Positions 1 to 64,000 of a stretch of DNA of 64,000 nt are shown here, in pieces (within the stretch, counting starts at the first letter, position 1; the number at the start of each line of letters is the position of its first letter). The stretch is from contig OZ242318.1 of the NCBI GenBank assembly GCA_965208105.1, positions 448,001 through 512,000 on the forward strand. Direction: 5' to 3'. Under the pieces are notes generated by a model. That model had not been told where the DNA came from, made no database searches, and saw nothing but the letters and a program-made list of their open reading frames with translations. The DNA is from Candidatus Latescibacterota bacterium (GTDB lineage: Bacteria; Latescibacterota; UBA2968; UBA8231). A program made the translations under genes and the position numbers.

Positions 1-539
1 CGCAATTTCTGGAAATACATAAGGGAAAGATTGAGGAAACGACCTGCCTTGCCCCAATGAAGGATCAACTCATTGAGCATGATGCATCCAGCCAGGGTCT
101 TTCCCGTTCCGGGAGGTCCGAACAAAAAAAATCCGACCTGCGGCTCAGCTCCCCTGTCAACGAGGCTGGACACAAGTGGTAGAACCTTGTCCGCCAATGG
201 TACGGAGGTTCCATCCGGAGCGCTGTGGAGAAAGTCATCTTGAAATTTCCAGCGGAAACGCCCGGGGATATGGGATTCTTTGAACAAGCGTTTGGTCCTT
301 AGCAGCCTTCTTCTTGCCGATCGGCAGATGCACTCGCGACTCTTGGATTCCTCGTCCCAGTACCGGTATGGCGGGTAGCCACCACATTGACATCGGTTAG
401 TTATGCAGGAACAAAGTTTCAAATCTCCGGAGTGCCCGATTTCTACTTGGGGATCGAAGTAGATGCCCTTCCCTCCACATCTTCCACAGTGGATGACCGC
501 CCTCTTCAGTTCCTTTGGATTGGGATTGGTCCGATTCAC
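1..539 (-). CDS. DnaC/IstB-like AAA+ ATP-binding protein with Cys-rich N-terminus (runs off the window start)
   Basis: Not in the ORF track. Manual translation from GTG at 539 (overlapping the smpB stop, TAGTG) gives VNRTNP..HCGRCGGKG..CSC..CQCGG..CICR..SHIPGRF..GFFLFGPPGTGKT (Walker A). Confidence 0.8.
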   Translation of the reverse strand, partial: MNRTNPNPKELKRAVIHCGRCGGKGIYFDPQVEIGHSGDLKLCSCITNRCQCGGYPPYRYWDEESKSRECICRSARRRLLRTKRLFKESHIPGRFRWKFQDDFLHSAPDGTSVPLADKVLPLVSSLVDRGAEPQVGFFLFGPPGTGKTLAGCIMLNELILHWGKAGRFLNLSLMYFQKL

Positions 540-1018
540 TATTTTTCTTTGAACTCCCGTTCAAGGTCCCGGCGTAAATCCCGCATTGCGATTTCCTGGC
601 GTTTATCGTATTGCTTTTTCCCCCGAGCCAGAGCCAGCTCTATTTTCGCTTTCCCCTGCTTGAAATACAGCTTCGTCGGAATCAGAGTCAATCCCCGATG
701 TTCCGTACGGCCAATCAACCGTCGGATTTCGGCCCTGTGCAGGAGCAATTTCCTCGGCCGTTCGGGGTGGTGATTGAACCGGCTGGCCGCCTCATATGGG
801 CTGATATGGACATTGTAGAGGATAACCTCCCCCTCTTCCACCACCGCATAGCCGTCCTTGAGATTGGCTTTGCCCGAACGCAGGGACTTGACCTCGGTGC
901 CCTCGAGTACTATGCCCGTCTCGTAAATGTCCAGCAACTCGTAATCGCGACGCGCCTTGCGGTTCTGGGCCACAATCTTGATTCGATCTCGATTGGAACT
1001 GTCAGGTTTGCCCATCAT
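539..1018 (-). CDS. smpB: SsrA-binding protein
   Basis: [31 protein letters not shown] and GKKQYDKR motifs. Confidence 0.98.
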
Positions 1019-1039
1019 CCAGGTTGTTCTTGAAAACCC

Positions 1040-1068
1040 TTGACGCGAGTAGTCAAGTCTCCTACGTT
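1040..1068 (+). promoter_or_regulatory. Putative sigma70 promoter of tRNA-Leu
   Basis: TTGACG-17 nt-TACGTT, about 40 nt upstream of the tRNA. Confidence 0.4.
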
Positions 1069-1108
1069 TCTAGAAGGCCAGTACTGCACGGATAGATCCA
1101 ATTTTACT

Positions 1109-1196
1109 GCCGAAGTGGCGAAATTGGTAGACGCGCTGCGTTCAGGGCGCAGTGGGGTTTGTCCCCGTGGAGGTTCGAGTCCTCTCTTCGGCACCA
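1109..1196 (+). tRNA. tRNA-Leu(CAG)
   Basis: Cloverleaf: anticodon stem ctgcg/cgcag around TTCAGGG, long variable arm, GGTTCGAGTCC, encoded CCA. Confidence 0.97.
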
Positions 1197-1310
1197 TGAT
1201 TCAATTGGATAAAGTTAAAGAAGGTGGACAAGCACCGGAAGTACCGGGCAAATTTCGATACCCCGACCCAATCTTTCCTTTCGCCGGAATAGGAACTAGA
1301 GGAATTTATC

Positions 1311-1691
1311 ATGGCGATTTTTCTCCATACTCGAATTCGCGTCAGCAACATGGACCACTCCATAAACTGGTACGGGAAGCATCTCGGGTTCGCCCTCAAG
1401 AGCAGATCCGACAGGTCCCCTTCCGGTAATCAGATAGCTCACCTCGAACTGCCTGGCAACCAGCACACCCTGGAGCTGACCTGGTCAGCCGAGTACGATC
1501 TGAAGGTTCCTGAGGACCTCATGCATCTGGCCATTGGGGTCCCCGACCTCATTGCCTGCTGCGATAGGCTGGAGAAGGAGGGGATCGAAATCTGGCCAGA
1601 AGGCTGGAGGGAAAAATTCGTCGAGGGCCGAAAGATGGCGTTTATCGACGACCCTGACGGCTACGAGATCGAACTGCTCGAACGCGGATGA
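1311..1691 (+). CDS. VOC family protein (lactoylglutathione lyase-like)
   Basis: FLHTRIRV, LELT, HLAIGV and FIDDPDGYEIEL metal-ligand pattern. Confidence 0.9.
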   Translation: MAIFLHTRIRVSNMDHSINWYGKHLGFALKSRSDRSPSGNQIAHLELPGNQHTLELTWSAEYDLKVPEDLMHLAIGVPDLIACCDRLEKEGIEIWPEGWREKFVEGRKMAFIDDPDGYEIELLERG

Positions 1692-1776
1692 GGGAATTCT
1701 CGAAATCCGGTTTCGTGGCGATCAATCCTGCGCCTCACCCCCACACATCACGAATGAATCAATCTGATTGACCGGG

Positions 1777-3255
1777 CTAGTTTTCCCGGGAAAATGCCGG
1801 CAGGAAATCCACGATAAAGTCCCTGGCAGTACGCCCTCCCACCAGATCGTGGTTGTGCCGCATACACCAGACTCTGAAGGCTGCCAGTAATTCATCCCGA
1901 TCCACGTCGATACCAGCTCTTTGGGCATAGGAAAGCACCATGTGCTCGTATTCGGTCTTGCGAGGCATGTCCATGAACACCTTGAGTGCGAATCGGTCGT
2001 CCAAAGCACGTTGTTCATCCAGCCGTTCAGCCTGCTGGGGGTCGAAAATCTCCGGCTGCAGGCCCTGATCCACCAAATTCGGACTGTCATCTTCCCCCTC
2101 GTCCATCTGCATCCCGCCCCATCGTTGAGTTCGAGTCCCCTCACGGTCCACCAGGTCCTTGAAATTGGAAGTGGCGTAGAAAACCAGATTCTGCGGCAAT
2201 GGATCGAGACCGCCATCGAGAACGCTGGACAGCAAATGCACTGAGGCGTCTCGGCCAACAAGGGAAATATTGTCCAGCACCCCAATGAAGTACTCCCGCC
2301 TTCGCCGCACCAAATCGAACAAATCTATCAAACGCCCATAGGTATGAGGGGATATCTCGATGCCCCTCAGGCCCCTGCCGTAATATTTTGTAATCAAGGC
2401 TCTTATCAGGGTTGTTTTGCCACACCCACGTGGACCCCAGATAAGGACGTTGTTGGCCTTGAACCCATCGAGCAGGTTCAAGGTATTGCGCTCGATGAGT
2501 TCAACTCTGCCGCGGTTGCCTTCAAGCCACTCCAGGGGAAAATGGGAGAAGCCACCTATCGGCTCCAGGACTTCGGCTTGATCAGGGGGCCTGAGGCGAA
2601 ATGCTGGGCATCCACAGAAGCTGCGGTGTCCATGTGAAAATACGAATCCGGCTAAATCCTCCACCCGATCACCCCAGTCTGCCGACCGGGAAATCCTCCG
2701 TATCAAGTCCTCTCTTTCGGCGGAGATATCCCAGGGAGGCCTGAACCCATCCGAGAGTCCCCGCACGCAGTGAGCACCGGATTCTTCCTCATGCTCCATT
2801 CCGCAAAGGCGTTCCATCCAGGTGGACCAATCGGCAACCGCGAGCTTTTGCACGATGCGTAAATCCGCCCGCATCGCCTCCACCAGCCGGGGATGCAACT
2901 CGGAGAAAGGGCGGGCTTCGGCCTGGGTCAAGAACAGGTGATCGTCACCCAGAATGAGGTCCAGGAACACTTCCTGGGGACCACATCCGGCGTTCATTCC
3001 AGACCTTACCGCTTGTCCCAGCCAGAGATTCCGCAACTTCCGGTAGGCAAGGGTGGCCTTCCGGATCGGTACTGGATTGGACTCACCTGATGCGGCCCGT
3101 TCAGAGACCTTCGAGAGGTGTCCCAGAAAGCTCTTCAACAGGGCCTTGCATTCATCCGAAAGAAGGTTACCGAGGCCGGATAACTCATCCAGGGCATTCT
3201 CTACTGCCTCGACCTCCCGGCAAACACTCCGGGCGTACTCTTTACCAACCTCCAT
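1777..3255 (-). CDS. AAA+ ATPase, DUF815-like, with long N-terminal extension
   Basis: ANNVLIWGPRGCGKT, FYATSN, ALDDRFAL and GGRTARDF, typical of DUF815 ATPases. Confidence 0.75.
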   Translation of the reverse strand: MEVGKEYARSVCREVEAVENALDELSGLGNLLSDECKALLKSFLGHLSKVSERAASGESNPVPIRKATLAYRKLRNLWLGQAVRSGMNAGCGPQEVFLDLILGDDHLFLTQAEARPFSELHPRLVEAMRADLRIVQKLAVADWSTWMERLCGMEHEEESGAHCVRGLSDGFRPPWDISAEREDLIRRISRSADWGDRVEDLAGFVFSHGHRSFCGCPAFRLRPPDQAEVLEPIGGFSHFPLEWLEGNRGRVELIERNTLNLLDGFKANNVLIWGPRGCGKTTLIRALITKYYGRGLRGIEISPHTYGRLIDLFDLVRRRREYFIGVLDNISLVGRDASVHLLSSVLDGGLDPLPQNLVFYATSNFKDLVDREGTRTQRWGGMQMDEGEDDSPNLVDQGLQPEIFDPQQAERLDEQRALDDRFALKVFMDMPRKTEYEHMVLSYAQRAGIDVDRDELLAAFRVWCMRHNHDLVGGRTARDFIVDFLPAFSREN

Positions 3256-3308
3256 TTGTAACCTTTGTATTCCGGTGACCTGCCTGCCGCAATTCCATCA
3301 CCATTCCG

Positions 3309-4721
3309 TCATTCCGACCACGACCACTCGGTCCCTTCCGGAGTGTCTTTCACGACCAGGCCAGCAGCCTCCAGTTGATCGCGCAGCAGGTCGGCGCGCT
3401 GCCAATCTTTTTTTGCCCGAGCCTCCTCCCTGCCTCGCAACAGTAGAGCCAGTTCGGACGTCAACTCGGTCTTTCGGGATTCTTCTCCCCTTAGCTCGTA
3501 AAAAATCCCCAGAACCCGGTCTATTTCATTAAAGAACTCCAACACCTGGATGGCACCCTTACCGCTAATGGAGCCCTGGTTCAATGATTTTTCGACCCTG
3601 CCCACAAGTTCGAATACTGCAGCCATTGCCCTGGGGGTGTTCAAGTCGTTGTCCAGGTGAGCTTTAAAGTCACGCCTGGCCTCGGCGACGACCTCCGTGC
3701 AGTCCTCGCCGGACGATTCAGCACCCATGCCTTTCAGCCGCTGATTCAACCTGCGGAGTCGCTGCAGAGCATTTTTGGCGGCATCCAGGGTTTCGAAGGT
3801 GAAATTCAGGGTATTCCGGTAGTGGCTCGTTATCAACAGGTAGCGATAGGCACTGTAATCGCTTGGGGTCCTGGCTATCTCCTTGAGCCGGAAAAAATTG
3901 CTCCGGCTCTTCGACATTTTCTCGCCTTTGACCATCAGCATTTCATTGTGTACCCACATCTTTACAAAAGATTTTCCAGTCATTCCTTCGCTTTGGGCGA
4001 TCTCGTTTTGATGGTGAGGGAAAATCAGGTCCACTCCTCCAGTGTGAATGTCAAAGCTCTCGCCCAGGTACTTCATGGACATGCACGAACACTCGATATG
4101 CCAACCCGGTCGACCCCGGCCAAAAGGTGAATCCCAGTATACTTCCCCATCGGTCTCGACCCAACATTTCCAGAGGACGAAGTCGCGGACATGGTCTTTT
4201 CCGTACTCGTCCGCATCCACCCGGACCCCATCCTGCATACCCGAAATATCGAGCCGGGCAAGCCTGCCGTAGTCCCCAAATTTTGCGATGGAGAAATAGA
4301 CTGACCCATTGCGCTCGTAGGCCAGACCCATATTCAACAGATTGGAAATATGTTGGATCATTTCCTCAACGTGGTCAGTTGCCCTCGGATAGAGGTCGGC
4401 TCTTTCAACATTCAAGGAATCGAGATCATGGAAAAAAGCCTTGGTATATTTTTCCGTCAGATCCCGCAACTTCACACCTTCCTGCCGTGTGCGGCGTATA
4501 ATTTTGTCCTCGATGTCGGTTATATTCATCACGTGATACACTTCGAACCCCAGGTAGCGAAGATAGCGCTTGAGCAGATCGGCCAGCAGGAAGGAGCGGA
4601 AGTTTCCAATGTGGGCATGGTCATAGACGGTTGGTCCGCAGCTGTACAGGCGCACCTTGTCCGGACGGCAGGGCTCAAAGACTTCCTTTTGTCGTGACAG
4701 CGTGTTAAATAATTTTAACAT
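3309..4721 (-). CDS. cysS: Cysteine--tRNA ligase
   Basis: CGPTVYD, HIGN, GRPGWHIECS and KMSKS motifs. Confidence 0.99.
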   Translation of the reverse strand: MLKLFNTLSRQKEVFEPCRPDKVRLYSCGPTVYDHAHIGNFRSFLLADLLKRYLRYLGFEVYHVMNITDIEDKIIRRTRQEGVKLRDLTEKYTKAFFHDLDSLNVERADLYPRATDHVEEMIQHISNLLNMGLAYERNGSVYFSIAKFGDYGRLARLDISGMQDGVRVDADEYGKDHVRDFVLWKCWVETDGEVYWDSPFGRGRPGWHIECSCMSMKYLGESFDIHTGGVDLIFPHHQNEIAQSEGMTGKSFVKMWVHNEMLMVKGEKMSKSRSNFFRLKEIARTPSDYSAYRYLLITSHYRNTLNFTFETLDAAKNALQRLRRLNQRLKGMGAESSGEDCTEVVAEARRDFKAHLDNDLNTPRAMAAVFELVGRVEKSLNQGSISGKGAIQVLEFFNEIDRVLGIFYELRGEESRKTELTSELALLLRGREEARAKKDWQRADLLRDQLEAAGLVVKDTPEGTEWSWSE

Positions 4722-4821
4722 CCCTACTTCCCTTTGTTCCGCAACAAGTTATGAATTTCACCTGATTCTGGCCGTTCAGGATGTCCGGCGCGATCGCCGG
4801 CCGTGCAGATGCTTGTGTGCG

Positions 4822-4866
4822 CACATTCAACGACCACCAACAAATTGCCGGTGGTCGTTGAATGTG
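4822..4866 (-). terminator. 17-bp perfect inverted repeat downstream of tRNA-Arg (terminator or processing hairpin)
   Basis: cacattcaacgaccacc-11 nt-ggtggtcgttgaatgtg; no clear U-tract. Confidence 0.55.
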
Positions 4867-4878
4867 GTTTCCAATATG

Positions 4879-4952
4879 TGCCCCCGCCGCGACTCGAACA
4901 CGGGACCCACAGATTAGGAATCTGTTGCTCTATCCAACTGAGCTACGAGGGC
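4879..4952 (-). tRNA. tRNA-Arg(CCT)
   Basis: Reverse complement gccctcgtagctcagttggatagagcaacagattCCTaatctgt...gttcgagtcgcggcgggggca. Confidence 0.96.
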
Positions 4953-5386
4953 ATGTCGCGTCTTACAATTCAAGGTAAGTGAGCAATCTTCGGATTCGGT
5001 TGGCCCGCAGCATGGTTTCAATATGAAAGGCTGAGTCCGCCCGATATCAGAAATTCATCAACTCCTAGAAAAATGGGAAGTTGCAAGAATTAAAAAAATA
5101 GTATATTTCCATCGTGGAGTCAATGAAACGGGATGATTGAAGCCCTGTATGGAAATTCGCCTGATACAAAAAATGCTTCAAACGGATAGATTTCTGTCCG
5201 GTTCGGAAACTGCTGGTTTTTATATATAAAATTATGGAGTTTTTAACCCGACTGCCTGTTGACTTTAGGCGAAACTACCTATAACTTTACCCCTGCTTTT
5301 TACCTCCCCCGGGCTCGGCTACGTACTTTTCAAGCCAGCCCATCACATATCGTGAATACTGCAAAAGAAATTAGATCAAGGGTTTA

Positions 5387-6043
5387 ATGCCTCAGATTTT
5401 TCCGCCCAGTGCCAACTGGGCTTCCAAAGCCAGCATCCTTGTAACACTCGTAATCGTCGGCACCTTCCTGGGAATCCTCCTCAACATCAATCGCCTGGAT
5501 TATGTGAGTAAAGTAGGGGTACCGGTGGATCAGCCCGTGCCTTTCAGCCACAAGCATCATGTAAATGGTATGGGCATCGACTGTCGATACTGCCATACCT
5601 CCGTCGAGGAGAGCGCTTTTGCAGGCATTCCCCCCACGGAAACCTGCATGACCTGTCACTCCCAGGTTTGGACGGAAGCACCAATCCTTGAACCTGTGCG
5701 CCTCAGTTTTCGCGACAACAAGCCCCTCGAGTGGACCCGGGTCCACGACCTGCCGGACTTCGCCTATTTCAACCACAGCATACATGTCAAACAGGGAATA
5801 GGGTGCCAGACTTGTCATGGCCAAGTCGATCAAATGCCGCTCATGTGGAAAGAGAATACCCTCAACATGGAGTGGTGCCTCGAGTGCCACAGGGAACCCG
5901 AGAAGTTTGTCAGGCCGCGGGAAGAAGTCTTCAATTTGGCCTGGAAGCCGCCTGGTGACCAGGAGGACCTGGGTAGACAGCTGGTCGAGGAGTACCAAAT
6001 CCAGACAACCCAGTTAACCGATTGCTCAATCTGTCATCGATGA
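5387..6043 (+). CDS. actA: Alternative complex III pentaheme cytochrome c subunit
   Basis: N-terminal TM helix and five CxxCH (CRYCH, CMTCH, CQTCH, CLECH, CSICH); first gene of the act cluster. Confidence 0.95.
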   Translation: MPQIFPPSANWASKASILVTLVIVGTFLGILLNINRLDYVSKVGVPVDQPVPFSHKHHVNGMGIDCRYCHTSVEESAFAGIPPTETCMTCHSQVWTEAPILEPVRLSFRDNKPLEWTRVHDLPDFAYFNHSIHVKQGIGCQTCHGQVDQMPLMWKENTLNMEWCLECHREPEKFVRPREEVFNLAWKPPGDQEDLGRQLVEEYQIQTTQLTDCSICHR

Positions 6044-9042
6044 AAAAAGAAAAGATCTCTCGCAAGAGTCTCGAAAATCTGACCGGAGTTCGCGCTAATC
6101 CAGCCCCGTCCGGGGGCAGGGACTATTGGCGCAGTCTAGACCAGTTGGCGGACACAGAGGAGTTCCAGGAACTGATTCGGCGTGAATTTCCGGAACAGGC
6201 ATCAGAGATGACCAACCCTGTGACCCGCAGGAACTTCCTGAAGTTGATGGGCGCTTCCCTGGCCTTTGGAGGCCTGACGAGCTGCACTATCCAGCCAACG
6301 GAAAAAATCGTTCCCTACGTGCGCGCTCCGGAGTACGTCGTTCCAGGCAGACCTTTGTTCTTTGCAACCGCCACATCGGTGGGAGGAGTTGCCACGGGGA
6401 TCTTAGCTGAAAGCCACATGGGGCGTCCCACCAAGATCGAGGGTAACCCCGGTCATCCCGGCAGCCATGGCGCCACGGATGCCATCACCCAGGCCTCGAT
6501 TCTCAACCTCTATGACCCAGACCGGTCAAAGGTGGTTAAAAACGCAGGTCGCATAAACACGTGGGGGAATTTCCTGGCCGATCTCGACCAGGCCCTGGAA
6601 ATGCAACGACTCAAAAAGGGGGCCGGGCTGCGCATTTTAACGGAGACCGTTACCTCCCCTTCCCTGGGACACCAGCTCGGGAAATTGCTCGAGGAATTCC
6701 CCCATGCCCGCTGGCACCAGTATGAAGCGGCCAACCGCGACCAGGTCCGGGCGGGTGCGATAATGGCCTTCGGTGAACCGGTCAATACCTATTTCGACTT
6801 TTCCAAAGCCGAAGTGATTCTTTCCCTCGACGCCGACTTTGCCTATAGCGGTCCGGGAAATGTGCGCTACGCACGGGATTTCGCCAATGGCCGCCGCCTC
6901 GCCTCCGGCCAGGAGAAACCCAACCGGCTTTACATGGTCGAGAGCACCCCTTCCTGTACCGGAAGCTGGGCGGATCACCGCATGGCACTTGGGACCAGGC
7001 AGATTGAATCCTTCGCCATGACCGCGGCCCACCGGCTCGGCGTCGACTCTGTTTCCGCCGGAGCCTCCATTCCGTTCCCCGACGATCAGGGCTGGATCGG
7101 ACCGGTGGTTCAGGACCTTCTGAATCATTCGGGTTCCAGCCTCGTCGTGGCCGGGGATCAGCAGGCTCCAGCGGTCCATGCCCTTGCCCACGCGATGAAC
7201 GGAGTCCTCGGGAATGTGGGCACAACCATTCACTACACCGACCCCGTCGAGGTTGAATCGGTAGACCAGGCGGAGTCGTTGGGTGAGTTGGTCGATGCGA
7301 TGCAGGCAGATCAGGTAGAGCTGCTCCTGATCCTCGGTGCCAATCCGGCCTACTCGGCGCCGGCTGACCTGGACTTTGCAGGGGCCATGCAAAAGGTTCC
7401 GTTCCGGGCGCACCTGGGTCTCTACGATGACGAGACGGCGGCTTTGTGCCACTGGCACATCCCCGAGTCCCACTTTTTGGAGGCCTGGAGCGATGGCCGT
7501 TCCTACGACGGCACCGTTTCCATCGTCCAGCCTCTCATCCTGCCGCTTTACAACAGCAAGTCATCCCACGAACTGATCGGGGCACTCATCGGCCAATCCG
7601 GGCGTCCGGTCGACGGCATTCTGCAAGAATACTGGCAAGGGCAGGACCTGACGACCAATTTCGAGCAATTCTGGAAACAGTCCCTGCACGACGGCCTCAT
7701 GGCAGACACGGGACTTCCCCCGAAATCGGTCAAATCTCCAGAATCCCTGTCCCTTCCCAGGGGAACCGGGACCCCGATGGACGAAGAAGACCTCGAGCTC
7801 CTCGTCCGGCCAGATCCCACGATTTTGGACGGACGATTTGCAAACAACGGCTGGCTCCAGGAAACCCCCAAGCCCATTTCCAAGCTTACCTGGGACAACG
7901 CCGCCCAGGTAAGCCCCGCAACTGCTTTGCGCCTCGGATTGAAAAACGAACAGGTAGTTGAACTGAACCTGGGAGACAGATCCATTGAAGCCCCCGTATG
8001 GATAGTTCCCGGCCAAGCCCACAATGTAGTCACCGTGCACCTGGGATACGGCCGCACACGCTGTGGTCGGGTCGGCAACGACCTCGGCTTCGATGTCAAT
8101 GTCCTGCGCTCGTCTTCCAGCCCCTGGAGCGCCGCAGGGCTGAAGCTTGTCAGGACTTTCTCCACCTATCCCCTGGCCTGCACCCAGGATCATCACAGTA
8201 TGGAAGGTCGTCACCTCGTACGCCACGCCGACTTGGTCGAATTCAAAGAACACCCGGACTTCGCGCACAGGGAAGTTCATGAGTTTCCCGATGAGCTGAC
8301 CCTCTACTCGGGGTTCGAGTACAACGGCAATTCCTGGGGAATGGCCATCGACCTCAACGCCTGCATCGGCTGCAATGCCTGCTCTTTGGCATGTCAGTCA
8401 GAAAACAACATCCCGGTGGTAGGCAAGGACGAGGTCCGCAATGCAAGGGAGATGAGTTGGATACGGGTTGACCGCTACTATTCCGGCGACCTGGACGATC
8501 CCGCCATTCTGCACCAGCCCGTCCCCTGCCAGCAGTGCGAGAATGCGCCCTGCGAACTGGTCTGCCCCGTCACGGCTACTTCCCACAGCCAGGAAGGCCT
8601 CAACGACATGGTCTACAACCGATGCGTCGGCACCCGATACTGCGCCAACAACTGCCCCTACAAGGTCCGTCGCTTCAACTTTCTTCAATACGCCGACCGG
8701 GAAACCGAAAGTCTGAAACTGATGCAGAATCCCGACGTGACCATCAGGTCTCGGGGCATAATGGAGAAGTGCACATATTGTGTCCAGCGCATCAACGCCG
8801 CACGCATTGAGTCCAAGAAGTCCGGAGATCCGATTGTCGATGGCCAGATTCTGACAGCCTGTCAGCAAGCCTGTCCCACCGAGGCCATCGCATTCGGTGA
8901 TATCAACGATCCGGAGAGCAGAGTCGCTCATCTCAAATCCAGTCCGCTCAACTATGGCATCCTGACCGAGCTGAATACCCGCCCTCGCACCTCTTACCTG
9001 GCAAGTGTAAGAAACCCCAACCCGGAGATTATCGAGAGCTAA
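6040..9042 (+). CDS. actB: Alternative complex III subunit B (molybdopterin-oxidoreductase-like fold fused to Fe-S domain)
   Basis: YWRSL..., Tat signal TRRNFLK, C-terminal [27 protein letters not shown] clusters; ATG at 6040 overlaps the actA stop (ATGA). Confidence 0.95.
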
Positions 9043-9043
9043 A

Positions 9044-10435
9044 ATGTCCGAAGCCGCACCCTCGTCTGCAAAGCCATATACCCCTCCGGTTCCCGAACTC
9101 GGTCCTGGCCAGACTTCGTACACGACCATAACGGACAAGATCAGCTCCATAGTTCTGACTCCATCTTCACCGCTGGCCTGGTTCGCAACCTTGGTGGTGG
9201 GGTTTTTGCTCGTTTCCATGCTCCAGATAGCGGTTGCCTATCTTCTATACGAAGGGGTGGGAATTTGGGGGATCAACATTCCCATAGGATGGGGGTTCGC
9301 CATAATCAACTTTGTCTGGTGGATCGGGATCGGCCACGCCGGCACCCTTATATCGGCTGTCCTCCTCCTGTTCAGGCAGAAATGGCGCACTTCAATCAAT
9401 CGCTCTGCAGAGGCCATGACCATTTTCGCCGTGATGTGTGCGGGCATGTTTCCACTCCTCCACACCGGGAGGCCCTGGCTTGCGGCATATTGGCTCTTCC
9501 CCTATCCCAACTCCATGGACATCTGGCCCCAGTTCCGCAGCCCCTTGATCTGGGATGTTTTTGCGGTCTCGACCTATTTAACGATTTCACTGTTATTCTG
9601 GACCATGGGGATGATTCCCGACTTTGCCAGCTTCCGGGACCGGGCAAAACACCGCATCACCCAGGTCATTTTCGGCTTTCTTTCCATGGGATGGCGTGGA
9701 TCTGCCATACATTGGGAGCGCTACGAAATGGCTTCATTGCTGTTGGCAGGCCTGGCCACGCCCCTGGTCCTCTCCGTCCACAGCGTCGTCAGTCTGGACT
9801 TCGCCATATCCATCATCCCCGGGTGGCACACCACCATTTTTCCGCCTTATTTCGTTGCCGGCGCCATCTACGCCGGGTTCGCCATGGTGCTGACCCTTTT
9901 GATCCCGGTGCGAAGGATTTACCAATTGCATGACTTCATTACCGACCGCCACCTTGAAAATATGGCAAAGGTCATGCTGGTTTCCGGCCTGATAGTTGGC
10001 TATGGCTATTTCATGGAACAGTACATGGCCTGGTACAGCGCCGCGACCTATGAAGGGTTCATGATGCAAAACCGCATGTTTGGACCCTACGGATTCTACT
10101 ACTGGTCGCTCATTATTTGCAACATCCTCGTCCCGCAGCTTCTCTGGATAAAGAAGATTCGCCTGAGCACCATGTGGCTCTTCGTCATCTCGATGTTCAT
10201 CAACGTGGGCATGTGGCTCGAGCGATTCATAATCGTGGTAACCAGTCTCCACAGGGACTTCATGCCCTCCTCGTGGGACATGTACCACCCCACCATCTGG
10301 GATTGGGCAACGTTTATCGGGACCATAGGATTCTTCCTGTTTTGCTTCGCCCTCTTCATTCGCGGACTGCCGTTAATCGCCATCCACGAAATCCGCACCC
10401 TTCTGCCCATTGGTAAAAAACAGAGCAGAGAGTAA
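9044..10435 (+). CDS. actC: Alternative complex III subunit C (NrfD/PsrC family)
   Basis: [24 protein letters not shown] and WLERF motifs; multiple TMs. Confidence 0.96.
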
Positions 10436-10444
10436 ATCGCCGCC

Positions 10445-10990
10445 ATGAACAAAGAGACTTCACCTCCATTCTATGGACTCATGGCAGAATTCGAAGGGCC
10501 TGAAGACCTGCTGGCAGCGGCCAAGGGCGCCTACGACGCCGGTTATCGCAAGATAGATGCCTATTCTCCCTTGCCCATTCACGGTCTTGCGGCAGCAATC
10601 GGGTTCAAACGGACCAACCTGCCCTACGTAGTCTTCATCTGCGGCTTGATTGGTGCTATCGCGGGATACTCCTTGCAGTACTGGGTTCACGTAATCGACT
10701 ATCCCATCAACATCGGCGGACGACCACTTCACAGCGGTCTCAGCTTCATCCCGGTAACATTCGAACTGACCATTCTCTTTGCTGGTATTAGCGCTTTTCT
10801 GGGCATGTTGATCGCCAACGGGCTCCCCATGCCCTACCACCCGACCTTCAATGTCGCAAACTTTGCACGGGCGAGTCAGGACCGGTTCTTCCTCTGCATC
10901 GAAGCAGAGGATGATCAATTCGATGCGGAAGGGACCAGGCGCTTTCTCGATAGCCTGAATCCGCGCGAGGTATCTCAAGTTGAACATTGA
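10445..10990 (+). CDS. actD: Alternative complex III subunit D (DUF3341)
   Basis: DAYSPLPIHGL and FIPVTFELTIL motifs. Confidence 0.93.
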   Translation: MNKETSPPFYGLMAEFEGPEDLLAAAKGAYDAGYRKIDAYSPLPIHGLAAAIGFKRTNLPYVVFICGLIGAIAGYSLQYWVHVIDYPINIGGRPLHSGLSFIPVTFELTILFAGISAFLGMLIANGLPMPYHPTFNVANFARASQDRFFLCIEAEDDQFDAEGTRRFLDSLNPREVSQVEH

Positions 10991-11588
10991 CGCCATCCCA
11001 AAGTCTCTTAGTAGAACAATTCAGATTTGCGGAAGCATGTCGCTCCTTCTGCTTCTCGCTACTGGATGTGAGCTGCGCCAGAGGATGTTCGACCAACCCA
11101 AGTACGAACCCCTGGAAAGATCGACCTTCTTTGCCGATGGTCTCTCGGCGCGTCAGCCCGTTCCAGGGACCGTAGCACGCGGTCAACTGCGTCTCGATAC
11201 ACACCTTTACCTTGGAACCATCGAGGGAGAACTTGCCGAGACCCTTCCGACCAGCATCGAACTCGACTACGAATTGTTGAAAAGAGGACGGCAACGCTAC
11301 GACATCTTTTGTGCACCCTGTCATGATCGCACAGGCCGGGGAAACGGCATGATCGTCCAGCGCGGCCTCAAGCAACCTCCTTCCATGCATGAGGACCGCC
11401 TGCGGGAAGCTCCCATCGGACACTTTTTTGACGTAATGACCAATGGGTTCGGCGTAATGTACAGCTACTCCTCCCGCATTCCCGCGGAGGACAGGTGGGC
11501 TATTGGGGCCTATATAAGGGCCCTGCAGTTCAGCCAGAATGCGGAGTTCGACCAATTGCCAGCGGAAGACCAAAGGCAACTTCAATGA
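10980..11588 (+). CDS. actE: Alternative complex III monoheme lipoprotein subunit E (start may be 11037)
   Basis: Lipobox LATGC, MFDQPKY and CAPCH heme motif. Confidence 0.92.
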   Translation: MNIDAIPKSLSRTIQICGSMSLLLLLATGCELRQRMFDQPKYEPLERSTFFADGLSARQPVPGTVARGQLRLDTHLYLGTIEGELAETLPTSIELDYELLKRGRQRYDIFCAPCHDRTGRGNGMIVQRGLKQPPSMHEDRLREAPIGHFFDVMTNGFGVMYSYSSRIPAEDRWAIGAYIRALQFSQNAEFDQLPAEDQRQLQ

Positions 11589-12793
11589 ATCAAGAGATCA
11601 TCCAACAATCCGAAGCCCTGAGGCCTCAGCTGGACAATTTTCAGCGAATTGCCCTGATCGTAGGATTGATCGGAACTACCGCAACTGCCGCCGGCTACTT
11701 CACGGATACGGATCAGTTCTTCCGTTCGTACCTTCTTGGCTTCATATACTGGGTTGGGCTTTCCCTTGGGAGCCTCGCCGTTCTGATGCTGCACCACGTC
11801 GCTGGAGGACGCTGGGGATTTTCCATACGGCGCCTGCTCGAAGCCGGCACTCGCACTCTTCCGCTCATGTTCATCCTTCTTTTGCCCATTCTCTTCTTCG
11901 GATTGCACAGCCTCTACGAATGGACCCATGTCGAGGTTGTGGCCGCCGACGAAATCCTGCAGAAGAAGAAGGGATATCTGAACGAGTCATTCTTCATTGG
12001 AAGGACCTTTGCCTACTTTGCCATGTGGGGCCTTCTGGCCTTTTTTCTCAACCGGTGGTCCTCTCAACAAGACCAGAATTCCGAAACACATTTTACCCGT
12101 AGGATGCAGAGGCTCAGCGCTCCCGGAATCCTGATCTATGCACTGAGCATGACTCTGGCCGCCGTAGACTGGATTATGTCATTGGAACCTCATTGGTTCT
12201 CGACAATCTTCAGTGCCGTTCACATCCTCGGCCAGATTCTGTTGACCTGGGCATTCATGATTCTTGTTGCCGTTCCGCTATCCCACCGGAAACCGCTGGA
12301 CATTCTGCTCACCAATGAGCGGCTGCGGGATCTGGGAACCCTTATGCTGGGCTTTGTAATGCTCTGGACCTACACGTCCTTTTCACAGCTCCTGATTATC
12401 TGGGCAGGAAATTTGCCTGAGGAGATTACCTGGTACATGACCCGGCTCAGCGGCGGCTGGCTGGACCTGGGATACTCGCTTATCGGGCTGCATTTCGTTG
12501 TTCCTTTCCTCCTGTTGATCTCTGCCCGCATCAAATCGCGTATTCCCGTCCTGGTGGGCATTGCAGCAGGCCTGTCCATCATGCGGCTGGTGGCCCTTTT
12601 CTGGGTAACCGCGCCGGCTTTCAGCCCTTCAGGCCTTGCGGTGCACTGGTTGGATATAGCTGCTCCCGTAGGCATAGGCGGAATCTGGCTCGCGGTTTTC
12701 TTCTGGCAATTAAAGGGGCGTTCCCTCATTGCCCTCAACGATCCGCGGTTCAACTATCTGCTAGACAGAGAAAACAGTCATGGCCATGGATAA
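11585..12793 (+). CDS. actF: Alternative complex III subunit F
   Basis: DWIMSLEPHWFSTIF and IIWAGNLPEE motifs; ATG at 11585 overlaps the actE stop. Confidence 0.92.
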   Translation: MNQEIIQQSEALRPQLDNFQRIALIVGLIGTTATAAGYFTDTDQFFRSYLLGFIYWVGLSLGSLAVLMLHHVAGGRWGFSIRRLLEAGTRTLPLMFILLLPILFFGLHSLYEWTHVEVVAADEILQKKKGYLNESFFIGRTFAYFAMWGLLAFFLNRWSSQQDQNSETHFTRRMQRLSAPGILIYALSMTLAAVDWIMSLEPHWFSTIFSAVHILGQILLTWAFMILVAVPLSHRKPLDILLTNERLRDLGTLMLGFVMLWTYTSFSQLLIIWAGNLPEEITWYMTRLSGGWLDLGYSLIGLHFVVPFLLLISARIKSRIPVLVGIAAGLSIMRLVALFWVTAPAFSPSGLAVHWLDIAAPVGIGGIWLAVFFWQLKGRSLIALNDPRFNYLLDRENSHGHG

Positions 12794-13184
12794 TCCTGCT
12801 GGAAACGCACCCGACCCGGGGCACGAAGTTACAGATGTCCCGGCTCGTCCACTTGCCCAGGTGGCAATAGCCATAGCAGTCCTGCTGGTGGGTTCCTTCC
12901 TTGCGATGTTCGTTCTATTTCGCATCTTCAACTACTACCAGCCCTTGTTCGACGATCCCCCTCACTCCCTTGCGGCCGTGCGCCAGGAAACCACCGGTCC
13001 CAGGATCCAGATCGATCCGCCCCGGCAGAAATTCGACCTGCGCGAAACCGAGGAGCAGATTCTGTCGACCTACGGCTGGGTCAACAAGGACGTGGGCTTG
13101 GCGCGGATACCCGTGGACCGCGCCATGGAACTTCTCGCAGAGAAGAAGGCCATGCTCAACATTCGCGCTTCAGAGGACCCCTAA
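12780..13184 (+). CDS. actG: Alternative complex III subunit G-like membrane protein
   Basis: Single TM; YGWVNK..ARIPVDRAM motif; position after actF. Confidence 0.75.
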   Translation: MAMDNPAGNAPDPGHEVTDVPARPLAQVAIAIAVLLVGSFLAMFVLFRIFNYYQPLFDDPPHSLAAVRQETTGPRIQIDPPRQKFDLRETEEQILSTYGWVNKDVGLARIPVDRAMELLAEKKAMLNIRASEDP

Positions 13185-13191
13185 ATTTCCC

Positions 13192-14046
13192 ATGCATAAT
13201 TCGTGTCTCCGGCTCAAATCTTTATTGTGCAGATGGGAGGGGAACCGCGTCCCGGGAATCGCCGCCTTCCTGCTTGGAGCAGTCCTTCTTCTGGCACCCG
13301 ACAGGTCTGCCTCTCAATCAATCAGCCCGGGGAATTTCGAGGAGATTGGAATCGACCAGAGGCTCGGTGAGCAGCTTCCGCTCGACCTCGTCTTCAACGA
13401 CGAAAACGGCAAGCCCGTTCCCCTGCGAAACTACTTCGGTGAAAAACCTGTAATTCTGTCCCTCGTTTATTACGAATGCCCCATGCTGTGTACCCAGGTC
13501 CTGAATGGTCTCTTGCGCAGTCTGAGAGTTCTCTCCCTCGACATCGGAAAAGAATTCGAAGTGGTCACCGTGAGTTTCGACCCGGGAGAAACATTCGAGT
13601 TGGCCGCCGCGAAAAAGAAAGAATACCTGAGGAGTTACGGCCGCGAGGGAGCCGGGCGAGGATGGCACTTCCTGACCGGTAGCGATGACCAGATTGACCG
13701 CCTGACCAGGGCCCTCGGTTTTCGCTATCAGTACGATCCAGAAACTGACGAGTACATTCACTCCAGTGGAATCATGGTTCTTACCCCCCAGGGAAAACTC
13801 GCCCGTTACTTCTACGGCATCGAGTACGCTCCCAAAGATTTGCGGCTGGGGTTGATTGAATCAGCCACCGACAAAATCGGCTCTCCCATCGATCAGGTGC
13901 TCTTGCTTTGTTACAGCTATGACCCGGAGAGTGGTAAGTACGGGCTGGTCATCGTTAATTCAATCCGGATTGCCGGCCTTGCCACTGTTGCGATTCTGGC
14001 GGGTTTTATCGTGACGATGATCCGTCGCGAGCGTAGTAAAAAGTAG
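13192..14046 (+). CDS. SCO1/SenC copper chaperone
   Basis: YYECPMLC (CxxxC), conserved His in YIHSSG, C-terminal TM; start uncertain. Confidence 0.9.
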   Translation: MHNSCLRLKSLLCRWEGNRVPGIAAFLLGAVLLLAPDRSASQSISPGNFEEIGIDQRLGEQLPLDLVFNDENGKPVPLRNYFGEKPVILSLVYYECPMLCTQVLNGLLRSLRVLSLDIGKEFEVVTVSFDPGETFELAAAKKKEYLRSYGREGAGRGWHFLTGSDDQIDRLTRALGFRYQYDPETDEYIHSSGIMVLTPQGKLARYFYGIEYAPKDLRLGLIESATDKIGSPIDQVLLLCYSYDPESGKYGLVIVNSIRIAGLATVAILAGFIVTMIRRERSKK

Positions 14047-14109
14047 ATGAAGTTGTGATTGTCGCTGGTGATAAGCCATCGCTGTTTTTCGATTTGAGGA
14101 TATCGATAG

Positions 14110-15045
14110 ATGTCGACTGATATGCGCTTGTTCCCCGAACTGGCCTCTACCATCGCCTGGCAGGTGGATGCCCTTTACATATTCATCGTCGTGCTTTCCG
14201 TCATCTTCACGGTGGGAATTTTCGTGGCCGTGGTCTATCTCGCCGTCAAATACCGCAGGCGCTCCGAAAATGAGCGCCCCAAGGCCATCCACGGTTCCAT
14301 ACCCCTGGAACTGTCATGGAGCATCATTCCATTTTTTATGGCCATTTTCGTATACATCTGGGGAGCCGACGTATATTTTCGCCTCTACCGCATGCCGGCC
14401 GATGCCATGGATGTCTACGTGGTTGGCAAGCAGTGGATGTGGAAAATCCAACACCCCGAGGGAAAGCGCGAGATCAACGAACTCCACGTTCCCGTCAACC
14501 AGCGCGTGCGCGTGACCTTGGCCTCCGAGGATGTAATTCACAGTTTCTTCATACCTGCCTTCAGAGTAAAAAAGGACGCAGTTCCAGGCCGTTATACTCA
14601 GCTCTGGTTTGAAGCCACGAAAGTGGGAGAGTATCATCTTTTCTGCGCCGAGTATTGCGGCACCGAACACTCGACCATGATCGGTAAGGTCATCGTAATG
14701 GAGGCAGAAGATTATCAGGACTGGCTCAGCGGAGGGGGCAGCGGCGAGACGATGGCACAGACCGGTGAACGGCAGTTCCAGCAACTAGGCTGCCAGACCT
14801 GCCACAAATCTCAGAACATCGGACGCGGTCCCACCCTGACCGGCGTTTTCGGAAAACCGGTGCAACTGGCTTCCGGCGAGACGGTAGTGGCCGACGAGGC
14901 CTACGTTCGGGAGTCCATTCTGAATCCCAGTGCCAAAATCGTCCACGGCTACACGCCGATCATGCCGACCTTTCAGGGCCAGGTCAGTGAAGAAACTCTG
15001 ATGCAGATAATTGCCTATATCAAGACTCTGAGCGCAGACGAATAA
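14110..15045 (+). CDS. coxB: Cytochrome c oxidase subunit II with fused cytochrome c (caa3 type)
   Basis: DVIHSF, CAEYCGTEHSTM CuA motif, C-terminal CQTCH. Confidence 0.97.
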   Translation: MSTDMRLFPELASTIAWQVDALYIFIVVLSVIFTVGIFVAVVYLAVKYRRRSENERPKAIHGSIPLELSWSIIPFFMAIFVYIWGADVYFRLYRMPADAMDVYVVGKQWMWKIQHPEGKREINELHVPVNQRVRVTLASEDVIHSFFIPAFRVKKDAVPGRYTQLWFEATKVGEYHLFCAEYCGTEHSTMIGKVIVMEAEDYQDWLSGGGSGETMAQTGERQFQQLGCQTCHKSQNIGRGPTLTGVFGKPVQLASGETVVADEAYVRESILNPSAKIVHGYTPIMPTFQGQVSEETLMQIIAYIKTLSADE

Positions 15046-15066
15046 GATGGGGAAGGAAAGTGTGAA

Positions 15067-16743
15067 ATGAGCGGCGCTACACTTGTTGGACCCATAGGGA
15101 GCAAAACGGAGAACTACCTCAATGCCAACTATGGCATACGGTCCTGGCTGCTGACCCTGGACCACAAGCGCATCGGCATACTCTACCTGGTGACGATTAC
15201 CCTTTTCTTTTGCATCGGTGGGATTTTCGCGTCGCTTATCAGGCTGGAATTGATAACGCCTCAGGGGGATCTGGTAGATTCAGAAACCTACAACAAACTT
15301 TTCACGATGCACGGCGTTGTCATGATCTTCTTCTTTCTGATCCCGTCGGTTCCCGCCGTGCTGGGAAACCTGGTCCTGCCGATCATGATCGGAGCCCGGG
15401 ATGTCGCTTTTCCCAGGCTGAATCTCCTGAGTTGGTACTGCCTCGTCGCCGGTGGGTCGCTTGCAACACTGGCCATAATCATGGGAGGGATAGATACTGG
15501 ATGGACCTTCTACACCCCCTACAGCAGCACCTACTCCAACTCATACGTGGCCCTTGCTCTGACGGGTGTCTTCATAAACGGATTTTCATCCATCCTGACC
15601 GGCGTCAACTTTGTCACGACCGTGCACAAGATGCGGGCACCGGGCATGACCTGGTTTCGGCTTCCTCTTTTTATCTGGGCCCAGTACGCCACCAGCGTGA
15701 TTATGATTTTGGGCACGCCTGTCGTAGCCATAACCTTGCTTCTGGTAGCCCTGGAGCGAGTCCTGCGCATCGGCATCTTCGATCCGGCTCTCGGTGGCGA
15801 CCCAATTCTTTTCCAGCATCTATTCTGGTTCTACTCGCACCCCGCGGTCTATATCATGATCGTGCCCGGCTTTGGCGTAATCAGCGAGGTCATCGCTTGC
15901 TTCTCCCGCAAGCGAATATTCGGCTACTCCTTTGTGGCCTTCTCCAGCCTGGCGATCGCAGTCCTGGGTTTCCTGGTATGGGGTCATCACATGTTCACCA
16001 CCGGGCAGTCGGTTTATGCCGGAATGGTCTTCTCCTTCATTACCTTCTTCATTGCCGTTCCTACCGCTATCAAGATTTTCAACTGGACCGCCACCCTGTA
16101 CAAAGGTTCCGTATCACTCGATTCCCCAATGCTCTACGCCCTGGGATTCATCGGGCTGTTTACAATCGGCGGCTTGACCGGCCTGGTCCTCTCGACTCTG
16201 GGCGTAGATGTCCACCTCCATGACACCTACTTTGTCGTCGCCCATTTTCACTATGTCATGGTCGGTGGTATGGTCATGGCCTTCTTGAGCGGCCTTCATT
16301 TCTGGTGGCCCAAATTCATGGGACGCCTCTTCCCTGAAGGCTGGGCAAAAACCGGCGCCATTCTGATCTTCGCCGGCTTCAACCTGACCTTCTTCCCCCA
16401 ATTCGTGCTCGGGTACCTGGGCATGCCGAGGCGCTACCATGTCTACCCGGAAGAATTTCAGGTGCTTAACGTCATGTCTACCGCCGGGGCTTCGGTCCTC
16501 GGAGTTGGCTACATGATCCTATTCCTTTCGCTCCTGTGGTCTCTTTTCAAAGGGCCCAAGGCCCCTGCAAACCCCTGGCAGGCCAAGGGCCTCGAGTGGG
16601 ATATCCCAACTCCTCCCCCACTGCACAATTTTGAAGTCATGCCCGTAGTCACGAAAGAGGCCTACCCCTACGACGAACCGGATGAGGAGATCGAGCAAAT
16701 CGGAGAAACCGAACGCGTCAAGCAGGAGGAAGAAGTTGTCTGA
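15067..16743 (+). CDS. coxA: Cytochrome c oxidase subunit I, A2-type
   Basis: WFYSHPAVY (YS motif), WGHHMF, VAHFHY and GMPRRY. Confidence 0.98.
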
Positions 16744-17383
16744 TACCCATTCCACTGCTCTTCACCACCACTTCGACGATCTGGAGCAGCAGTACAGCGC
16801 CTCGAATATGGGGATGTGGGCTTTTATCGCCCAGGAAATCATGTTTTTCGGAGGGCTCTTTGGCGGCTATACCGTTTACCGCAATATGCATACCGCGGCC
16901 TTTATCGAAGGAAGCCACCATCTGCCCATTGCCTGGGGCGCGTTCAACACGGCCGTCCTCATAGGAAGCAGCCTTACCGTTGCCCTTGCGGTCCGCGCCG
17001 CCCAGCAGGGCAGGAAAAATGCCATCTTCAACTGGATTCTGGCAACCATGTTTCTGGGCTCCGTGTTTCTGGGGGTCAAGTATATCGAGTACTCCGACAA
17101 GTGGCACCATCACCTCGTTCCCGGTCTCAACTTTTTCTATGAAGGCCCCCTTGCCGGCCAGATGAAAATTTTCTTCTCCTTCTACTTCGTCATGACCGGC
17201 ATGCACGCTCTCCACATGATTATCGGCATTGTCATCATGATCTTCCTGTTGCCCAAAATCAGGCGCGGAACCTACACGGCGGAGTATTTCAACCCAATCG
17301 AAAATTTCGGACTATACTGGCACTTTGTCGACATAGTCTGGATCTTTCTATTCCCACTGCTTTATCTCATCGGCGGCCGCTGA
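16736..17383 (+). CDS. coxC: Cytochrome c oxidase subunit III
   Basis: [16 protein letters not shown] and [10 protein letters not shown]; probable TTG start at 16736. Confidence 0.95.
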
Positions 17384-17385
17384 AG

Positions 17386-17715
17386 ATGACAGAACACAAT
17401 TCGGACCATCACGTACTACCGGTAAAGCTATACCTGCTCATTTTTTTCTGTTTAATGGTCGGTACTGTCCTGACCGTGGCAGCGGCCTACATCGAACTGG
17501 GTTGGTTCAACACCCCGCTGGCACTTATCATCGCGGTCGCCAAGGCCACTCTGGTGGTCCTCTTCTTCATGCACGTCCGTTACAATACTCCGCTGATGTG
17601 GGTCTTTGCGGCCGGCGGCTTCTTCTTTCTGATTATCCTGCTGGCCCTGACCATGCAGGATTATTACTCCAGGGATTGGGAAGCTCCCCCTCCCGTTGAG
17701 TTTCTCGAACAGTGA
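17386..17715 (+). CDS. coxD: Cytochrome c oxidase subunit IV (prokaryotic)
   Basis: AKATLVVLFFMHV motif; three TMs. Confidence 0.9.
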   Translation: MTEHNSDHHVLPVKLYLLIFFCLMVGTVLTVAAAYIELGWFNTPLALIIAVAKATLVVLFFMHVRYNTPLMWVFAAGGFFFLIILLALTMQDYYSRDWEAPPPVEFLEQ

Positions 17716-17758
17716 AGCGATTCATTTAAAGCCCACTGAATTTTCCTTCGAACACCAA

Positions 17759-17790
17759 ACCCCGCAGCGGAGCCAGTGCCGCTGCGGGGT
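17759..17790. terminator. Intrinsic terminator hairpin (possibly bidirectional) after the act-cox operon
   Basis: accccgcagcgg-8 nt-ccgctgcggggt between convergent genes. Confidence 0.8.
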
Positions 17791-17850
17791 CATTTGTTCA
17801 ATGCCACCAAAATCCGGTGGCGTGCTTGGGAGATGTCGTTCCTGGATGCG

Positions 17851-18213
17851 CTAGATTGACCTCACAATGGCAAGAATGGCATTATGAGGTACGACCATGT
17901 ATTTATCGTTATCAAATTTTATCTCAATTGCGTCCTTGCGCATGAAGATCGCATGGTCTCCCTTCTGGGCTTGCGGGGGAATGTAGCGTCTCTGCTCCCT
18001 CTCGTCTCCACTCCATGGCGCTTCATCCTCCGGTCCCCTGGGCGGAAGGGGTATACCGGGTCCTACCTCTTCCACCATTCCACTTTGAACATTTTCCTTT
18101 TCCAGGGCGGTCGGCGGCAGGTACAGCCCCACTTCGGTGCGATTTTCCACGTCATCCAACCTGATCAGCACGCGATCCCCCACCACGATCAGCTCTCTAT
18201 CTCCTCTAATCAT
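17851..18213 (-). CDS. GroES/Cpn10 family protein (divergent, no groEL nearby)
   Basis: VGDRVLI..GLYLPP..G.VEEVGPG..GD..ILAIV; ATG at 18213. Confidence 0.85.
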   Translation of the reverse strand: MIRGDRELIVVGDRVLIRLDDVENRTEVGLYLPPTALEKENVQSGMVEEVGPGIPLPPRGPEDEAPWSGDEREQRRYIPPQAQKGDHAIFMRKDAIEIKFDNDKYMVVPHNAILAIVRSI

Positions 18214-18952
18214 CTCCAGACCTCTCCGCAGCTGCGACTGCAGCTCCAATGATACCGGCGTCATTGCGCATCCTGGCAGCAACTACCTCCATACTCACAT
18301 CGAGCAAAGGGATAAATTTATGGTGCTTTTTGCTTACTCCCCCTCCGACAATGACGAGGTCGGGACACAGATACAGTTCCAGGTGGGCAAGGTACTCGCT
18401 CACATTGCGGGCCCATTTCTTCCAGCTGATTTTCTTGTGCTCGCGAACGTTGGCCGCTGCCCTCTTCTCCGCGTCCTTGCCCCGAATCTCGACATGGCCG
18501 AATTCCGTATTGGGCACCAACCTTCCATCTACGAAGAGAGCCGTGCCGATGCCCGTGCCCAAGGTGATGACCAGGACGGTTCCGCTCCGGTCCCGGCCGG
18601 CGCCAAAACGCATTTCGGCCAATCCGGCAAGGTCGGCATCGTTCGCCACGGTGAAGGAGCAACCAGTGAAATCTGAAAATGTGGCCTCTGCATGAATCCC
18701 TATCCATTTTTTCGAGAGATGGTAGGCAAATCGCACCTTGCCGTTTTGAATGACCGCAGGCAGGCCGCACCCAACCGGACCTTCCCAATCAAAGTGCGAA
18801 ATAATCCTGGAAATGGTCTTGCACATTGCCTCGGGGGTTGCCGGTTTCGGAGTAAGCAGGCGGAACCGATCGGTTGTCAACTCCCCTCTCTCGGTGTCAA
18901 TCAGGCCCCCTTTCATGCCCGTGCCGCCGATATCGATCCCAAGGTATTCCAC
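18206..18952 (-). CDS. ppgK: ROK family polyphosphate glucokinase
   Basis: GIDIGGTGMK, NDADLAGLAE, TLGTGIG, PNTEFGH and NDAGIIGAA. Confidence 0.9.
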   Translation of the reverse strand: MEYLGIDIGGTGMKGGLIDTERGELTTDRFRLLTPKPATPEAMCKTISRIISHFDWEGPVGCGLPAVIQNGKVRFAYHLSKKWIGIHAEATFSDFTGCSFTVANDADLAGLAEMRFGAGRDRSGTVLVITLGTGIGTALFVDGRLVPNTEFGHVEIRGKDAEKRAAANVREHKKISWKKWARNVSEYLAHLELYLCPDLVIVGGGVSKKHHKFIPLLDVSMEVVAARMRNDAGIIGAAVAAAERSGDD

Positions 18953-18990
18953 TGTTCACCCCGCGCTTGCCCGATTCGAAACCATCTTGA

Positions 18991-20499
18991 CTACTGCAGA
19001 TACAAGGCAAAGAGTCTGCCGTCTTCGACGCGGATCCCCTCCCAGCGAACCAGCAGCCGAACCGGATGTCCAAAGTGCTCCAGCGAGCTCCGTTCTCCCC
19101 AGCGCACCAGTTGCCTCAGACCCGATTCGGCGACAATCCCGCAGTCCTTGCCCGAAAATCCTGGAATGGGTCGGAATTGCAGATCGAGCAGCTCGACGCG
19201 CAACTGGCTGTATTCCCCGAGACGGTCGGCGTTGACGAAAACCTGGCGGCCCTCCCGCTCCAGATCGATGGGACAGGAGATACAGTGCGGCATGTAGGCT
19301 CCCGCCTGCGAGCCGTAGTTGCGCGGGCAGGGAGAAAACCAGCCGAGACGGTCGCGCACCCAGGTGGCCACCCAGACACCTGTTTGGGACCAGGGGTTGT
19401 CCAAGGTCCAATCCGAGGCCTCCTGGCGCCAAATACTGAACCAGATCACCGTGCGGTCGCCGATGTTCGCCCAAGAGTTGTGCATCAGACGCGGGGAGGC
19501 AAACCCTCCTGTGGGCGTCCTGATCTCGTAGGAGTGGACCATTTTGAAATCGGGGACCGGTTCCACGAAATGCAGCCCATTGTGGCTGATGGCAAACCCA
19601 AGGTCAACGACCACGTCCCGGCGGTCATTGGTGGGACCGTGCCACTGGCCGTAGAGGCCGAGCAGCACATTGCCGCGGTTCCATGGCACCATTCCCTCAT
19701 GAATTTGTTCGCCCGAATGGCACTCGAAGGATTCGGGAGGCCGTGGCGGAATGGGGTCACGGCGAAAGCTCATGGCTGCGGCCTGGGTCCAGTTGACCAG
19801 GTCGTAGGATGCGAAGGTGATTACGGTGCGCTTGGAGGCATTGGCGACGGGATGAGGGACTGACCGGGTCCAGGCCGATGGACCATTTTGCCCGTTGACG
19901 AAGTAGCAGCCTCCCCACTTGAAGATGGAGGCGATCTCCATGTTGATATCACCGAACAATTTGCGGTCTTCGCCGCTGGGAGTCCAATGCAGGCCGTCAG
20001 CGCTGAAGGAAGTGTTTTCGCCGTTGGAAGAAATTGATTTGAACGGCCATTCGGCGTCCTCCGGCTCATAGAGCATCCATTCACCGCAGGGGCCTTCAAC
20101 GAGATTGTTATCTTTGCTGCCGTGAACCTCCACAAGCCCCAGATTGGGCTTCTCCCACTGAAAGCCATCCTTTGACACGGCGTAGAGACCGGTGCGCCGC
20201 CGGCGATTGTCGTCGGCGCCAAGATACCACATGCGGTATTCGCCGTCCACGAAGAATACGTTCGGGCTGAGAACCTCGGTCGAATCCGGTGAGCCGGGAG
20301 GGCCATGGGTCACCACAGGCCCTTCGGGATGGCGTTCGTCCACGTCAATGTTGTTGCCGTAGTCCATCTCGGCTTTGTTGGTGCGTCCCGATTGAAGGCT
20401 CAGATTCAAATCGCGAACGAAAGGCATCGTACAGTGGTCGAAGGGGAACAGCACCGCCTCTTCAACGGAATCAACCGGACTGGAATTCTGAACTCGCAC
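18991..20499 (-). CDS. Hypothetical five-bladed beta-propeller (GH32/43/130-like) protein with C-terminal beta-sandwich
   Basis: YRMWY, YAVSKDGFQWEKPNLGLV, SADGLHW and SYDLVNW Asp-box-like repeats; PIPGFS..DC motif; no signal peptide. Confidence 0.6.
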   Translation of the reverse strand: MRVQNSSPVDSVEEAVLFPFDHCTMPFVRDLNLSLQSGRTNKAEMDYGNNIDVDERHPEGPVVTHGPPGSPDSTEVLSPNVFFVDGEYRMWYLGADDNRRRRTGLYAVSKDGFQWEKPNLGLVEVHGSKDNNLVEGPCGEWMLYEPEDAEWPFKSISSNGENTSFSADGLHWTPSGEDRKLFGDINMEIASIFKWGGCYFVNGQNGPSAWTRSVPHPVANASKRTVITFASYDLVNWTQAAAMSFRRDPIPPRPPESFECHSGEQIHEGMVPWNRGNVLLGLYGQWHGPTNDRRDVVVDLGFAISHNGLHFVEPVPDFKMVHSYEIRTPTGGFASPRLMHNSWANIGDRTVIWFSIWRQEASDWTLDNPWSQTGVWVATWVRDRLGWFSPCPRNYGSQAGAYMPHCISCPIDLEREGRQVFVNADRLGEYSQLRVELLDLQFRPIPGFSGKDCGIVAESGLRQLVRWGERSSLEHFGHPVRLLVRWEGIRVEDGRLFALYLQ

Positions 20500-20856
20500 G
20501 GGTAAAACTCCCCTTTTTCCTAGTGTCCCTTCGCAGAGATAAGTTGACGAAATTGGACCGCCGAGGCGCCAGGCTCACATGGCGCCTGAGCGAGTCGTAC
20601 CGGTGGTGTACGGCGAGAGAAGGCAACGCCGCGGGCCCGGATGGATCGGCGGGAAAATGGCGGCATATTTCTGCGATGGGACCCTATATTCACATTCACA
20701 AATGGACCCTGGACAGCTTGACTCAATAAAATTTCTTTTCCTAATTTCAGTCAGTCCAACCCAAGATAGCCCTTCCGATTTTCAAAGACAAGGACTTTCT
20801 GGGGGTAAATCTTCTCCATCGATGTGCAGCGAAATTAGGGCAGTACATCCCTGATT

Positions 20857-23766
20857 TTGGAGAGGAACACACCCGGTTGTATCTCCTCATCCCGATTGGG
20901 AAAAGCGGCGGGAACCACCTTGAAAGAACACCGGGATCGGGCAATGGCCGGACTCCCGGATCCCCGGAGGACCGCGGAGATGGCATGGGCCGCCCCAAGT
21001 AATAGTGCCAGGAATGCCGGTGGTTTTCTTCGAAATATTCCGGGCATCGTTCTGGCGGTCGCGGTTTGGACGGTTCCCGGCCACTCTTCCTCAGGGTCCG
21101 AAGACCGCCTGATCCTGGATGAGACAATCCCCCCGAAGCTGTTGCTCAAACGCGAGGGTCCGCGCTACCGCAACTACGCCCATCAACCATTCACCAACTA
21201 TGCGAACCACACTTTTCCCTACGAGGATGCGCCCCGGACCTACTATGGACCATTGGGGAACAAACTCATCACCGGGTACGATTTTTACACCTGGGTGGAA
21301 CGGCGCATGCCCGGTCTCCGCTGCGACGGACGGACGGGCGAGCAATGCGGCAGTCTCCTGGAGATCGACGGTGGGGGGAGCGGCGCCATGGTCGTCGGCC
21401 GCGACGGCTACGGAAGCTGGGGCTATACCTTCGTCGTCGGGACCACCAGCCGCAACCGGTTTACCCCTCTTACCGTTTCCCGTTCCGGACCTGACGGCAC
21501 GCGGCTGGACATCTCCACTCCCCATCTGAAAACCTCCACCCTTTTCTCCCGGCAATGGCAACACCGGGGCAAGGGGCAATTCATGCTGCTGAATCGCGCC
21601 CAGATCGAACTGGGAGCCATTGCCCTGGGGTTGAATTGGTGCAACTGGCACCACTACGATTCCGTCGAGCTGGCCAACAGCGCCAAAGGCCGTCTGGTCA
21701 CCGACGATCACGGATTTGTCCAGCATCGCTGGTCCTATTCGGAATTGGGCCAGGTCAGTTGGATTTTACTCAGATTCTCCGATGATTCACCCGACGACGG
21801 CATGGGCGGGCCAATCGTCCATGGCGTCCAGATCATTGTCAACGGCCGATACCGGCCCGATTTGCAACCGGCCGTGGTCAGCCACAGGATCGGCGAATCC
21901 ACGTCAGTGGGCAGGATTTCGCAGGCAGACGGCAGCTTTCGACCGGTATCCTATGCTAGGGCCAGAAATGCCTCCCATTTTGCAGATTATTTCTACCGCA
22001 TCGATCACGAGCGCGGAATTGATGTAAGCGCGAACGCGAATACTGAAGGGCTTGTGCAGAAATTCGTCCTGGAATTCCCGGATCAGGTGCTGCGCGCGGG
22101 ACGTGACGAAGGGCTGGTTTATCTTTTTGACCTATCTCACGAGCCGGACGTCCTCTCGGTGGAGGTGGAAACTCTGGTCGCCAATGACTACCGCATCGAA
22201 GAAGCGGTGGTCTACGAAGTGAATCCACGGGCTCGGGACTACGTGGGACGATACAGCGCGGATTCGTTCGAGACCCTGGTGCGCGCCCACGGAAACATCC
22301 GGGACGGTTCCAACCTGAGGAAGATCCGCTTCCAGGTCGGAGGGATGTGGACAGGCCAGTTCGTCTACGGCGCGGACTTCAACCTGGCCTTGAAGGGAGT
22401 CGAAATAAACGCCGAGTACGCCAGGACCAGCATCTACCGCCGCTATCCCGCGGTGATCGATGGCGAGCCCGCATTCAACAGTGGCCCGCGGATCAGGGGT
22501 GGAGATTCAGCCTATTTCATCAACGCCACGCGCTGGTTCGGGCTGGGCCGCCTGGGGGCTGAATATTTCGCCATGAACCCGGACTTCGTCAACGACACCA
22601 TTGACGACAACGACGACGGCGACATCCTGCCGGACATGTTCGAAAGGCCCTGGAACGGTGTCTACGTGCGGCAAGACGAGAACAATGACGGACTGCCGGA
22701 TATCAATCGGGATGGAGACGATCTGCCCGACTACGTGGAGCCCTTCCTTATGTACGACGTGGAACCGAACGAGTTCGAATACGGCCTGGACCGCAACAAC
22801 AACGACGAGCCTGACTTTCGGGAGGACGACCTGGAGCGGGACTACCCTTACGACCCCGACCAGCGCGGCTACCACCTGTTCGGCCAGCTGGATCTGAGTC
22901 GCCACCTGTCCCTGGCAGCCGGCCATTACGCCGGGGCGCAGATCGCCGGCGAAGGCCGCAACGAAACGAGCTACACTCTTCTGACATACAGGCGCGAAGG
23001 GACCAGGGGATTGCGGCGTCTATTCTTTGAGAACGGCCTGCGCCGGGTGCGGGACGACATCAAGGATGACTACATGGTCTTCGCGGAGGACCGGCTGTTC
23101 AAGGGGCTGCGGCCGCGGCATACGGTTTATACTTTCCTGAGCACTCTGCGCGAGGACCCGCTTGCCTACATGGACAGCCATGTAAACGAAACCGTCCTGG
23201 AAGTCTGGCTGCGGCCGTGGTCTACCCTGAATGTCGTGCAGAAGTTGCGGCTTCGGCTGAACTGGCAGCAGGGGAAATCCCCGCACCGGGATCGCCGCGG
23301 CCGCAAGGGAGTGCAGGACTACCGCACCTCCGTGAGCCGGGTGGATCTCACCTGGCACTGGAGAAGACTGAAGCTGCATCCGAAGTTCAAGTTCATGGTT
23401 CTGCGCTCGGCCGACCGCAAGCGCAATCAGACCACGCGCTACGAACTCGACGCCATTCCCATACTGCAAGTAGACTATGAGGTGCTTCGCCGGACAGTCT
23501 TGAGAGTGGGAATCCAGGGATGGGGTCCCCTCCCCTATCGATTCGAGGACAGGACACGGGAGCTCGCAAGCTTCGAGAGGCGCACCACTCTCGCCTCCAT
23601 AACCACGAATTCTCCCTATCGAGGTTACAGGCTCTACACGATCATCGGCTTTCAAAAGGACGCGTTGAATTTCGATGCGGACTTCAGAAAGCCCCAGGAT
23701 GACGACTACTGGTCGTTTTTCGTGCGGGCGCTGGTGGGATTTGAAGGGTATGGAAACCCGATATGA
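20857..23766 (+). CDS. Large hypothetical exported protein, paralog 1 of the ~960-aa family (start may be 20943 or 20980)
   Basis: 969-aa ORF; shares YRNYA, YGPLG, DGYG.WGY, AEYAR, LGAEYFA, DNDDGD and FF.R.LVGF motifs with the ORFs at 39965 and 42958. Confidence 0.85.
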   Translation: MERNTPGCISSSRLGKAAGTTLKEHRDRAMAGLPDPRRTAEMAWAAPSNSARNAGGFLRNIPGIVLAVAVWTVPGHSSSGSEDRLILDETIPPKLLLKREGPRYRNYAHQPFTNYANHTFPYEDAPRTYYGPLGNKLITGYDFYTWVERRMPGLRCDGRTGEQCGSLLEIDGGGSGAMVVGRDGYGSWGYTFVVGTTSRNRFTPLTVSRSGPDGTRLDISTPHLKTSTLFSRQWQHRGKGQFMLLNRAQIELGAIALGLNWCNWHHYDSVELANSAKGRLVTDDHGFVQHRWSYSELGQVSWILLRFSDDSPDDGMGGPIVHGVQIIVNGRYRPDLQPAVVSHRIGESTSVGRISQADGSFRPVSYARARNASHFADYFYRIDHERGIDVSANANTEGLVQKFVLEFPDQVLRAGRDEGLVYLFDLSHEPDVLSVEVETLVANDYRIEEAVVYEVNPRARDYVGRYSADSFETLVRAHGNIRDGSNLRKIRFQVGGMWTGQFVYGADFNLALKGVEINAEYARTSIYRRYPAVIDGEPAFNSGPRIRGGDSAYFINATRWFGLGRLGAEYFAMNPDFVNDTIDDNDDGDILPDMFERPWNGVYVRQDENNDGLPDINRDGDDLPDYVEPFLMYDVEPNEFEYGLDRNNNDEPDFREDDLERDYPYDPDQRGYHLFGQLDLSRHLSLAAGHYAGAQIAGEGRNETSYTLLTYRREGTRGLRRLFFENGLRRVRDDIKDDYMVFAEDRLFKGLRPRHTVYTFLSTLREDPLAYMDSHVNETVLEVWLRPWSTLNVVQKLRLRLNWQQGKSPHRDRRGRKGVQDYRTSVSRVDLTWHWRRLKLHPKFKFMVLRSADRKRNQTTRYELDAIPILQVDYEVLRRTVLRVGIQGWGPLPYRFEDRTRELASFERRTTLASITTNSPYRGYRLYTIIGFQKDALNFDADFRKPQDDDYWSFFVRALVGFEGYGNPI

Positions 23767-23785
23767 GGATCCGGGATTTATTTTC

Positions 23786-23861
23786 TGGTGAGCCCGGTGG
23801 GAATCGAACCCACGACCAACGGATTAAAAGTCCGCTGCTCTACCAGCTGAGCTACGGGCTC
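23786..23861 (-). tRNA. tRNA-Lys(TTT)
   Basis: Reverse complement gagcccgtagctcagctggtagagcagcggactTTTaatccg...ggttcgattcccaccgggctcacca. Confidence 0.97.
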
Positions 23862-24027
23862 CGACTCTAGCAGCCGTTGAAAAGGTCCATCCGGGCCGCC
23901 AGGCTCGTTACCGGCAGGAATAGAAGGTAGCCTCCCGACTGCTTGCGGTCAATCTGGCGCAGGCTCCCAGGTCCTGGCCGCGCTGCCCCTCCGCTCTCAA
24001 TTCTTCGGGCGCGGCGGAGGAACCGGC

Positions 24028-25011
24028 TCACCCTCCCAACGCAACCGTCCTTCCTTCCCGTGCGGAGGCGTATACAGCTTCGAGCAGCTCCACCGTCCTC
24101 CGTCCCTCGTGCCCGTCGACTCTCAGCCGGGTTCCATTCTCCAGCGCGGAGACCATGTCCTCGACGACATTTTGCCTGGTATTTTCTATCCCTTCGAGGC
24201 GGTCGGCCAATCCTTGCCCGAATACCCGGATTCTACCCGTGAGTGCGTCCTCCACTATTACCCCCGCCTCGGTGCCGTGTACCTCGGCGCTGAAGTAGGC
24301 ACTTGCGGGAAAACTGGTTGTGCCCACCATCGTTCCCTTTGCCCCGCTCGCAAAGTTGAGGATCGCCAGACCCATGTCCTCTGTCTCGATATCGTGGTTC
24401 ACGATTGCGGTCTCTGCATAGACCCGCACCGGCTCCCCCATGAACCAGAGCAGCAAATCGACAAGGTGGGAGCCCTGATTGGCCAGGGAACCTCCTCCAT
24501 CCATTGCCCAGGTGCCCCGCCAGCCACCGCCATGCTCGAAGTACTCCTGGGATCGAAACCACTTGAAGCGGATTTCTCCCAATAGCGGTCTCCCCAACCA
24601 ACCCCGGCGCAGGGCTTCGGCGATGCGGTAATTGTTGTCCACGTAGCGACTCTGGTAATCGACACCAAGCAGGATTCCGGCATCCGCCGCGGCGTCGATG
24701 AGCAGGTCACAGGATGCGGTGGATACGTCCATGGGTTTGGTGGTGATCACATGCTTCCTAGCCCGGGCCGCCCTCACCCCGATTTCAGCGTGCAGTCCAC
24801 TGGGGGTCATCACCAGGACGACCTCCACATCCTTCCGCGACAGGGCATCGTCCAGTCGGCAGCTCCAATCACACCCCATCTCCTCACCCACTCCCCTGGC
24901 CAGTTCCTCATTGATGTCCACCACCATCTTCAACTCGGCTCCGGTAGTATCCTTCACCTGGCGAGCGCGATTGCGCCCCATTCCCAAACCCACTACCGCA
25001 AATCCTGCCAT
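24028..25011 (-). CDS. Gfo/Idh/MocA family oxidoreductase
   Basis: VVGLGMG, TPSGLHAE, HVITTKPM and GGGSLANQGSH. Confidence 0.93.
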   Translation of the reverse strand: MAGFAVVGLGMGRNRARQVKDTTGAELKMVVDINEELARGVGEEMGCDWSCRLDDALSRKDVEVVLVMTPSGLHAEIGVRAARARKHVITTKPMDVSTASCDLLIDAAADAGILLGVDYQSRYVDNNYRIAEALRRGWLGRPLLGEIRFKWFRSQEYFEHGGGWRGTWAMDGGGSLANQGSHLVDLLLWFMGEPVRVYAETAIVNHDIETEDMGLAILNFASGAKGTMVGTTSFPASAYFSAEVHGTEAGVIVEDALTGRIRVFGQGLADRLEGIENTRQNVVEDMVSALENGTRLRVDGHEGRRTVELLEAVYASAREGRTVALGG

Positions 25012-25025
25012 GTGCCTGCTCCTGC

Positions 25026-25235
25026 TTATTTTTCTCGGAGGAACTGTTCTATGAACCCCTTGCTGCTCAAGAGACCCTCCCGCTGCAACTCGGGCGTGGC
25101 CCGGGAATGGTGATCCTTCAATTCCACGCTCAGCGCACCATCGTAGCCCACATCCGCCAGGCGACGGATGACCAAATTCCAGTCTACCTCTCCCTCAGCG
25201 GAAATACAGAAGGAGCAGGCTCTCCGGTGTGCATC
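25026..25235 (-). pseudogene. C-terminal remnant of a sugar-phosphate isomerase/epimerase (xylose-isomerase-like TIM barrel)
   Basis: GEVDWNLVIRRLADVGYDGALSVELKD motif, with only ~70 codons available before the upstream SDR stop and no in-frame start. Confidence 0.7.
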
Positions 25236-25257
25236 CCTGTCCGGGACCCTCGGCGGG

Positions 25258-26028
25258 TCAAATCTGCGACTTTGACTGGCCGCCATCCACATTGATGCAG
25301 GCTCCGGTAACCCAGCTGGCTCGATCAGAGGCGAGAAAGACCACGACATCGGCCACCTCTTCGGGTGTGCCGAAACGACCCGAGGGGATATTGCCCTCCA
25401 CGAAGGTCTGGATCCCTGCCGGATCGGCCTGTTGCCGGCGCTCCCAACTGCCACCGGGAAAGAGGATGGATCCGGGAGCCACGGTATTGACCCGGATATT
25501 TTTCGGCGCAGCCTCCTGGGCGAGGTTGGAAGTCATGCTGATCATTGCTGCTTTGGCTGCGTTGTAGGAGAGAGGCCCCCCGGTTTCGCGCCCGTAGATC
25601 GAGGAAATATTGACCACGCTGCCCCTTCCTTTTTCCTCCATTATCCGAAGGGCGGCGCGGGTGACCCGAACGGCAGAGAAGAAGCTGAGATCGAATACAT
25701 GATTCCACTCCTCGTCGCTGATCTGGGAGAAGGGGGTCCAGACGGAGCCCCCAACGTTATTGACCAGTATGTCAATTCCGCCCAGGCGGTCGACCGTGGC
25801 GCTCACCACCTTTTCGGCACCTTCCGCCTGGGTCACATCCGCCGCCACGGCCTCTACATCCCCTCCCAGGGACCCTACTTCCGCCATGGCGGTATTGAGT
25901 CCATCTTCATTGCGTGCGTTCAGGCACAGCCTGGCACCTTCCTCGGCCAATGCAAGGGCAATGCGATTGCCGATGCCGCGACTCGCACCGGTGACCAGGG
26001 CTACCTTACCTGCAAGTCCGAGATCCAT
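25258..26028 (-). CDS. Short-chain dehydrogenase/reductase (FabG-like)
   Basis: TGASRGIG, LVNNVG, YNAAK and VDGG motifs. Confidence 0.95.
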   Translation of the reverse strand: MDLGLAGKVALVTGASRGIGNRIALALAEEGARLCLNARNEDGLNTAMAEVGSLGGDVEAVAADVTQAEGAEKVVSATVDRLGGIDILVNNVGGSVWTPFSQISDEEWNHVFDLSFFSAVRVTRAALRIMEEKGRGSVVNISSIYGRETGGPLSYNAAKAAMISMTSNLAQEAAPKNIRVNTVAPGSILFPGGSWERRQQADPAGIQTFVEGNIPSGRFGTPEEVADVVVFLASDRASWVTGACINVDGGQSKSQI

Positions 26029-26056
26029 TGTCCATCCTTCCTTCGAAGTTTCGGTT

Positions 26057-27028
26057 TTAGGGGGGCTGCCCTGCTGGCAGGGCCCCCGGATTGTAGACGA
26101 AAAGCATAATGAGATACACGGCACACAACCCCAGAAGAACCAGGCCTTTCCACTTGTTGAGATTCCAACCCAGGCGCATCAGGGCGAGCATGGTCAGGAC
26201 AATCACCAGCATCGAGGGAAACATGAAATGAATCACCGGAGCACCTACCGTCAAAGGATTGGCAATAGCCGAAGCCCCGGCAATCCAGCAGATGTTGAGG
26301 ATGTCCGCACCCAGGATATTCCCGGCCGCCAGCGCCCCCTGGCCCTTGCGGGCTGATACGATGCACGTGGCAATCTCGGGAACCGAAGTCCCCAAGGCGA
26401 TCAGGGTCAGGGCGATAACCACATCGGGGACCCCGAAATGCCGGGCGACCACCGGAGCTGAATCGACTATCCATTCACTGCTGACCAGGACCCCCGCCAG
26501 TCCCACAAAGAACAGCAGGATGCGAACGCGGCCTTTGCCACCTGCCTCAGGGAGTACTTCTACCTCGCCTCGCCGCCTTTTCTGGTCCCAGTACAGAAAG
26601 TAGAGGTAGCCGACAAAACCCAAGACCAGGACCAACCCTTCACCCCTGTCCAAGGTACCGTCGAAGCACAAAGTATAGGCCAGGATGTCAATGGCGATGA
26701 GAAAGACCGCCGAAGAGCGCAGCACCCGCTTGTCGATAACTATAGCCGCAGGGGCCAGCAAGGCGGCCAGAGGGAGGGCAATGCCGTCATCGTAGATAAC
26801 CGACCCCACCGCGTTGCCCAGGGCGTACTCGGCACGGCCGGCCAGGGCTGCCTGAACCGAGACCGCCAGTTCGGGGGCGGTCGTGCCGATACTCACTATG
26901 ACGATACCGATCAGAATGGGGGGAGCATGCAGGCGCCTGGCGATTTCAAGCGCCCCCTCCACAAACCAGTCGGCGCATTTGGCCAGGATGGCAAAGGAAA
27001 CCACCATCAAGCCGAATGCCGACCACAA
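26057..27028 (-). CDS. Ca2+/Na+ antiporter (YrbG/CaCA family)
   Basis: Two alpha repeats, GTTAPE..GNAVGS and GTSVPE..GNILG. Confidence 0.93.
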   Translation of the reverse strand: MWSAFGLMVVSFAILAKCADWFVEGALEIARRLHAPPILIGIVIVSIGTTAPELAVSVQAALAGRAEYALGNAVGSVIYDDGIALPLAALLAPAAIVIDKRVLRSSAVFLIAIDILAYTLCFDGTLDRGEGLVLVLGFVGYLYFLYWDQKRRRGEVEVLPEAGGKGRVRILLFFVGLAGVLVSSEWIVDSAPVVARHFGVPDVVIALTLIALGTSVPEIATCIVSARKGQGALAAGNILGADILNICWIAGASAIANPLTVGAPVIHFMFPSMLVIVLTMLALMRLGWNLNKWKGLVLLGLCAVYLIMLFVYNPGALPAGQPP

Positions 27029-27282
27029 GCCAAGTGACGCTGCTTCGCTTTCGATGGCAATGTCTCCTAACCATGGACCGGCGGCTGGATCCGGTTAAGG
27101 ACCGAGCAAGGCCGGTATTTTCCGGATCAAAACGCCCAATGATATCGCATCATCCTCCCCCTGTCAAGAAACAGGCAGGAAGCACGGCAAGGGAAGCATT
27201 TTTCCCGTTCCGATCACTTCCAGCCCCATCTCGACGGCCAGTATCTCCAATTATTCCTATCTTCATGGGGAGTCGCCATATA

Positions 27283-27325
27283 ATAGTAATAATTATTCTT
27301 GAAATAAAATAAATATTATATATCT
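27283..27325 (+). promoter_or_regulatory. AT-rich argG promoter region with possible tandem ARG-box-like operators
   Basis: AATAATTATTC and AATAAATATT cores about 20 nt apart in a very AT-rich stretch; only a partial match to TGAAT-N4-ATTCA. Confidence 0.35.
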
Positions 27326-27357
27326 TTACTCTATCAACCTAGGTAAAGGAGGCGAAG

Positions 27358-28614
27358 ATGAATGTTGATGATCTCAGGGGAGAAACCGTGATGATGGCGG
27401 TTTCCGGTGGCCTTGACAGCTGCACCCTCACACACTGGCTCACGGCCAGGGGCGTTGGAGTCATCGCCTATACTGCCGACCTGGGCCAGCCTGACGAAGA
27501 GCGGATCGAGGACATCCGCGACAGGATGTTGGCATGCGGGGCACAGGAGATGATTCTGGACGACCTCAGGGAGGAAACCTGCCGGGCGGGAATCCAACTT
27601 GTCCAGGCACAGGCGCGATACGAAGGGGGTTACTGGAACACCACGGGCATCGCCCGCCACGTGGTGGTCGCAGCCATGGTTCCCCAGCTGCATCGCCGCA
27701 AAATCCGCATCATGGGGCACGGGGCTACCGGCAGAGGAAACGACCAGGTCAGGTTTCAACTCGCCACGCAGATGCTGGACCCGCAGATCACCGTCTATGC
27801 TCCCTGGCGCGACCCGGCATTCCTCGGCACTTTCGGCGGCCGCAAGGAGATGATCGACTACTGCCAGGACCACGGGTTGCCCATCACGGCAAGCCATGAA
27901 AAGCCCTACTCCACCGATGCCAACATCCTGGGCCTCACCCACGAGGCGGGAGAGCTGGAGGCCCTGTCAGTCCCCGCGCAGCGCATAGAGGCGGGAATGG
28001 GGAAATTTCCCGAAGATGCCCAGGACCAGGCCGAAATATTTGAAATAAGGTTTGAGAAGGGGAACCCCGAGTACGTCAACGGACACCCGGTGAGCGCCCT
28101 CGAAGCGCTTCAGCTGAGCAATCGGATTGCCGGGCGCCACGGCATCGGCATAGGCCTTCACACGGTGGAAAACCGCTATGTCGGAATCAAGTCCCGGGGA
28201 GTCTACGAAGCGCCGGGCCTCGAGCTGCTGGGCCGGTGCTACGAGTACCTGCTGCAACTCATCCTCGACCGCAGGGCACGCCGCCTGTACGGCCAGATTG
28301 CCGCATACATCGCAGAGCAGATTTACCAGGGGTACTGGTTCGATCCGGGAACCCAGGCCTGCCGGAAATTCGTCGAGCACTTCAACCAGTTGGCCAGCGG
28401 CACTATCACCGTTTCTCTATACAAGGGAAATGTCTCATTTTGTGCTGCCGAGAACGCACCTCACTCCCTCTACAGCGAAGACACAGCCTCCATGGAAGAC
28501 GTGGGGGACTTCGATCACCGGGACTCCGAGGGTTTTCTCAACGTCCTGGGGATTAGTGCATGCGCTCTCAACAAGGCCGGTCAGACAGGTCCGCCGCCGG
28601 CACCCCTCAAATAG
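27358..28614 (+). CDS. argG: Argininosuccinate synthase
   Basis: SGGLDS, HGATGRGNDQVRF, YSTDAN and VENRYVGIKSRGVYEAPG. Confidence 0.97.
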   Translation: MNVDDLRGETVMMAVSGGLDSCTLTHWLTARGVGVIAYTADLGQPDEERIEDIRDRMLACGAQEMILDDLREETCRAGIQLVQAQARYEGGYWNTTGIARHVVVAAMVPQLHRRKIRIMGHGATGRGNDQVRFQLATQMLDPQITVYAPWRDPAFLGTFGGRKEMIDYCQDHGLPITASHEKPYSTDANILGLTHEAGELEALSVPAQRIEAGMGKFPEDAQDQAEIFEIRFEKGNPEYVNGHPVSALEALQLSNRIAGRHGIGIGLHTVENRYVGIKSRGVYEAPGLELLGRCYEYLLQLILDRRARRLYGQIAAYIAEQIYQGYWFDPGTQACRKFVEHFNQLASGTITVSLYKGNVSFCAAENAPHSLYSEDTASMEDVGDFDHRDSEGFLNVLGISACALNKAGQTGPPPAPLK

Positions 28615-29506
28615 AAAAGAGAGGTTCCACCCCGGCCAGGATGGAATCCAGTTCGGCCATGTCCTGCCGGTCCAGACTTCCACCCGGCATACGGACCGCG
28701 GGGGTGGCAATTACGCCACGGCGGAACATCACTTCTTTGTAGACTGCCATCGACAGGAGGCGCTCGAAGTTGATCAATGGCAGAATCTGGTTGAACAGGG
28801 TTCTCGCCGCGGTTTCGTCTCCCGCCTCGAGGCTGTCCCAAATGCGTACCAGAACGTCGGTGGTGTGGCAGCAGGGCATGTTGCCGGCAGCGCCTCGCCG
28901 ATACTCATCCAGTAGATAGATCGCTCCCTGACCGCCGAAAATCCCCTTGCAGGCCGACCCCGCAGCCGCCCTGGTGACGCTGATGCGCCTGGGTTCGGGC
29001 AGTGCTTCTTCCTTGATGTATTCCACGTGCGATATTTCCTCGCACATGCGCGCAAGCAGCTCCGAACTCATCGGGGTCCCCATGGGGGCATCGTGGTTCT
29101 GGATGCAGATTGGAATGTCCACCGCAGCCGAGAGGGCCTGGTAGTAGCTGAAACAGCCCTCCGCATCGAAATGCACAATGTGGGGTGGCATGGCCATCAG
29201 GCCATCCGCACCCACCTCCTGGGCGAATCGTCCCAGGGCAACCGCCGGCAGCGTATGGCCTGAGGTGACCGAGGCGATTACCGGCACCTGGCCTCCGGCT
29301 TCGCCCACCACCACCTCGATCCATTTCCTGCGCTCGTCATCGGACAGGGTGGCGAACTCGCTGGCCATGGCCGGACCCACCAGGCCGCGCGCGCCAGCCT
29401 CGATATTGAACCTCACCACCTTTGCCAGACTGCCCGCGTCCATATCGCCGCCCTTGGTGAACGGCGTGAGGATGATCGGAAAAATTCCACTCCAACTCTG
29501 GCTCAT
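28607..29506 (-). CDS. Dihydrodipicolinate synthase/N-acetylneuraminate lyase family protein
   Basis: GIFPIILTPF, SEFATLSDDER and YIKEE (Schiff-base Lys). Confidence 0.9.
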   Translation of the reverse strand: MSQSWSGIFPIILTPFTKGGDMDAGSLAKVVRFNIEAGARGLVGPAMASEFATLSDDERRKWIEVVVGEAGGQVPVIASVTSGHTLPAVALGRFAQEVGADGLMAMPPHIVHFDAEGCFSYYQALSAAVDIPICIQNHDAPMGTPMSSELLARMCEEISHVEYIKEEALPEPRRISVTRAAAGSACKGIFGGQGAIYLLDEYRRGAAGNMPCCHTTDVLVRIWDSLEAGDETAARTLFNQILPLINFERLLSMAVYKEVMFRRGVIATPAVRMPGGSLDRQDMAELDSILAGVEPLFSI

Positions 29507-29589
29507 GGGCTCCCCTCCTTGAAATTAATTCTGGACAAATTCTCCAATCCACTCTGCTTCAATGTGCTTGGAACAAAAACAATTTTAAT

Positions 29590-30252
29590 TCACGGCCCCG
29601 CCTGCAAAGCCCGCGGAACGTCGGCCAAGCGGCTCACCACCCTGCACCCGGTTCTCATCAGGCGACGCCGACTCTGGTGGCCTCCCGGCACCAGAACGCA
29701 GTCCACCCCCATGGCCTTGGCCGCCTCCCAATCGTGCAGGGTATCTCCCACCAAAACGACCAGACTCGCGGCGCAGGACTGCTCCTCCATCCAGTGCATT
29801 CCCAGGTCTATCTTCCCCTCGGCGTAGTGATTGCCCAGCCCCCATACGCGGGCAAAGACCTCTTCGAGCTGGAAGTGGGCAACCATTTCCTCCAGACTCC
29901 GCTGCTCATAGGCCGAGAGGAGGGACTGCTGCAGTCCGGCAGCGCTGATGGTTTCGAGCACCTCCGCGGCAAGGGGCTGCAGGCGGCACTCCCGGCGGCG
30001 CAGCTCGTACTCCGCCGTGAACTCATCGCTGATCTGCTCGAATGTCTCCGCATCCAGGTCGAATCCAAGCCTGCGGACATACTGGCGCAGGGGGAATCCG
30101 AAAATTTCCTGGTAGTGCTCGGAGGAAATCGCGGCCAATCCTCTCCTGGCCATCATGGCGTTGGTGATCTCCAGGCTCAGCCAGCCATCGTCAATCAGGG
30201 TTCCGTTCCAATCCCACACCACGTGCTTATATGGACTGCTTGACCCGACCAT
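29590..30252 (-). CDS. HAD superfamily hydrolase (phosphoglycolate-phosphatase-like)
   Basis: WDWNGTL and VGDTLHD motifs. Confidence 0.9.
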   Translation of the reverse strand: MVGSSSPYKHVVWDWNGTLIDDGWLSLEITNAMMARRGLAAISSEHYQEIFGFPLRQYVRRLGFDLDAETFEQISDEFTAEYELRRRECRLQPLAAEVLETISAAGLQQSLLSAYEQRSLEEMVAHFQLEEVFARVWGLGNHYAEGKIDLGMHWMEEQSCAASLVVLVGDTLHDWEAAKAMGVDCVLVPGGHQSRRRLMRTGCRVVSRLADVPRALQAGP

Positions 30253-30268
30253 ATAACTTATGGTGCTG

Positions 30269-31033
30269 CTATACCTTGCGAGCAACCCAAATCTGCTCTC
30301 CATAGCCGGGGAAAACACTGCGATGGAAGTCGCCGTAGAGCGCTTCCACGGCGAAGCCGCAGCGTTCAAGGAGGTATTCCATCTCGTGGCGGAAGATGTA
30401 TCGCAACTGCAATCTTCCATAGGTCCGGGAAACCACCTCACCGGTGCGGTCCGTTTCCTCGAAAATCAGCTCCTGCTCGAGCAGCTGAACCTCCGGGTCG
30501 TATTGGCGGCTGTACCAGACCGCCACGCTATGGCCGGTTTCCGGGTCGGCGAAATCCGTGTCCTTCTGCAGCGGCGCGGTGAAACCCCTGCCGGCGATAT
30601 CCATGAGGGGATCGAAGATGTCGAGGACCAGGACTCCGCCATCCTCGAGATGCCGGTGCACGCTCTCGAGGACATGGTGCTGATCTGTCGGAGTCAGAAG
30701 GTGCTGAAAGCTGCGGTAGGGAATGGTGACCAACCTGAAGCGCCGGTCCAGGTCAAATTCTTCCATGTCGGCCTGGACCAATCGGGTCATTTCCCGGACA
30801 TGGGGATCCGAGTTGGCGAGTTTTCGCCGGGTGACGCCCAGGATCGCCTCGTCCGCCTCAAGACCGACGACCTCGACCCCGGCAGCGGCGGTCGGCAGGA
30901 GAACACGACCGGTGCCACATCCCAATTCGAGCACCGGGGACCCGGCTTCAAGGGCCGAGGACACATAGAACTCGACATCCCCTTCCACTCCGGTAAAGTA
31001 GTGATCGTAGAACCTGGGGTGGTAGGCTTGCAT
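30269..31033 (-). CDS. Class I SAM-dependent methyltransferase
   Basis: VLELGCGTGR, ADM..F.L and HLEDGG motifs. Confidence 0.92.
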   Translation of the reverse strand: MQAYHPRFYDHYFTGVEGDVEFYVSSALEAGSPVLELGCGTGRVLLPTAAAGVEVVGLEADEAILGVTRRKLANSDPHVREMTRLVQADMEEFDLDRRFRLVTIPYRSFQHLLTPTDQHHVLESVHRHLEDGGVLVLDIFDPLMDIAGRGFTAPLQKDTDFADPETGHSVAVWYSRQYDPEVQLLEQELIFEETDRTGEVVSRTYGRLQLRYIFRHEMEYLLERCGFAVEALYGDFHRSVFPGYGEQIWVARKV

Positions 31034-31041
31034 GCACTCGT

Positions 31042-32022
31042 CTATTGCAGCAGGTCCTCAATGACCGCCTTTTCTTCCCGGAGCTCCCGGGTGGTGACCG
31101 CGATTTTTTCCCGGGCAAAGGTGCTCAATTCTATTCCCTGGACGATGGCGTATCCGCCCTGCCCATCGCTGCGCACCGGAAAGGAGAAAACCAGTCCCGG
31201 GTCGATTCCATAACTGCCGTCGGAAGGCACTGCGGCGGACACCCAGTCTCCTTCAGGTGTGGCATTCTCGAAGCCCCTGATATGGTCCACGGCCGCGTTG
31301 GCGGCCGAAGCAGCCGAAGAAAGCCCGCGGGCGGCAATGACGGCAGCACCGCGCTGCTGGACCGTCTCGATGAACTCATTCTGCAACCACGACACGTGGC
31401 CGATCACCTCCGGCACCGGCCTGCCCTTGATTCGGGCGTTTTCGGCATCGGGATACTGGGTGGCGCTGTGATTGCCCCAGATGGTCACATTGCTTACATC
31501 GGCCATCCGGACGCCCGCCTTCCGAGCCAGTTGGGCTGCGGCCCTGTTGTGGTCCAGCCTCGTCATCGCTTGGAAGCGCTCCCTTGGAATGACGCCCTGG
31601 CGCATGGCTATCAAGCAGTTGGTATTTGCCGGGTTGCCCACAACCAGGACCCGGACATCGCCCGCAGCACGTTGCAACGCCTTGCCCTGGCCGACGAAGA
31701 TGGGACCATTTTCTCGGATCAAGTCACCGCGTTCCATCCCCTTGCCCCGTGGTTTCGAACCGATCAGCAAGGCCCAGTTTACCCCATCGAAGGCCTTTCC
31801 GGGATCGTCCGTGATCACAACATCGTCAAGGAGGGGGAAGGCACAATCATCCAGCTCCATCACCACTCCCTCGAGGGCTTTCAAGGCGGGCGCAATTTCC
31901 AGCAGGTTAAGGGATACCCGCGTATCCGCGCCGAATACTTCTCCCGATGCCAGGCGGGGCAGAATGGCATAACCGATCTGACCGGCCGCTCCAGTTACAG
32001 ATACTCTCACTTTTTGCGCCAT
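31042..32022 (-). CDS. mdh: Malate dehydrogenase (MDH type 2)
   Basis: [35 protein letters not shown] and WGNHS. Confidence 0.98.
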
Positions 32023-32192
32023 GGCCGAATGATTCCTCTCCTCTGAAATTTTTCTTCAACAATGGGGAAATGTGCGCAGTGAATGGGTCCCCTGCAACCT
32101 CGGAAGGAGCGCCCGTGAGGTCAATCCAGTCGGCATCACCTGCCCCGCTGTTGACAGCATGGGTCCCAACCCTATTTTTTCGGTTTTGTGGA

Positions 32193-32278
32193 GGGGGGAT
32201 ACCAAAGTGGTCAACCGGGGTAGACTGTAAATCTACTGGCTCATGCCTTCGCAGGTTCGAATCCTGCTCCCCCCACCA
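32193..32278 (+). tRNA. tRNA-Tyr(GTA)
   Basis: gtagactGTAaatctac anticodon arm, variable arm, GGTTCGAATCC, CCA. Confidence 0.97.
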
Positions 32279-33478
32279 TCAACTGCTCTTCCCGGCGCCG
32301 CCCGGGTTCCACACCTGCTTGATTTCCTCGATCTTTTCCGGGTTCTGTCCTCTCACCCTGCCCAGGGACTCAAAGGCGAAAGCCAGCGCCACACTCACCA
32401 CCAAAGCGACGGCGGAGGCAACGAGGACCAGCACCGTTCTCCTGGGCGCACTGCGGGTTTCCGGCGGGGTGGCCGCGTCCAGCACCTGTATGGTGGGAGT
32501 ATCCAGCGCCTCCCTGTACTTGGCTTCTTCAAACCGGGTGCCCAAATAGCTGATAATCTGTTCCTTGATCTTTATGTCCAGGCTCAGCCTCGCATACTCG
32601 AAACCCAACTCGGGCAAATCCTTCAGTGAAGGTCCCAAAGACCTGAGGGCAGTCTCAGCCGCCTTTCCGGCGCGGTCCTGAAAATCCCCGTGCAGGGCCT
32701 GAAGCTGGCGGCGCAACTCCTCGACCTCGAGCCGAAGAAGCCTGCGGTTTTCGTGCTCGGGACTCAGTTGCCGGCTTGCAACCCCGAGCTTCACCTCCAA
32801 CAGGGCGAGTTCCAGCACAATGCTGCTGGCGACGTCCACCGCTGCCGCGGTCTGGTCTTCCAGGTCAATCAGCCCATAGGTCTCCTGGAATCGCTGCATG
32901 GCCCGGCCGCTTTCCTGGAACTCCAGTTCCAGATCCTGCAGCCGCTCCTGCAGGAACTGGCGCAGGGCGCGGGCCTGCTGGCTCTTGCGCTCGCGATTGA
33001 CCAGATCAAGTTCGCCGGCCAGACCGTTGGCCAGCTCCGCAGCCAGGGAGGGGCTGGAGGCCGTGACGGCAATGACCAGGGTTCCGTCAGTACGGAGATC
33101 TTCTTCCACCTGCTGCTCCAACAGGTCCATGGCCCTGTCGCGGCTCCCCGCCTCGAATTCCTGAACCAGGCCGAAGCGATCAACAACGGCTCCGAGAACC
33201 CGCTTGCTATTGAGTATGGTGACGAGTTGCTCTGAAGAGACCTCACCGACCAGCCCCGCGAGATTTCCGGGGACGGCTACGGACAGCAAGGTGGAGGCGG
33301 CGAAAGGGCTGGAGGATTTTTCTGGCGGCAGCAGGGTTGTGGATGCGGTCCAGGCCTTGGGCAGGACCAGGCTGATGCCGGCAGCGGCAAACGAAACGGC
33401 CAGCACGGCGAGAACGATCATCCGCCTCCACTTCACCAGCACGTAGAGGTAGTCCAGAAGGTTGCCTTCCTCTTTCAT
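32279..33478 (-). CDS. Polysaccharide co-polymerase / chain-length determinant (Wzz/GumC-like)
   Basis: NLLDYL..LVKWRR plus TM, coiled-coil periplasmic region, IQVLDAATPPE.RSAPRR plus TM. Confidence 0.88.
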   Translation of the reverse strand: MKEEGNLLDYLYVLVKWRRMIVLAVLAVSFAAAGISLVLPKAWTASTTLLPPEKSSSPFAASTLLSVAVPGNLAGLVGEVSSEQLVTILNSKRVLGAVVDRFGLVQEFEAGSRDRAMDLLEQQVEEDLRTDGTLVIAVTASSPSLAAELANGLAGELDLVNRERKSQQARALRQFLQERLQDLELEFQESGRAMQRFQETYGLIDLEDQTAAAVDVASSIVLELALLEVKLGVASRQLSPEHENRRLLRLEVEELRRQLQALHGDFQDRAGKAAETALRSLGPSLKDLPELGFEYARLSLDIKIKEQIISYLGTRFEEAKYREALDTPTIQVLDAATPPETRSAPRRTVLVLVASAVALVVSVALAFAFESLGRVRGQNPEKIEEIKQVWNPGGAGKSS

Positions 33479-33486
33479 ATCTTTCA

Positions 33487-35157
33487 TTACCGGGCAATGG
33501 TCACGGCGAGCAGAACGACCGTGGAAACCTGACCGATCACTTCCATGGCCTGGGTAAAGATAGCCCAATAATCGCGCACGGGCTCCTCCTTGATCCAGAT
33601 TCTATCCCCCGGCTCGATCCGCTCGACATCCCTGGCGCGCTTGATCTCTCCGCTGAGCCCCTTGATGACGAGCACGTCTTTCGAAGCCCTCCAGCCGAAG
33701 CCGCCTGCACGTTCGAGGTAGTCCCAGACCGTATACTTTGGATTGTAGAGGACGGCCCCGGGAGAAGCGGCCTGGCCGCTTACCATGATAGTCTGCTGCA
33801 GGGTGGGGACCACGATTAAATCTCCCGGGATCAGGAGGATGTCCTGCAGGTCGTCTCCGCGCTCGAAAAGGGCGACGAAATCCACAACCATCTGTCCAGG
33901 GCGTTCGCGGCTCTTCATGATGTAGTACTGGTTTTCCAGATCGGTGCGGTCGGGCACCGGAATAGAGCTGATGCGCTCGGCCTCGGGATCCACCACCTTT
34001 TCGCCCTCTTGCGGGTAGCGCACCACCACGGCCTCGGACAGCGATGCCTCGTCTGTAAACCCGCCCGCCTGGGAAATGATATTGCGCAGGGTAGTGTGGC
34101 CCTTTTGGATTACGTAAACACCAGGGTGCGTCACTTCCCCTTCGATGGTGACCGTGCTTCGCGGATGAAAGTCGGAAGTCTCGCGGAATACCAGCCAATC
34201 CCCTGAATGCAGGGAAAGGTCTGCCCCGGTCTCGCCCTTAAGCAGGCCCTTCACGTCCACCTGGAGGGCGTATCTTTCCTTGCCATCCTTTCCGTAGCGA
34301 AACAACATCACATTTTTTTCATTGTAATTGGGCGCAGGTCCCAAGGCCAGAATGAGAAGATCGCTGAGGCGATCGCCCTCGACGAACTCGTAGAACCCCG
34401 ATCGCTGCACTGCACCCTCCGCCCTGATCCTTCCCTGCTGTGCCGGAACGAAGATGATGTCCCCGTCCTCGACGAAGGGATTGTAGCGGGAATCTCCCGT
34501 GGTCTGGTACAACTCCAGGTCCACCCTTATCGCTTCCAATCCTTTCAGCTCCAGGAAATTGCCGCCCTCGGCCAGCATCCTCACCCGCGCCATCTCCCGT
34601 GGACCCAGTGTCCCGGTCCTGAACAGACGAATGTTGCGGCTGGAACCCCGGGTGAATTCCTCCTCATCCAGACCTCCCCGCTTCTGCACCACGGTGCTGA
34701 TCCGCTCCACCCCGGTGGCCACCGCTATTCCCGGATCCTCCACTTGGCCCACAACAGGCACCGGGAACTCCCTGGGCTTCTTCAATTCAACCGTCAGTTC
34801 ACCTACTTTAACCGTGCGCCTGAAGGCGGATTCGATGGCTCTGTGGGCCTCGCCCAGACGCAGGCCGCCAACCTTGACCGCCCCGACCTGGGGGATGAAG
34901 AGGCCTCCTTCGGCCAGGACTTCCCCGAAGAACGGCTTGTCCATTCCGGTAACGAAGACCAGAAACTCGTCCCCCGGTCCCACGAGGTAGCGGCCGCTGG
35001 CCAAAACTTCTCTGAACGCCTCCATCCCGATTATTCCGGAAGGGACCTCGATATCCGGCTTCTTTTCGACCTCCCGGGTGGCGGGGGACCTGATCTCCTG
35101 GGCGCCCAACTGCCAGGGAATCAACAGCAAAACGGTGGACCACCTAATTAGTTTCAT
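33487..35157 (-). CDS. Polysaccharide export protein with multiple SLBB domains (Wza/KpsD-like)
   Basis: Signal peptide, YLVGPGD, repeated V.G.V..PG.Y SLBB motifs. Confidence 0.88.
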   Translation of the reverse strand: MKLIRWSTVLLLIPWQLGAQEIRSPATREVEKKPDIEVPSGIIGMEAFREVLASGRYLVGPGDEFLVFVTGMDKPFFGEVLAEGGLFIPQVGAVKVGGLRLGEAHRAIESAFRRTVKVGELTVELKKPREFPVPVVGQVEDPGIAVATGVERISTVVQKRGGLDEEEFTRGSSRNIRLFRTGTLGPREMARVRMLAEGGNFLELKGLEAIRVDLELYQTTGDSRYNPFVEDGDIIFVPAQQGRIRAEGAVQRSGFYEFVEGDRLSDLLILALGPAPNYNEKNVMLFRYGKDGKERYALQVDVKGLLKGETGADLSLHSGDWLVFRETSDFHPRSTVTIEGEVTHPGVYVIQKGHTTLRNIISQAGGFTDEASLSEAVVVRYPQEGEKVVDPEAERISSIPVPDRTDLENQYYIMKSRERPGQMVVDFVALFERGDDLQDILLIPGDLIVVPTLQQTIMVSGQAASPGAVLYNPKYTVWDYLERAGGFGWRASKDVLVIKGLSGEIKRARDVERIEPGDRIWIKEEPVRDYWAIFTQAMEVIGQVSTVVLLAVTIAR

Positions 35158-36082
35158 CGCCATCTTTCTCCCTGGCAATTTCCACCTCCAGGCCCGAACG
35201 ATCCAGCGGCAGGACCAGGCTCCGAGAATTGATGCCCCTTCTGCTCCATGCCTCCTCCATTGCGGCTCCGGCGCCACGGTCTTCCCCGTCGACGAAGGCC
35301 AGGACCGCCGGGCCGGCGCCGCTGAGAGCAGCCCCCAAGGCACCTGCACCCAGGGCCGCGCGACACACGTCTTCCAGCCCGGGAACCAGCCCGGACCTGT
35401 AGGGCTGGTGCAGGCGGTCGACCATGGCTGATCGCAGCAGCTCGAGCCGGTTGCGGGCCAGGGCGGCGGTCAGCAGGGCAACTCGCCCCTGATTCGCAAC
35501 GGCATCCTGGAAGGTCACTTTCCGGGGCAATACTGCCCTGGCCTGCTGCGTCGGCAGAGAAAAATCGGGCAGCGCAACTACCGCCCGCAACCGGGAGGGA
35601 GGATCCAGGCGCAGGTACTCCATCTCTTCTCCGCTTCCCGAAGTTACGGTGAATCCACCCAGCATACAGGGGGCCACGTTGTCCGCATGTCCTTCCTCCT
35701 CACTCCCCAATTTCAGCAGGCTCCCCTCATCCAATTCCCGGCCGCATAACAGCATGCCCGCCACCAATCCGCTCATGGTCGCCGCGGCACTGCTCCCCAG
35801 CCCGCAGGCGAGGGGAATCTCGTTATGAGATTCCAGGAGCAACCCGGAGGGGCGAAATCCCGAGGCCTTGAAAACCCGCTCCATCGCCTGGTAAATCCTG
35901 TTGCTTTCATCCAGGGGGACCCGGCCTGTCCCCTCCCCGGAAAAGCGGATCTCCAACCCTCTTTCCGGGCGTTCGCACACTTCAAGCCGCTGATAAAGCG
36001 ACAGACCCAGCCCCAGGCAATCGAACCCCGGTCCCAGATTGGCGGAAGATGCCGGGGCTCTAATGCGAAATTGTTTCGCCAT
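35144..36082 (-). CDS. thrB: Homoserine kinase
   Basis: PASSANLGPGFD, IPLACGLGSS, HADNV, LHQPYR and SGAGP. Confidence 0.97.
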   Translation of the reverse strand: MAKQFRIRAPASSANLGPGFDCLGLGLSLYQRLEVCERPERGLEIRFSGEGTGRVPLDESNRIYQAMERVFKASGFRPSGLLLESHNEIPLACGLGSSAAATMSGLVAGMLLCGRELDEGSLLKLGSEEEGHADNVAPCMLGGFTVTSGSGEEMEYLRLDPPSRLRAVVALPDFSLPTQQARAVLPRKVTFQDAVANQGRVALLTAALARNRLELLRSAMVDRLHQPYRSGLVPGLEDVCRAALGAGALGAALSGAGPAVLAFVDGEDRGAGAAMEEAWSRRGINSRSLVLPLDRSGLEVEIAREKDGDETN

Positions 36083-37223
36083 GAGCCATGGTCTTTTCAA
36101 GGAGGTCCACCAGTTCCAACCCCAGCGCGTCGGCCAGGGGGAAACCTCTCCTGGTAAGGCGCAGGACGCCGGCGTCCATTTCCAGGTAGCCGGCCTTCAG
36201 CAAATCAGCAAACCTGGTCTGTCCTTCAAGTGCCGCTTCCTGCCCGGCCTGGACCGAAACTCCTGCATCCGTGCGCAAGCCCATCCAGATGCGCTCCCGC
36301 GCGGCCGTTTCCGCACCGATCTCCTCCTGTCCATGCCGCGCCGGCCCCCCGGACTCGACGGCCTCCAGGTAACTGGGGAGGTCGCGGTGGTTCCAGCTTC
36401 TGAAGGAGCCCACGAAGCTGTGAGCTGACATCCCCACGCCGAGGTACTCCCCTCCGGTCCAGTATCCCCAATTGTGCCGTGAGCGCCGGCCAGGACGGGC
36501 GAAGTTCGATATCTCGTAGTGTTCGTAACCGCAGCCGGTCAGCCGTTCCATGGTCCATTCATAGGCCCGAGCGTCATCATCTTCCTCCACTGGCTGGAGG
36601 CGTCCACGGCGCCTGAGCTCGGCAAATGGAGTATCCGGCTCGATCGCAAGGGCATATGTGGATATGTGCTCGGGGCCCAAGCCCACCGCCTTGTCGAGGC
36701 TGTCTCGCCAGAGGCGCAAGGAGCTCCCGGGAGTGCTGAAAATCAGGTCGAGGCTGACATTGTCGAACCCGGCCTCGCGCGCCGCCCAATACGCCCGCTC
36801 GGCGTCGGCTCCACTGTGGGAGCGTCCCAGCCGTTTGAGGGTCTCGTCCGCGAAGGACTGTACGCCCAGGCTCATGCGGTTGACCCCGATCCGCCTGAAT
36901 CCCCTGAACCTGGCGCAATCAGCGGTGTCCGGGTTGGCCTCGATGGTGATCTCCGCGGTGGGTGCGAGATCCAGGACCCGTGCCGCAGTGTTGAGAATTC
37001 TCCCCAGCTGTTCCGGCTCCAGGATGCTGGGGGTGCCTCCACCGAAAAACACGGTCATCAGGGGACCGCGGTCTCCCAGGTTGCCATTGCATTCGATCTC
37101 CTTGCACACCGCATCCACGTAGCGCTGGTAGTATTCCTTCCTTCCCGTCAGCACGGCGAAAGCGCAGTAGGGACAGCGCCGGGAGCAAAACGGGATGTGC
37201 ACGTAGAGACCCCAGGCTCTCAT
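36060..37223 (-). CDS. hemW: Radical SAM heme chaperone
   Basis: LYVHIPFCSRRCPYC, GGGTPS and YEISNFA; located in the lepA operon. Confidence 0.93.
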   Translation of the reverse strand: MRAWGLYVHIPFCSRRCPYCAFAVLTGRKEYYQRYVDAVCKEIECNGNLGDRGPLMTVFFGGGTPSILEPEQLGRILNTAARVLDLAPTAEITIEANPDTADCARFRGFRRIGVNRMSLGVQSFADETLKRLGRSHSGADAERAYWAAREAGFDNVSLDLIFSTPGSSLRLWRDSLDKAVGLGPEHISTYALAIEPDTPFAELRRRGRLQPVEEDDDARAYEWTMERLTGCGYEHYEISNFARPGRRSRHNWGYWTGGEYLGVGMSAHSFVGSFRSWNHRDLPSYLEAVESGGPARHGQEEIGAETAARERIWMGLRTDAGVSVQAGQEAALEGQTRFADLLKAGYLEMDAGVLRLTRRGFPLADALGLELVDLLEKTMAHGETISH

Positions 37224-37909
37224 CGGACGACTCTTCCCAGGCGCTTCCAACGAATCCCCTGGAAGAGGGCTGCCACGGCGCTGCGGCCTCTGCCGTAGTC
37301 CGGCTCGCAGGACCAGAAGATCCGAAGGGGAGAGCCGAGGATCAGGTCCACCGGCAGCATGCCCCAGTGGCGGCTGTCCCGGCTGTTGTCGCGGTTGTCC
37401 CCCAGAACGAAGACGGATTTCACCGGAACCTTCTCAGGCCCGAAATTGTCGCGCGGGTCTGCCGCAGCCGGAATGATGCGGGCGTCCACGTACTTTGAAA
37501 AGGGAGGATCCGGCAGGCGCTCGCCGTCCACATAGACCACCTTGTTGCGTATCTCCACTGTCTGCCCGGCGGTTGCAATACAGCGTTTGGCATAGGTGCG
37601 CCGTGGGTCGAGGGGATAATTGAAAACAAGGATATCCCCTGGTGCGGGATTCTTCAAACCGGGGAAATGAATCCTGGAAAAGGGACTGCTAGAGCCGTAG
37701 CTGAATTTGTCGATCAGCAAATAATCACCCGCAAGCAGGGTGTTTTCCATGGACCTGGAGGGGACGCGAAAGGTCTGAATGAAAAAAGTGTGCAGCAGAA
37801 TGGCCATCCCCGCGACCGCAATCAGGAGAATGCTCCGGCGCCCTCTCGAGGACCGGCCTTTCCTTTTTCCCGCTCTCCCCCGCCTCGAGGTGGAAACCCG
37901 CTTTCCCAT
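37220..37909 (-). CDS. lepB: Signal peptidase I
   Basis: PSRSMENTL, YAKR and GDNRDNSRDSR. Confidence 0.95.
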   Translation of the reverse strand: MGKRVSTSRRGRAGKRKGRSSRGRRSILLIAVAGMAILLHTFFIQTFRVPSRSMENTLLAGDYLLIDKFSYGSSSPFSRIHFPGLKNPAPGDILVFNYPLDPRRTYAKRCIATAGQTVEIRNKVVYVDGERLPDPPFSKYVDARIIPAAADPRDNFGPEKVPVKSVFVLGDNRDNSRDSRHWGMLPVDLILGSPLRIFWSCEPDYGRGRSAVAALFQGIRWKRLGRVVR

Positions 37910-37913
37910 ACTT

Positions 37914-39713
37914 TCAGTCGTCCATCTGCAAGGCTGCGAGGAAGGCTTCCTGGGGGATCTCCACTTTGCCGAACTGCTTCATGCGTTTCTTGCCCTCTTT
38001 CTGGCGCTCGAGCAGCTTGCGCTTGCGGGTCACGTCGCCACCGTAGCACTTGGCGGTGACGTTCTTGCGGAAGGGCCGTACCACCTCGCGCGATATAACC
38101 TTGCTGCCGACTGCCCCCTGGATGACTACCTCGAACATCTGGCGCGGGATGAGACTCTTCAACCTGGCGCACAATCGCCGCCCCCAGACCTGGGCCTTGT
38201 CGCGATGCACGATCGCCGACAGGGCATCGAGGGGCTCACCGTTGAGCAAGATATCCAGCCTGGCCAGGTGGCCGGCGCGCATTTCCTTGTGTTCGTAATC
38301 GAAGGAGGCGTAGCCACGGGTCGCCGACTTCAGGCGGTCGTAGAAATCGACCACGACTTCGGACAGGGGTATCTCGTAGTGAAGAATGGCCCTGTCGGAA
38401 TCGAGGTACTCGGTGTTGAGATAGACGCCGCGGCGGTCTCTGGCGATCTTCATGATCGCTCCTATGTAGTCGCTGGGGGAAAGGATCTGGACCGCCAGTA
38501 TGGGTTCGCGCACCTCAGCGATCTGTCCCAGTGGCGGCATCAGCGACGGGTTCTCGACGTTCGCCACCTCGCCGTCCTTCAGCAGCACCTCGTAGCGGAC
38601 GTTTGGCAAGGTTGTGATGATTTCGACCTGGTATTCCCTGTCCAGCCGCTCCTGGACGATCTCCATGTGCAGCAGCCCCAGAAAGCCGCAGCGGAAGCCG
38701 AAGCCCAGGGCAGGCGAGGTCTCCGGCTCGTAGGAGAACGCCGCATCGTTCAATTTGAGCCGCTCCAGGGCATCGCGCAGGTCTTCGTAATCCTCCGGAT
38801 TGACCGGGTAGATCCCGCTGAAGACCATGGCCTTGAGGGCCTGATACCCCGGCAGGGGTTCCAACTCAACGCCGCCGGCGGGGACCACGGTGTCGCCGAC
38901 CTGGGCCTCTGCCAGCACCCGGACTCCGGCGATCAGGTAGCCTACTTCACCGGTTTTCAACTCGGGAGTCTCGATCCGCTCCAGGCGCAGAATGCCCACC
39001 TCCTCCACCTCGTATTCCCTGCGGGTGGAGTGGAAGCGGATCTTCTGTCCCTTGGCAACCGCCCCATCCACGACCCGGATGAAACAAACAACGCCCCGGT
39101 ACTGGTCGTAGAGGGAGTCGAAAACCAGGGCCCTGAGTGGCTCTACTTCCTCCCCCGAAGGAGGCTCGATGCGGTCGACGATGGATTCGAGCAGCGCCTC
39201 GATGCCCACCCCGACTTTGGCGCTAATGTGCAGGATATCGCCCTCGTTGCCCCCGAGCAGATCCAGCACTTGCCGCTGGGAAGCTTCGACCTGGGCGCTG
39301 GGCATGTCGATCTTGTTGAGGACAGGAATGATGGTAAGATCGTTGCTCATGGCCAGGAGCACATTGCTCACGGTCTGCGCCTCGATCCCCTGGGTGGCAT
39401 CGACGACCAGCAAGGCTCCTTCACAGGCGGCCAGACTGCGCGAAACTTCATAGGAAAAATCCACATGCCCCGGGGTATCGATCAGGTTGAGCTCGTAAAC
39501 CTCGCCGTTTGGCGCCGCGTAGCTCATGCGGACGGCGTGGGCTTTTATGGTTATCCCGCGCTCTCGCTCCAGGTCCATGTTGTCGAGGACCTGCTCCTGC
39601 ATCTGCTTGCTGTTGAGGGTGCTGGTCTTTTCCAGAAGGCGATCGGCCAGGGTCGACTTGCCGTGGTCGATATGGGCGATAATGCAGAAATTGCGGATAT
39701 GCGATACGCTCAT
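37914..39713 (-). CDS. lepA: Elongation factor 4
   Basis: IIAHIDHGKSTLADR, DTPGHVDF, GFRCGFLG and KCYGGD. Confidence 0.99.
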   Translation of the reverse strand: MSVSHIRNFCIIAHIDHGKSTLADRLLEKTSTLNSKQMQEQVLDNMDLERERGITIKAHAVRMSYAAPNGEVYELNLIDTPGHVDFSYEVSRSLAACEGALLVVDATQGIEAQTVSNVLLAMSNDLTIIPVLNKIDMPSAQVEASQRQVLDLLGGNEGDILHISAKVGVGIEALLESIVDRIEPPSGEEVEPLRALVFDSLYDQYRGVVCFIRVVDGAVAKGQKIRFHSTRREYEVEEVGILRLERIETPELKTGEVGYLIAGVRVLAEAQVGDTVVPAGGVELEPLPGYQALKAMVFSGIYPVNPEDYEDLRDALERLKLNDAAFSYEPETSPALGFGFRCGFLGLLHMEIVQERLDREYQVEIITTLPNVRYEVLLKDGEVANVENPSLMPPLGQIAEVREPILAVQILSPSDYIGAIMKIARDRRGVYLNTEYLDSDRAILHYEIPLSEVVVDFYDRLKSATRGYASFDYEHKEMRAGHLARLDILLNGEPLDALSAIVHRDKAQVWGRRLCARLKSLIPRQMFEVVIQGAVGSKVISREVVRPFRKNVTAKCYGGDVTRKRKLLERQKEGKKRMKQFGKVEIPQEAFLAALQMDD

Positions 39714-39964
39714 GAGGTCAGAAGCGGAAGGAGAATGCCGAACGCATTGTTATCATTGAGGTAGGGTCTAAAGTACGGCTGTCCATAATTTGTGTCAAAC
39801 CAGAATCAGGCGCCGTTCCTCCACCCGATCTGATACACCTGGCCGAATTATTTCCGCCAGGCCAAAATTTTTTAAGTTTTGGTTGTACCCGGGAGTTATA
39901 TTTAGCCAGAACCTGACCGAGAATTTCGACTCGTCCTAAACGGAAGGATCTTCAAGGAAACGCG

Positions 39965-42862
39965 ATGGCACCGGTTCTTTGCCTGCTCTGCATCGCACTC
40001 TTGCTCGCCAAGGCCTATCCTCAGGACAATTCAGCACGCCTGGGCAGATCATCCGAGCTGATCTCCTCCCGGCATTTTCTGCGGCACCAGGCCCCACCCT
40101 ACCGCAATTTCGCTCTCGAGCCATTCACTCACTACCCGAATCACTCCTTTCCCTACGCCCATCGGGCGCAAAGCTTTTACGGCCCCCTCGGCGACTATCT
40201 CACCTCCGGCTATTCCCTCTTCTCCTGGAACGAGCGTCGACGGCCGGGCCTTCAATACGGCAGTGCGATTTTCAAGGACATCGACGTGTTCCGTCCCATC
40301 TTCGATCACGTCATCGTGGCCAGCGACGGCTACAGCGATTGGGGCTACAGCTTCATCGTGGGCGACGATCTCATCGCCCACCTGACTCCCCTCACCATGT
40401 CCCACGTGACCTTTCACGGGGTCCGGCTCGACGCCCAGGTCCCCCGGTTGGAGTTCACGCTCATGGGCTCGCGCATCGAGCGCCCCTGGCACTGGGTCGA
40501 AGGCAGCAATATCGGGCCCTGGATGATCGATGGCGTCCACTATGCCGATACCAGCACCATGCTCCTCGGCGGCCGTGCCCAGACACGGATCGGAGCCCTG
40601 CGTCTGGGCATCAGCGGCGCCAACGCCCACATCTTCCAGAGCACGCAACCGGACAACACTCCAAAGGGGGTCATTCGACCCGACCACGTGCGCATCGGGT
40701 GGCTCGGTGTTCGCTTCACCGACGATTCCCCCTCCGATGACCGCGGCGGAGCGGTAGTGCAGGAACTGGACATCATCGTCAACGGACAGGTGCGCCCCGA
40801 TATCCGGCCCCGCATCATCACACACCGCGCCGGGGTGCGGTCGGCGGTTGGAACCTACTCACGGACTACGGGCGAATTCCGCGGAACCGGATACAAGCGC
40901 AGGGGATACCCCTACTACGTGGACTATCTCTATCGCATTCTGCTCGAGGACGGGGCCGATGTCAGCGCCAACACCCAGGTCGATGTACTTCGGGAGACCT
41001 TCACCATTCCTCCCCCGGGAACGGTGCTGCAAGCCGACGGCGACCAGCGGGTCGTCGTTTTGTACGACCTCTTCGAAGAACCTCTCATCGAGTCGGTGGA
41101 GATAGAGGCCCTGCTGGCCAACGACTACCGCGTTGAGGCCTTCATCCTTACCGAGCAAAACCCCAGAGCCCACAATCTTCAATCCCAGTGGAGGACCAGC
41201 TCTTTCATCACCCACCTGCGCGCTCCGGGCAACGTGCAGGACCTGAGCAACCTGGCACGGCGGCGCTTCGTGATCGGGGAAAACACAGCCATCTTCACCT
41301 ACAGCGCCGATGCCAAGCTCGACTTGCCGGGCATCGAAATCGACGCCGAGTACGCCCGGTCCGCCCGCTATTCGCGCTATCCCGCCTACATGGGAGACAC
41401 CCCGATCTTTCGCCGGGCACCGCACTACGGAGAACACGGCTCCGCCTATTTCGTCACGGCGAGTCACTGGTTTTCCCGCGGCCGCCTCGGGGCCGAGTAC
41501 TTCGCCATCAACCCCGATTTCAGGACCCGCCTGTTCAGCCGCCGCGAGACCACCGGCGCCAGCGAGTACATCGGGGTAGGATTCAGCCAGATGTTTGCAA
41601 TGAACCTGGTGCAGGACAACGACGACGGCGACCGCTTCCCCGAAGGCGGCAATCGTCCAATAGGTGCTCCGAGTTACGGCGGCGACATAGACGGGGTCTT
41701 CCCCAACCAGGACGAGAACAAAGACGGCATCCCCGACACCAACCGGAACTTCAATAGTATCCCCGACTGGAACGAACCTTTTCTCATGTTCGAATCCGAC
41801 CCCAACGAGTACGTCTACGGGCTCGATCTCAATCACAACGACGAGCCCGACCGGCGCGAGGACGACTACGAACTCGATTACCCCTACGACTTCGATCAGC
41901 GCGGCTTCCACGCCTTCGCCCAGGTTCACCTCAGTACCAACTGGATTCTGGGGATGGGCCGCTACCGCACCGGGGAGATCGCCGGTGCCGGCCGCAACCA
42001 CGCCGACTACACCCTCCTGAGCTACCGCCGCAAGGGCGCGGACCGGGTGCTCTCCTTGTTTTTCGAAAACAACCTGCGCCGAGTCAGGGACAACATCCAG
42101 GACAACTTCAGCGCGAGCAAAGACAATCCCCGCCTCGGGCTTTACTTCGACTACCGCGGCTACGAGGCCGTCAGGCCCGGCATCCAGGGAGCCCTGCTCT
42201 TCAGGAGCAGGAGCCATCAGCCAGACTTCCTCCTCTACCGGGACAGCTACGTCAACGAGACCTACCTGGAGGGTCACCTCAATCCCTGGTCCAGCCTCAA
42301 CCTGGTCCACAAACTGCGCCTGCGTCTCAACTGGCAGCAGGGGGGAGACCTGCCCGGCGGCACCTCGCAGCGGGCTCGCCGCCTCGACTACTGGACCCTG
42401 GTCAGCCGCGCCGACTACACCTGGCAGTGGGGCCGCCTGCAGATCAAGCCCAGGATCAAGTTCATGTTCCTGCGCCTGGTCGACCAGGACGCCGACCGCC
42501 AGCCCGGAGGGCGCTACGCCGCGCGCGAGCTGATCGCCGAGCACCGCATCATTCCCATCCTCCTGGTCTCCTGTCCCCTCCTGCGCCGCACCACGATGCA
42601 ACTGGGGCTGCAGGGGCTGGGCCCGCTGCCCTACCGCCTCGAAGACCGCGTCCGCGAGCGCAACAGCCTGCGCCGGCGCATCGGCTTTCTCACTCTGACC
42701 AACCGCTCTCTCTACTTCGGCTACGACCTCTACAACATCGTGGGCATGCAGCGCGACAAACTGAGCTACGACGACACTTTCAGGCAGAGCTCCAACCGCG
42801 ACACCTGGTCTTTCTTCATCCGCACATTGGTAGGGTTTACCGAGTACGGGAGGGCAATCTAG
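39965..42862 (+). CDS. Large hypothetical exported protein, paralog 2 (predicted outer-membrane, Ca-binding repeats)
   Basis: Signal peptide MAPVLCLLCIALLLAKA; DNDDGD, DENKDGIPD and DLNHNDEPD repeats; amphipathic beta strands. Confidence 0.88.
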   Translation: MAPVLCLLCIALLLAKAYPQDNSARLGRSSELISSRHFLRHQAPPYRNFALEPFTHYPNHSFPYAHRAQSFYGPLGDYLTSGYSLFSWNERRRPGLQYGSAIFKDIDVFRPIFDHVIVASDGYSDWGYSFIVGDDLIAHLTPLTMSHVTFHGVRLDAQVPRLEFTLMGSRIERPWHWVEGSNIGPWMIDGVHYADTSTMLLGGRAQTRIGALRLGISGANAHIFQSTQPDNTPKGVIRPDHVRIGWLGVRFTDDSPSDDRGGAVVQELDIIVNGQVRPDIRPRIITHRAGVRSAVGTYSRTTGEFRGTGYKRRGYPYYVDYLYRILLEDGADVSANTQVDVLRETFTIPPPGTVLQADGDQRVVVLYDLFEEPLIESVEIEALLANDYRVEAFILTEQNPRAHNLQSQWRTSSFITHLRAPGNVQDLSNLARRRFVIGENTAIFTYSADAKLDLPGIEIDAEYARSARYSRYPAYMGDTPIFRRAPHYGEHGSAYFVTASHWFSRGRLGAEYFAINPDFRTRLFSRRETTGASEYIGVGFSQMFAMNLVQDNDDGDRFPEGGNRPIGAPSYGGDIDGVFPNQDENKDGIPDTNRNFNSIPDWNEPFLMFESDPNEYVYGLDLNHNDEPDRREDDYELDYPYDFDQRGFHAFAQVHLSTNWILGMGRYRTGEIAGAGRNHADYTLLSYRRKGADRVLSLFFENNLRRVRDNIQDNFSASKDNPRLGLYFDYRGYEAVRPGIQGALLFRSRSHQPDFLLYRDSYVNETYLEGHLNPWSSLNLVHKLRLRLNWQQGGDLPGGTSQRARRLDYWTLVSRADYTWQWGRLQIKPRIKFMFLRLVDQDADRQPGGRYAARELIAEHRIIPILLVSCPLLRRTTMQLGLQGLGPLPYRLEDRVRERNSLRRRIGFLTLTNRSLYFGYDLYNIVGMQRDKLSYDDTFRQSSNRDTWSFFIRTLVGFTEYGRAI
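42241..42862 (+). repeat. 622-bp near-identical direct repeat, copy 1 (3' end of paralog 2)
   Basis: Manual alignment with 45249-45870 shows about 8 substitutions and no indels (offset 3008). Confidence 0.95.
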
Positions 42863-42957
42863 TGAAGCCTGGCCTGCGCTGGGGCCAGTTGAGGCAATTG
42901 CTGGATCCATATTAATTGATTTTTCTAACCAATTAATGGAGAGTAAGTTAGAGAGTC

Positions 42958-45870
42958 ATGTCATTGCTATTCACACTTGCACTTCTAGCTCTGTACCTGT
43001 CCGCTGCTGCGGCCGAAGATGACCGACTTGGAGGAGGTCCGGGCGAGTCGGAGGTAATCTCCGCCCGCCCCTTTCTGCGCATGCCGCGGGAAGGTTATCG
43101 CAACTACGCCCTGCAAACCTATACTCCCTACCCGGACCATTCTGTCCCCTACAATCAAAGACCCCGGGCCTTTTTCGGACCCATGGGAGACTATCTCATC
43201 ACCGGCTATGGACTTTACTCCTGGAACGAGCGCCGCCTGCCCGGCCTGGAGTACGGAAGCGCCATCGCGAAAAACCTGGACGTATTCCGCCCGATTTTCG
43301 ACCACGTCATCGTCGGCCGCGACGGCTACGGCAGCTGGGGCTACAGTCTCATCGTCGGAGACGGCCTGATGGCCCGCTTCACTCCCCTTACCATGTCGAA
43401 GACGGACCTCAATGGAACGCGCCTCGACATCCACACTCCTCACCTGGAAATTACCCTGGCCGGCTCGCGCATCGAGCGCCCGGTACACTGGGTGGAGGGC
43501 ATGAATACCGCGCCCTGGATGATCGAGGGGACCCACTACGCCGACGCCACATCGCTGCTGTTGGGCGGACGCGCACAGACCAGGATCGGCGCCCTGCGCC
43601 TGGGATTGAACGGCGCCAACGTGCACATCTACGACAGCACCCGGCCCGGCAACTCCCTCAAGGGAATCATCCGGCCGGACCACCCCCGGATCTTCTGGCT
43701 GGGCCTTGAGATCAGCGACGACTCACCCGCCGACGGCGGCGGCGGCGCAGTGGTGCAGGAACTGCAGCTTGTCGTCAACGGAGAGGCCAGGCCCGACATC
43801 CGGCCCCGCGTGGTCAGCCACGGGGCAGGGGTGCGCTCCGCGGTGGGAACCTACTCCCAGGCCACAGGGGAGTTCCGCGGCACCGGCTACAAGCGCAGAG
43901 GCTATCCCTACTTTGCCGACTATCTCTACCGCTTCGAGCACGAGGACGGAATCGACGTGAGCGCAAACACCAATCTGGCCGCTCTCCTCGAAACCTTCGT
44001 CATGGAGCCTCCAGGGACGGTGCTGCGGGCAGACGGAGACGATCTGGTGGTCGCCATGTTCGACCTCTCGCGGGAACCGGCAATCGAGTCGGTTGTTGTG
44101 GACGCCCTGCTGGGCAACGACTACCGCGTCCGCGTATTCACCCTGATCGATGAAAACCCCAGGGCCAAGGGGCACGCTACCCGGTGGAGGCCCAGTTCCC
44201 CCATCATTCGCCTGCGCGCCCCTGGCAACGTGCAGGATCTGTCCAACCTGGGGCGCCGGCGCTTCAGGATCGGCGAGAACACCGGCCTCTTCACCTACAG
44301 CGCCGATTTGGCGCTCGACCTGCCCGGCCTCGAAATCGACGCCGAGTACGCCCGCTCCGCGCTCCTTTCGCGCTATCCGGGATTTATGGGGGAAACTCCG
44401 ATCTTCCGCCGGGCGCCCCACTTCGGGGAACACGGCTCCGCCTATTTCGTCACGGCCAGCCGCTGGTTTTCCCGCGGTCGACTGGGCGCCGAGTACTTTG
44501 CCATCAATCCCGAATTCCGCACCCGGATGATCAGCCGCCGCTGCTGCCGGCTCGGCGAACTCATCGGCATAGGCTACAGCAGTATGCTGGGCCTGAGCCT
44601 GGTTCAGGACAATGACGACGGCGACCGCTTCCCCGAGGACGTGGGAAGGGTTCTCGGCAGTCCAAGCGACGGAGGAGACGCGGACGGAGTCTTCCTCAGC
44701 CAGGACGGGAACAACGACGGCATCCCCGACACCAACCGGAACTTCAACAGTATCCCCGACTGGAACGAACCTTTTCTCATGTTCGAATCCGACCCCAACG
44801 AGTACGTCTACGGACTCGACCGCAACAACAACGACGAACCCGACCACCGCGAGGACGACGCGACCCCCGACTATCCCTATGACCTCGACCAGCGCGGCTT
44901 CCACCTCTTCGGGCAGGTACACCTGAGCACCCACTGGACCATGGCACTGGGCCGCTACCGCACCAGGCAGATCGAGGGTGCCGGCCGCAACCATGCGGAC
45001 TACGCACTCCTGAGCTACCGCCGCAAGGGCGCGGACCGGGTGCGCTTCCTGTTCTTCGAAAACAACCTGCGGCGCCTGAAGGACGGAATTCAGGACAACT
45101 TCGCCTCCTACGGCGACCGTCCGCGCCTGGACCTCTACTTCACCTTTCGCGGCTACCTGAGCGAAATCTTCCTGAATGTCCCGCCTGGACTGCAGCCGGC
45201 CATCCTCTATCGCACAGGGAGGCGCCACACCGATGTGCTACTCTACCAGGACAGCTACGTCAACGAGACCTACCTGGAGGGTCACCTCAATCCCTGGTCC
45301 AGCCTCAACCTGGTCCACAAACTGCGCCTGCGCCTCAACTGGCAGCAGGGGGGAGACCTGCCCGGAGGCGCCTCGCAGCGGGCTCGCCGCCTCGACTACT
45401 GGACCCTGGTCAGCCGCGCCGACTACACCTGGCAGTGGGGCCGCCTGCAGATCAAGCCCAGGATCAAGTTCATGCTCCTGCGCCTGGTCGACCAGGACGC
45501 CGACCGCCAGCCCGGAGGGCGCTATGCCCCGCGCGAGCTGATCGCCGAGCACCGCATCATTCCCATCCTCCTGGTCTCCTGTCCCCTCCTGCGCCGCACC
45601 ACGATGCAACTGGGGCTGCAGGGGCTGGGCCCGCTGCCCTACCGCCTCGAAGACCGCGTCCGCGAGCGCAACAGCCTGCGCCGGCGCATCGGCTTTCTCA
45701 CTCTGACCAACCGCTCTCTCTACTTCGGCTACGACCTCTACAACATCGTGGGCATGCAGCGCGACAAACTGAGCTACGACGACACTTTCAGGCAGAGCTC
45801 CAACCGCGACACCTGGTCTTTCTTCATCCGCACATTGGTAGGGTTTACCGAGTACGGGCGGGCAATCTAA
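42958..45870 (+). CDS. Large hypothetical exported protein, paralog 3
   Basis: Signal peptide MSLLFTLALLALYLSAAAA; collinear with paralog 2 over the full length. Confidence 0.88.
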   Translation: MSLLFTLALLALYLSAAAAEDDRLGGGPGESEVISARPFLRMPREGYRNYALQTYTPYPDHSVPYNQRPRAFFGPMGDYLITGYGLYSWNERRLPGLEYGSAIAKNLDVFRPIFDHVIVGRDGYGSWGYSLIVGDGLMARFTPLTMSKTDLNGTRLDIHTPHLEITLAGSRIERPVHWVEGMNTAPWMIEGTHYADATSLLLGGRAQTRIGALRLGLNGANVHIYDSTRPGNSLKGIIRPDHPRIFWLGLEISDDSPADGGGGAVVQELQLVVNGEARPDIRPRVVSHGAGVRSAVGTYSQATGEFRGTGYKRRGYPYFADYLYRFEHEDGIDVSANTNLAALLETFVMEPPGTVLRADGDDLVVAMFDLSREPAIESVVVDALLGNDYRVRVFTLIDENPRAKGHATRWRPSSPIIRLRAPGNVQDLSNLGRRRFRIGENTGLFTYSADLALDLPGLEIDAEYARSALLSRYPGFMGETPIFRRAPHFGEHGSAYFVTASRWFSRGRLGAEYFAINPEFRTRMISRRCCRLGELIGIGYSSMLGLSLVQDNDDGDRFPEDVGRVLGSPSDGGDADGVFLSQDGNNDGIPDTNRNFNSIPDWNEPFLMFESDPNEYVYGLDRNNNDEPDHREDDATPDYPYDLDQRGFHLFGQVHLSTHWTMALGRYRTRQIEGAGRNHADYALLSYRRKGADRVRFLFFENNLRRLKDGIQDNFASYGDRPRLDLYFTFRGYLSEIFLNVPPGLQPAILYRTGRRHTDVLLYQDSYVNETYLEGHLNPWSSLNLVHKLRLRLNWQQGGDLPGGASQRARRLDYWTLVSRADYTWQWGRLQIKPRIKFMLLRLVDQDADRQPGGRYAPRELIAEHRIIPILLVSCPLLRRTTMQLGLQGLGPLPYRLEDRVRERNSLRRRIGFLTLTNRSLYFGYDLYNIVGMQRDKLSYDDTFRQSSNRDTWSFFIRTLVGFTEYGRAI
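45249..45870 (+). repeat. 622-bp near-identical direct repeat, copy 2 (3' end of paralog 3)
   Basis: Matches 42241-42862. Confidence 0.95.
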
Positions 45871-45921
45871 GGCCCCCCCGGGGAAACCGGCTGGAACCCC
45901 TTTTCGGGATCTTCTCTTCTT

Positions 45922-48072
45922 CTACATCTGCAGCGGGATGTTGCGAATCATTCCGGTGAGGGAGTCCACCATGAGCCAGATGCCGTTGCACAGCACGTGG
46001 CCGACGATCAGCCCCAGGAAGAATGGCTGTGTGCGGCGGTAGGCCGCGGCGCCGCCGTAGCGCAGCACCACCTTCTTGATCAGACAGGCCGCCAGAATAC
46101 TGAACCACATGTAGTAGATGACCATTCCGACGGGAAATCCGAGAGGATGCAGGGGCCACCACAGAAAGCGCATCCGCGCCCACAGCATGATCAGCATGGC
46201 AGCGGCCCCTCCCAGGTAAAATCCCAGACCGGTCCAGTACACCCCCCGGGGCTCCAGGTTGCGCAGCGCCACGTTGTAGATATCCGCAGGGGCAACCTGG
46301 AAATAGGATCCCCGCAGGTTGATGCCGCCGTATTCGTGGGCCATGTGCAGGATCATCCAGAAAGCGCCCGCGACGCCGATGGCCAGGGCCAGGACCACCG
46401 CGCCAAGCAGGCGGCCCCTGCTGCGCCGGTCCACCTCCCCCACCAGCTTGAGGCCGGTGGCGAGGACGGTCATCAGGTTGATGGTACCGTTGAGGGACCA
46501 GGCATAGCCCATGGAGAGGCAGAATACCCCTGTGGGGCCTATCAACTGCGATCCCAGGATCCCGGTCACCAGCTCGGGCGCCCCCAATGGAGACGACATC
46601 CCCACCAGACCGGCCTCGGCCACGCAGCGGGTTATGCCGATGAAGACACACAGGACGACCGCTACGAAAACCGCCGCCACCCACAGCGGAGTTCCCATCA
46701 GCCAGAGCCACCCTGCCATGACCAGGGGTCCTCCCACCGCACCTGCCACGGCAGTGCGATAGGAGAGGATCTCGTCGCCGTCGTCGACATGGGGAGCCCG
46801 CCCGAGAGCCTTGCGCGCCACGTTCTTCAGGTGCTCGCGTCCCATCCACAGGCCCGCGGCGACCAGTGCCATGAATGCACCAGCTCCCTGGTAGCCCATG
46901 AGCGGCACCGTGCTGAACCCATGGGTCACCGTCTGACCCGAGCCCAGGCCCATGAACACCAGGGCCCATCCCTCCAGCTTGAAGAGCAGGTGGAACAGGC
47001 AAATCCCGGCGGCGATCTTGGTGTTGACGAAGTAGCAGAATCCGATCCAGATGAAGCTGATCTGCACGATGATCAGCTCGACGTCGAGGACCGGGAAGCT
47101 CCAGAACATCCGCGGATGCACAACGGCCGGGTCGTAACTGTGCCATGCCTTGAGACTTCCCACTACCAGGGGAAGGGCACAGCCCGCCCACATGGCGGGG
47201 CTCTTGAAAAAGCGATTCACCAGCATCTCCCCCTTCTCCCCGCTCACCAGGGCCAGGGGCACCTGCGCCACCGGATATGGAAGGCGCTCGCGCTCCGCCC
47301 ACTGGCGCCGCAGGATCACCGCCATGGAAATCAGTGTGGCGTAAAGGGCACCCAGGAAGATCCCCCACCAGAACAGAGGCTCCACCCAGGCCTCGTAGGC
47401 AACCGAATGCCCGGCGCCCACGCCTTCGTAAAAGGCCTGGTTCTGATTGCCGTCGTCTACCATTATGCGGCGCTCGGGCAGGAGGGGAAAGAGTCTTTCC
47501 GCCCACCTGTTCTCGATGGAGGCAAAGTAGAAGAGGGCGGTGATTCCAGGCAGGAGGATCTCGCTCAATCCAAGGGAGCACACCGCCGATACCACCAGCA
47601 GCATGACGTAGACCAGGATCAGCTCCGAGCGATTGAGCGTCAGACTGCGGCCGTGGACTGCCATGGCCCAGTTCAGCACCAGCAGGAGGACCAGAAAGGA
47701 GGAGTATATCAGGAGCGGAGAGTAAAAATCAAGGGAGTCCGGCGGCCACCAGGCGCCAAGGTAAAGTCCGACGGCCAGCAGGGCGGTGAGCAGCGCCCTG
47801 TCCGGGCGTCCCGCGCCCAGCTTGAACAGCAGGTTCAGCACCCCGACCAGCAGGACCAGGAGCAGAAAGGCCCCCGAGGTGGTGGCGTTCTGGGCCATGT
47901 AGGGACCCTTGATGAGGATATTGCCGTAAGGCGCGCCAATGGCCAGGAAAAAGCTGAGTATTCCCCCCAGCAGGAAGGACCGCGCCCTCACCCCCTGGCG
48001 GCGGTCCCCGGAGCGGCTCCGGTCCTCGAGATATCTCTTCAGCCCAGGAGGCAGTTCGCGCCTCAACAGCAC
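45922..48072 (-). CDS. Polytopic membrane protein, DUF6785/DUF6784-like
   Basis: 716 aa with many TMs; QWAERERLPYP, R.VAEAG, WWPLHPLGF and K.VVLRYGG..YRR..PFFLGLI.G motifs (recognised from memory). Confidence 0.75.
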   Translation of the reverse strand: MLLRRELPPGLKRYLEDRSRSGDRRQGVRARSFLLGGILSFFLAIGAPYGNILIKGPYMAQNATTSGAFLLLVLLVGVLNLLFKLGAGRPDRALLTALLAVGLYLGAWWPPDSLDFYSPLLIYSSFLVLLLVLNWAMAVHGRSLTLNRSELILVYVMLLVVSAVCSLGLSEILLPGITALFYFASIENRWAERLFPLLPERRIMVDDGNQNQAFYEGVGAGHSVAYEAWVEPLFWWGIFLGALYATLISMAVILRRQWAERERLPYPVAQVPLALVSGEKGEMLVNRFFKSPAMWAGCALPLVVGSLKAWHSYDPAVVHPRMFWSFPVLDVELIIVQISFIWIGFCYFVNTKIAAGICLFHLLFKLEGWALVFMGLGSGQTVTHGFSTVPLMGYQGAGAFMALVAAGLWMGREHLKNVARKALGRAPHVDDGDEILSYRTAVAGAVGGPLVMAGWLWLMGTPLWVAAVFVAVVLCVFIGITRCVAEAGLVGMSSPLGAPELVTGILGSQLIGPTGVFCLSMGYAWSLNGTINLMTVLATGLKLVGEVDRRSRGRLLGAVVLALAIGVAGAFWMILHMAHEYGGINLRGSYFQVAPADIYNVALRNLEPRGVYWTGLGFYLGGAAAMLIMLWARMRFLWWPLHPLGFPVGMVIYYMWFSILAACLIKKVVLRYGGAAAYRRTQPFFLGLIVGHVLCNGIWLMVDSLTGMIRNIPLQM

Positions 48073-48109
48073 CTGCTTTCCACTGGAATGAAAACCGGAT
48101 TCCGCCCAC

Positions 48110-50758
48110 TCAGTAATTCAGCGGAGAGACCGCCTTGCTGACCATCGCCAGGGCGGCGCACAGCATGCCCACCAGGGCCATTCCCACGCCGAAGCCCACC
48201 GCCAGCACCATGGCATAGCGCCGCCATTCCTGCTTGCCGTAGCGCTTCCAGAAGTAGAACCTCGCCAGCAGCGCCCCGAAGATCTGGGGCAGCAGGCTGT
48301 GCGGGATGCCGATGACACTCTGCACGTAGCCCCAGATCAGAAAGATGGGCAACCCCAGGAAGGAAAGGATGGAATAGGCCACCAGCCCGAAGCCGGCCCC
48401 GAATGCGATAATGGGCCATTTTTTGCCGTCCACGGGATGGCCCCAGTCCTCGTCCACCTCCCCGTCGCCATCGTCGTCGCGGCCGTTGACCACTTCTTCG
48501 TCCACCTCCCCGTCGCCGTCGTCGTCGCGGCGGTTGCCGCTGAAGCGCAGATCCTCCCACAGGGCCTCGAACAGCAGGGGACGGTGGGAGGAGCGCAGGA
48601 GAAAATCCCCGCCGAAGCCCTGGGCCCGGTCCAGCTCGAAGTAGAAGTCCAGGGAGTCCTCCGCAACATTCTGTGCCGCGGCCCTTAAATGGGGGTTGGG
48701 GCTGTCTACCAGGTGGCCGTCCGGAGGCCACAGCAGGCGCGGAGCGGGCAGCTCCGGATCGCCCCCGCCAGATTCGGGCTGAGCTTCGATGATTCCCTCG
48801 AGCCGGGGCGCGGGGGGCGGCGAACCCCGCCCCTGGAAGTCGGTGAAAAAGTAGCCCACCCTCGACCAGGGGCCGTAGCTCCTCTTCTCGGGATCCGGGA
48901 CGTGGGTCTCCTGGGTCCCCCGCGCCCGCCAGAACCACCAGGTGCGGTCGCGCAGGTTGCTGGGACTCCACACCGCCTGGCCGCGCCCCACCTTTGCGCC
49001 TTCCACCTCCTCCCCTGCGCGCCACATCTTGTTGTACATGGTGCTCGACAGGAAGAAGGCCTGATCAAATGCCCTGAGGGGCCACATCTTCTGGGCATAG
49101 GGATAGGACTCGGATGGTATGGGCGCCAGGCGCCAGAGGAAGGTCCAGTACATCAGGCTCACGGCAAAGACGATGGGAATCATGAACAACTCGGCCTTGA
49201 GCAGGCTGGTGAAGCGCATGCCGGTGAGCTCCACCACGCGAAAATCTTCTGCATGTCCCCCGTAGTTGCGCGTCGGAAAGGGCACGAACCAGATGTCCAC
49301 CCCCCTGTAACCGGTCAGAAAGATGACCGCCTCGTTGATGTAGGGGATGGAGGCCTCGCGGCCGATCAGACCGTCCAGGCGGGCGCTGACGAAGGAGATG
49401 ATGGGAGCGTAGACGAAGGCGATGAGGAGGAAGACCACCAGCAGTCCGGTGCTCACTAGGGTGGGGAACAGGGTTTTGGCCAGGACGATGGGATAGAGGG
49501 CGGCGGTGCAGAAAAGGGCGACGCAGACCCAGATATTGAAATCCCCCCTCCCCAGATGCGCAATGCAGTATCCCCTGACCTCGGCGGGGCGCCTGCAGCT
49601 TCCGTGGCGGCAGACGCCGGTGGTAGGGCTTCTTTCCGCCTGGTTCTGCTCCCTGATCTCCTGCTGCCTGCGGCGTCCCGTGGCGAAAAGGTTGTAGAAG
49701 CTGATGGTGGTCACGGCGAGGGTGATGCCGATGGAGAAGGCGCGCCAGAAATCGATTCCGGTGGCGATCTGGGTGCGAATGGTGTCCATGCCCACCTCCC
49801 ACCGCGGCAACCAGCCGTAGGCGTAGAGGATGGGACTTACCGCGGTGTGGACCACGACTCCGGCGAAAGAACCGACCACCGCCCAGAAGGGCATGAGCAG
49901 GCCGGCGAAGATGGGACCCAGGTGAAGGGTGATGCCCAGGGGAGCCGCCTGCAGCAGGTTGCCCAGGTAGGGGGTGAAATCGGCAAAGGGAATGGGAATC
50001 AGTTCCAGGCGCTTGCCGAAGGCGATCTCCGTGATGGTTGGCAGCCCCACGTAGAGCACCCCGAACACCGTGCCGATGGCGGCGCCAATGCTGAACACCG
50101 GCCACTTCCAGGTTTCTCTCTCGCTGCCGCTCTCCTCGGCCAGGGCCATGGCCCCCAGCGCCGACATGGGCGCGGTGGGAAAGGGCAGCTGCTCCCGGTC
50201 GGAGGTCAGCCGGAAGAGCAGATAACCGGAGGTGAACCAGGCGATGCGGCCCACGATGGTGCCCAGCACCAGGAGCAGGATGGGCACCGCCCAGTCGCGG
50301 TGCAGAAAGGTGCGCTCGGCAATGGCCTGGGAATCCGGGTCAGGAACCCACCACGAGGGCAGCAGGCGGGAAATGCCGAACTGCTCTGCCTCGGCCGATC
50401 CCACGAAGTACTGGCGCCAGAGCAAATCGAGAAAGGCGCCCTCCTCCCGCGCGACCAGAGCAGACGCCACGTACACCAGCAGGAAGATCTCCTGCCGCTT
50501 CAAAGAGGTGAATGACCGCTTGGCCACCTCGAGGAACAGAATGACGGTCACCCATTGCGCCGCCGAGCCGATCGAGCCGCCAGTCACCAGTCCCAGATAC
50601 ATCTCGCCCGGGGTCATGATCAGGGAGATGAAGACCACCCCGAGGATGGTGCGCAGGGTGAAACCGCTTTCAAAGCGGTCGGGCGCCTGCAGCAGATCCC
50701 TGTACTCTTCGACTTCCTCCCACTGCCTGTCCTTGCGCCTGAGCATCGCCGGATTCAC
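48110..50758 (-). CDS. OPT-superfamily-like transporter with inserted soluble domains
   Basis: 882 aa; GFTLRTILG, AQWVTVILF.E and REQLPFP motifs, many TMs; GTG start overlaps the upstream stop (GTGA). Confidence 0.75.
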   Translation of the reverse strand: MNPAMLRRKDRQWEEVEEYRDLLQAPDRFESGFTLRTILGVVFISLIMTPGEMYLGLVTGGSIGSAAQWVTVILFLEVAKRSFTSLKRQEIFLLVYVASALVAREEGAFLDLLWRQYFVGSAEAEQFGISRLLPSWWVPDPDSQAIAERTFLHRDWAVPILLLVLGTIVGRIAWFTSGYLLFRLTSDREQLPFPTAPMSALGAMALAEESGSERETWKWPVFSIGAAIGTVFGVLYVGLPTITEIAFGKRLELIPIPFADFTPYLGNLLQAAPLGITLHLGPIFAGLLMPFWAVVGSFAGVVVHTAVSPILYAYGWLPRWEVGMDTIRTQIATGIDFWRAFSIGITLAVTTISFYNLFATGRRRQQEIREQNQAERSPTTGVCRHGSCRRPAEVRGYCIAHLGRGDFNIWVCVALFCTAALYPIVLAKTLFPTLVSTGLLVVFLLIAFVYAPIISFVSARLDGLIGREASIPYINEAVIFLTGYRGVDIWFVPFPTRNYGGHAEDFRVVELTGMRFTSLLKAELFMIPIVFAVSLMYWTFLWRLAPIPSESYPYAQKMWPLRAFDQAFFLSSTMYNKMWRAGEEVEGAKVGRGQAVWSPSNLRDRTWWFWRARGTQETHVPDPEKRSYGPWSRVGYFFTDFQGRGSPPPAPRLEGIIEAQPESGGGDPELPAPRLLWPPDGHLVDSPNPHLRAAAQNVAEDSLDFYFELDRAQGFGGDFLLRSSHRPLLFEALWEDLRFSGNRRDDDGDGEVDEEVVNGRDDDGDGEVDEDWGHPVDGKKWPIIAFGAGFGLVAYSILSFLGLPIFLIWGYVQSVIGIPHSLLPQIFGALLARFYFWKRYGKQEWRRYAMVLAVGFGVGMALVGMLCAALAMVSKAVSPLNY
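48450..48531 (-). repeat. Two 34-bp copies (48-bp period) encoding tandem RDDDGDGEVDE Ca-binding-type loops
   Basis: tcgtccacctccccgtcgcc(a/g)tcgtcgtcgcggc at 48450 and 48498. Confidence 0.9.
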
Positions 50759-53700
50759 CCGCCTTCCATGGCTATGCCCTCACCCAGCATCTGACGGGCC
50801 CTTTCCATGTGCTGCTCCCGTTCCTCATCCTTCAAGGTGTGCCAGATGAGGAACTCCTTGCGCAATCCATGCACGAAGCGCTGGTTCGTCGAGCGCCAGA
50901 AGGTGTCCTGGCCGCTGACGCGCTGAATGAAGAACTCGGCCGCGTAGATATTCTCCACCTCGGTGGGCTCGAAAACGATCTGCAGGTACTGGCTCACGCC
51001 CATGTCGAAGGGGGCCAGCCAGATCAGCATCTGTACCGCGTACTCCTCTCCCCTGGCCCCGCTTTCGCGAACCAGCCGGATTTCCTCGGTGAAGAAGGTT
51101 CCCAGGGACTCCTCGCTGTAGGCCCTGAAGTAGTTGACCAGAAAGCCGCACAGTCCCTCCACTTCCGCCTTGCCCACCATGAAGGGAAAGGGGAACTCCC
51201 AGCGGTCTCCCTCGGGAGCCGGCAACTGCCAGCGCCGCACCACCTCGGGGACCGCCGCCTGCGCCGCCATGCGCGCCGGGTAAAGGGTGGAGAGCAACAC
51301 CACCGCCATCACCAGCAGCGCTGCCACCACCGCAGACAGGGAGGAATAGTTCAGATTGACCCCCTCCAGGAAATTTGCCCAGATCAGCGCCTTTCCCATG
51401 CTCTGGCCGAGGACATATCCGCCGGCGATGCCCAGGACCGCATAGACGCAGGCCTCCGCCACGAAGAGCATGGAGATGTGGGCGGGAGCCAGACCCACCG
51501 ATGAGTAGATGCCGATCTCGCGGGAGCGCTCGTGTACCGCCCCGACCATGGTGTTGAGCACGATGAGGGCGGCGATGATCACGGGAACGATCAACTGCCC
51601 CAGGCCCTCCACCACCGTCATTCCCACGGAAGTGTAGGAATAGACGTTGATCCCATCCTCCTCCTCCAGGCCTGCGAACAGGCTGGTGGCCTGGCGCAGC
51701 AGAAAATCCTCGATCAGATCCCTCGCTTCCACTTCGGGGTGGAAGCGGACGGCCACCGAGCGCAGGTCGCCCCCCATCTGGCGGGCCAACTCGTAGGGCA
51801 CGACAAGAACGGTCTCGGGACGCTGGTGCACGAAGGGCCGGATGCCGCGGGGGTCTTCCCCAACTGCCGCTGCTCCGGTCTGGTCCACCGAGAGGTGGAA
51901 ATCGGCCGGGGTCGCCATCCCACCATCGAGGTCGCGACTGAGCGCCAGGCGGTTTGAGTCCACGAGGCCGCGCAGGAGCAATTGGCGGCCGAAAATACTG
52001 ACCCGCGCCCGGCCTACATCCTCTTCCGCGATCCCCAGCAAGGCGGCCATTTCCACTGGAACCAGGCAGGTGGATTCACCCGCCTCTTCAAACCAGGTGC
52101 CGGCCCGGAGAACCGCGTCCAGGACGCCGATTTGTTCTTCCTGGGGCGCCAGCCCCAGCAGGGCTCCGGCGCGGACCGAGCGCTTTCCGGATGTGACCGT
52201 GATATAGCCCTTTTCCTCCCCGCCCTGGAGTATAAACCAGCTTCGCGGACTGACGATGCCGTGGGACTCGAAATGAGAGCGCACGTATTCGAGGGCGGCC
52301 AGCTCCAGGGGTTCCCATCCCCAGTTCCTGATCAGGGCACCGGAATAAGCCCCTCCCTTGCCCAGCGGAAACCCCATAAAGCGAATCTGATTCTTGAATG
52401 AAGAGAAGGATAGCACGGTGAAGGTAAGCAGAACGAGAGTCGTCAGGGTCAGCCCGGTGCGCAGCTTGCGCCTCCGCATGTTCGAAATGCCCAGCATGAA
52501 AGCGGCATAGGCGGCGCCGACGCGGCTGATGTCGGTCTCGTGTACCTGGGCCGCAATCGCCTGGTAGTCGCGCATGTGGCGGTTGAAGCGGCCGACCACG
52601 AGCAGCAGCACGAAGACCGCCATGGCCATTATGGCAAAGGCCAGGAGGAGCACCAGAGGATGGGCGATCTCGAAGGCCGGGTGCACCTGCGAGATCACCA
52701 CCCAGATAAAGAGGAGCAGGAGAGCGAAGCCGGCCAGTTGCCGACGGATGTCGGCGGCGGCGAGGAACAGGCGTTCGGCGAAGAAGGCGGCTGGAATAAC
52801 CAGGGCCAGAAAAAACACCATGCCCTTGATCACGTCGTTGAGGGTGACCAGCGCATCCGGGTAAACGCGGGACTCGGTTCCCAGGGCGGCGCGAACGCCG
52901 GCCACGTGGCGGTCCCACTGCCTCGCCCGGCCGGCCTCCTCCGCCTCTTCCATCAAGGAGCCCGCCATCGCGTGAAGTTGGGTAAGACGCTGGTTTTCGA
53001 TGGCGTGCCGGCGCATGGTCCGCAGGCGGGCTTCGGTGAGCTGCCACATATCGCGCAGGGCGAGCACGGTGGTGCGGGTCAGCTCTTCCTCGGCGAGGAG
53101 ATAGCCGATTCCGCGCGCTTCCTTCTCGCTTGCGGTTCCCTGGCTGTTGACCAGCAGCATGAGGCCACCGTTCACGATGATCTTGAGACGGTCGCCATAG
53201 GCCCTGCCCGGAGGACCGAATACCACCCCTACGAGGTCCCGGGGGGACGGACTCAAGGCATAGCCGCAACGGCGGGCGTCGCGTCCTCCGGCATCGAGGA
53301 TCTTCAGATTCTGCATGGGCAGGAGAAATCGCGGATCGAGGAGACTGAAGAGGGGCCGTTGAACAGCCTCGAAAAGAACCAGGGTTTTCTTGTTGGTGGT
53401 GAAGCGGATGCTGCTCTGCAAGGAACCGTTGTCGGCAGGCTCCCCGTGGTGGTCCTGCGCCCTTATGCTCAGATCGGGGGCGAGGACGATCGACCCGGTC
53501 TTCGGCTCGAGCCCGTAGGCGCTGACCATGGCCATGCCCTGGGGCAGACCTCTGATTTCGGCATTGCCGTCCGTGCCGCAGATGTGGTAGCGCCACCGGC
53601 GAACCCCTTGGCGAGTCCCTTCCAGCCCCAGGTCCTGGCGGGCCGTTCCCCGGCCCTGGTGGGGGTCCGCAGGCCTTATGGCTGCCAGCGCCCCCGCGAC

Positions 53701-55197
53701 GGCCCGGTCCGGCAACTGGCTCCTGGGGGGAAAGGTGCGCACTTCAAGGCGCAGATCCCGCAGGCGGTCCTTGAGTGCCTGGCCGAACTCGTCCATACCG
53801 GCGAAAAGTTCAGGGTCGTCGAGGGCGCGGTGCAGGATCCTCTGGAGCAGGGCGATCTGTCGCTCCAGGTTGCCGAGGTTCACCTTCCCGGGACGGTCCA
53901 GGGGAGTATCCAGGTTGAACCGTCCGTCGTGCACGGTGACGAAGGCCAGGGAGACGATCCCGGCCGCGTGGGCCATCTCGCTGTTGACCGGGGCGCCCTG
54001 GGGCACGAAAGAGGACCATCCCAACCCCTTGATCGGGCTGATGCCGTTGACGAGGACTTCATTGCCATGCCTGCCCAACAGCGGCGCCATTTGCCTGGCG
54101 TAGGCGGTAAACCTGCGGCCGAAGGGGGCATAGAAGCGCCGCAAATCGGCGTTGTGGGTACTGTTCCACAGGCCCAGAAGATCGCTTTGGCTGGAAAGAT
54201 CCAGGCTTATGAAGAGCTTCACCTGGAGGGGGTCCGCGACCCGTCCGACGTAATCCTCGTGGAGGCGGGCGTGGCGCTCGAGAAAATCCACCATCCCCTG
54301 CATGGCCTGAAAATGAGCCGAAGTGGCAGCCAGAACCACGGTGCGGGCCGGCGGATGCGCCTTCAGGTGGCGGGCAAGCTCCAGAAGGGCGGTTATGCTG
54401 CAGGCGGCCTCGGCACTGGGGGCCAGCGCCGGCACCACCGAAGTGCCGTCGTAATAGGCCTCTACCACGATAATTTCGCGATTCAGCTCCGGGTGCGCCC
54501 CCGCAATCCTGCCGACGATATTCCAGGCAGGCCTCTCCTCCCAGTCCATCCTTCCCCGCAGCAGCCCTTCAACCTCGCCGCCCTGCCGGAGACGCTGGAG
54601 CAGGCTCAGGCCCGCATTCCGCCCGATCCAGAACCGCGGAATATCCAGGGGCGCTTCAACAAATTTGTCGTTTGCCTGTCTCCAGGTGGAGCTCTCGGGC
54701 TCAATGAAGATTACCGCCCTTGCTCCCAGGGCCGCGGCGTGCAGCCATCGGTCCTCGCTGTTGAATTCGAGCAGGGCGATGCGCCCCTCCACCTGCCGGC
54801 CGTTGAACTCGGACCAGTCGCCGTGCCCGCCATAAATCATGGGCGCTCTCACCCCCTCCGCAGGCAGTGTAGAGGTGCGCACCAGGTTGGGCCACAAACT
54901 CCAGATCTCGAAGACCCTGCCTTCCACCGTCAGCAGGAAGCCCCGGTCCATGGGCACCACCACCCCGTACTCCTCCCGGCGCAAATCCTCCACTCCGATG
55001 GCACCCAGTTCGGCCTCTACATAATCCGCCGCCAGAGCACAGCCAGGATAGCCCACCACTCTCGAGCCCGGCGCACTGAAGCGCTCGATGACACCGCGCA
55101 GATGGTCCACGTCGGCACCGGCGCAGGCATGCGCAATCAGAAGCCCGGAAGCTACCCGGAGAAGAAAAAATGCTCGCAAGGGAAATTTTTTCGGCAT
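50755..55197 (-). CDS. Fusion protein: signal peptide, PA/M28-like peptidase fold, TM block, MacB/FtsX-like permease, C-terminal soluble domain
   Basis: SRVVGYPG, NIVGRIAG..IIVVEAYYD and PPARTVVLAA (M28 fold); NMRRRKLRTGLT and HERSREIGIYSSVG..LYPARMAA (FtsX). Confidence 0.8.
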   Translation of the reverse strand: MPKKFPLRAFFLLRVASGLLIAHACAGADVDHLRGVIERFSAPGSRVVGYPGCALAADYVEAELGAIGVEDLRREEYGVVVPMDRGFLLTVEGRVFEIWSLWPNLVRTSTLPAEGVRAPMIYGGHGDWSEFNGRQVEGRIALLEFNSEDRWLHAAALGARAVIFIEPESSTWRQANDKFVEAPLDIPRFWIGRNAGLSLLQRLRQGGEVEGLLRGRMDWEERPAWNIVGRIAGAHPELNREIIVVEAYYDGTSVVPALAPSAEAACSITALLELARHLKAHPPARTVVLAATSAHFQAMQGMVDFLERHARLHEDYVGRVADPLQVKLFISLDLSSQSDLLGLWNSTHNADLRRFYAPFGRRFTAYARQMAPLLGRHGNEVLVNGISPIKGLGWSSFVPQGAPVNSEMAHAAGIVSLAFVTVHDGRFNLDTPLDRPGKVNLGNLERQIALLQRILHRALDDPELFAGMDEFGQALKDRLRDLRLEVRTFPPRSQLPDRAVAGALAAIRPADPHQGRGTARQDLGLEGTRQGVRRWRYHICGTDGNAEIRGLPQGMAMVSAYGLEPKTGSIVLAPDLSIRAQDHHGEPADNGSLQSSIRFTTNKKTLVLFEAVQRPLFSLLDPRFLLPMQNLKILDAGGRDARRCGYALSPSPRDLVGVVFGPPGRAYGDRLKIIVNGGLMLLVNSQGTASEKEARGIGYLLAEEELTRTTVLALRDMWQLTEARLRTMRRHAIENQRLTQLHAMAGSLMEEAEEAGRARQWDRHVAGVRAALGTESRVYPDALVTLNDVIKGMVFFLALVIPAAFFAERLFLAAADIRRQLAGFALLLLFIWVVISQVHPAFEIAHPLVLLLAFAIMAMAVFVLLLVVGRFNRHMRDYQAIAAQVHETDISRVGAAYAAFMLGISNMRRRKLRTGLTLTTLVLLTFTVLSFSSFKNQIRFMGFPLGKGGAYSGALIRNWGWEPLELAALEYVRSHFESHGIVSPRSWFILQGGEEKGYITVTSGKRSVRAGALLGLAPQEEQIGVLDAVLRAGTWFEEAGESTCLVPVEMAALLGIAEEDVGRARVSIFGRQLLLRGLVDSNRLALSRDLDGGMATPADFHLSVDQTGAAAVGEDPRGIRPFVHQRPETVLVVPYELARQMGGDLRSVAVRFHPEVEARDLIEDFLLRQATSLFAGLEEEDGINVYSYTSVGMTVVEGLGQLIVPVIIAALIVLNTMVGAVHERSREIGIYSSVGLAPAHISMLFVAEACVYAVLGIAGGYVLGQSMGKALIWANFLEGVNLNYSSLSAVVAALLVMAVVLLSTLYPARMAAQAAVPEVVRRWQLPAPEGDRWEFPFPFMVGKAEVEGLCGFLVNYFRAYSEESLGTFFTEEIRLVRESGARGEEYAVQMLIWLAPFDMGVSQYLQIVFEPTEVENIYAAEFFIQRVSGQDTFWRSTNQRFVHGLRKEFLIWHTLKDEEREQHMERARQMLGEGIAMEGG

Positions 55198-55316
55198 GGA
55201 GCTTTCCCGGGGGCCATTCAGAATTTCTATCTATTGAAAGCGGGCCCGGCCCCGCTGCCCGGCGGACCCTCCTCAAACGCGAAAAGGCACCCTGGCAACC
55301 TCGAGCAAACGCGGAT

Positions 55317-55345
55317 TTGATCGGCTCCCACCGGTTTAGTATAGT
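55317..55345 (+). promoter_or_regulatory. Putative sigma70 promoter for the fucosidase in the divergent intergenic region
   Basis: TTGATC-17 nt-TATAGT. Confidence 0.45.
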
Positions 55346-55404
55346 AAACTATAATCCGACCGTCCCACCCCCATTCAACCCCGGCAGGAGAGGAGAGTCT
55401 CCAG

Positions 55405-56718
55405 ATGGAACTGAAAAAGAGCGGCGGCGCCACCGACTGGTTCGTCCACGACCGATTCGGTCTCTTCATCCACTGGGGTCTCTACGCCCTTCCCGCGCGC
55501 CACGAGTGGGTCAAGCAACGCGAGGAAATTGCGGACGAAGCCTACGACCGCAAGTACTTCTCGCGCTTCGATCCCGACCTCTACGATCCGGACTCCTGGG
55601 CAGAGGCCGCCGCAGCCGCCGGCATGAAATATTTCGTGGTCACCAGCAAACACCACGAGGGCTTCTGCCTTTGGGATTCGCAGCTTACCGACTACAAGGC
55701 GACCAGGACGCCCGCTGCACGCGACCTCCTGAAACCCATGGTCGAGGCCTTTCGCCGGCGCGGCATGAAGGTCGGGTTCTACCACTCCCTCATCGACTGG
55801 CATCACCCGGACTTCGTCATCGACGACCTGCACTCAATGCGCAACCACCCCGACCGCGAACGGCTCAACGCCGGGCGCCGGCAGAAAAGCTACATCGAGT
55901 ATCTGCACGGCCAGGCGCGGGAGCTGTTGACCCGGTTCGGCCGCGTCGACCTGCTGTTCTACGATTTCAGTTACCGGCCAGGAGAGCGGGGCCGCTCCCC
56001 GGATCTCACCGGCAAGGGACGCGACGACTGGAACAGCCGCGACCTCATTGCGTTGACCCGCAAGCTGCAGCCCGACATCCTCGTCAACGACCGGCTGGAC
56101 CTGCACGAAGTGGAGGGAGGCTGGGACTACATGACCCCCGAGCAGTTTCTGCCCCGGGACCCGGTCACAGTTGGCGGCCGGCCGGTGTTGTGGGAAACAT
56201 GCCAGACCTTCTCCGGCTCTTGGGGCTACCACCGCGACGAGACCTCCTGGAAGAGCGTCGAACAACTGATTCGCATGCTGATCGAGGTGGTGAGCAAGGG
56301 GGGGAACCTCCTCCTGAACGTGGGCCCCACCGCCCGCGGGGAGTTCGACGACCGCGCCCTGGAGCGCCTGCGCGGGATGGGCGAATGGATGAAGCGTCAC
56401 GGGCGCTCGATCTACGGCTGCACCATGGCACCTGGAGAGTTCGCCGCGCCACCGGACTGCCGCCTCACCTACAATGCGCGCACCCGCCGGATCTATCTCC
56501 ACGTCTTTGCCTGGCCGTTCAGGCAACTTCACCTCGACGGCTTTGCAGGAATGGTCGATTACGCCCAGCTACTCAACGATGGTTCGGAGATACTCATCAG
56601 TGAAGATCCAGGCCACTACCGCAGCGGCGACCGCCACCAGCGGCAGACCCTGACCCTTGAACTTCCAGTGGAGAAACCGCGCGTCGCAGTGCCCGTGGTA
56701 GAGCTCTTTCTGAGCTGA
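55405..56718 (+). CDS. Alpha-L-fucosidase (GH29), no signal peptide
   Basis: RFGLFIHWGLY, SKHHEGFCLWD, LLFYDF nucleophile region, WETCQT..SWGY and GGNLLLNVGP. Confidence 0.95.
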   Translation: MELKKSGGATDWFVHDRFGLFIHWGLYALPARHEWVKQREEIADEAYDRKYFSRFDPDLYDPDSWAEAAAAAGMKYFVVTSKHHEGFCLWDSQLTDYKATRTPAARDLLKPMVEAFRRRGMKVGFYHSLIDWHHPDFVIDDLHSMRNHPDRERLNAGRRQKSYIEYLHGQARELLTRFGRVDLLFYDFSYRPGERGRSPDLTGKGRDDWNSRDLIALTRKLQPDILVNDRLDLHEVEGGWDYMTPEQFLPRDPVTVGGRPVLWETCQTFSGSWGYHRDETSWKSVEQLIRMLIEVVSKGGNLLLNVGPTARGEFDDRALERLRGMGEWMKRHGRSIYGCTMAPGEFAAPPDCRLTYNARTRRIYLHVFAWPFRQLHLDGFAGMVDYAQLLNDGSEILISEDPGHYRSGDRHQRQTLTLELPVEKPRVAVPVVELFLS

Positions 56719-56751
56719 GCCGGGGAGACACCCTCCGGCGGCCGGGGCGGC

Positions 56752-57177
56752 TCACTCTCCTGATTTGCGCGCCTCCAACAGGCGGACCGCCACATAGGCC
56801 AGGAGCGCGAAAACGAAGAAGACGAGCAGCATCCATGCAATCCCCTGCAGGGTTTCGATGATGGTGCGGTAGACTTCGAGGACCCAGCGCTCGGTGGTCA
56901 GGGCCAGCGCGAACGCCTCTCCGGTCCCACCCTTCCGCAACCCGGGCTGGGCCAGGGAACGCGGCGTTATGTAGCGCTCCAGCTCCCAGACCCGCACTCC
57001 CTTGGAAATTCCCACCACATAGATGGCGAAGCGCATGTACCTCACCCAGGCGGAGCTGATCTCCTCGGCGATGATGCGCTGCACAATCCCGGCGATCGGC
57101 CCATTGAAGAGGTGGGCGACCAGAGCCGAAACCCCCAGGGCGATCAGGAACGTCACCAGCAGCAGTGTGATGAACAC
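56752..57177 (-). CDS. Small hypothetical membrane protein (about 3 TMs)
   Basis: GTG at 57177 after a strong RBS (AAGGAGG); hydrophobic helices. Confidence 0.75.
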   Translation of the reverse strand: MFITLLLVTFLIALGVSALVAHLFNGPIAGIVQRIIAEEISSAWVRYMRFAIYVVGISKGVRVWELERYITPRSLAQPGLRKGGTGEAFALALTTERWVLEVYRTIIETLQGIAWMLLVFFVFALLAYVAVRLLEARKSGE

Positions 57178-57297
57178 CTTCCTCCTCCTTTCACGAAGGG
57201 ACAACGATGCCGCAACCTGGACCAGGCCGAACACTGGCGGACCCAGGACGGATTTCAACGCGGAAGCGGCCTTCCACCTCTCTTCCCGATGCACCGT

Positions 57298-58341
57298 TCA
57301 ATGGACCGTGCGTTCCCACAGCACCACGCGCTCGGGGTCGACCAGGGGAAGGACGGTATCTCCCGGCCGCCAGGACGGCTCTCTGGCGGCAAGGACATGG
57401 ATCTGGCATCCCGCCCACTCTACGAGAAGAATCCTGTGGTGCCCCGCGTCTTCGATCACCCGCACCAGGCCAGGGTCCTCCCCGCCGGCGAGGGCGATGT
57501 CTTCGGGCCTTATTCCCAGAAGCATCTCGCCCTTCCTCCCCCCAGCGGGCATTACCCGCGTGCCCCCGGCGGCCACCCAGTAGCCCTCGAACTCCCGGAC
57601 TTCGAGAATATTCATGGGTGGACGGCCCAACTGCCTGGCCACCACGGGTGACAGGGGCCGGAGATAGATCTCTTTCGCTCCACCCGTCTGGAGCACCCGG
57701 CCGCCCTCCAGCACGGCAATGCGGTCGCCCATGGACATGGCCTCGGCCTGGTCGTGGGTTACGTAAATCATGGGAATCCCCAGCTCGCGCTGGAGCACGA
57801 CCAACTCCACCCGCAAAGCCTCGCGCAGTTTGGCATCCAGATTGGTGAGAGGCTCGTCCATGAGAAAGAGGCGCGGCCGCCTGACAACGGCGCGGCCAAT
57901 GGCGACGCGCTGCATCTCTCCGCCGGACAGTTGTTCGACCCTGCGCTCCAGGAGATCTCCGATCCGCAGCAGAGACCCCGCCCATTGGATCCGCTCCTCG
58001 ATCTCGGCCGCCTTCAATCGGCGGCCGGGAGCCCTCAAAGGGAACTCCATGTTGCGGCGCACGGTCCAATCCGGGTAGAGGGAAAAATTCTGAAAGACCA
58101 ATGCCACGTCGCGCCCGGGAGGCAGCCGGTGGGTTATGTCCTCTCCGCCCATTTCGATACGGCCGGCTTCGGGCATCTCCAGTCCGGCAATGGTCCGTAG
58201 AAGGGTCGTTTTTCCGGCTCCGGTGGGTCCCAAAACCACCAGGAGCTCGGAAGGGCCCAACTCCAGGCTGACGGAGCGCAGAGCCTCGACGCGGCCGAAG
58301 CGCTTGCAAACACCCAGAAGCCGGAGAAATCCGTTTTTCAC
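57298..58341 (-). CDS. Sugar ABC transporter ATPase (MalK-like, TOBE domain)
   Basis: GPTGAGKT, LSGGEMQR, LMDEP and YVTHDQ; true start is the GTG at 58341 overlapping the upstream stop. Confidence 0.93.
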   Translation of the reverse strand: MKNGFLRLLGVCKRFGRVEALRSVSLELGPSELLVVLGPTGAGKTTLLRTIAGLEMPEAGRIEMGGEDITHRLPPGRDVALVFQNFSLYPDWTVRRNMEFPLRAPGRRLKAAEIEERIQWAGSLLRIGDLLERRVEQLSGGEMQRVAIGRAVVRRPRLFLMDEPLTNLDAKLREALRVELVVLQRELGIPMIYVTHDQAEAMSMGDRIAVLEGGRVLQTGGAKEIYLRPLSPVVARQLGRPPMNILEVREFEGYWVAAGGTRVMPAGGRKGEMLLGIRPEDIALAGGEDPGLVRVIEDAGHHRILLVEWAGCQIHVLAAREPSWRPGDTVLPLVDPERVVLWERTVH

Positions 58342-59402
58342 AGAGCCTCGCCCGTATCCGGGTCGAAGCAGCGAATGTGTCGCAGGTCGAAGCCCAGGGA
58401 AACCTCCTCGCCGCGTCGATACGAGCCACCCCCACCCACCTGCATGGTCAGGCGGCCCGACCCCGTATCCAGGTAGACATTGCGGCAGAATCCCAGGTAC
58501 TCCTCCGTCAGCACCCTGGCTTCGAGGAGCCCCGGAAAAGCCGGGCGCACGAACTCCGGACGCACCCCCAGGACAGCCCTGCCCACGCGAAGGGGACGCG
58601 GCAAGGGAAGATCCCACCCTCCGGCTGACGGGGTGAAGCGGCAATCCTCCCCTTCCCCAGCCACCTCTCCCTCGATCAGGTTCATTGCCGGACTGCCGAC
58701 GAAATGGGCAACGAAGAGGCCGGCAGGCCGATCGTAGACTTCGGCGGGGGTACCGCTTTGTCTGATGCGCCCCTCGTCCATCACCACCACCTGGTCGGCG
58801 AGGGACATGGCTTCCTCCTGGTCGTGAGTGACGTAGATGGTGGTCACTCCCATTTCCAGTTGCCGGGAGCGGATCCACTCGCGCATCTCCAGGCGCAGGT
58901 CGGCGTCGAGCGTGCCCAGGGGCTCGTCCATCAGGTAGAGCCGCGGCCTGCGCACCATCGCCCTCGCCAGGGCTACCCGCTGCTGGTCCCCCCCGCTCAA
59001 CTGGGGCGGATACAGGTCGGCCAGTGCTTCGAGCCCGAGGCGCGCGAGGATCTCGGCGACGCGCTCGCGGCGCTGGCGGGGGACACCCTCCATGCTCTCC
59101 AGGGGGAAGGCGATATTGTCGCGCACCGTCAGGTGGGGATAGAGCGAGTAGAACTGAAAGACGAAACCCACATCCCGCGCCGCCGGGGACATGGCGCTGA
59201 CGTCGGCTCCGGCCACTTTGATCTGTCCCCCGGTGGGGACCTCGAGCCCGGCGATCATGCGCAGAGTGGTGGTCTTGCCGCACCCGGAGGGCCCGAGAAG
59301 TACCACGAACTCCCCTTCCTCGCAGCGCAAGTCGATGCCTTTGACCGCTGCGGTACCCTCCGCATAGATTTTGCTGAGGCGGTTCAGTTCCAGGAAGCTC
59401 AT
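58338..59402 (-). CDS. Sugar ABC transporter ATPase (MalK-like, TOBE domain)
   Basis: GPSGCGKT, LSGGDQQR, LMDEP, YVTHDQ and FVGSPAMN. Confidence 0.95.
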   Translation of the reverse strand: MSFLELNRLSKIYAEGTAAVKGIDLRCEEGEFVVLLGPSGCGKTTTLRMIAGLEVPTGGQIKVAGADVSAMSPAARDVGFVFQFYSLYPHLTVRDNIAFPLESMEGVPRQRRERVAEILARLGLEALADLYPPQLSGGDQQRVALARAMVRRPRLYLMDEPLGTLDADLRLEMREWIRSRQLEMGVTTIYVTHDQEEAMSLADQVVVMDEGRIRQSGTPAEVYDRPAGLFVAHFVGSPAMNLIEGEVAGEGEDCRFTPSAGGWDLPLPRPLRVGRAVLGVRPEFVRPAFPGLLEARVLTEEYLGFCRNVYLDTGSGRLTMQVGGGGSYRRGEEVSLGFDLRHIRCFDPDTGEAL

Positions 59403-59661
59403 GTGTGTTCGTAGATTTCCATCAGGGGACCGGTTGGAGCACCAACCGGATAGATAGTAACTTCCCGATGCGCGCTTGACGCCTGAGCAGGGGGAATTAC
59501 AGGTCAAAACTACGATTCAATCGCCGATCTGCAAAAGATCGAAGACCTGCCATCTGCCTTGACCGGAAAACCGGAAGGTTCTTTAAATGTCTGTACTGGA
59601 ATCCACCTCGTCCGCTACCCCGAAAGTTTTTGGTCCAGACCTCACCGAGTCGGAGGACATG

Positions 59662-60033
59662 ATGCCAATCGTTCAATTGGAACTTGTGATTCGAGGTAAT
59701 TTCGAGCGAATCAGCGGCGACACCCTGCAGGACCTCGCCGACGAACTCGGTGAATATTTCCAGACGGACAGGGCCGCCACCTGGGTCAAGGTCGGCTACC
59801 TTCCATTCGAGCAATATGCGGAAAATCGGACCGCGCTTGGAGGCGAGGTAAGGCCCACCCTGGTCTACGTGCTGAAATACCGGCTTCCCCCACGGGACCA
59901 ACTAGCACAGGAAGCAAAGGACCTGTCGCGGATCGTGGCGAAACGCCTGCAGCGCCCCGAAGAAAACACTCACATAATTTTCGAGCCGGACGGGATAGGG
60001 CGGGTCGCTTTCGGCGGCGAACTGGTCACCTGA
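59662..60033 (+). CDS. Tautomerase/MIF superfamily-like protein
   Basis: GGAGG RBS then MPIVQLE (Pro-1); C-terminal HIIFEP..GRVAFGG. Confidence 0.65.
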   Translation: MPIVQLELVIRGNFERISGDTLQDLADELGEYFQTDRAATWVKVGYLPFEQYAENRTALGGEVRPTLVYVLKYRLPPRDQLAQEAKDLSRIVAKRLQRPEENTHIIFEPDGIGRVAFGGELVT

Positions 60034-60095
60034 TGCTTTTCAGCACTCCGCCGACGCCTTGTCGAGTTTCGATGCAATTGTCCTGAAGGAGGCGG

Positions 60096-60410
60096 TTATA
60101 CTACGGAAAGCGGTTCGATCCGGGCTAGTTCGTCTCGATACTGTTGCTTCAAATCCCAAAGATCCCTGGCATGTTGGGCTTGCAGCCAAAATTCAGGAGA
60201 GTTCTTGAACACGCGGGCTAGTTTCAACGCCATGATGGGCGAAACAGCACGCCGCTCGCGCACCAGTTCGTTAACGGTTTGACGAGAAACGCCCAATGCG
60301 GCAGCCAAAACAGTCGTCGTCAGACCATAATCGGGAAGAAAGTCTTCTCGCAACATCTCCCCAGGATGGGTAGGGGGAATGTTGCGTTTTTGCTTATTTG
60401 CAATAGCCAT
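60096..60410 (-). CDS. higA: HigA family antitoxin (Xre HTH)
   Basis: PTHPGEMLREDFL..LA.ALGVSRQTV..SPEFWLQAQ. Confidence 0.95.
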   Translation of the reverse strand: MAIANKQKRNIPPTHPGEMLREDFLPDYGLTTTVLAAALGVSRQTVNELVRERRAVSPIMALKLARVFKNSPEFWLQAQHARDLWDLKQQYRDELARIEPLSVV

Positions 60411-60420
60411 GGATTATTCC

Positions 60421-60701
60421 TTAATGGTAATCCGTGATTTCAACGTCGTAGGCCTCTCCGTCGACGAAGCGAAAACAGATGCGCCATTGGTCATTGATCG
60501 ATATTGAATGTTGTCCTTTGCGGTCCCCTTTCAAGGGATGCAGGCGGTTGCTCGGCGGTACCCTCAAATCGTTCAATGTACGAGCGAGATCGATGTATTC
60601 CAATCGCCGTATGGCTCTTCGAATCAGATGGCGGATAATCGTTTGAATTGTCCCGTGGTATAGAGCTGTTGAGTTGCTCTATCGGCGAATGTTTTGATCA
60701 C
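60421..60701 (-). pseudogene. higB: HigB/RelE toxin with a 1-bp frameshift near 60629
   Basis: GTG at 60701 gives VIKTFADRATQQLY..RLSAI*; LIRRAIRRLEYID..PPSNRLH.LKGDR.GQHSISINDQWRICF continues in another frame; the span is 281 nt. Confidence 0.85.
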
Positions 60702-60707
60702 AGGTCA

Positions 60708-60736
60708 ATTGTAACGTGCCACGTGATAATTGTCAA
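60708..60736 (-). promoter_or_regulatory. higBA sigma70 promoter with palindromic operator in the spacer; probably leaderless mRNA
   Basis: TTGACA-17 nt-TACAAT; ACGTG-N-CACGT palindrome at 60714-60724; -10 lies 6 nt from the GTG. Confidence 0.85.
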
Positions 60737-60745
60737 TTCCGGTTA

Positions 60746-60774
60746 GGGTTCATCCCCGCGTAGGCGGGGCAGCC
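60746..60774 (-). CRISPR. Single (orphan) type I-E-like CRISPR repeat with adjacent leader end; no array or cas genes in the window
   Basis: 29-nt GGCTGCCCCGCCTACGCGGGGATGAACCC with a CCCCGC/GCGGGG hairpin, preceded by AT-rich ...GGTGTTAGA. Confidence 0.65.
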
Positions 60775-60824
60775 TCTAACACCGGTGAGTGTATATATAT
60801 ACTGAACTATTGCAAACTTCGGCT

Positions 60825-62815
60825 GTGTGTCCAGCGAAGGCTGGCGTGTTCAGCAGGAGACAGTCCTGCCGGGGTAAGAGTCAGCAGCCCCGTAGCTTGG
60901 ATAGCAGGGTGGCGGGAAACCAACATCCTGAAGCCTATCGACAGAGTCTCCCTGGGGAGACTGCGAGTCATTGGGCCGTAACGAAAGTGAACGCAGAGGT
61001 GGCCTCGAAAGTGCAAAGCCCCGAAGGCCGAGCCGACAACCGGACGGCGAAGGCAGCATGGGCAGCCGAAGGCTGAATGAGACGGCTGCTTTACTTCGGC
61101 GGGTTGGTAGCGACGGCACGATGGCAAGGACATGCCGAGCAACTGGAGAAGCCCTCCTCGCCCCGGCGCGAAATCGCCGGAGCAGGGTAGGTCCTATAAC
61201 CGGAGACACCGGGAAGGGGACCGAAGGCGAGAGGGTGGCGGATGGGTGCATAGTAGCGAGGAAGCGGGGTAACGCCCGTGGAGCGAAGGCGCCCTGCTGT
61301 TGAACATTCTCCGACAACAACGGGAGGCACGGGTGGAATGATAAAAACGCCCATCACGGTGCAGGACCTGAGAAGGAGAATATACCTCAAGGCGAAGGCT
61401 GACAAGGCCTGGCGTTTCTGGGGACTGTACGTCCATGTATGCAAGAGGGAAACACTCCACGAGGCCTACAAGGCGGCCAAGCGCAATAACGGAGCCCCGG
61501 GTATTGATGGCATGACGTTTGCGGCCATCGAGCAGTCCGGCGTGGAGACGTTTCTGGAAGGCCTACGTGATGAACTGATCTCCGAGACCTATCGGCCCAT
61601 GAGGAATCGTCGGGTGGAAATTCCCAAGGGAGAGGGTACAACCCGTACTCTGGGGATACCCAGCATACGAGACCGCGTGGTCCAGGGGGCGCTCAAGCTG
61701 ATTCTGGAGCCTGTCTTCGAGGCTGATTTCCAACCGGGGTCGTATGGGTACCGGCCGAAGCGCACGGCCCATCAGGCCATTCAGCGGGTGGCGCAAGCGG
61801 TGGTTCAGAACAAGACCACGGTAATAGACGTGGACCTGGCTTCGTATTTCGACAGGATCCGCCATGACATTTTGTTGAGGAAAGTGGCGGAACGGGTTGA
61901 TGACCAGCAGGTTCTGAGGCTGCTGAAGTCCATTCTCAAGACCGGCGGCCGACGCGGCGTTCCTCAAGGGGGTGTCCTTTCCCCGTTGCTCAGCAACCTC
62001 TATCTCAACGGGGTAGACCAGATGCTGGAGCGGGCGAAGCGCGCCACTCGACGAGGGCGGTATACTTATATCGAGTATGTGCGGTTTGCTGATGATGTTG
62101 TGATCCTGGTCGACGGCTATCGGCGGTGGAAGTGGCTCGCCGCGGCGGTCGACCGACGACTTCGGGAAGAATTGGCCAAGCTCGATGTAGCGCTCAATCA
62201 CGACAAGACGCGTCGAATCGACCTGACCCGAGGCGAACACTTCGGATTCCTGGGGTTTGACTCTCGTCGAACCAGGACTCGGCGGGGGGTATGGGGCGTG
62301 CGCAACGTGCCGACGATGAAGGCACGTACGGCGCTTCTGCGCAAGCTCAAGGAGCTTTTTCGACGTTTTCGCTCCCAACCGATCGATCGGGTCATCGGCC
62401 TGATCAACCCGGTGTTGCGCGGATGGGTCAACTACTTCCGTGTGGGGCAGTCGAATCGATGCTTCAGGTATGTGAAAAACTGGGTTGAGAAGAAGATCAG
62501 ACGCCATCTGATGCGCGCGCGCCAAGGTCAGAGTTTTGGCTGGAAGAGGTGGAGTAGCCGGTGGTTATACAAAGAGCTCGGGCTATTCTCCGAGTATCGG
62601 GTGGCCTACCACCGGCCGAAAGCCCCTCCGGTACAATAGGTCCCATAGCCCTTGAGAGGAAATCAACAGGAAAGCCCGGTGCGGGAAATCCGCATGCCGG
62701 GGTTTGACGTGGCGGGAGTTGGAAACGTGATCAGGGGAGCCGGACTGAGGCCCATCGCGAAAGCGGTGGAATCGTCACCGGACCCTACCGTTGGCGCGCC
62801 AGCTCTCGACCCTAC
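60825..62815 (+). mobile_element. Full-length group II intron
   Basis: 5' GTGTG; domain V GAAAGCCCGGTGCGGGAAATCCGCATGCCGGGGTTTG; 3' ...CGACCCTAC; EBS/IBS complementarity. Confidence 0.93.
61338..62639 (+). CDS. ltrA: Group II intron reverse transcriptase/maturase (no endonuclease domain)
   Basis: GAPGIDG, LGIPSIRDRVVQ, SYGYRP, GVPQGG, YVRFADD and maturase RGWVNYF. Confidence 0.97.
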   Translation: MIKTPITVQDLRRRIYLKAKADKAWRFWGLYVHVCKRETLHEAYKAAKRNNGAPGIDGMTFAAIEQSGVETFLEGLRDELISETYRPMRNRRVEIPKGEGTTRTLGIPSIRDRVVQGALKLILEPVFEADFQPGSYGYRPKRTAHQAIQRVAQAVVQNKTTVIDVDLASYFDRIRHDILLRKVAERVDDQQVLRLLKSILKTGGRRGVPQGGVLSPLLSNLYLNGVDQMLERAKRATRRGRYTYIEYVRFADDVVILVDGYRRWKWLAAAVDRRLREELAKLDVALNHDKTRRIDLTRGEHFGFLGFDSRRTRTRRGVWGVRNVPTMKARTALLRKLKELFRRFRSQPIDRVIGLINPVLRGWVNYFRVGQSNRCFRYVKNWVEKKIRRHLMRARQGQSFGWKRWSSRWLYKELGLFSEYRVAYHRPKAPPVQ

Positions 62816-64000
62816 CAGGCCAGCTCAAGATATGTGACGATGCGCTGCTGATTCCACCCCAAAGTTGTAGCCTGTTCGACGGCCCAATGGATGGTCTTAC
62901 TGAGCGTTTCCCGCGACACGGCTCGACAGGCTTGGCCGATGGTCGTCAGCACACCATGTGGCCAGTCACGCGCACGGCCCTGCCCCATTTGGGCTATGAG
63001 GAGACTGTGCGCCAGCATCGCCAGATACAGGTGCCGGGTCTGGCCCTTGGCGCTGCGTAGCTGACAGTCTCCCATGCCCAGATGTTGCTTGCCGTCCCGG
63101 TGAAAGGTCTCCGTGCCCGTCCAGCGTTTGCGGTAGACGTTCAATATACGGCTGATCTCCCAATACACCCGGTTGGTCACCAGGTACTTGACCGGCTTCC
63201 TGCCGTTCTTGCGATCCCACAGAATCACCAGGCGGACGGGGTGATCGAGGTGGGGAAGACGCACGGTTCGGGTGTAATACCACTGTTTGCGATCGCCGAT
63301 GTCGACCCGTTTGCGCTCCTCGGGGGCGACCCCGGCGGCCCACTCGACCGCCTTCATCTCACCGCCCTTGAAACGCACCTTGCGGTTGCTCTTCAAATCC
63401 CCCACGTAGCCGCGCGTATGGCCTTGGATATGGTTGAGACTCTCGGCACTGGTGAAGTAGCAGTCAAAGGCGAAATCCCCGGGAATCTCTCGCTCCACCA
63501 CCCCGTCCACCAACTCCTTGAACAGGTCCGTGTGATTCTTGAAGGGCTCGGCCGACTCGCCTTCGACGCCCTCTTCCCGCTTGCGAAAACGACGAAACTC
63601 CAAAGGATAATGTTTCCCCGACGAACACACGTAGTTGGCGATCACGTAGTCGTGCGCAATCAGATGGCGCCCCTCGGCATGGTCCCAGAACCAACCCGCG
63701 CCCTCGATCATCTCCCCGCTATGGCCGACCAGGGTGTTGTCGATGGCGATCACCCCCCGCGCTGAATAGCGGGTCGAAGAATGACCCTGCAGCCAGGCCA
63801 AACGATGTTCGTTGAGTTGTTCCACGTCCCACGGCACCTGGGTGATCCAACGGTTCAGGCAGGATTGATCCGTGGTCTGGGCAAACTCGGCGTTGATCGC
63901 CGAAACGTTCTTGCGCTCGGCGACCATCAGCCCGGTCAGATACTCGGCAAAATGCCAGCGCTCCGGGGTGTTGGCGAACATCCAGCCGAATTCGTCCACG
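62812..64000 (-). CDS. IS701-family DDE transposase (5' end outside the window)
   Basis: YLTGL..RKN, IAIDNT, FAFDCYF and YRKRW..ETFHRDGKQHLG..CQLR. Confidence 0.9.
   Translation of the reverse strand, partial: VDEFGWMFANTPERWHFAEYLTGLMVAERKNVSAINAEFAQTTDQSCLNRWITQVPWDVEQLNEHRLAWLQGHSSTRYSARGVIAIDNTLVGHSGEMIEGAGWFWDHAEGRHLIAHDYVIANYVCSSGKHYPLEFRRFRKREEGVEGESAEPFKNHTDLFKELVDGVVEREIPGDFAFDCYFTSAESLNHIQGHTRGYVGDLKSNRKVRFKGGEMKAVEWAAGVAPEERKRVDIGDRKQWYYTRTVRLPHLDHPVRLVILWDRKNGRKPVKYLVTNRVYWEISRILNVYRKRWTGTETFHRDGKQHLGMGDCQLRSAKGQTRHLYLAMLAHSLLIAQMGQGRARDWPHGVLTTIGQACRAVSRETLSKTIHWAVEQATTLGWNQQRIVTYLELAW

Follow-up and report, generated by a model that had tools for sequence, protein, structure and literature searches.

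Three adjacent minus-strand genes, encoding P1480, P882 and a DUF6785+DUF6784 protein, form one operon that is conserved in Latescibacterota-type genomes and was previously undescribed. Members of the Latescibacterota degrade complex organic matter, are widespread and have not been cultured; little is known of their substrate uptake. A module that is conserved, multi-copy and without any characterised member would represent a novel architecture for taking up nutrients, or for an envelope function. It unites a secondary-transporter superfamily little studied in bacteria, an FtsX protein lacking an ATPase and a predicted inactive peptidase, and would give both DUF6785/DUF6784 and the un-modelled 880-aa (P882) family their first functional context.

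The operon lies within a window of 64,000 nucleotides, i.e. the whole stretch of DNA analysed here. All genes listed in the initial annotation of this region were recovered in place, together with a 180-aa membrane protein that it lacked:

39965-42862, plus strand: A965, 965 aa (ORF call)
42958-45870, plus strand: B970, tandem paralogue of A965 (ORF call)
45922-48072, minus strand: DUF6785+DUF6784 protein, third operon gene, 716 aa, polytopic
48110-50758, minus strand: P882, second operon gene, 882 aa
50755-55197, minus strand: P1480, first operon gene, 1480 aa
55405-56718, plus strand: GH29 alpha-L-fucosidase (Pfam Alpha_L_fucos)
56752-57294, minus strand: 180-aa membrane protein, in a trio with the MalK-type ATPases
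57298-~58341, minus strand: MalK-type ATPase 2 (ABC_tran + OB_MalK/TOBE_2), its start overlapping the stop of ATPase 1
58338-59507, minus strand: MalK-type ATPase 1 (ABC_tran + OB_MalK/TOBE_2), likely start 59402 by start inspection

Organization and conservation of the operon

P1480 and P882 overlap by 4 bases, and 37 bases separate P882 from the DUF6785 gene. The latter is convergent with B970 across a 51-base gap, while P1480 and GH29 diverge from a 207-base spacer. The five large genes have a GC3 of 0.80-0.86, which favours these frames over long antisense ORFs. Two tandem secreted proteins of ~965 aa had been described as converging on three co-oriented membrane genes, and the ORF calls agree with this layout; A965 and B970 (75% identity) both start with a signal-peptide-like segment. 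A Pfam scan of 49 window ORFs (16 + 33), several of which had no match at all, detected no gene for SusC/SusD, a TonB-dependent receptor, a solute-binding protein, a type-I ABC permease or a TRAP transporter; DctP/Q/M- and TctC-type components were not found in the locus either. The FtsX domain present in P1480 is itself of the ABC-permease type.

The search yielded 382 related loci, and conservation was assessed in the best 80. All belong to MAGs labelled Latescibacterota, Gemmatimonadota or similar. In 72 of the 77 testable loci, i.e. those with at least 1.5 kb of upstream sequence, the gene immediately preceding P882 on its strand is P1480, and a match to the DUF6785 profile is present in 60/80. 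The gene order is permuted, being DUF6785-P1480-P882 in most loci and P1480-P882-DUF6785 in the clade of the window, with linkage kept. Furthermore, natural fusions occur: among the 120 best P1480 relatives, 11 have DUF6785/6784 Pfam domains at the C-terminus, and in all 11 fetched fusions P1480 is directly followed by a DUF6785-like part. The three membrane genes thus behave as the unit initially proposed. The module is also multi-copy, with 2-3 diverged copies in different contexts in several genomes (five MAGs contribute three loci each to the 80). Neighbours of these other copies are mixed and give no consistent glycan signal (M42/M20 peptidases, GHL10, sulfatases, BNR, PhyH, MFS, PspA cluster).

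The three membrane proteins

P1480 is composed of a signal-anchor, a ~765-aa periplasmic region with an M28-like/PA domain, four transmembrane segments, a ~265-aa loop, an FtsX domain with three transmembrane segments and a conserved C-terminal tail of 170 aa. The FtsX domain (residues 1206-1313) is above the Pfam cut-off (2e-13, 50.9 bits against 25.5), and a PDB sequence search matched residues 1203-1322 with YtrF, MacB, LolC and LolF. An internal FtsX duplication was looked for and not detected, and no nucleotide-binding domain was found in P1480 by Pfam. In the N-terminal region, residues 30-329 match the aminopeptidase 2ek8 in the PDB sequence search. The Pfam PA match is under cut-off (3e-4) and Peptidase_M28 has no match in the window protein; Atlas clusters carry FtsX plus Peptidase_M28, and MacB_PCD is present in some homologues. 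The canonical metal-ligand and catalytic motifs of M28 are HxD, a bridging Asp and Glu-Glu. When P1480 is aligned with 2ek8, SHHD becomes AYYD, GANDDASG becomes ALAPSAEA and EE is absent. These losses (HxD to YYD, no Asp of the GANDDASG type, no EE) recur in 60 of 60 aligned sequences, that of the window included. The M28/PA domain, devoid of canonical zinc-ligand and catalytic motifs, is predicted to be an inactive peptidase, and the earlier "pseudo-M28" label is supported.

P882 shows ~14-16 hydrophobic segments by family-averaged hydropathy, the number of transmembrane segments expected for OPT proteins being 16 (or 17). It carries a Cys-x4-Cys...Cys-x2-His loop at residues ~383-401 and a large β-rich, Asp-rich loop at residues ~541-781, which forms a periplasmic insert of ~240 residues. 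PDZ insertions are found in this periplasmic loop in 49 of the 120 best relatives. Neither Pfam nor NCBIfam assigns the window protein to a family, and neither it nor the DUF6785 protein of the window matches Pfam OPT at E<=0.01. NPG and KIPPR, listed as conserved OPT motifs in PMC3061005, occur in neither P882 nor the DUF6785 protein. Among 15 distant P882 relatives scanned, 7 match Pfam OPT (PF03169) at E<=0.01 and 5 are above its cut-off of 25.8 bits, including P0312 (64 bits) and P0375 (49 bits). Since OPT matches appear only in distant relatives, the homology of P882 to OPT is transitive and at the superfamily level. The initial label "OPT" can thus be retained through these relatives, but the window protein itself has no OPT match. 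Among Atlas clusters, the nearest carries the automatic name "Peptide transporter family protein" (score 0.86), which is a lead only, and the AlphaFold2 model of P882 is poor (pLDDT 43.5).

The 716-aa product of the third gene is above cut-off for both DUF6785 (PF20581; 1e-96, 324.8 bits) and DUF6784 (PF20580; 9e-26, 90.5 bits). Its family-averaged hydropathy peaks are similar in number to those of P882 (~14-16), and hhalign aligned the DUF6785 profile with the P882-family profile over 521 columns (probability 97.2%, E 3e-11). By this alignment, the operon encodes two OPT-superfamily permeases, the DUF6785+DUF6784 protein being the second, distantly related one. The three proteins differ in their degree of conservation. 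For P882, 914 relatives were found, the best 120 of which are 68-97% identical; its identity in the listed relatives and related loci is 68-77%, against 41-58% for P1480 and DUF6785.

Barrels, fucosidase and ATPases next to the operon

The AlphaFold2 model of A965 (pLDDT 79.7, pTM 0.79) consists mostly of long strands, and its best Foldseek matches are MtrB, SlpA, TonB-dependent transporters and LptD, with TM-scores of only ~0.2. SlpA_C (PF21620), precomputed for many relatives of A965, matches A965 (2.8e-4, 19.9 bits), B970 (16.2 bits) and C969, a third paralogue in the window (24 bits), all under the cut-off of 35; Pfam found no SLH domain in these three proteins. Modelling supports the assignment of the A965/B970 family to large outer-membrane β-barrels of the SlpA-like class. 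The family contains Asp-rich loop repeats, is restricted to some Latescibacterota-type genomes and is multi-copy, with up to ~8 members on apparently one contig; C969 is not beside a module. As an outer-membrane receptor or channel of the module, the role first suggested for it, the family models as barrels but adjoins the module in only 3/80 loci, all within the window's own subclade (L001, L003 and, at a different position, L004; L002 ends before that region).

The assignment to the GH29 family is clear (Alpha_L_fucos 5e-89, 299.6 bits; PDB 6gn6 2e-111). Since the Pfam domain begins at residue 9 and there is no earlier in-frame start, the enzyme has no signal peptide, as had been noted. The two MalK-type ATPases said to follow it are both present but lie on the minus strand, convergent and not co-transcribed with GH29. 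Their best NCBIfam match, the UgpC subfamily, is below cut-off. The usual partners of TOBE-containing MalK-type ATPases are type-I permeases of the MalFG type. No type-I permease or binding-protein gene for this pair is among the 49 window ORFs scanned with Pfam, which makes them orphan ATPases. A GH29 homologue is found near the module solely in L001, a 91%-identical relative (1/80 loci), and the same is true of the MalK pair with the 180-aa membrane protein. GH29 is a lineage-specific neighbour, and neither it nor the MalK trio is a conserved part of the module; adjacency in a single genome calls for caution before reading the region as a utilisation locus.

Candidate functions and relation to known systems

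Our best guess, a tentative one, is that the module imports peptides or peptide-containing fragments as a secondary transporter assisted by a receptor, the substrate being putative. P1480, P882 and the DUF6785 protein would assemble into one inner-membrane complex driven by an ion gradient. The dead-peptidase/PA domain, joined in many relatives by the PDZ pair of the P882 periplasmic loop, would capture peptides or peptide-bearing fragments, and the FtsX scaffold would hand them to the OPT-like permeases for uptake and cytoplasmic breakdown. In the window's lineage, passage across the outer membrane may be provided by the two neighbouring tandem β-barrels; a catabolic theme may be common to cytoplasmic GH29 and the orphan MalK pair, without their being parts of the machine. 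The M28/PA-derived domain, the PDZ insertions and the M42-like, M42 and M20 peptidase genes adjoining three different module clades hint at peptides. On the other hand, glycan-type enzymes (GHL10, sulfatase, BNR, GH29) neighbour other module copies as often as peptidases, which counts against settling the substrate class. Import itself is opposed by several observations: known FtsX proteins work with ATPases, often in periplasmic or outward tasks and not in import; P882 has neither a Pfam OPT score nor NPG/KIPPR, and its conservation is of a degree seen more often in core machinery than in nutrient permeases; and the context of the largest ortholog class is envelope-stress-like. The role of inner-membrane translocon, initially given to the three genes, gains from the placement of both permeases in the OPT superfamily. 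Those OPT proteins that have been characterised import oligopeptides, glutathione or metal chelates in a cation-coupled manner (PMC3061005), and the same paper suggests peptides for many prokaryotic members from genome context.

A wider proposal is conceivable, though doubtful. The ATPase-less FtsX scaffold and dead-aminopeptidase receptor, coupled or fused to a heteromeric OPT-superfamily pair, could constitute an unrecognised inner-membrane transport machine, duplicated and diversified in Latescibacterota as a counterpart of SusCD/SBP systems and teamed in some lineages with private giant outer-membrane barrels.

It is rather unlikely that the module serves envelope maintenance or export, transmitting force to its periplasmic domain as FtsEX-EnvC, LolCDE or MacB do, in order to control hydrolases or transport an envelope component, the OPT-like proteins serving as flippase or channel. 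The very high conservation of P882 would fit such a machine, as would the closeness of the P1480 FtsX domain to YtrF, MacB and LolC, and a catalytically dead peptidase partner has a parallel in EnvC of FtsEX-EnvC. The largest ortholog class lies beside YbjN/PspA/DnaJ-like/DUF350/LPG_synthase_TM genes: YbjN/CesT-, PspA- and DUF350-type genes follow the module in 38, 38 and 36 of 80 loci, and LPG_synthase_TM is present in 45/80. However, this PspA-cluster synteny may be mere inheritance within one phylum. A complete MacB_PCD-FtsX permease with an ABC ATPase stands beside P882 and DUF6785 in L020, L025 and L033, but an ABC ATPase occurs within 10 kb of the module in 4/80 loci only and is absent from the other 76, though one may be encoded elsewhere in the genome. 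The occurrence of several diverged copies in one genome, in varied catabolic surroundings, also argues against an envelope role, and all characterised OPT members are importers (PMC3061005).

The initial annotation had read 39965-59402 as one non-SusCD locus for fucosylated oligosaccharides, in which the barrels would form the outer-membrane channel, the module the inner-membrane translocon, GH29 the cytoplasmic hydrolase and the MalK proteins the energisers. All parts are indeed adjacent, GH29 has no signal peptide, L001 shows the same arrangement and barrels adjoin the module in three loci of the subclade. L002 and L004 have sulfatases within 10 kb, GHL10 or BNR genes accompany other copies, and an oligosaccharide-specific OPT subcluster has been proposed from genome context (PMC3061005). 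Nevertheless, this reading is quite improbable. GH29 with the MalK pair is near the module in 1/80 loci and the barrels in 3/80; the MalK genes, convergent with GH29, are separated by it from the module and lack their usual MalFG-type partners in the window; an ABC ATPase is missing within 10 kb of the module in 76/80 loci; and the C969 paralogue stands apart from any module. The gene-neighbourhood analysis suggested with that annotation thus retained the membrane module, while the wider locus largely lacks the conserved linkage on which it depended.

Uptake of metal chelates by a yellow-stripe-like system is highly improbable. In its favour, prokaryotic OPTs are placed in an iron-siderophore subdivision (PMC3061005), the main ortholog class has spermine/spermidine-synthase-like and amine-oxidase genes downstream, and the Asp-rich repeats of the P882 loop are possibly cation-binding. 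Against it, genes for siderophore synthesis, a TonB-dependent receptor or a metal regulator were not found in the window or the scanned cluster representatives, and the same source makes a case from context for peptides as the cargo of many prokaryotic members.

Considered as a putative peptide importer, the module can be compared with several known systems. With SusCD loci and SBP-dependent TRAP/TTT transporters it has no sequence relationship and shares none of the components (SusC/SusD, TonB-dependent receptor, DctP/Q/M, TctC); the analogy is functional only, both being multi-copy transport modules among catabolic genes, with a periplasmic receptor domain proposed to feed a secondary transporter. 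The 965-aa family resembles Deinococcus SlpA (PF21620; PDB 8ae1, 7zgx) in the sub-threshold SlpA_C matches of A965, B970 and C969 and in the presence of SlpA among the top Foldseek matches of the confident all-β model, but differs by the lack of a detected SLH domain, TM-scores of ~0.2, multiple copies and Asp-rich loop repeats.

The OPT family (TC 2.A.67, PF03169) is approached through the distant P882 relatives above cut-off, the profile relationship of DUF6785 to the P882 family and the polytopic character of both proteins, with about 14-16 hydrophobic segments. OPT fusions with protease domains are on record (PMC3061005). Unlike OPT members, the window proteins fall below the OPT model and lack NPG/KIPPR; the module pairs two different OPT-like subunits with an obligate-looking FtsX/M28 partner, and P882 differs further by its Cys/His loop and by a periplasmic insert of 240 residues that carries PDZ domains in many relatives. 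The PDB sequence search found no bacterial OPT structure.

Finally, P1480 resembles the type VII ABC systems MacB, LolCDE and FtsEX, and "orphan" FtsX permeases such as the ADOP family, in its C-terminal 3-TM FtsX domain placed after a large periplasmic domain, its best sequence matches being YtrF, MacB, LolC and LolF. It differs from them by the lack of a nucleotide-binding domain and, in 76/80 loci, of an ABC ATPase within 10 kb, by an extra 4-TM block and N-terminal pseudo-peptidase, and by its coupling or fusion to secondary-transporter-like permeases.

Gene organization of the locus

The initial annotation described the locus accurately; all the genes it named are present, and it did not list P180, a small membrane gene after the MalK genes. 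GC content is 0.60-0.65 across the locus. Since the window is GC-rich, long antisense ORFs are abundant, and the real genes were picked out by third-position GC (0.80-0.86) together with domain matches.

Genes of the locus (window coordinates, strand, product)
37914-39713, minus: LepA
39965-42862, plus: A965, secreted protein of 965 aa
42958-45870, plus: B970, tandem paralogue of A965
45922-48072, minus: DUF6785/DUF6784 protein, 716 aa
48110-50758, minus: P882, permease resembling oligopeptide transporters (OPT), 882 aa
50755-55197, minus: P1480, FtsX protein with a putative M28/PA pseudo-peptidase domain, 1480 aa
55405-56718, plus: GH29, without signal peptide
56752-57294, minus: P180, membrane protein of 180 aa
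57298-about 58341, minus: MalK-type ATPase 2
58338-59507, minus: MalK-type ATPase 1, likely start at 59402

Within the module formed by the three inner-membrane genes, P1480 and P882 overlap by 4 bases, and a 37-base spacer leads from P882 to the DUF6785 gene, which converges with B970 at a distance of 51 bases. On the other side, P1480 and GH29 are divergent, with a 207-base spacer. The minus-strand MalK genes are convergent with GH29, the start of gene 2 overlapping the stop of gene 1; P180 starts 3 bases past the end of gene 2 and faces GH29 across 33 bases. An Rfam scan of the locus returned no regulatory RNA, and a promoter and terminator scan gave weak consensus matches only.

A group II intron is found just past the MalK genes, with its Rfam D1-D4 match at 60851-60986 and a reverse transcriptase/maturase ORF at 61278-62639. 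It is followed by a DDE transposase (62812-63999) that continues off the window end, and GC falls to 0.56 at 60001-62000. Elsewhere in the window, the region 5387-17715 carries an Alternative Complex III cluster (multihaem cytochrome, Fe-S subunit, NrfD, ActD) and aa3-type cytochrome oxidase genes (COX2/1/3/4, SCO1), and therefore the organism is an aerobic respirer. A polysaccharide export pair, composed of a Wza-like Poly_export/SLBB protein and a Wzz/GNVR chain-length determinant, is encoded on the minus strand at 32279-35349.

A conserved three-gene unit with lineage-specific neighbours

When one genome per species was scanned with the P882 alignment, 410 stretches matched, and 382 of them encode a relative. 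The best 80 of these 382 loci were kept with 10-kb flanks; all come from MAGs titled Latescibacterota/Latescibacteria, Gemmatimonadota-type, Handelsmanbacteria (one) or 'uncultured bacterium'. Among these 80, P1480 lies directly upstream of P882 on the same strand in 72 of the 77 loci with at least 1.5 kb upstream, the five exceptions being L020, L025, L033, L061 and L064. A DUF6785-profile match is found near P882 in 60 of the 80; some of the other 20 loci are truncated, and at least L014, L026, L031, L038, L059, L060, L062, L063 and L065 have full flanks yet no DUF6785. Gene order depends on the clade: most clades have DUF6785-P1480-P882, the window clade has P1480-P882-DUF6785, and the genes remain linked. 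Furthermore, DUF6785/DUF6784 domains occur in 11 of the best 120 relatives of the P1480 membrane half, and in all 11 the P1480 part is directly continuous with a DUF6785-like C-terminal part; no such fusion, about 2100 aa long, is encoded in the 80 loci. There are also relatives at about 40% identity, two of them under Lentisphaerae or Planctomycetota names. Collectively, these data show that P1480, P882 and DUF6785 genes constitute a conserved unit, fused in some cases, and we are highly confident that the module is real.

The other genes behave differently. Again among the best 80 of 382 loci, an A965-family gene is present near P882 in three (L001, L003 and L004), all from the window's subclade; in L002, also of this subclade, the sequence stops short of the barrel position. 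A GH29 homologue and the MalK pair with P180 are each found in one locus only, L001, the window's relative at 91% identity. Linkage of the barrels, GH29 and the MalK pair to the module is thus lineage-specific. As a rule, no ATPase gene stands beside the module: only four of the 80 loci (L001, L020, L025 and L033) have an ABC nucleotide-binding domain of any kind within 10 kb. L020, L025 and L033 (about 5200-14800) lack P1480; before P882 and DUF6785 they have instead a conventional MacB_PCD-FtsX permease together with an ABC ATPase and an FG-GAP/ASPIC protein of 903 aa.

Five MAGs contribute three loci each to these best 80, and eight more contribute two each. In the P882 tree (FastTree, 80 rows, SH-like supports, midpoint root for drawing only; ORFs below 800 aa, including that of L004, left out), an 18-row paralogue clade with 56-59% identity to the window's P882 stands apart from a 53-row clade containing the window, and the window with L001 is sister to L002 and L003 (support 98). 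In L004 (9986-12629), a frameshift or assembly error divides the P882 homologue into ORFs of 698 aa and 199 aa. In L003 (CBDAOB010000005.1, 3-16993), the third subunit has expanded locally: one P1480-P882 pair is flanked by four DUF6785-type genes, two upstream and two downstream.

The module neighbourhoods have no single substrate theme. The largest locus group has a divergent M42-like gene upstream and, downstream, YbjN/CesT-, PspA-, DnaJ- and spermidine-synthase-like, DUF350 and LPG_synthase_TM genes. In the remaining clades the neighbours include M42 or M20 peptidases, GHL10, BNR, sulfatases, PhyH dioxygenases, ATG22-type MFS transporters, enolase-superfamily enzymes and regulators. A protein of about 506 aa without Pfam match (cluster c36) is encoded near modules of four different clades (L003 1566-3086, L026 2-1522, L061 14837-16297, L064 16302-17111).

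Predicted architecture of the module and barrel proteins

P882 has no Pfam or NCBIfam family match. Scoring of 7998 candidates gave 914 relatives at E ≤ 1e-3, with 68-97% identity for the best 120, and an exhaustive search of cluster representatives gave 927 at the same threshold. Pfam OPT was matched at E ≤ 0.01 by 7 of 15 distant representatives scanned, and above the cut-off in 5 of the 15. The DUF6785/6784 protein is a clear Pfam member. As the DUF6785 profile aligns with the P882-family profile (hhalign probability 97.2%, E 3e-11, 521 columns), the operon encodes two different permeases, both assigned to the OPT superfamily by profile similarity. PDB searches by sequence and profile with P882, its family and DUF6785 gave no meaningful relative, and the AlphaFold2 model of P882, built from a shallow and closely related 19-row alignment, was unusable (pLDDT 43.5). 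P882 has about 14-16 hydrophobic segments, an invariant Cys/His cluster in a basic loop (C383, C388, C398, H401; Cys-x4-Cys...Cys-x2-His) and, between late helices, a beta-rich loop of about 240 residues ending in Asp-rich repeats. PDZ domains are present in 49 of its best 120 relatives, inserted after residues 749-751 of this late loop in the six PDZ-bearing sequences aligned.

P1480 comprises a signal-anchor, about 765 periplasmic residues, four TM segments, a 265-residue loop, the FtsX domain and a conserved 170-residue tail. Over its first 330 residues, the periplasmic region aligns with 2ek8, an M28/PA aminopeptidase (E 3e-5). Other residues stand where the canonical HxD, bridging-Asp and Glu-Glu motifs would be, with the same replacements in all 60 aligned sequences including the window's, and the domain thus lacks the canonical catalytic motifs. 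The nearest matches of the FtsX domain are YtrF, MacB and LolC, and hhalign of residues 770-940 against 1180-1330 detected no internal FtsX duplication (probability 0.3%). In the Atlas, P1480 neighbours clusters whose proteins are 1600-1860 aa long and carry FtsX and, in 36-64% of members, Peptidase_M28. Complex prediction of P1480 residues 30-780 with the P882 loop 545-780 scored 0.00, which speaks neither for nor against binding.

A965 and B970 share 75% identity with each other and 42% with C969, and their N-termini are signal-peptide-like. C969 (20857-23766, plus), the third paralogue, has no module beside it; its neighbours are a ROK-family protein, an unannotated 502-aa ORF (18991-20499, minus), tRNA-Lys and a GFO/IDH/MocA oxidoreductase. 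Matches of A965 and B970 to the SlpA beta-barrel model were sub-threshold, and a PDB sequence and profile search with A965 found no meaningful relative. Among the 118 relatives found by search, many have a precomputed SlpA_C domain, and several come from contigs of identical length. The AlphaFold2 model of A965 (50-row alignment) is confident and almost all-beta (pLDDT 79.7, pTM 0.79), its top Foldseek matches being MtrB, Deinococcus SlpA, TonB-dependent transporters and LptD (E 2e-7 to 1e-3, with TM-scores of only about 0.2). No SLH domain was found in A965 or B970. We conclude that these two are probably large outer-membrane barrels forming a family of their own. DxDxDG-type Asp-rich repeats occur in loops of A965, B970 and C969 (residues about 583-640) and in the P882 periplasmic loop (745-775); they could be a cation-binding feature common to both.

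Possible function of the module

We infer, with low-to-moderate confidence, that the module is an importer. The P1480 pseudo-peptidase/PA domain and the PDZ inserts of the P882 family suggest recognition of peptide termini, and the substrates would therefore be peptides or peptide-bearing fragments. According to PMC3061005, the characterised members of the OPT family import oligopeptides, glutathione or metal chelates by cation coupling; those of prokaryotes were uncharacterised as of 2011, their context predicting mostly peptides and, for one subcluster, oligosaccharides.

An envelope function of the module is a less likely rival reading that is still alive. Three points count against a peptide importer: the conservation of P882 is unusually high, the main ortholog class shows envelope-stress-like synteny, and the known roles of FtsX systems are outward-facing.

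The proposal that barrels, module and GH29 form a single fucoside-utilisation locus is unlikely, since their adjacency is confined to the window's lineage (GH29 and MalK in 1 of 80 loci, barrels in 3 of 80). Within the window's subclade, three relatives have barrels next to the module and two have sulfatases nearby, and this lineage may therefore have recruited the module into a sulfated-fucan context. GH29 is an ordinary family member. Both MalK-type proteins carry ABC_tran and OB_MalK/TOBE_2, with UgpC as the nearest subfamily; as power source of P1480 the pair was rejected, being MalK/TOBE-type and missing from 70 of the 72 loci with P1480 directly upstream of P882. P180 has 2-3 hydrophobic segments, matches no family and is conserved in L001 (76% identity); it could be a membrane partner of these orphan ATPases that has escaped recognition.

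The literature search found nothing on DUF6785/DUF6784 and, among the papers listed, no description of the P1480-P882-DUF6785 module; a term search of a paper on Latescibacterota sponge MAGs (PMC12993501) returned no text about oligopeptide transport, peptidases, fucosidases, TonB or sulfatases. Each component superfamily is known, and what is undescribed in the literature searched is their combination: two OPT-like subunits joined by an FtsX protein that has no ATPase and bears an inactive M28 domain, in several copies per genome.

Follow-up and report, generated by a model that had tools for sequence, protein, structure and literature searches.

A conserved gene module joining a MacB/FtsX-type permease to OPT-fold proteins in Latescibacterota

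Can a MacB/FtsX-type permease work beside two carrier-like membrane proteins with no ATPase of its own? The question is raised by three genes in a 64,000-nucleotide stretch of DNA from a Candidatus Latescibacterota bacterium (GCA_965208105.1 OZ242318.1:448001-512000; hereafter the window), which an earlier note described as a membrane machine lacking a dedicated ATPase. The genes and the elements between and before them are as follows, with positions counted from the first letter of the window.

50755-55197, minus strand: P0001, 1480 amino acids, ATG start
50755..50758, minus strand: GTGA in which the stop of P0001 and the start of P0002 overlap, read from the sequence, with translational coupling
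48110-50758, minus strand: P0002, 882 amino acids, GTG start
48073..48109, minus strand: spacer of 37 nt between P0002 and P0003
45922-48072, minus strand: P0003, 716 amino acids, GTG start
55198..55404, no strand assigned: region of 207 nt between P0001 and a divergent alpha-L-fucosidase gene, read from the sequence

The three frames were taken from the ORF list and translated, and judging by their family matches, which exclude chance ORFs, they are genuine genes. All three are polytopic by Kyte-Doolittle hydropathy, which places 8, 9, and 11 hydrophobic segments in P0001, P0002, and P0003, respectively. The first junction reads ...GGC GGG TGA, with the GTG start of P0002 lying within GGGTGA, which produces a 4-nt overlap; an alternative ATG start for P0002 is present 12 nt downstream of the GTG. 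The spacer places GGAAAG directly before the GTG of P0003, and the 207-nt region located 5′ of P0001 is presumed to be the promoter region. The earlier note was accurate regarding the protein lengths, their polytopic character, the GTGA overlap, and the 37-nt gap.

The largest protein, P0001, can be divided into the following parts.

Residues 9-27, minus strand: signal or anchor segment, preceding the M28/PA-like region
54208..55110, minus strand: M28/PA-like extracytoplasmic region, residues 30-330 (2ek8 alignment and Pfam scan of the N-terminal half)
52396..52833, minus strand: four hydrophobic helices, namely three extra TM helices (residues 789-867) and the MacB-type TM1 (residues 916-934) (hydropathy)
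51592..52395, minus strand: periplasmic core domain between TM1 and TM2, residues 935-1202 (model and Foldseek)
51259..51591, minus strand: FtsX-type TM2-TM4, residues 1203-1313 (Pfam PF02687, and Foldseek to MacB 5gko)
50758..51258, minus strand: C-terminal alpha/beta domain, residues 1314-1480, predicted to be cytosolic

Residues 1206-1313 match Pfam FtsX PF02687 (E 2e-13, 50.9 bits versus a cutoff of 25.5), and sequence matches in the PDB include YtrF, MacB, LolC, and LolF as well as the M28 aminopeptidase 2ek8. Foldseek groups the C-terminal half of the protein with MacB, LolE, HrtB, YbbP, and YtrF, the best match being MacB 5gko (E 3e-14). Approximately 270 residues separate TM 916-934 from TM 1203-1221, and this intervening core domain is modeled with pLDDT values of mostly 80-92 and resembles the periplasmic domains of MacB, LolE, and YknZ (TMt 0.51-0.60, Foldseek). 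The Pfam MacB_PCD profile matches P0001 homologues at two other loci (L003 and L034) but not P0001 itself. All four hydrophobic helices located before the core domain also appear in the structure model, with low pLDDT. The C-terminal domain is modeled as a beta-alpha-beta4-alpha2 arrangement (pLDDT mostly 65-87) and carries many invariant columns (alignment A3), with no match in Pfam or in the Atlas. By sequence and by model, P0001 is an FtsX/MacB-type ABC permease fusion.

The extracytoplasmic region of P0001 aligns to aminopeptidase 2ek8 (E 2.8e-5). In a scan limited to the N-terminal half, Peptidase_M28 reaches 21.7 bits (cutoff 21.3) and PA reaches 22.4 bits; the whole-protein scan yields the PA match (E 3e-4) and no M28 profile match. 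Using 2ek8 as the reference, with its H, D, EE, D/E, and H residues taken by us to be the M28 zinc ligands and the catalytic Glu, these conserved positions are absent from the P0001 family in every one of the 17 homologues aligned (a-, b-, and c-type), which carry the degenerate motifs YYD/APxAE/ATSAH(H/F) rather than HHD/NDD/AEE. Because YYD, AE, and AH replace HHD, DD, and EE of 2ek8, the module is probably a binding module rather than an enzyme. The transferrin receptor is one example of a non-catalytic relative of M28 peptidases with a PA domain. P0001 has PA and M28-like sequence similarity in common with M28 peptidases that carry a PA domain, but its family has replaced the metal-ligand positions and tethers the domain to an ABC permease.

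The type VII ABC systems MacB, LolCDE, FtsEX, HrtBA, BceAB, YbbAP, and YtrEF have the FtsX-type 4-TM bundle and the TM1-TM2 core domain in common with P0001, which differs by adding an N-terminal arm of approximately 760 residues, three TM helices, and a 165-residue C-terminal cytosolic domain. Two of these systems, FtsEX (with EnvC, PcsB, RipC, or CwlO) and YbbAP (with TesA), are described as controlling a periplasmic hydrolase. They couple a MacB-fold permease to a hydrolase-fold periplasmic module as P0001 does, whereas P0001 combines the permease and its hydrolase-like M28/PA module in a single fusion protein.

P0002 itself has no Pfam match at E≤0.1, including to OPT (PF03169). Among its relatives, 8 of the 23 scanned pass the Pfam OPT cutoff (P0197, P0263, P0221, P0216, P0254, P0125, P0130, and P0235), and the orthologue from Oligosphaera does so with 33.1 bits. 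The P0002 model (pLDDT 84.5, pTM 0.83) has significant PDB matches solely to barley Yellow Stripe 1 (7wst, E 2e-8; 7wsr, E 3e-7), with TMt 0.52-0.54 over approximately 579 columns. The model thus assigns an OPT fold to P0002, and because its own Pfam match is absent while its relatives pass the OPT cutoff, sequence places it in the OPT/YSL superfamily via transitive homology only. The family is large: one library contains 910 homologues at E≤1e-3, and a second yields 927 cluster representatives. Of 121 genomes sampled from the phylum, 107 have a member, and identity to P0002 is 68-97% among the best 120 clusters. Two segments of P0002 are distinctive.

49556..49612, minus strand: zinc-knuckle-like motif C-x-H-x2-C-x10-C-x2-H, loop residues 383-401 (alignment columns)
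48419..49036, minus strand: insertion of approximately 200 residues (575-780), beta-rich in the model, with Asp-rich DDDGDGEVDE repeats

The zinc-knuckle-like motif gives a weak Zf_WRKY19 match (E 0.014) and is limited to the four closest rows of alignment A1 (P0002, P0054, P0081, and P0124); the RGD that follows it is widely conserved. No Pfam match was obtained for the insertion. Many homologues of approximately 1070 residues carry PDZ domains (PF17820 and PF00595), and other domains in the family include WD40 (P0127) and Reg_prop (P0125). Compared with the OPT/YSL transporters (PF03169, TC 2.A.67) such as Yellow Stripe 1, P0002 has a common fold but differs in its lack of a Pfam match, its insertion, its zinc-knuckle-like motif, and its genetic tie to an ABC permease.

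P0003 matches DUF6785 at residues 126-582 (E 1.1e-96, 324.8 bits versus a cutoff of 25) and DUF6784 at residues 618-708 (E 8.6e-26, 90.5 bits versus a cutoff of 26.4), and by these profiles it is a full-length member with both domains in order. An hhalign comparison of the P0002 and DUF6785 families returns a probability of 90.5% (E 1.4e-6, 508 columns) with an ERLPFP/ERLPYP motif within the alignment. On this comparison, which is the only link made here between DUF6785 and OPT, P0003 appears to be a distant, OPT-like relative of the P0002 family. Approximately 25 stand-alone DUF6785 paralogues exist in the host genome without P1 or P2 neighbors (terms defined below), and these adjoin genes for catabolic enzymes and secreted proteins. 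Whereas these uncharacterized DUF6785/DUF6784 proteins are mostly stand-alone, P0003 and its orthologues form part of the cluster. The earlier note had named an FtsX/MacB-type fusion, an OPT protein, and a second OPT-type protein, and all three assignments hold at the level of fold or distant relationship.

To determine how widely the arrangement is conserved, genes of the P0001, P0002, and P0003 (DUF6785) types were denoted P1, P2, and P3, and pairing was scored where the upstream flank was at least 1 kb. Of the 141 loci scored, 138 have P1 directly upstream of P2: all 56 a-type loci, 40 of the 43 b-type loci, and all 42 loci from Lentisphaerota. The loci are mutually related, and these counts are not independent. 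The P1-P2 pair therefore spans Latescibacterota and Lentisphaerota. P3 takes differing positions relative to the pair, with orders P1-P2-P3 (here and in L002, L005, and L006), P3-P1-P2 (L003, L007, and most of L035-L094), P1-P3-P2 (L176), and ATPase-P3-P1-P2 (L099-L101), and it is absent from 11/60 a-type and 22/48 b-type loci. The co-occurrence of the trio, proposed earlier as a matter for phylogenetic profiling, is strong in this survey. The module joining a MacB/FtsX-type permease to two OPT-fold proteins is conserved, and our literature search found no description of such a pairing.

The absence of an adjacent ATPase is likewise a regular feature in this lineage. In line with the earlier note, no LolD-type ATPase lies beside the cluster in the window, and none of the LolD clade is found within approximately 9-10 kb at 60 a-type or 48 b-type Latescibacterota loci. 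The proposal of a machine without an ATPase is not supported by comparison with other lineages, where LolD/MacB-type ATPases are linked to the P1-P2 pair as they are to other type VII permeases; consistent linkage of such an ATPase in other genomes is the observation that the earlier note had named as refuting its proposal. Of 41 Lentisphaerota loci, 38 have the start of such an ATPase gene no more than 1.7 kb beyond P2. In Oligosphaera ethanolica DSM 24202, an FtsX permease and then an ATPase precede P1 and P2 (which passes Pfam OPT), and a further ATPase follows; the upstream ATPase in Lentisphaerota probably serves its own small FtsX permease. An ATPase of this type also heads the cluster in all four loci fetched from Latescibacterota families f2 and f3. 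At three of these (L099, L100, and L101) it is encoded upstream in the same orientation; no annotated gene intervenes before DUF6785-P1-P2, the gap is approximately 0.6 kb (L099 and L101) or 1 kb (L100), and no other permease adjoins it. At the fourth (L102), genes for an 835-residue protein, an HlyD-like adaptor, and an FGE-sulfatase intervene, and the ATPase may serve another pump.

The host genome itself offers a candidate. Both of its P1 paralogues lack a neighboring LolD-type ATPase, whereas an ABC ATPase lies no more than 2.3 kb from each of its other FtsX loci. The sole LolD-clade ATPase without an FtsX neighbor (G000:C1:1523962-1524714) maps approximately 1.03 Mb away from the cluster, and its neighbors are an SDR gene and, on the other strand, a response-regulator gene. 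Its best NCBIfam matches are LolD, MacB, and FtsE, and it retains intact Walker A, signature, and Walker B motifs. Of 40 genomes belonging to its family, 36 carry orthologues with 78-88% identity. In the tree, the P1-associated ATPases and this solitary ATPase form one clade (96/94). The three P1-associated groups form a grade rather than a clade in the free tree, and their monophyly, a grouping named after the tree was seen, is not rejected (p-AU 0.48). Orthology of the solitary ATPase with the P1-linked ATPases is plausible from these sequence comparisons.

Given these findings, we judge it reasonably probable that P0001, P0002, and P0003 form the membrane part of a type VII ABC system whose permease has OPT-fold partners and whose ATPase is encoded in trans. 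The genome thus probably does contain the ATPase gene, at a site away from the cluster, and the solitary LolD/MacB-type protein would be the best candidate. Such a system would differ from other type VII ABC systems in the regular presence of an OPT-fold gene next to P1 and in the unlinked ATPase of the host genome. P0001 would serve as the permease, with its 4-TM FtsX bundle, its periplasmic core domain, and a periplasmic arm of approximately 760 residues carrying the probably non-catalytic M28/PA-like module, in addition to its three extra TM helices and cytosolic C-terminal domain. P0002 would be its obligate OPT/YSL-fold partner, and P0003 a second OPT-like protein that joins the pair in Latescibacterota. 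By analogy with MacB and FtsEX, cytosolic ATP hydrolysis might drive mechanotransmission in the P0001 arm, which could capture or release a peptide-like ligand and pass it to one or both OPT-fold subunits, and these may supply a route across the membrane, which is missing from MacB-type permeases. The absence of a linked ATPase from all 108 a-type and b-type loci counts against this reading and leaves some probability for an ATPase-free mode in this lineage.

As for the direction of transport and the substrate, we favor import of peptides or glycopeptides. Hints come from the catabolic contexts of the DUF6785 paralogues, the PDZ inserts in P2 homologues, and a divergent M42 aminopeptidase gene that is adjacent at 39/60 a-type loci. 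This adjacency may reflect plain synteny among relatives, and no M42 homologue was found in the host genome. The very high conservation of P0002 fits nutrient uptake no better than it fits a housekeeping envelope function.

Such a function is central to an alternative that we regard as unlikely, namely an ATP-driven machine for envelope biogenesis or export. Here, the OPT-fold proteins would flip or present lipid-linked or membrane-embedded cargo, and the MacB-type module would extract this cargo from the outer leaflet, as do LolCDE, HrtBA, and YbbAP, and pass it outward. The known type VII ABC systems are described as working in the outward direction or at the envelope (PMC5985334, PMC12646458, PMC7668044). 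The extreme conservation and near-universal presence of P0002 in the phylum are as expected for housekeeping, an LPG-synthase-TM gene is syntenic at 47/60 a-type loci, and the L102 cluster includes the HlyD-type adaptor. However, no conserved outer-membrane duct or adaptor was found beside the cluster in the loci examined, and the stand-alone DUF6785 paralogues reside in catabolic contexts. Moreover, characterized members of the OPT/YSL family are importers.

We consider it distinctly improbable that the FtsX-type protein is ATPase-free in this lineage, with the OPT subunits coupling ion flow to the periplasmic module as a pmf-driven mechanotransmitter. The lack of a LolD-type ATPase beside the a-type and b-type loci and beside both host P1 paralogues agrees with this view, and the conserved extra cytosolic domain of P0001 might replace the ATPase contact. 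Against it stand the ATPases that flank the pair in Lentisphaerota and head it at L099-L101. In addition, we know of no ATPase-independent FtsX-fold protein. The earlier suggestion that OPT subunits supply the energy is unsupported, and the host genome also retains the intact solitary ATPase of the same clade. Finally, two secondary carriers lying by chance of position beside an unrelated ABC permease, without joint function, would fit the many DUF6785 paralogues that lack P1 and P2 neighbors and the loci that lack DUF6785, but this is very improbable given the P1-P2 adjacency across two phyla, the start/stop overlap, and permuted orders that still keep the set together.

Returning to the type VII ABC system with a trans-encoded ATPase, we tentatively propose, as a possibility well short of an expectation, that it constitutes a hybrid primary/secondary transporter in which a shared trans ATPase energizes a MacB-type mechanotransmission module, and this module in turn loads an OPT-fold channel or gates it. 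If so, cytosolic ATP hydrolysis would drive both the capture of peptide-like ligands by the pseudo-peptidase arm and their passage through the OPT carrier fold. A fold familiar to date solely from ion-coupled symporters would thereby become ATP-powered, and the resulting transport architecture would lie outside all current transporter classifications.

The three-gene membrane system described in the earlier note lies entirely on the minus strand, and the reading frames, overlap and spacer reported for it are correct:

50755-55197, minus strand: P0001, 1480 aa, M28/PA-like region fused to a MacB/FtsX-type ABC permease
48110-50758, minus strand: P0002, 882 aa, divergent OPT/YSL-fold protein
45922-48072, minus strand: P0003, 716 aa, DUF6785+DUF6784 protein

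The P0001 stop and P0002 start share a GTGA overlap, with an alternative ATG 12 nt downstream, and P0003 starts 37 nt past the P0002 stop, preceded by GGAAAG. A hydropathy scan finds 8, 9 and 11 hydrophobic segments in P0001, P0002 and P0003, respectively, in agreement with the polytopic nature proposed for all three. Contigs of 191-374 nt from the metatranscriptomic library X20, which may contain DNA, cover portions of each of the three genes, differing at 0-13 letters, and none of them spans a junction between the genes. For window positions 45500-59600, X4, a run labelled as a sponge metagenome, has contigs that match at 98-99% identity over 5 kb. Other holders of this interval are mostly labelled sponge or marine metagenomes and come from 9 studies.

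Several other features lie elsewhere in the window:

39965-42862, plus strand: first of two adjacent ~970-aa proteins, convergent with P0003
42958-45870, plus strand: second ~970-aa protein, likewise convergent with P0003
61278-62639, plus strand: group II intron reverse transcriptase/maturase
62812-63999, minus strand: DDE transposase

Neither ~970-aa protein has an NCBIfam match, a weak SlpA_C (S-layer) match is seen only for the first, and the pair is also kept in a close relative (locus L002). GC content is down to 0.56 at 60-62 kb.

The FtsX/MacB-type assignment of P0001 is upheld by both sequence and structure. Following a signal or anchor segment at the N terminus (aa 9-27) and a PA/M28-like region that aligns to the aminopeptidase 2ek8 (E 2.8e-5), the protein has ~450 residues without a family match, three transmembrane helices, a MacB-type unit and a C-terminal domain of ~165 aa. 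The MacB-type unit comprises TM1, a periplasmic core domain of ~270 aa and TM2-4 (Pfam FtsX, E 2e-13). For aa 760-1480, the structural model has a mean pLDDT of 65, with good periplasmic and C-terminal domains and poor transmembrane helices, and its Foldseek neighbours are MacB, LolE, HrtB, YbbP, YtrF and BceB (best E 3e-14). Scanned separately against Pfam, aa 481-790 and aa 1319-1480 gave nothing beyond noise, and a protein atlas search returned no usable match for the C-terminal domain. The HHD, NDD and AEE motifs of 2ek8, whose positions we take to be the M28 metal ligands, are replaced by YYD, APxAE and ATSAH(H/F) in P0001 and in 16/16 other aligned homologues from three subtypes. Because these putative ligand motifs are replaced in all 17 aligned sequences, the M28/PA-like domain would be a conserved pseudo-peptidase if the replaced positions are indeed metal ligands.

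P0002 itself has no Pfam match. However, its model (pLDDT 84.5, pTM 0.83) has barley Yellow Stripe 1 as its sole significant structural match (E 2e-8 and 3e-7). Its homologues comprise 927 cluster representatives at E<=1e-3, and the Pfam OPT cutoff is passed by 8 of 23 scanned relatives; a protein atlas search with P0002 returned Latescibacterota clusters only. P0003 is assigned to DUF6785+DUF6784 by Pfam. Although BLASTP finds no significant similarity between P0002 and P0003, a profile-profile comparison aligns their families over 508 columns (probability 90.5%, E 1.4e-6). Because this alignment joins them, both families appear to be OPT-like, and the OPT-fold assignment made earlier for P0002 and P0003 thus stands. 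P0002 also carries a beta-rich insert of ~200 aa with Asp-rich repeats, for which a Pfam scan gave nothing beyond noise, and PDZ, WD40 or Reg_prop domains are found in other proteins of the family. A CxHxxC...CxxH motif is common to P0002 and its closest homologues. An RGD tripeptide (aa 402-404), after the zinc-knuckle position, is kept in nearly all of the family alignment to ~35% identity.

The pairing of P1-type (P0001-like) and P2-type (P0002-like) genes was surveyed in three sets of loci, which are interrelated and are not independent samples:

a-type, 60 loci found with P0002: P1 immediately 5' of P2 in 56/56 with at least 1 kb of upstream flank; DUF6785 in 49/60
b-type, 48 loci found with the second copy in the own genome: P1 immediately 5' of P2 in 40/43; DUF6785 in 26/48
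Lentisphaerota/PVC, 44 loci: P1 immediately 5' of P2 in 42/42; DUF6785 in 8/44

The Lentisphaerota loci, among them that of Oligosphaera ethanolica DSM 24202, were retrieved with P0129, a 41%-identical relative. Related loci are titled Latescibacterota, and some are labelled Gemmatimonadota. Of 121 genomes sampled from the phylum, 107 have a member of the P0002 family; family f10, with 13 genomes, has none. The usual a-type gene order is P3-P1-P2, and one further locus has P1-DUF6785-P2. Of the three b-type exceptions, L113 and L115 have P1 at a distance of kilobases upstream, and L138 has no P1 match. Open frames of 1482-1483 aa in genomes G111 and G107 have the appearance of a DUF6785-P2 fusion, a reading rejected as an overlapping-frame artefact, at least in the G111 locus, because the two genes occupy different frames there. 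The trio forms a conserved module, in which the genetic linkage of a MacB-type permease to an OPT carrier is obligate and phylum-wide.

The own genome, a single contig of 4.85 Mb, carries a second pair, P1b-P2b (C1:4685679-4692843), which is 43% identical and lacks DUF6785. Directly 3' of P2b, in 48/48 b-type loci (L108-L155), is a gene for a 336-aa soluble protein:

L034:5661-6671, minus strand: own-genome copy of the 336-aa protein gene

It is usually followed by a gene for a 200-aa protein with three transmembrane segments and a weak PAP2 match. A Pfam scan of the 336-aa and 200-aa proteins gave nothing beyond noise; both probably belong to the b-type system as additional subunits.

The earlier note had also proposed that the machine works without a dedicated ATPase. 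Its premise is true locally, as LolD-clade ATPases are missing beside the cluster and from all 60 a-type and 48 b-type loci. The ABC ATPase genes lying closest form a tandem MalK/UgpC-type pair with TOBE domains (57298-59507, minus strand), and no permease gene is seen beside them. The 661-aa "ABC" frame read at 57298-59283 is artefactual, arising because a frame in this pair is open upstream; a 180-aa membrane protein (56752-57294) follows the pair. The pair can be dismissed as the partner ATPase given its TOBE/MalK domains, the divergent fucosidase gene in between and its synteny in only 1/60 loci, that of one close relative.

Other lineages indicate that the ATPase-free reading is probably wrong. 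Among the 41 Lentisphaerota loci with enough downstream flank, 38 have a LolD-clade ATPase that begins no more than 1.7 kb past P2, and 33 of the 34 with enough upstream flank have one upstream. The order in Oligosphaera is FtsX permease (491 aa), ATPase, P1 (1618 aa), P2 (674 aa; Pfam OPT, 33.1 bits), ATPase. Within Latescibacterota, L099, L100 and L101 (families f2/f3) carry ATPase, DUF6785, P1 and P2 on one strand, and no other permease adjoins the cluster-head ATPase in these loci. In locus L102, from the same families, three inserted genes (13231-16855, minus strand) separate DUF6785 from the cluster-head ATPase; they encode an 835-aa protein (no Pfam match beyond noise), an HlyD-type adaptor and an FGE-sulfatase. 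A further seven f3 genomes, judged on coordinates alone, place the ATPase and P2 matches 7.5-7.8 kb apart on one contig and one strand.

The own genome holds a candidate for the corresponding ATPase. All of its FtsX loci except the two P1 paralogues have an ABC ATPase within 2.3 kb, and exactly one LolD-clade ATPase is without an FtsX neighbour (C1:1523962-1524714). This solitary gene lies between an SDR gene and a response regulator on the opposite strand. It has intact motifs and LolD, MacB and FtsE as its best NCBIfam matches, and counterparts 78-88% identical occur in 36 of 40 family f1 genomes. A 297-aa frame adjoining it is an antisense frame of the response-regulator gene. In a tree, the solitary, f2/f3 cluster-head and Lentisphaerota post-P2 ATPases form one clade (96/94) with a "second" group, which contains the 3035-kb ATPase of the own genome and the Lentisphaerota upstream ATPases, each beside a small FtsX permease. 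This group is a sub-clade (93/91) with the three P1-associated groups outside it; forcing those three together, a grouping named after seeing the tree, lowers the log-likelihood by 0.22 units (p-AU 0.48). One "second" and one solitary or cluster-head ATPase are present in every Latescibacterota genome examined. We read this as a single putative cognate ATPase lineage, with linkage to the cluster in certain lineages and relocation in family f1, whose permease cluster was duplicated. A complex prediction, run without controls, for the solitary ATPase and residues 760-1480 of P0001 scored 0.24 against a mark of 0.32, which weighs neither way on binding. A "missing ATPase" can arise as a gene-order artefact of a single lineage.

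It is established that a MacB-type permease is paired with an OPT-fold protein, and that an ATPase is linked in other lineages. Substrate and direction are both matters that we infer, and uptake of peptide-like nutrients is hinted at by the OPT fold together with the putative aminopeptidase-fold binding arm of P0001, by the PDZ inserts in many P2 homologues, by adjacency to an M42 aminopeptidase gene and by the catabolic contexts of stand-alone DUF6785 paralogues. The M42 gene (~1100-2300, minus strand, in most of L035-L094) is the divergent neighbour of DUF6785-P1-P2 in 39/60 a-type loci; no M42 homologue was found in the own genome at E 1e-10. Neighbours of stand-alone DUF6785 genes (L156-L175) include PhyH dioxygenases (4 loci), GHL6/GH42-like hydrolases (2), T9SS-tailed secreted proteins (5), racemases and oxidases. 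The 4.85-Mb own genome holds ~25 DUF6785/DUF6784 paralogues and 14 control genomes none; their neighbours, mostly catabolic enzymes and T9SS-tailed secreted proteins, suggest a large uncharacterised nutrient-importer family. An envelope-export role is kept alive beside nutrient uptake by the extreme conservation of P0002 and by the precedent of type VII systems, which act outward.

Among the papers searched, we found no account of a MacB/FtsX permease paired with an OPT-fold protein, and nothing on DUF6785 or on Latescibacter with FtsX. In that set, the OPT family and FtsX come up together only in a transporter census, and Latescibacter with oligopeptide transporters only in environmental surveys. 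MacB-type permeases lack a transmembrane path for substrate, and OPT carriers are regarded as acting singly; Latescibacterota have few known cultured members, if any. The cluster is probably a type VII ABC system of new architecture whose partner, the OPT-fold protein, is also of a new kind. Nearly all Latescibacterota carry the module, and it also occurs in Lentisphaerota; Oligosphaera ethanolica DSM 24202 is cultured and carries it, and the module is therefore testable at the bench. These findings provide a first functional lead for DUF6785/DUF6784, an OPT-like family found in catabolic loci, and the obligate genetic pairing suggests an undescribed way in which ATP-driven work in the periplasm is coupled to a channel of the carrier type.

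Follow-up and report, generated by a model that had tools for sequence, protein, structure and literature searches.

An M28 aminopeptidase-like domain whose zinc site appears to have been remodeled and conserved forms the N-terminal ectodomain of P0001, the product of a fusion gene that also encodes an FtsX/MacB-type membrane module. The gene lies in the window, that is, the whole 64,000-nucleotide stretch of Candidatus Latescibacterota DNA that was analyzed. On the basis of the fold, the replaced residues and their conservation, the predicted topology, the synteny, the gene fusions, the OPT fold modeled for the neighboring product W716, and the lack of a cis ATPase gene, we propose that the protein is a tethered, non-proteolytic ligand receptor feeding OPT-fold permeases, a reading that we hold with about even confidence. 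At stake are functions for two DUF families and for a core envelope system of the Latescibacterota, organisms thought to live on polymers and peptides.

Domain organization of the fusion protein

P0001 is arranged as an M28/PA-like ectodomain, a middle ectodomain, three transmembrane (TM) helices, the FtsX/MacB module, and a cytoplasmic tail domain (Table 1). Pfam placed FtsX at residues 1206-1313 (2e-13) and PA at residues 129-199 (3e-4, below the cut-off). The N-terminal hydrophobic segment (Kyte-Doolittle window of 19, peak of 1.67) is accompanied by three Lys/Arg residues within positions 1-8, and the predicted topology would have the M28-like domain face outward. The first-pass annotation had described an ectodomain fused to a permease, in agreement with this predicted extracytoplasmic location and with a PF02687 match of 50.9 bits (cut-off, 25.5). 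Within the PA insert, Lys178 and Arg188 are each found in 144 of 145 distant relatives. Residues 481-788 matched nothing in Pfam or among PDB sequences, and an Atlas feature search with the middle ectodomain (480-788) returned uninformative leads; the C-terminal domain (1306-1480) had no Pfam match and could be assigned to no known family.

Table 1. Features of the fusion gene and its partner genes, in window coordinates
Feature	Position	Strand	Basis
Whole fusion gene, 1480 aa (P0001)	50755..55197	-	ORF and translation; Pfam
N-terminal hydrophobic segment, residues 9-27 (signal peptide or anchor)	55117..55173	-	Kyte-Doolittle
M28 aminopeptidase-like domain with PA insert, residues 28-480, predicted extracytoplasmic	53758..55116	-	AF2, Foldseek, VIA
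PA (protease-associated) insert, residues 129-199	54601..54813	-	PF02225, 21.3 bits (cut-off 23.9)
Second extracytoplasmic region, residues 481-788	52834..53757	-	Predicted topology
Three predicted TM helices, 789-812, 821-839, 845-867	52597..52833	-	Hydropathy
FtsX/MacB-type module, residues 916-1305	51283..52452	-	PF02687; profile matches
Cytoplasmic C-terminal domain, residues 1306-1480	50758..51282	-	Topology; many near-invariant columns
Tyr248-Tyr249-Asp250 (Tyr248 at site-1 His97; Asp250 = Asp99)	54448..54456	-	Alignments
Glu263 at bridging Asp117 (site 2)	54409..54411	-	Aligns to Asp in L010, L011, BSAP
His295-Phe296 at general base Glu151 and site-3 ligand Glu152	54310..54315	-	Gapless alignments
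Asp333 = site-4 ligand Asp179, kept	54199..54201	-	Alignments
Ser406 at site-5 ligand His256	53980..53982	-	Aligned to His of L011 'SADH'
W716, third gene, 716 aa, DUF6785 and DUF6784, modeled OPT/Yellow-Stripe fold	45922..48072	-	Pfam, AF2
W882, downstream gene, 882 aa, polytopic membrane protein	48110..50758	-	Start overlaps fusion-gene stop

Structural relationship to M28 aminopeptidases and receptors

The AF2 model of residues 28-480 (pLDDT 90.9, pTM 0.91) indicates an M28 aminopeptidase fold, as had been recognized from the motifs, together with a PA insert; the fold is not a chance match. The best Foldseek match was 2ek8 (E 7.5e-28), and VIA gave Z scores of 30.5 to BSAP (6hc6), 29.2 to 2ek8, 25.9 to 8acg, and 27.7 to the Aeromonas aminopeptidase AAP (1amp; rmsd 2.6 Å over 260 of 291 residues). 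The Foldseek and VIA rankings list the PA-containing M28 aminopeptidases first, followed by AAP, the glutaminyl cyclases, TfR1, and GCPII, with Z scores of 25.0 for TfR1 and about 25 for GCPII and the glutaminyl cyclases. The domain shares its two-lobed fold and the placement of the PA insert with the PA-domain M28 aminopeptidases (BSAP/YwaD of Bacillus subtilis, 6hc6; the Aneurinibacillus AM-1 enzyme, 2ek8; and PaAP of Pseudomonas, 8acg) but is tethered to a 10-helix membrane protein rather than secreted. Profile homology to these enzymes is also detectable from the sequence (E 6.9e-13 and 1.7e-10). PF04389 (Peptidase family M28) was absent from P0001 even at E ≤ 1; an in-genome paralogue with the same substitutions scored 38.2 bits against this family, over profile positions 1-78 only.

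Inactive M28 folds serve eukaryotes as receptors, the examples being the transferrin receptor and nicastrin/nicalin, where we take nicalin to be a nicastrin-like inactive M28 protein. The likeness drawn earlier between such proteins and the P0001 domain finds support in the superposition on TfR1 and in weak profile matches of the family to nicalin (E 0.0064) and TfR1 (E 0.0078). All combine an M28 (plus PA or apical) ectodomain on a membrane protein with altered metal sites. According to PMC7522609, site 1 is occupied by Pro and site 5 by Tyr in GPAA1 of the GPI transamidase, which is likewise part of a membrane complex. These proteins are eukaryotic, however, and the homology shown to P0001 goes no further than the shared family; compared with TfR1, nicalin, and nicastrin, P0001 has no identified helical dimerization domain, its family keeps the changed residues strictly conserved in the old pocket, and its partners are transporters rather than a protease or translocon. 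Nicalin, moreover, retains AHYD and GADSNGSG in the profile alignment. A receptor of this type in bacteria, its pocket rebuilt and conserved, would reveal the stepwise conversion of a di-zinc exopeptidase to another use. We infer the receptor function of the ectodomain; it can be weighed by the gene context, in which the family is constantly linked, and often fused, to OPT-fold transporters.

Replacement of the zinc ligands

The zinc sites were mapped with three independent alignments, namely a MAFFT alignment in which two canonical M28 proteins from this genome served as the reference set and HMM profiles against BSAP (6hc6) and against the Aeromonas aminopeptidase entry 2anp, whose printed numbering reproduces His97, Asp99, residue 151, and Glu152. 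The motifs EAYYD (residues 246-250, 54448-54462), PSAEAACS (residues 260-267, 54397-54420), TSAHFQAMQG (residues 292-301, 54295-54324), and SLDLS (residues 331-335, 54193-54207) lie exactly where the first-pass annotation had put them in the minus-strand reading frame. The three alignments agree that they are the M28 metal motifs, as does the spacing of 32 residues from the bridging acid to the first Glu/His in both P0001 and the true M28 protein of the genome (L010).

As tabulated in PMC7522609 (Table 1), 1amp binds Zn1 by Asp117, Glu152, and His256 and Zn2 by His97, Asp117, and Asp179, and single-zinc M28-type enzymes hold their ion by sites 2, 3, and 5. Compared with the M28 aminopeptidases, including the core enzyme AAP, P0001 keeps the equivalents of Asp99 and Asp179, whereas, of the six catalytic positions, four carry a different residue (Tyr for His, His for Glu, Phe for Glu, and Ser for His) and one a conservative exchange (Glu for Asp). 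The last of these, Glu263, has the same -4 spacing to the Ser/Gly of the 'SG' motif as in AAP and could still bind metal. His295 and Phe296 align without gaps to 'GAEE' of BSAP and 'AAHE' of 2anp; a first HMMER alignment to 2ek8, which carried a 6-residue gap before the Glu-Glu pair, was set aside in favor of the gapless MAFFT and 6hc6/2anp profile placement. The site-5 column was placed by MAFFT and motif spacing only, with Ser406 seven residues ahead of the invariant Gly413, as in L011 and 2ek8.

The Asp, Glu, and His of the single-zinc scheme do not recur in P0001; because sites 3 and 5 are Phe296 and Ser406, the Zn1 half-site, the only half that known single-zinc M28 enzymes use, is gone, and the canonical co-catalytic di-zinc center, as judged from the alignments, cannot form. 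Tyr, Glu, and Asp at sites 1, 2, and 4 together with His295 could in principle hold one metal. The earlier view that the zinc ligands are lost thus stands for the canonical di-zinc set, but the site is better described as remodeled and conserved because the replacements are strictly conserved. The accompanying statement that only SLDL is retained was too strong, since Asp250 of the HxD motif is kept and Glu263 is a conservative change; and the interval 54190-54470, given as the altered site, holds the four motifs but not the equivalent of the fifth ligand, Ser406.

Conservation of the rebuilt pocket

Tyr248, Asp250, His295, and Asp333 are each present in all 121 close relatives and Glu263 in 119 of them. 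In a wider set of 252 sequences, Asp250 was retained in 252, His295 in 250, Asp333 in 245, Tyr248 in 222, and Glu263 in 218. Position 263 is Asp in 14 of these sequences and neither acid in 20, position 248 is Phe in 8, position 296 is Phe in 184, His in 21, and Tyr in 20, and site 5 (position 406) is Ser, Gly, or Ala in 218 and His in 5. When 445 columns were ranked by conservation over 147 distant representatives, Asp250, His295, and Asp333 took ranks 4, 13, and 26, with Tyr248 and Glu263 at 68 and 77. The pattern argues for remodeling under conservation, with no decay. We consider it very improbable that the domain serves only as a structural spacer or lid and binds no ligand itself, as a spacer would not need pocket residues this conserved, three of them among the top 26 columns.

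The full His/Asp/Glu-Glu/Asp/His set was found in none of the 252 relatives and in none of the four most distant fused paralogues fetched; in these four, Pro or Gly takes site 1 and Gln stands in the position expected for His295. His at site 1 combined with Glu/Asp263 and Asp333 occurs in 14 of the 252 (for example, the pattern HDDHWDS), indicating that a full Zn2-type half-site is present in part of the family. Tyr occupies position 296 in 12 of 30 sequences without Tyr248 and in 8 of 222 with it (Fisher p 6e-8, a value overstated because the sequences are related), and this Tyr248/Tyr296 swap suggests that a hydroxyl is required.

Several of these features could also belong to an enzyme with a rebuilt site, using either one metal on Tyr248, Glu263, and Asp333 (the old Zn2 half) with His295 as general base or a metal-free His/Asp arrangement. 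Such an enzyme would act on peptides or another envelope substrate, trimming or modifying it ahead of transport. The replacements are invariant, show no drift, and are all potential metal ligands or acid-base groups, and a changed enzyme would equally be expected to keep a strictly conserved His in place of the general base, next to Asp, Glu, and Tyr. The half-site in 14 relatives and the greater frequency of Tyr296 when Tyr248 is absent fit as well. In addition, the family profile prefers the E151H variant of AAP (2anp, E 0.0026) over the wild type (1amp, E 0.076), and this variant is called 'functional' in the titles of both the PDB entry and the cited paper, which counts against a receptor. 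Nevertheless, no M28 enzyme that functions with just the Zn2 half is known to us, and we regard a rebuilt enzyme as a serious but rather unlikely alternative. Sites 2, 3, and 5, which hold the ion of single-zinc M28 enzymes in the scheme tabulated in PMC7522609, are Glu, Phe, and Ser here. The Phe residues at 248, the 20 sequences with neither acid at 263, and the Pro/Gly and Gln residues of the distant paralogues also speak against it. Because the zinc center is rebuilt as a conserved pocket and the gene is linked or fused to OPT-like proteins, the M28-like domain probably binds uptake cargo without cutting it.

Partner genes with a predicted or probable OPT relationship

Pfam assigned DUF6785 and DUF6784 to W716 (1.1e-96 and 8.6e-26). 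Its AF2 model (pLDDT 86.3) matched 7wsr by Foldseek (E 8.6e-8; next matches at a TM of about 0.11) and by VIA (Z 23.1, rmsd 3.8 Å, 554 of 600 residues; next Z 5.1), which indicates that W716 has the OPT/YSL fold, although identity to this transporter, barley Yellow Stripe 1 (HvYS1, 7wsr/7wst), is just 11-13%. PF03169 did not match W716 even at E ≤ 10; Atlas leads of 'peptide transporter/OPT' were sub-threshold (0.77-0.79) and were later borne out by the fold search. PDB sequence searches with W716 and W882 returned nothing useful. For W882, no Pfam match exceeded the cut-off, the OPT HMM run on the whole genome gave two matches only, both below cut-off and at the C termini of W882 (E 8.1e-4) and its paralogue (3.0e-3), and one JGI name among the homologues reads 'OPT family protein'; W882 is probably a distant member of the OPT superfamily. 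Comparisons by hhalign among W882, DUF6785, and 12 true OPT proteins gave probabilities of 2.3%, 0.2%, and 2.9% (E 0.021, 0.3, and 0.015), the values against the true OPT proteins being 2.3% for W882 and 0.2% for DUF6785 of W716; these alignments are shallow (Neff 2-2.8), so the OPT link is not established from sequence alone. BLASTP of W882 against W716 gave E 0.086.

In 52 of 60 loci, the fusion gene has a DUF6785/6784 gene next to it in the same orientation; in 19 of the 60, M28-FtsX and DUF6785/6784 share one ORF of 2090-2148 aa. W882 lies downstream of the fusion gene in 33 of 60 loci. Complex prediction for W716 and the tail domain (1306-1480) scored 0.27 against a mark of 0.32, which speaks neither for nor against binding.

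The only solved structures matching W716 are those of barley Yellow Stripe 1, one of them with Fe(III)-DMA. This raises the alternative that the Tyr/Glu/His/Asp cluster captures a hard metal, such as ferric ion, or a metal chelate for transfer to Yellow-Stripe-like permeases. Ferric-binding proteins hold their ion with residues of these four types, and the transferrin receptor shares the fold of the P0001 domain. A fold match is silent on substrate, however, and the OPT family also transports oligopeptides. PDZ domains, which bind peptide ends, are inserted in 49 of 120 W882 homologues among the matches listed, which points to peptide ends. Moreover, conservation within the cluster is lowest at Tyr248 and Glu263, and no iron-regulation or siderophore genes were seen adjoining the operon; we judge a metal receptor unlikely.

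The FtsX/MacB-type module and the search for an ATPase

As in FtsX/MacB proteins, the module has four TM helices, the first two of them separated by a large extracytoplasmic domain: TM1 spans residues 916-934, the extracytoplasmic domain is a 268-aa loop (935-1202), and TM2-4 lie within 1203-1305 (1203-1221, 1236-1259, and 1287-1305 by hydropathy). Profiles over TM2-4 matched YtrF, MacB, LolC, and LolF (E 9e-9 to 1.5e-4); MacB_PCD scored 28.5 bits in the paralogue and was not recognized in P0001 itself. A near-invariant ERxREIG loop after TM2 aligns with the same stretch of MacB, YtrF, LolC, and LolF, a stretch that we take to be the ATPase-coupling helix. P0001 thus has PF02687, the large TM1-TM2 domain, and ERxREIG in common with type VII ABC permeases (MacB/FtsX/LolCE/YtrF) but has three additional TM helices, an N-terminal ectodomain of 760 aa, and a cytoplasmic tail domain of 175 aa, lacks a cis ATPase gene, and is linked or fused to OPT-fold proteins.

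Pfam found no NBD in P0001, and no ABC ATPase adjoins either copy of the family in this genome. A tblastn search using two NBD queries (E ≤ 1e-3) detected no ABC ATPase within ±10 kb in 60 of 61 loci. The NBD genes closest to P0001 form a MalK-type pair, separated from it by a divergent fucosidase gene; the sole positive locus (L015) has the syntenic pair, again on the far side of the fucosidase gene. This pair was rejected as a motor, given the intervening divergent gene and the fact that the pair is conserved only in this nearest relative. Joining such a module to OPT-fold permeases with no ATPase gene alongside is a misfit with type VII ABC proteins as ATP-driven mechanotransmitters.

The near-invariant ERxREIG loop nonetheless suggests that an ATPase partner may still exist, and the genome has 69 ABC ATPase matches. 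Should such a partner be real, export or mechanotransmission would fit better than proton-driven uptake. In an FtsEX/MacB-like system of this kind, the FtsX module would be powered by an ATPase encoded at another locus, and the inactive peptidase domain would either recruit or regulate a partner in the periplasm or export a substrate, with an accessory role for the OPT-fold proteins. Such a system would parallel the control of hydrolases by the outer domains of FtsX proteins described in PMC7668044 and PMC10694151. We nevertheless find it improbable, slightly more so than a metal receptor, in light of the ATPase-free surroundings of 60 loci, the 19 fusions to an OPT-fold protein, and the presence of two to four matches in most genomes of the phylum, unlike single-copy division genes.

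Proposed function

In the tethered receptor that we favor, a former M28 aminopeptidase would have become a non-proteolytic ligand-binding module outside the cytoplasmic membrane. The old pocket has lost the Zn1 half-site, with Phe in place of Glu152 and Ser in place of His256, as well as the carboxylate general base, where Glu151 has given way to His. A conserved polar cluster of Asp250, His295, and Asp333 is left, generally joined by Tyr248 and Glu263. With the PA insert as its roof, this pocket would hold the cargo, most likely the free amino end of an oligopeptide and less likely a metal chelate, and the cargo would be handed to the OPT-fold permeases encoded alongside, namely W716 and probably W882. 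Because OPT transporters are driven by protons, the FtsX/MacB module would serve as a tether or scaffold; should an ATPase from elsewhere dock on the conserved ERxREIG loop, it could instead relay conformational changes. We know of no OPT transporter that works with a tethered receptor. More tentatively, and with appreciable doubt, the system may represent a new class of receptor-dependent secondary transporter, with an ATPase-less MacB/FtsX tether or relay and a pocket that clamps the peptide amino end, possibly via one hard metal ion, and loads OPT-fold permeases. If so, it would join ABC binding proteins and TRAP/TTT systems as a third solution and would provide the first function for DUF6785/DUF6784.

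Distribution of the family

Literature searches found nothing on DUF6785 or on DUF6784/PF20580/PF20581, and nothing relevant on FtsX-M28 pseudo-peptidase fusions or on FtsX with OPT family oligopeptide transporters in Latescibacter. With 8000 candidates scored, 517 homologues of P0001 (814-2590 aa) were obtained at E ≤ 1e-3, and the family comprises 1685 cluster representatives at the same threshold. It is near-universal in one phylum, being found in 48 of 61 genomes. Canonical OPT genes are separate from the family and occur in 18 of the 61 genomes.

Gene and domain architecture

The interval 54190-54470 lies within a single long ORF encoding P0001, a 1480-residue fusion protein, and the translation contains all four motifs that the first-pass annotation had read in this gene. 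Pfam assigned an FtsX permease domain and placed a PA domain below its threshold, and Peptidase_M28 was absent from the matches even at E ≤ 1. The layout derived from hydropathy predicts that the M28 domain lies outside, which is self-consistent with the helix count. The counterpart of the outer loop in the paralogue is recognized as MacB_PCD (28.5 bits), TM2-4 gave family-profile matches to YtrF, MacB, LolC, and LolF, and in the profile the ERxREIG stretch of the P0001 family aligns with the same stretch of MacB.

Features of P0001, its operon, and the second module copy (nucleotides are window positions unless a contig or locus is named)
Feature	Residues	Nucleotides (strand)	Remarks
P0001		50755..55197 (-)	fusion protein
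N-terminal hydrophobic segment	P0001 9-27		membrane
M28/PA domain, then ~300 residues without assigned fold	P0001 28-788		outside
PA domain (Pfam)	P0001 129-199		21.3 bits, cut-off 23.9
Lys178	P0001 178	54664-54666	PA insert
Arg188	P0001 188	54634-54636	PA insert
EAYYD	P0001 246-250		motif
PSAEAACS	P0001 260-267		motif
TSAHFQAMQG	P0001 292-301		motif
SLDLS	P0001 331-335		motif
Three TM helices	P0001 789-867		membrane
Basic loop	P0001 868-915		cytoplasm
FtsX TM1	P0001 916-934		membrane
268-residue loop	P0001 935-1202		outside
TM2-4	P0001 1203-1305		membrane
FtsX permease domain (Pfam)	P0001 1206-1313		50.9 bits, cut-off 25.5
Conserved tail domain	P0001 1306-1480		cytoplasm
W882		48110..50758	polytopic membrane protein, 882 aa; start overlaps stop codon of P0001 gene
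Cys/His-rich loop stretch	W882 383-401	49556-49612	
Two acidic DDDGDG-type motifs	W882 ~745-775	48434-48526	flank PDZ-insert point
W716		45922..48072	716 aa; DUF6785 + DUF6784 (Pfam 1.1e-96 and 8.6e-26); next after W882
Alpha-L-fucosidase gene			upstream of P0001 gene, divergent
MalK-type pair and 180-aa membrane protein		56752-59507 (-)	
965-aa ORF		39965-42862 (+)	
970-aa ORF		42958-45870 (+)	
Second module copy		G000:C1:4685676-4692927 (L009 5677-12928) (-)	

Fold of the ectodomain

The M28-like identity proposed for the N-terminal domain was borne out by phmmer, family profiles, an AlphaFold2 model, Foldseek, and VIA-align. When the first 500 residues of P0001 were compared with PDB sequences by phmmer, the sole match was the PA-containing aminopeptidase 2ek8 (E = 2.8e-5). 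The family profile matched 2ek8 (6.9e-13), BSAP (6hc6; 1.7e-10), and a variant of the Aeromonas aminopeptidase AAP (2anp; 0.0026), as well as the receptor-type M28 folds of nicalin (0.0064) and transferrin receptor 1 (TfR1; 0.0078). The AlphaFold2 model of residues 25-500, for which the input alignment held 61 sequences, had a mean pLDDT of 90.9 and a pTM of 0.91. Foldseek ranked 2ek8, BSAP, PaAP, and 3iib at the top (E values of 7.5e-28 to 6.7e-23), followed by TfR1 and GCPII; the VIA-align Z scores were 30.5 against 6hc6, 27.7 against the prototype 1amp (rmsd 2.6 Å over 260 residues), and ∼25 for glutaminyl cyclases, TfR1, and GCPII. On the basis of the predicted model and the profile searches, we conclude that this domain is an M28 fold.

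Mapping of the metal sites

Table 1 of PMC7522609 lists Asp117, Glu152, and His256 (sites 2, 3, and 5) as the Zn1 ligands of 1amp and His97, Asp117, and Asp179 (sites 1, 2, and 4) as those of Zn2, and the same article gives sites 2, 3, and 5 as the ones used by single-zinc M28-type proteins. The corresponding P0001 residues were mapped using three alignments: MAFFT with L010 and L011 (two canonical M28 proteins of this genome), the profile against BSAP, and the profile against 2anp. The first four positions agree across all three, and the printed numbering of 2anp in its profile alignment gives back His97, Asp99, residue 151, and Glu152. This gapless solution was preferred to that of an initial HMMER run, which had opened six residues of gap ahead of Glu-Glu. 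Glu263 lies four residues ahead of the S/G of the 'SG' motif, the same spacing as for AAP Asp117, and is separated from His295 by 32 residues, as are the Asp and Glu of L010. Asp333 and Ser406 were assigned by the MAFFT alignment plus motif spacing; Ser406 is seven residues ahead of the invariant Gly413, and a His is equally placed in L011 and 2ek8.

Active-site positions of AAP, their P0001 equivalents, and conservation
AAP position	P0001	Close relatives	Wider set
His97 (site 1, Zn2)	Tyr248	121/121	222/252; His 14, Phe 8, other 8
Asp99 (second shell)	Asp250, kept	121/121	252/252
Asp117 (site 2, bridging)	Glu263	119/121	218/252; Asp 14, other 20
Glu151 (general base)	His295	121/121	250/252
Glu152 (site 3, Zn1)	Phe296	113/121; Tyr 5, His 3	184/252; His 21, Tyr 20
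Asp179 (site 4, Zn2)	Asp333, kept	121/121	245/252
His256 (site 5, Zn1)	Ser406	small in all 121: Ser 65, Gly 42, Ala 12, Thr 2	Ser/Gly/Ala 218/252; His 5

With Phe296 and Ser406 at sites 3 and 5, the Zn1 half-site of P0001 is, as aligned, destroyed. Tyr, Glu, and Asp occupy the Zn2 half-site, and a His stands in for the general base. By the same alignments the site used by known single-zinc M28 relatives is absent, and on sequence grounds a classical M28 peptidase is ruled out for this domain. The main rival to a non-cutting role is a changed catalytic site, in which one metal would sit on Tyr/Glu/Asp and the His would serve as base; we regard it as possible, at somewhat better than one chance in four. 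Against the family profile, AAP with the E151H change (E = 0.0026) outscores the wild type (0.076), and the PDB title terms that variant 'functional'. The title of Bzymek et al. (2005), as cited in PMC3426542, uses the same word for it.

Conservation of the rebuilt pocket

The close set (n = 121) comprised the 120 listed homologues, query included, and the in-genome paralogue. When 1.84 billion cluster representatives were searched exhaustively, 1685 relatives passed E ≤ 1e-3, of which 640 also passed E ≤ 1e-30; the best 147 new sequences of the 1685 were added to give 268 rows, of which 16 that were gapped in the first six columns were left out, yielding the wider set of 252. The canonical metal-ligand set occurs in none of these 252 relatives, and partial Zn2-type sites are present in 14. 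Among the 445 columns scored in the 147 distant representatives, Asp250 ranked 4th, His295 13th, Asp333 26th, Tyr248 68th, and Glu263 77th. Tyr is found at position 296 in 12 of the 30 sequences without Tyr248 versus 8 of the 222 that have it (Fisher p = 6e-8, a value overstated because the sequences are related). In four very distant fused paralogues from the same phylum (1900-1984 aa), site 1 is Pro or Gly, Asp250 and Glu263 are kept, and Gln occupies the His295 position in the two that align there.

These patterns lead us to conclude that the old M28 pocket is rebuilt and under strong constraint. The first-pass annotation had described the zinc ligands as lost, which holds insofar as the Zn1 half-site is gone and site 1 and the general base are replaced, but misses that the replacements are conserved in a rebuilt pocket; its statement that only SLDL was retained among the motifs goes too far, since Asp250 of EAYYD is also kept in the alignments. 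Set against such conservation, a role as a mere spacer seems very improbable. Within the PA insert, Lys178 and Arg188 are each present in 144 of 145 distant relatives, the same degree of conservation as the pocket residues, and are candidates for binding a carboxylate of the cargo.

The second fusion copy in this genome is a 1609-aa ORF (45% identity) followed by a W882 paralogue (43% identity), with no DUF6785 gene at the locus. Its M28 domain shares the substitutions (ESYYD, GAEQASG, and SAHH), carries an extra insert of ∼100 residues ahead of the Asp179 equivalent, and exceeds the PF04389 cut-off at 38.2 bits despite those substitutions.

Operon and partner proteins

The synteny sample consisted of 60 related loci from Latescibacterota and 'Gemmatimonadota'-labelled MAGs. 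At 52 of the 60 the fusion gene has a DUF6785/6784 gene as its immediate same-strand neighbour, a W882 homologue lies downstream at 33, and 58 have at least one of the two, the others being short contig fragments (5.2 and 3.1 kb). At 19 of the 60 loci a single ORF (2090-2148 aa) encodes the fusion protein together with DUF6785/6784, a form also seen among the listed homologues.

With the paralogue locus added, 61 loci were searched by tblastn (E ≤ 1e-3) with a LolD-like and a MalK-like ATPase, and 60 gave no match; at the sole positive, the nearest relative's locus L015, the matches are the syntenic MalK pair past the fucosidase gene. None of the 69 ABC_tran matches in the genome adjoins either fusion copy. 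Weighed with the MacB-type features of the FtsX module, these counts make an FtsEX- or MacB-like machine with its ATPase encoded elsewhere decidedly unlikely. The MalK-type pair in the window comprises two tandem ABC ATPase genes (ABC_tran + TOBE) accompanied by a 180-aa membrane protein, with no permease gene seen alongside; its arrangement with the fucosidase gene is kept only in L015 among the compared loci.

The W716 model (pLDDT 86.3, pTM 0.89) matched a single protein, the OPT/YSL transporter Yellow Stripe 1 of barley, both by Foldseek (E = 8.6e-8 and 2.0e-7, TM 0.56-0.67; all other matches TM ∼0.1) and by VIA (Z 23.1, rmsd 3.8 Å over 554 of 600 residues; second-best Z 5.1). W716 gave no match to PF03169 at E ≤ 10, and hhalign assigned the OPT link a probability of 0.2%. 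Across the whole genome the OPT HMM had two matches only, both below its cut-off, at the C-termini of W882 (E = 8.1e-4) and its paralogue (3.0e-3), and one source names a W882 homologue an OPT family protein; the evidence for W882 as an OPT-type protein is weaker than that for W716. Among 120 listed W882 homologues, 49 (about 1063-1101 aa) contain a PDZ domain, which in P0405 is a ∼185-residue insert between two DDDGDG motifs; W882 itself lacks the insert. The Cys/His-rich stretch of W882 is kept in P0405 and weakly matches Zf_WRKY19 (E = 0.21; 0.0036 for the homologue P0484).

Proposed function and distribution

A tethered, non-cutting receptor that captures cargo for OPT-fold permeases fits best because of the conserved pocket, the outward position, the PA roof, and the consistent association with OPT-fold permeases, and we place its chances at about even. 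The cargo captured by the ectodomain would most simply be the free amino end of peptides, and the FtsX module may act as scaffold or relay. The Yellow Stripe 1 match also brings in a metal-chelate receptor serving Yellow-Stripe-like transport, which we consider unlikely. Inactive M28 folds are already known as receptors; what would be new is a bacterial form in an undescribed membrane module. Literature searches, in a library short of ∼1.7 million PMC articles and most subscription papers, found nothing on the fusion family or DUF6785/6784.

Of the 61 genomes sampled from the phylum, 48 carry the N-terminal domain at E ≤ 1e-20, with two to four matches in most genomes of the sample. It was found in 12 of the 13 families; in the remaining one, f9, the fusion family was not found at this threshold in any of the 13 sampled genomes. 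Canonical OPT genes were found in 18 genomes of this sample and likewise in none of the 13 from f9.

Convergent with the operon in the window is a pair of neighbouring ORFs (965 and 970 aa). Each gives, at the same position, a weak, sub-threshold match to the beta-barrel domain of the S-layer protein SlpA (E = 2.8e-4 and 3.5e-3), and the two probably encode paralogous envelope proteins.

Follow-up and report, generated by a model that had tools for sequence, protein, structure and literature searches.

A solitary type I-E CRISPR repeat between a higBA cassette and an insertion sequence in a Latescibacterota genome, a probable relic of a lost CRISPR-Cas locus

Repeats of type I-E that persist without their cas genes are known from orphan or degenerate arrays left behind after cas loss. 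Solitary and ectopic repeats are also known as units with a role of their own. Racr units, according to the available part of the report on them (PMC10651486), are solitary repeats carried by viruses and plasmids, often located just after a promoter, and 83% of the reported units match the CRISPR subtype of their host. CreA repeats, as characterized in the accessible portion of PMC9458426, are degenerate, lie in cas operons, depend on Cascade and usually occur in pairs; the same portion describes the CreA pseudo-spacer as partly matching a PAM-flanked site in the promoter of an RNA toxin.

Here we present a locus from a Candidatus Latescibacterota genome in which one 29-nt repeat of type I-E stands between a short leader stub, cut off by an insertion sequence (IS), and the promoter of a higBA toxin-antitoxin (TA) cassette. 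The stretch of DNA that was analyzed, 64,000 nucleotides in length, is referred to as the window, and positions beyond its end are given as window equivalents. With a probability of roughly 85%, the element is a non-functional, decayed relic of a type I-E CRISPR array or locus, and the repeat is most likely a product of normal genome erosion and not a novel regulator. The features of the locus and of the related loci used for comparison are summarized in Table 1.

The solitary repeat and its family

On the minus strand, ...CAGTATATATATACACTCACCGGTGTTAGA directly precedes GGCTGCCCCGCCTACGCGGGGATGAACCC, which is read from 60774 down to 60746. The repeat folds into a 6-bp stem (CCCCGC/GCGGGG) closed by a 4-nt loop and has the make-up of a type I-E unit, with a length of 29 nt, a GC stem, a short loop and the 3' handle region ATGAACCC; a functional array would contain at least two repeats with spacers, and only one copy is present. 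When up to three mismatches were allowed, the 29-mer had a single match in the window, and none of 100 shuffled sequences contained one. An exhaustive ungapped scan of the genome (4,846,116 bases) returned one match of 29/29, two of 22/29 and seven of 21/29; the 22/29 and 21/29 matches are a smooth chance tail. The 23-nt core pattern, searched with at most two mismatches, was found at only two other sites in the genome, both of them look-alikes in which the stem is broken, and no second repeat, even a degenerate one, was found within 59500-62000 (next best match 17/29).

The earlier note on this DNA had described a lone 29-nt repeat on the minus strand behind an AT-rich leader end, and the sequence is as described. 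It had also stated that no second repeat follows and that the place of spacer 1 is taken by the higBA -35 box and operator; the window and genome-wide scans agree with the former, and the order of 9 nt, TTGACA, 17 nt and TACAAT with the latter. The search for identical repeats elsewhere in the genome that it proposed yielded none, the next best match being 22/29. In the predicted fold of 60700-60824 (minus strand) the leader end is able to pair with the 9 nt located 3' of the repeat; no weight is given to this fold, which has a z-score of -0.32 and is equaled by 70 of 200 shuffled sequences. The span 60001-60780 is matched without differences by a Logan contig of run X1, so that the junction of higBA and repeat is not an artefact of one assembler, although X1 is possibly the source sample and its agreement with the assembly is then not independent.

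Table 1. Features of the solitary-repeat locus and of the loci compared with it (window positions unless a contig is named)
Feature	Position	Strand	Description or basis
Direct repeat, left copy, ~398 bp	59636..60033	plus	within a 148-aa ORF without Pfam match
Direct repeat, partner	window equivalent 86536-86933 (G000:C1:534536-534933)		87% identical to the left copy; the pair brackets the variable segment
higA antitoxin gene, 104 aa, intact	60096..60410	minus	HTH_3 (Pfam)
higB toxin gene, frameshifted	60421..60701	minus	PF05015, E 2.6e-17
higBA promoter, TTGACA-17-TACAAT	60708..60736	minus	11/12 consensus positions; operator-like ATCACGTGGC between the boxes
9-nt gap TAACCGGAA	between repeat and higBA -35 box	minus	
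Solitary type I-E CRISPR repeat GGCTGCCCCGCCTACGCGGGGATGAACCC, 29 nt	60746..60774	minus	near-identity to array repeats of relatives; stem-loop
Leader or pre-repeat remnant TATATATACACTCACCGGTGTTAGA, 25 nt	60775..60799	minus	similarity to the G041 pre-repeat sequence; the rest is cut off by the IS end
Insertion sequence	60800..64178 (past the window end at 64000)	minus	terminal inverted repeats TACTGAACTATTGCAAA and TACTGGACTTTTGCAAA; Pfam DDE_5, DDE_Tnp_1
Group II intron, 1991 nt, GTGTG...CTAC	60825..62815	plus	25 nt inside the left end of the IS
RT-maturase ORF of the intron	61338-62639		Pfam RVT_1, GIIM
IS transposase, 409 aa	62812-64041	minus	DDE_5 and DDE_Tnp_1 (Pfam)
Type I-C loci	G000:C1:1135363-1148331 and 2093552-2101023		
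G041 type I-E Cascade operon and 5-repeat array	L018 10587-15705		
G025 solitary-repeat locus	L019 2168-3439		107-aa Cas3_HD fragment (E 5e-15), 18 nt, solo repeat, ~300 nt, vapBC
G037 orphan 7-repeat array	L017 9168-10431		ABC-transporter genes upstream
Mini-array of two repeats and one spacer, viral contig (16.9 kb)	L052 596-685	minus	27/29 and 26/29 to the solitary repeat

Among the 75 other genomes of the same family, the 29-mer occurs with at most three mismatches in three (G037, G041 and G025), all of which belong to genus g12 (3 of the 31 genomes there). Their copies differ from the solitary repeat at two to three positions, so the latter, at 27/29 to the closest of them, is not degenerate. 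When one genome per species was scanned for the exact pattern, the repeat variant turned up in three records only, all of them Candidatus Latescibacterota MAGs. G037 has seven repeats and G041 five (up to six mismatches allowed), in both cases with 32-nt spacers and a period of 61 nt, and G025 has a single copy (27/29).

The array of G041 starts 23 nt after a five-gene operon, cse1-cse2-cas7e-cas5e-cas6e. Pfam matches were obtained for Cse2, Cas7e (E 2.4e-96), Cas5 and Cas6e; the first gene of the operon (544 aa), which has the position of cse1, is without a Pfam match. No cas1, cas2 or cas3 was found near the array within the 20 kb examined. A gene for a tyrosine recombinase is located near this Cascade operon, and the G041 genome contains a second Cas7e/Cas6e locus. 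On account of its near-identity to array repeats that stand beside Cascade genes in G041, the solitary repeat is identified as a genuine type I-E CRISPR repeat. The comparison with relatives proposed in the earlier note accordingly turned up the same repeat family in arrays, one of them next to type I-E Cascade genes.

The G037 array is followed, 27 nt past its last repeat, by a Phd-like ORF (a weak match, E 1.8e-4, below the Pfam cut-off) and then by vapB and a PIN toxin gene; Cas7e and Cas6e gave no match in this genome. The G025 genome retains a Cas7e match, located on another, short contig. A gene for an AAA_21 ATPase was seen upstream of the Cas3 HD fragment in the G025 locus. The solo repeat of G025 and the orphan array of G037 suggest that type I-E loci of this family are found at several stages of loss. 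It was also considered whether the G037 array occupies the same site as the solitary repeat; this was rejected, the ABC permeases being 26% identical and the binding proteins unrelated.

A complete type I-E locus, from cse1 to cas2 and with 46 repeats, is present in G015, which belongs to the same genus as the genome under study. A count by eye shows its repeat to be 22/29 identical to the solitary repeat (7 differences), and the two leader ends are not alike. Identity of this system with the present locus was rejected on these grounds and because it lies ~60 kb away in the opposite orientation.

Contigs of run X1 contain five repeat-repeat joints, one of them at a depth of 89 against a local depth of 7.9, and contigs of run X4 contain two. 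The repeat copies in these joints are separated by 26-35 other letters, which is consistent with spacers of ~32 nt, and the joints indicate that another organism or replicon in these communities carries arrays with this repeat. The JGI metagenome contigs gave no match to the leader-repeat junction and none to the repeat. The spacer of the mini-array on viral contig L052 did not match the genome under study, and a protospacer search with 10 spacers (from G037, G041 and L052) yielded no real match in it, the best being 16 contiguous bases.

Surroundings of the repeat

Of the leader, only 25 nt remain before the repeat, and the rest is replaced by the IS. Compared without gaps with the 23 nt between the cas6e stop codon and the first repeat of G041, this stub matches at 17/23 positions, and the last eight, GTGTTAGA, are identical, which bears out the earlier recognition of a leader end in front of the repeat. 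Together, the match and the identical end indicate that the solitary copy is a leader-proximal repeat with its upstream stub. The leader end TTAGA/TTAGT, which the earlier note described as frequent in type I-E leaders, was found in one of three arrays of relatives (G041); those of G015 and G037 end otherwise. Since the cas6e stop codon of G041 lies 23-25 nt upstream of the first repeat, the IS sits approximately where the cas operon would have ended. The sole promoter-like candidate 5' of the repeat (60833-60806) matches at 9 of 12 positions and is located inside the IS/intron end.

The right end of the IS, at 64178, reads TACTGGACTTTTGCAAA in reverse complement. Copies of the IS elsewhere in the genome are partial, and one of them has an uninterrupted (intron-less) left end. 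No target-site duplication was seen around the IS (TATA versus GTTC), which is weak evidence, because the other copies in the genome are partial. The nested group II intron shows a match to RF02003 at 60851-60986 (E 1e-26) and a domain V match to RF00029 of 27.8 bits, below the gathering score. Its ends are fixed by an intron-less joint in the X1 contigs, 60824 to 62816 (L004 824 to 2816), which skips exactly 1991 nt with the boundaries GT..AC. By Pfam, the RT-maturase has no endonuclease domain. The genome also contains other copies of the intron, truncated or lacking the ORF, one of which follows the cas1 gene of a type I-C locus at a distance of 1.7 kb. On the far side of the IS, the encoded proteins are a PAS histidine kinase and a LuxR-type regulator and not Cas proteins.

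On the other side of the repeat, the cassette has the layout of a HigBA module, in which a gene for a HigB-like toxin is followed by one for an HTH antitoxin under one promoter; the toxin gene is split in two frames. A TGA closes the first 25 codons (60701-60624), and the remainder continues in another frame, which covers positions 19-91 of the 91 in PF05015. Both frames align to a single higB ORF of G004, which indicates a 1-nt deletion. In X11, an RNA-library run of a related strain, a contig contains an additional G behind 60629; the X1 contigs have the sequence of the assembly. None of the X11 contigs extends over the repeat, which speaks neither for nor against its transcription. The reading frames of the two remaining full-length HigB matches in the genome are open.

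DNA homology of the cassette to G007, G004 (72%) and G014 (76%) takes in the promoter and the operator-like GTCACGTGAC palindrome. The homology to G007 and G004 stops at ~60737, where those loci have other sequence, and no CRISPR repeat was found beside the higBA promoter in G007, G004 or G014. The occurrence of the same promoter and operator without a repeat in three relatives shows that the promoter is a part of the higBA cassette and no part of the CRISPR remnant. Situated upstream of this promoter, the repeat is outside the higBA transcript. The G037 array and the solo repeat of G025 likewise have TA modules as neighbors. With totals of only 4 HigB and 9 PIN matches in the genome, the adjoining of a repeat and a TA promoter is unlikely to be due to chance.

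Both the cassette and the repeat are part of a segment of 27.3 kb (window equivalent 59509-86843) that is absent from G015. In that genome the sequences corresponding to window 50003-59508 and 86844-90237 (79-87% identity) directly adjoin each other, and the flanking ABC-transporter genes are contiguous. In the genome under study the segment splits an ABC sugar-transporter gene set, with the ATPases on the left and the permease and binding protein on the right. Besides higBA, the repeat and the IS, it contains genes for a two-component system, an outer-membrane efflux protein, surface proteins, ABC-2 permeases, radical-SAM proteins and peptidases. The combination of radical-SAM, subtilase, S41 peptidase and ABC exporter genes resembles a cluster for peptide modification. 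A Pfam scan of 30 large ORFs across window equivalent 42958-59507 and 64407-97936 (20 in the segment and 10 on its flanks) found no phage, plasmid or integrase domain.

Cas genes, origin of the locus and rival readings

A search of the genome with the profiles PF08798, PF09481 and PF09344 (Cas6e, Cse1 and Cas7e) gave no match. Because the sensitivity of the Pfam genome searches was uncertain (among 14 control genomes they matched in Thermus only), tblastn searches were added. The best value obtained with the five Cascade proteins of G041 was E 0.19; eight type I-E proteins or parts of proteins from G015, together with the Cas3 fragment of G025, gave nothing at E<=0.01, and the searches with the G015 proteins revealed neither a type I-E Cas1 nor a Cas2. 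The two Cas1 genes of the genome both lie in type I-C loci (Cas3, Cas5d, Csd1, Cas7, Cas4, Cas1). Beside the first of these is the only real array that the repeat finder detected, with ~67 repeats of 37 nt; the simple repeat finder detected none beside the second. Tandem units of ~120 nt at G000:C1:3717875-3719076, which were also flagged, resemble the coding sequence of leucine-rich repeats and not CRISPR. The earlier note had asked for the type I-E cas genes of this genome; none were found, and the two type I-C loci are all there is, in an assembly of one contig (4.85 Mb, 93.9% complete, 8% contamination) that leaves room for an unbinned plasmid with type I-E genes.

What is left appears, from its likeness to the G041 array, to be the first repeat of the array, next to the leader, and the 25 nt immediately before it. 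The array may have shrunk to a single repeat by recombination between its direct repeats, and the cas operon and most of the leader would have been lost through an IS-associated deletion or rearrangement. As the type I-E system of the same-genus G015 uses a different repeat, a donor related to genus g12 may have contributed the remnant together with the variable segment. The order in which collapse, IS insertion, deletion and transfer would have taken place is likewise reconstructed. The remnant is expected to be inert, except for the formation of a hairpin if it is read through, since the genome has neither a Cas6e that would cut it nor a Cascade that would take it up, and no promoter for it is evident.

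The decayed-relic reading, put forward in the earlier note as the relic of a collapsed array, is the one adopted here, on the strength of the type I-E repeat, the shared leader end, the lack of type I-E cas genes, the leader truncated by an IS and the parallel in G025. The companion proposal of a mini crRNA-like element tied to higBA control finds no support: no Cascade or Cas6e was found, three relatives have the promoter without the repeat, and higB is frameshifted. Against a pure relic it may be said that the repeat is intact, which fits a recent loss and would also fit selection, that its adjacency to a TA promoter exceeds what chance should produce, and that a cognate Cascade could be available in trans from the arrays of the community.

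An origin other than from CRISPR, as a REP-type dispersed hairpin, as a terminator or as a hairpin targeted by a group II intron, would suit a GC-rich intergenic hairpin close to an intron, and its REP and terminator forms were those by which the earlier note proposed that its own interpretation might fall. It can be practically dismissed. REP and terminator were rejected because the hairpin has a single copy in 4.85 Mb and is followed by no T-run, with 0 terminator-like sites in 60000-61000; an intron target was rejected because the intron is nested in the IS at a distance of 50 nt from the hairpin and has IS sequence, shared with the intron-less copy, as its homing site. The near-identity to array repeats beside Cascade genes settles the origin. 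A reading that accepts this origin sees in the stub and repeat a dormant seed array, which would become usable if type I-E genes were carried on an unassembled replicon or arrived later. A single repeat with its leader end is the minimal substrate for type I-E spacer integration, the repeat is intact, and possible sources in trans exist in the community. Such a seed is nevertheless unlikely, since only 25 nt of leader are left, no spacer has been added, the genome yielded no type I-E Cas1 or Cas2, and even the G041 array is without cas1-cas2 within the 20 kb examined.

Functions in which the repeat would be transcribed deserve even less credit. Solitary repeat units act as RNA anti-CRISPRs, type I-E included, in the available part of PMC10651486, and a Racr-like decoy on a mobile segment could soak up the Cas6e or Cas7e of a type I-E host. 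The position of the locus in a strain-variable segment of 27.3 kb, the arrays with the same repeat in the same metagenomes and the viral mini-array (27/29 and 26/29) all agree with this. The 30 large ORFs scanned (20 in the segment and 10 on its flanks) contain no phage, plasmid or integrase domain, however, and the host is without type I-E, as against the 83% of units that match the host subtype in that part of the report; moreover, the only promoter candidate upstream is the unconvincing 9/12 match in the IS/intron end, and the retained leader end points to an origin from an array and not to an evolved mimic, so that a decoy is very unlikely. For a guide of the CreA/CreR kind, a crRNA-like RNA would have the higBA promoter as its 'spacer', and Cascade bound to that promoter would make the cell addicted to its CRISPR effector. 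The 32 nt after the repeat do include the operator and the -35 box, the accessible portion of PMC9458426 describes ectopic repeats by which Cascade is directed to toxin promoters, and TA modules are found downstream of the G037 array and close to the solo repeat of G025. We regard such a guide as highly improbable: no Cascade or Cas6e was found in the genome; the RNA would match only its own template, which is flanked by the repeat end (CCC) like a spacer of any array, and no separate PAM-flanked target; functional ectopic repeats are strongly degenerate in that portion of PMC9458426, whereas this one is canonical and keeps its leader end; the toxin is a protein, and frameshifted; and the higBA promoter and operator occur without a repeat in G007, G004 and G014. 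There is, finally, a very slim chance that the solo repeat was kept as a working ectopic repeat served in trans by type I-E Cas6e/Cascade, either as a decoy or as the source of a higBA-promoter RNA that couples the TA module to the effector. It would then be transcribed from the IS or the leader stub, with Cascade supplied by an unbinned replicon or a co-resident element, and the recurrence of type II TA modules beside type I-E repeats of this family (higBA at the present locus, phd-like plus vapBC for G037, and vapBC for G025) would be functional and not a matter of clustering in islands.

Comparison with known systems

Read as a decayed relic, the locus is a clean and well-bounded example of the death of a CRISPR-Cas system, with array collapse, a leader cut by an IS and loss of the cas genes. 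Taken together with G025 and G037, it points to repeated loss of type I-E in a Latescibacterota family while related arrays persist in the same communities. It also calls for caution in annotation, because repeat finders and screens for solitary repeats can catch chromosomal relics, and the recurrence of TA cassettes beside type I-E repeats is a small lead on the clustering of TA and CRISPR.

With Racr units, as they appear in the available part of PMC10651486, the present repeat shares the property of being a single CRISPR-like repeat apart from other repeats and cas genes. It differs from them in that it is not on a recognizable virus or plasmid, its host lacks a matching subtype, no clear promoter lies upstream and its leader is genuine. 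The likeness to CreTA/CreA, within the accessible portion of PMC9458426, is that of an ectopic repeat beside a toxin-antitoxin promoter; unlike CreA, the present repeat is not degenerate and not one of a pair, and it has no cas operon, Cascade, PAM-flanked target or RNA toxin. The G025 locus is similar in having a solitary repeat of the same family (27/29) near a type II TA module, and dissimilar in that its upstream flank is a cas3 fragment and not a leader end and that the distance from the repeat to vapB is ~300 nt. Of the known kinds, an orphan, decayed CRISPR array comes closest. Like orphan or degenerate type I-E arrays after cas loss, the locus has a 29-nt repeat with a GC stem and tetraloop, a shared leader end, no cognate cas genes and mobile elements at its breakpoints; unlike them, it has come down to one repeat and no spacer, with a TA promoter on one side and an intron-bearing IS on the other.
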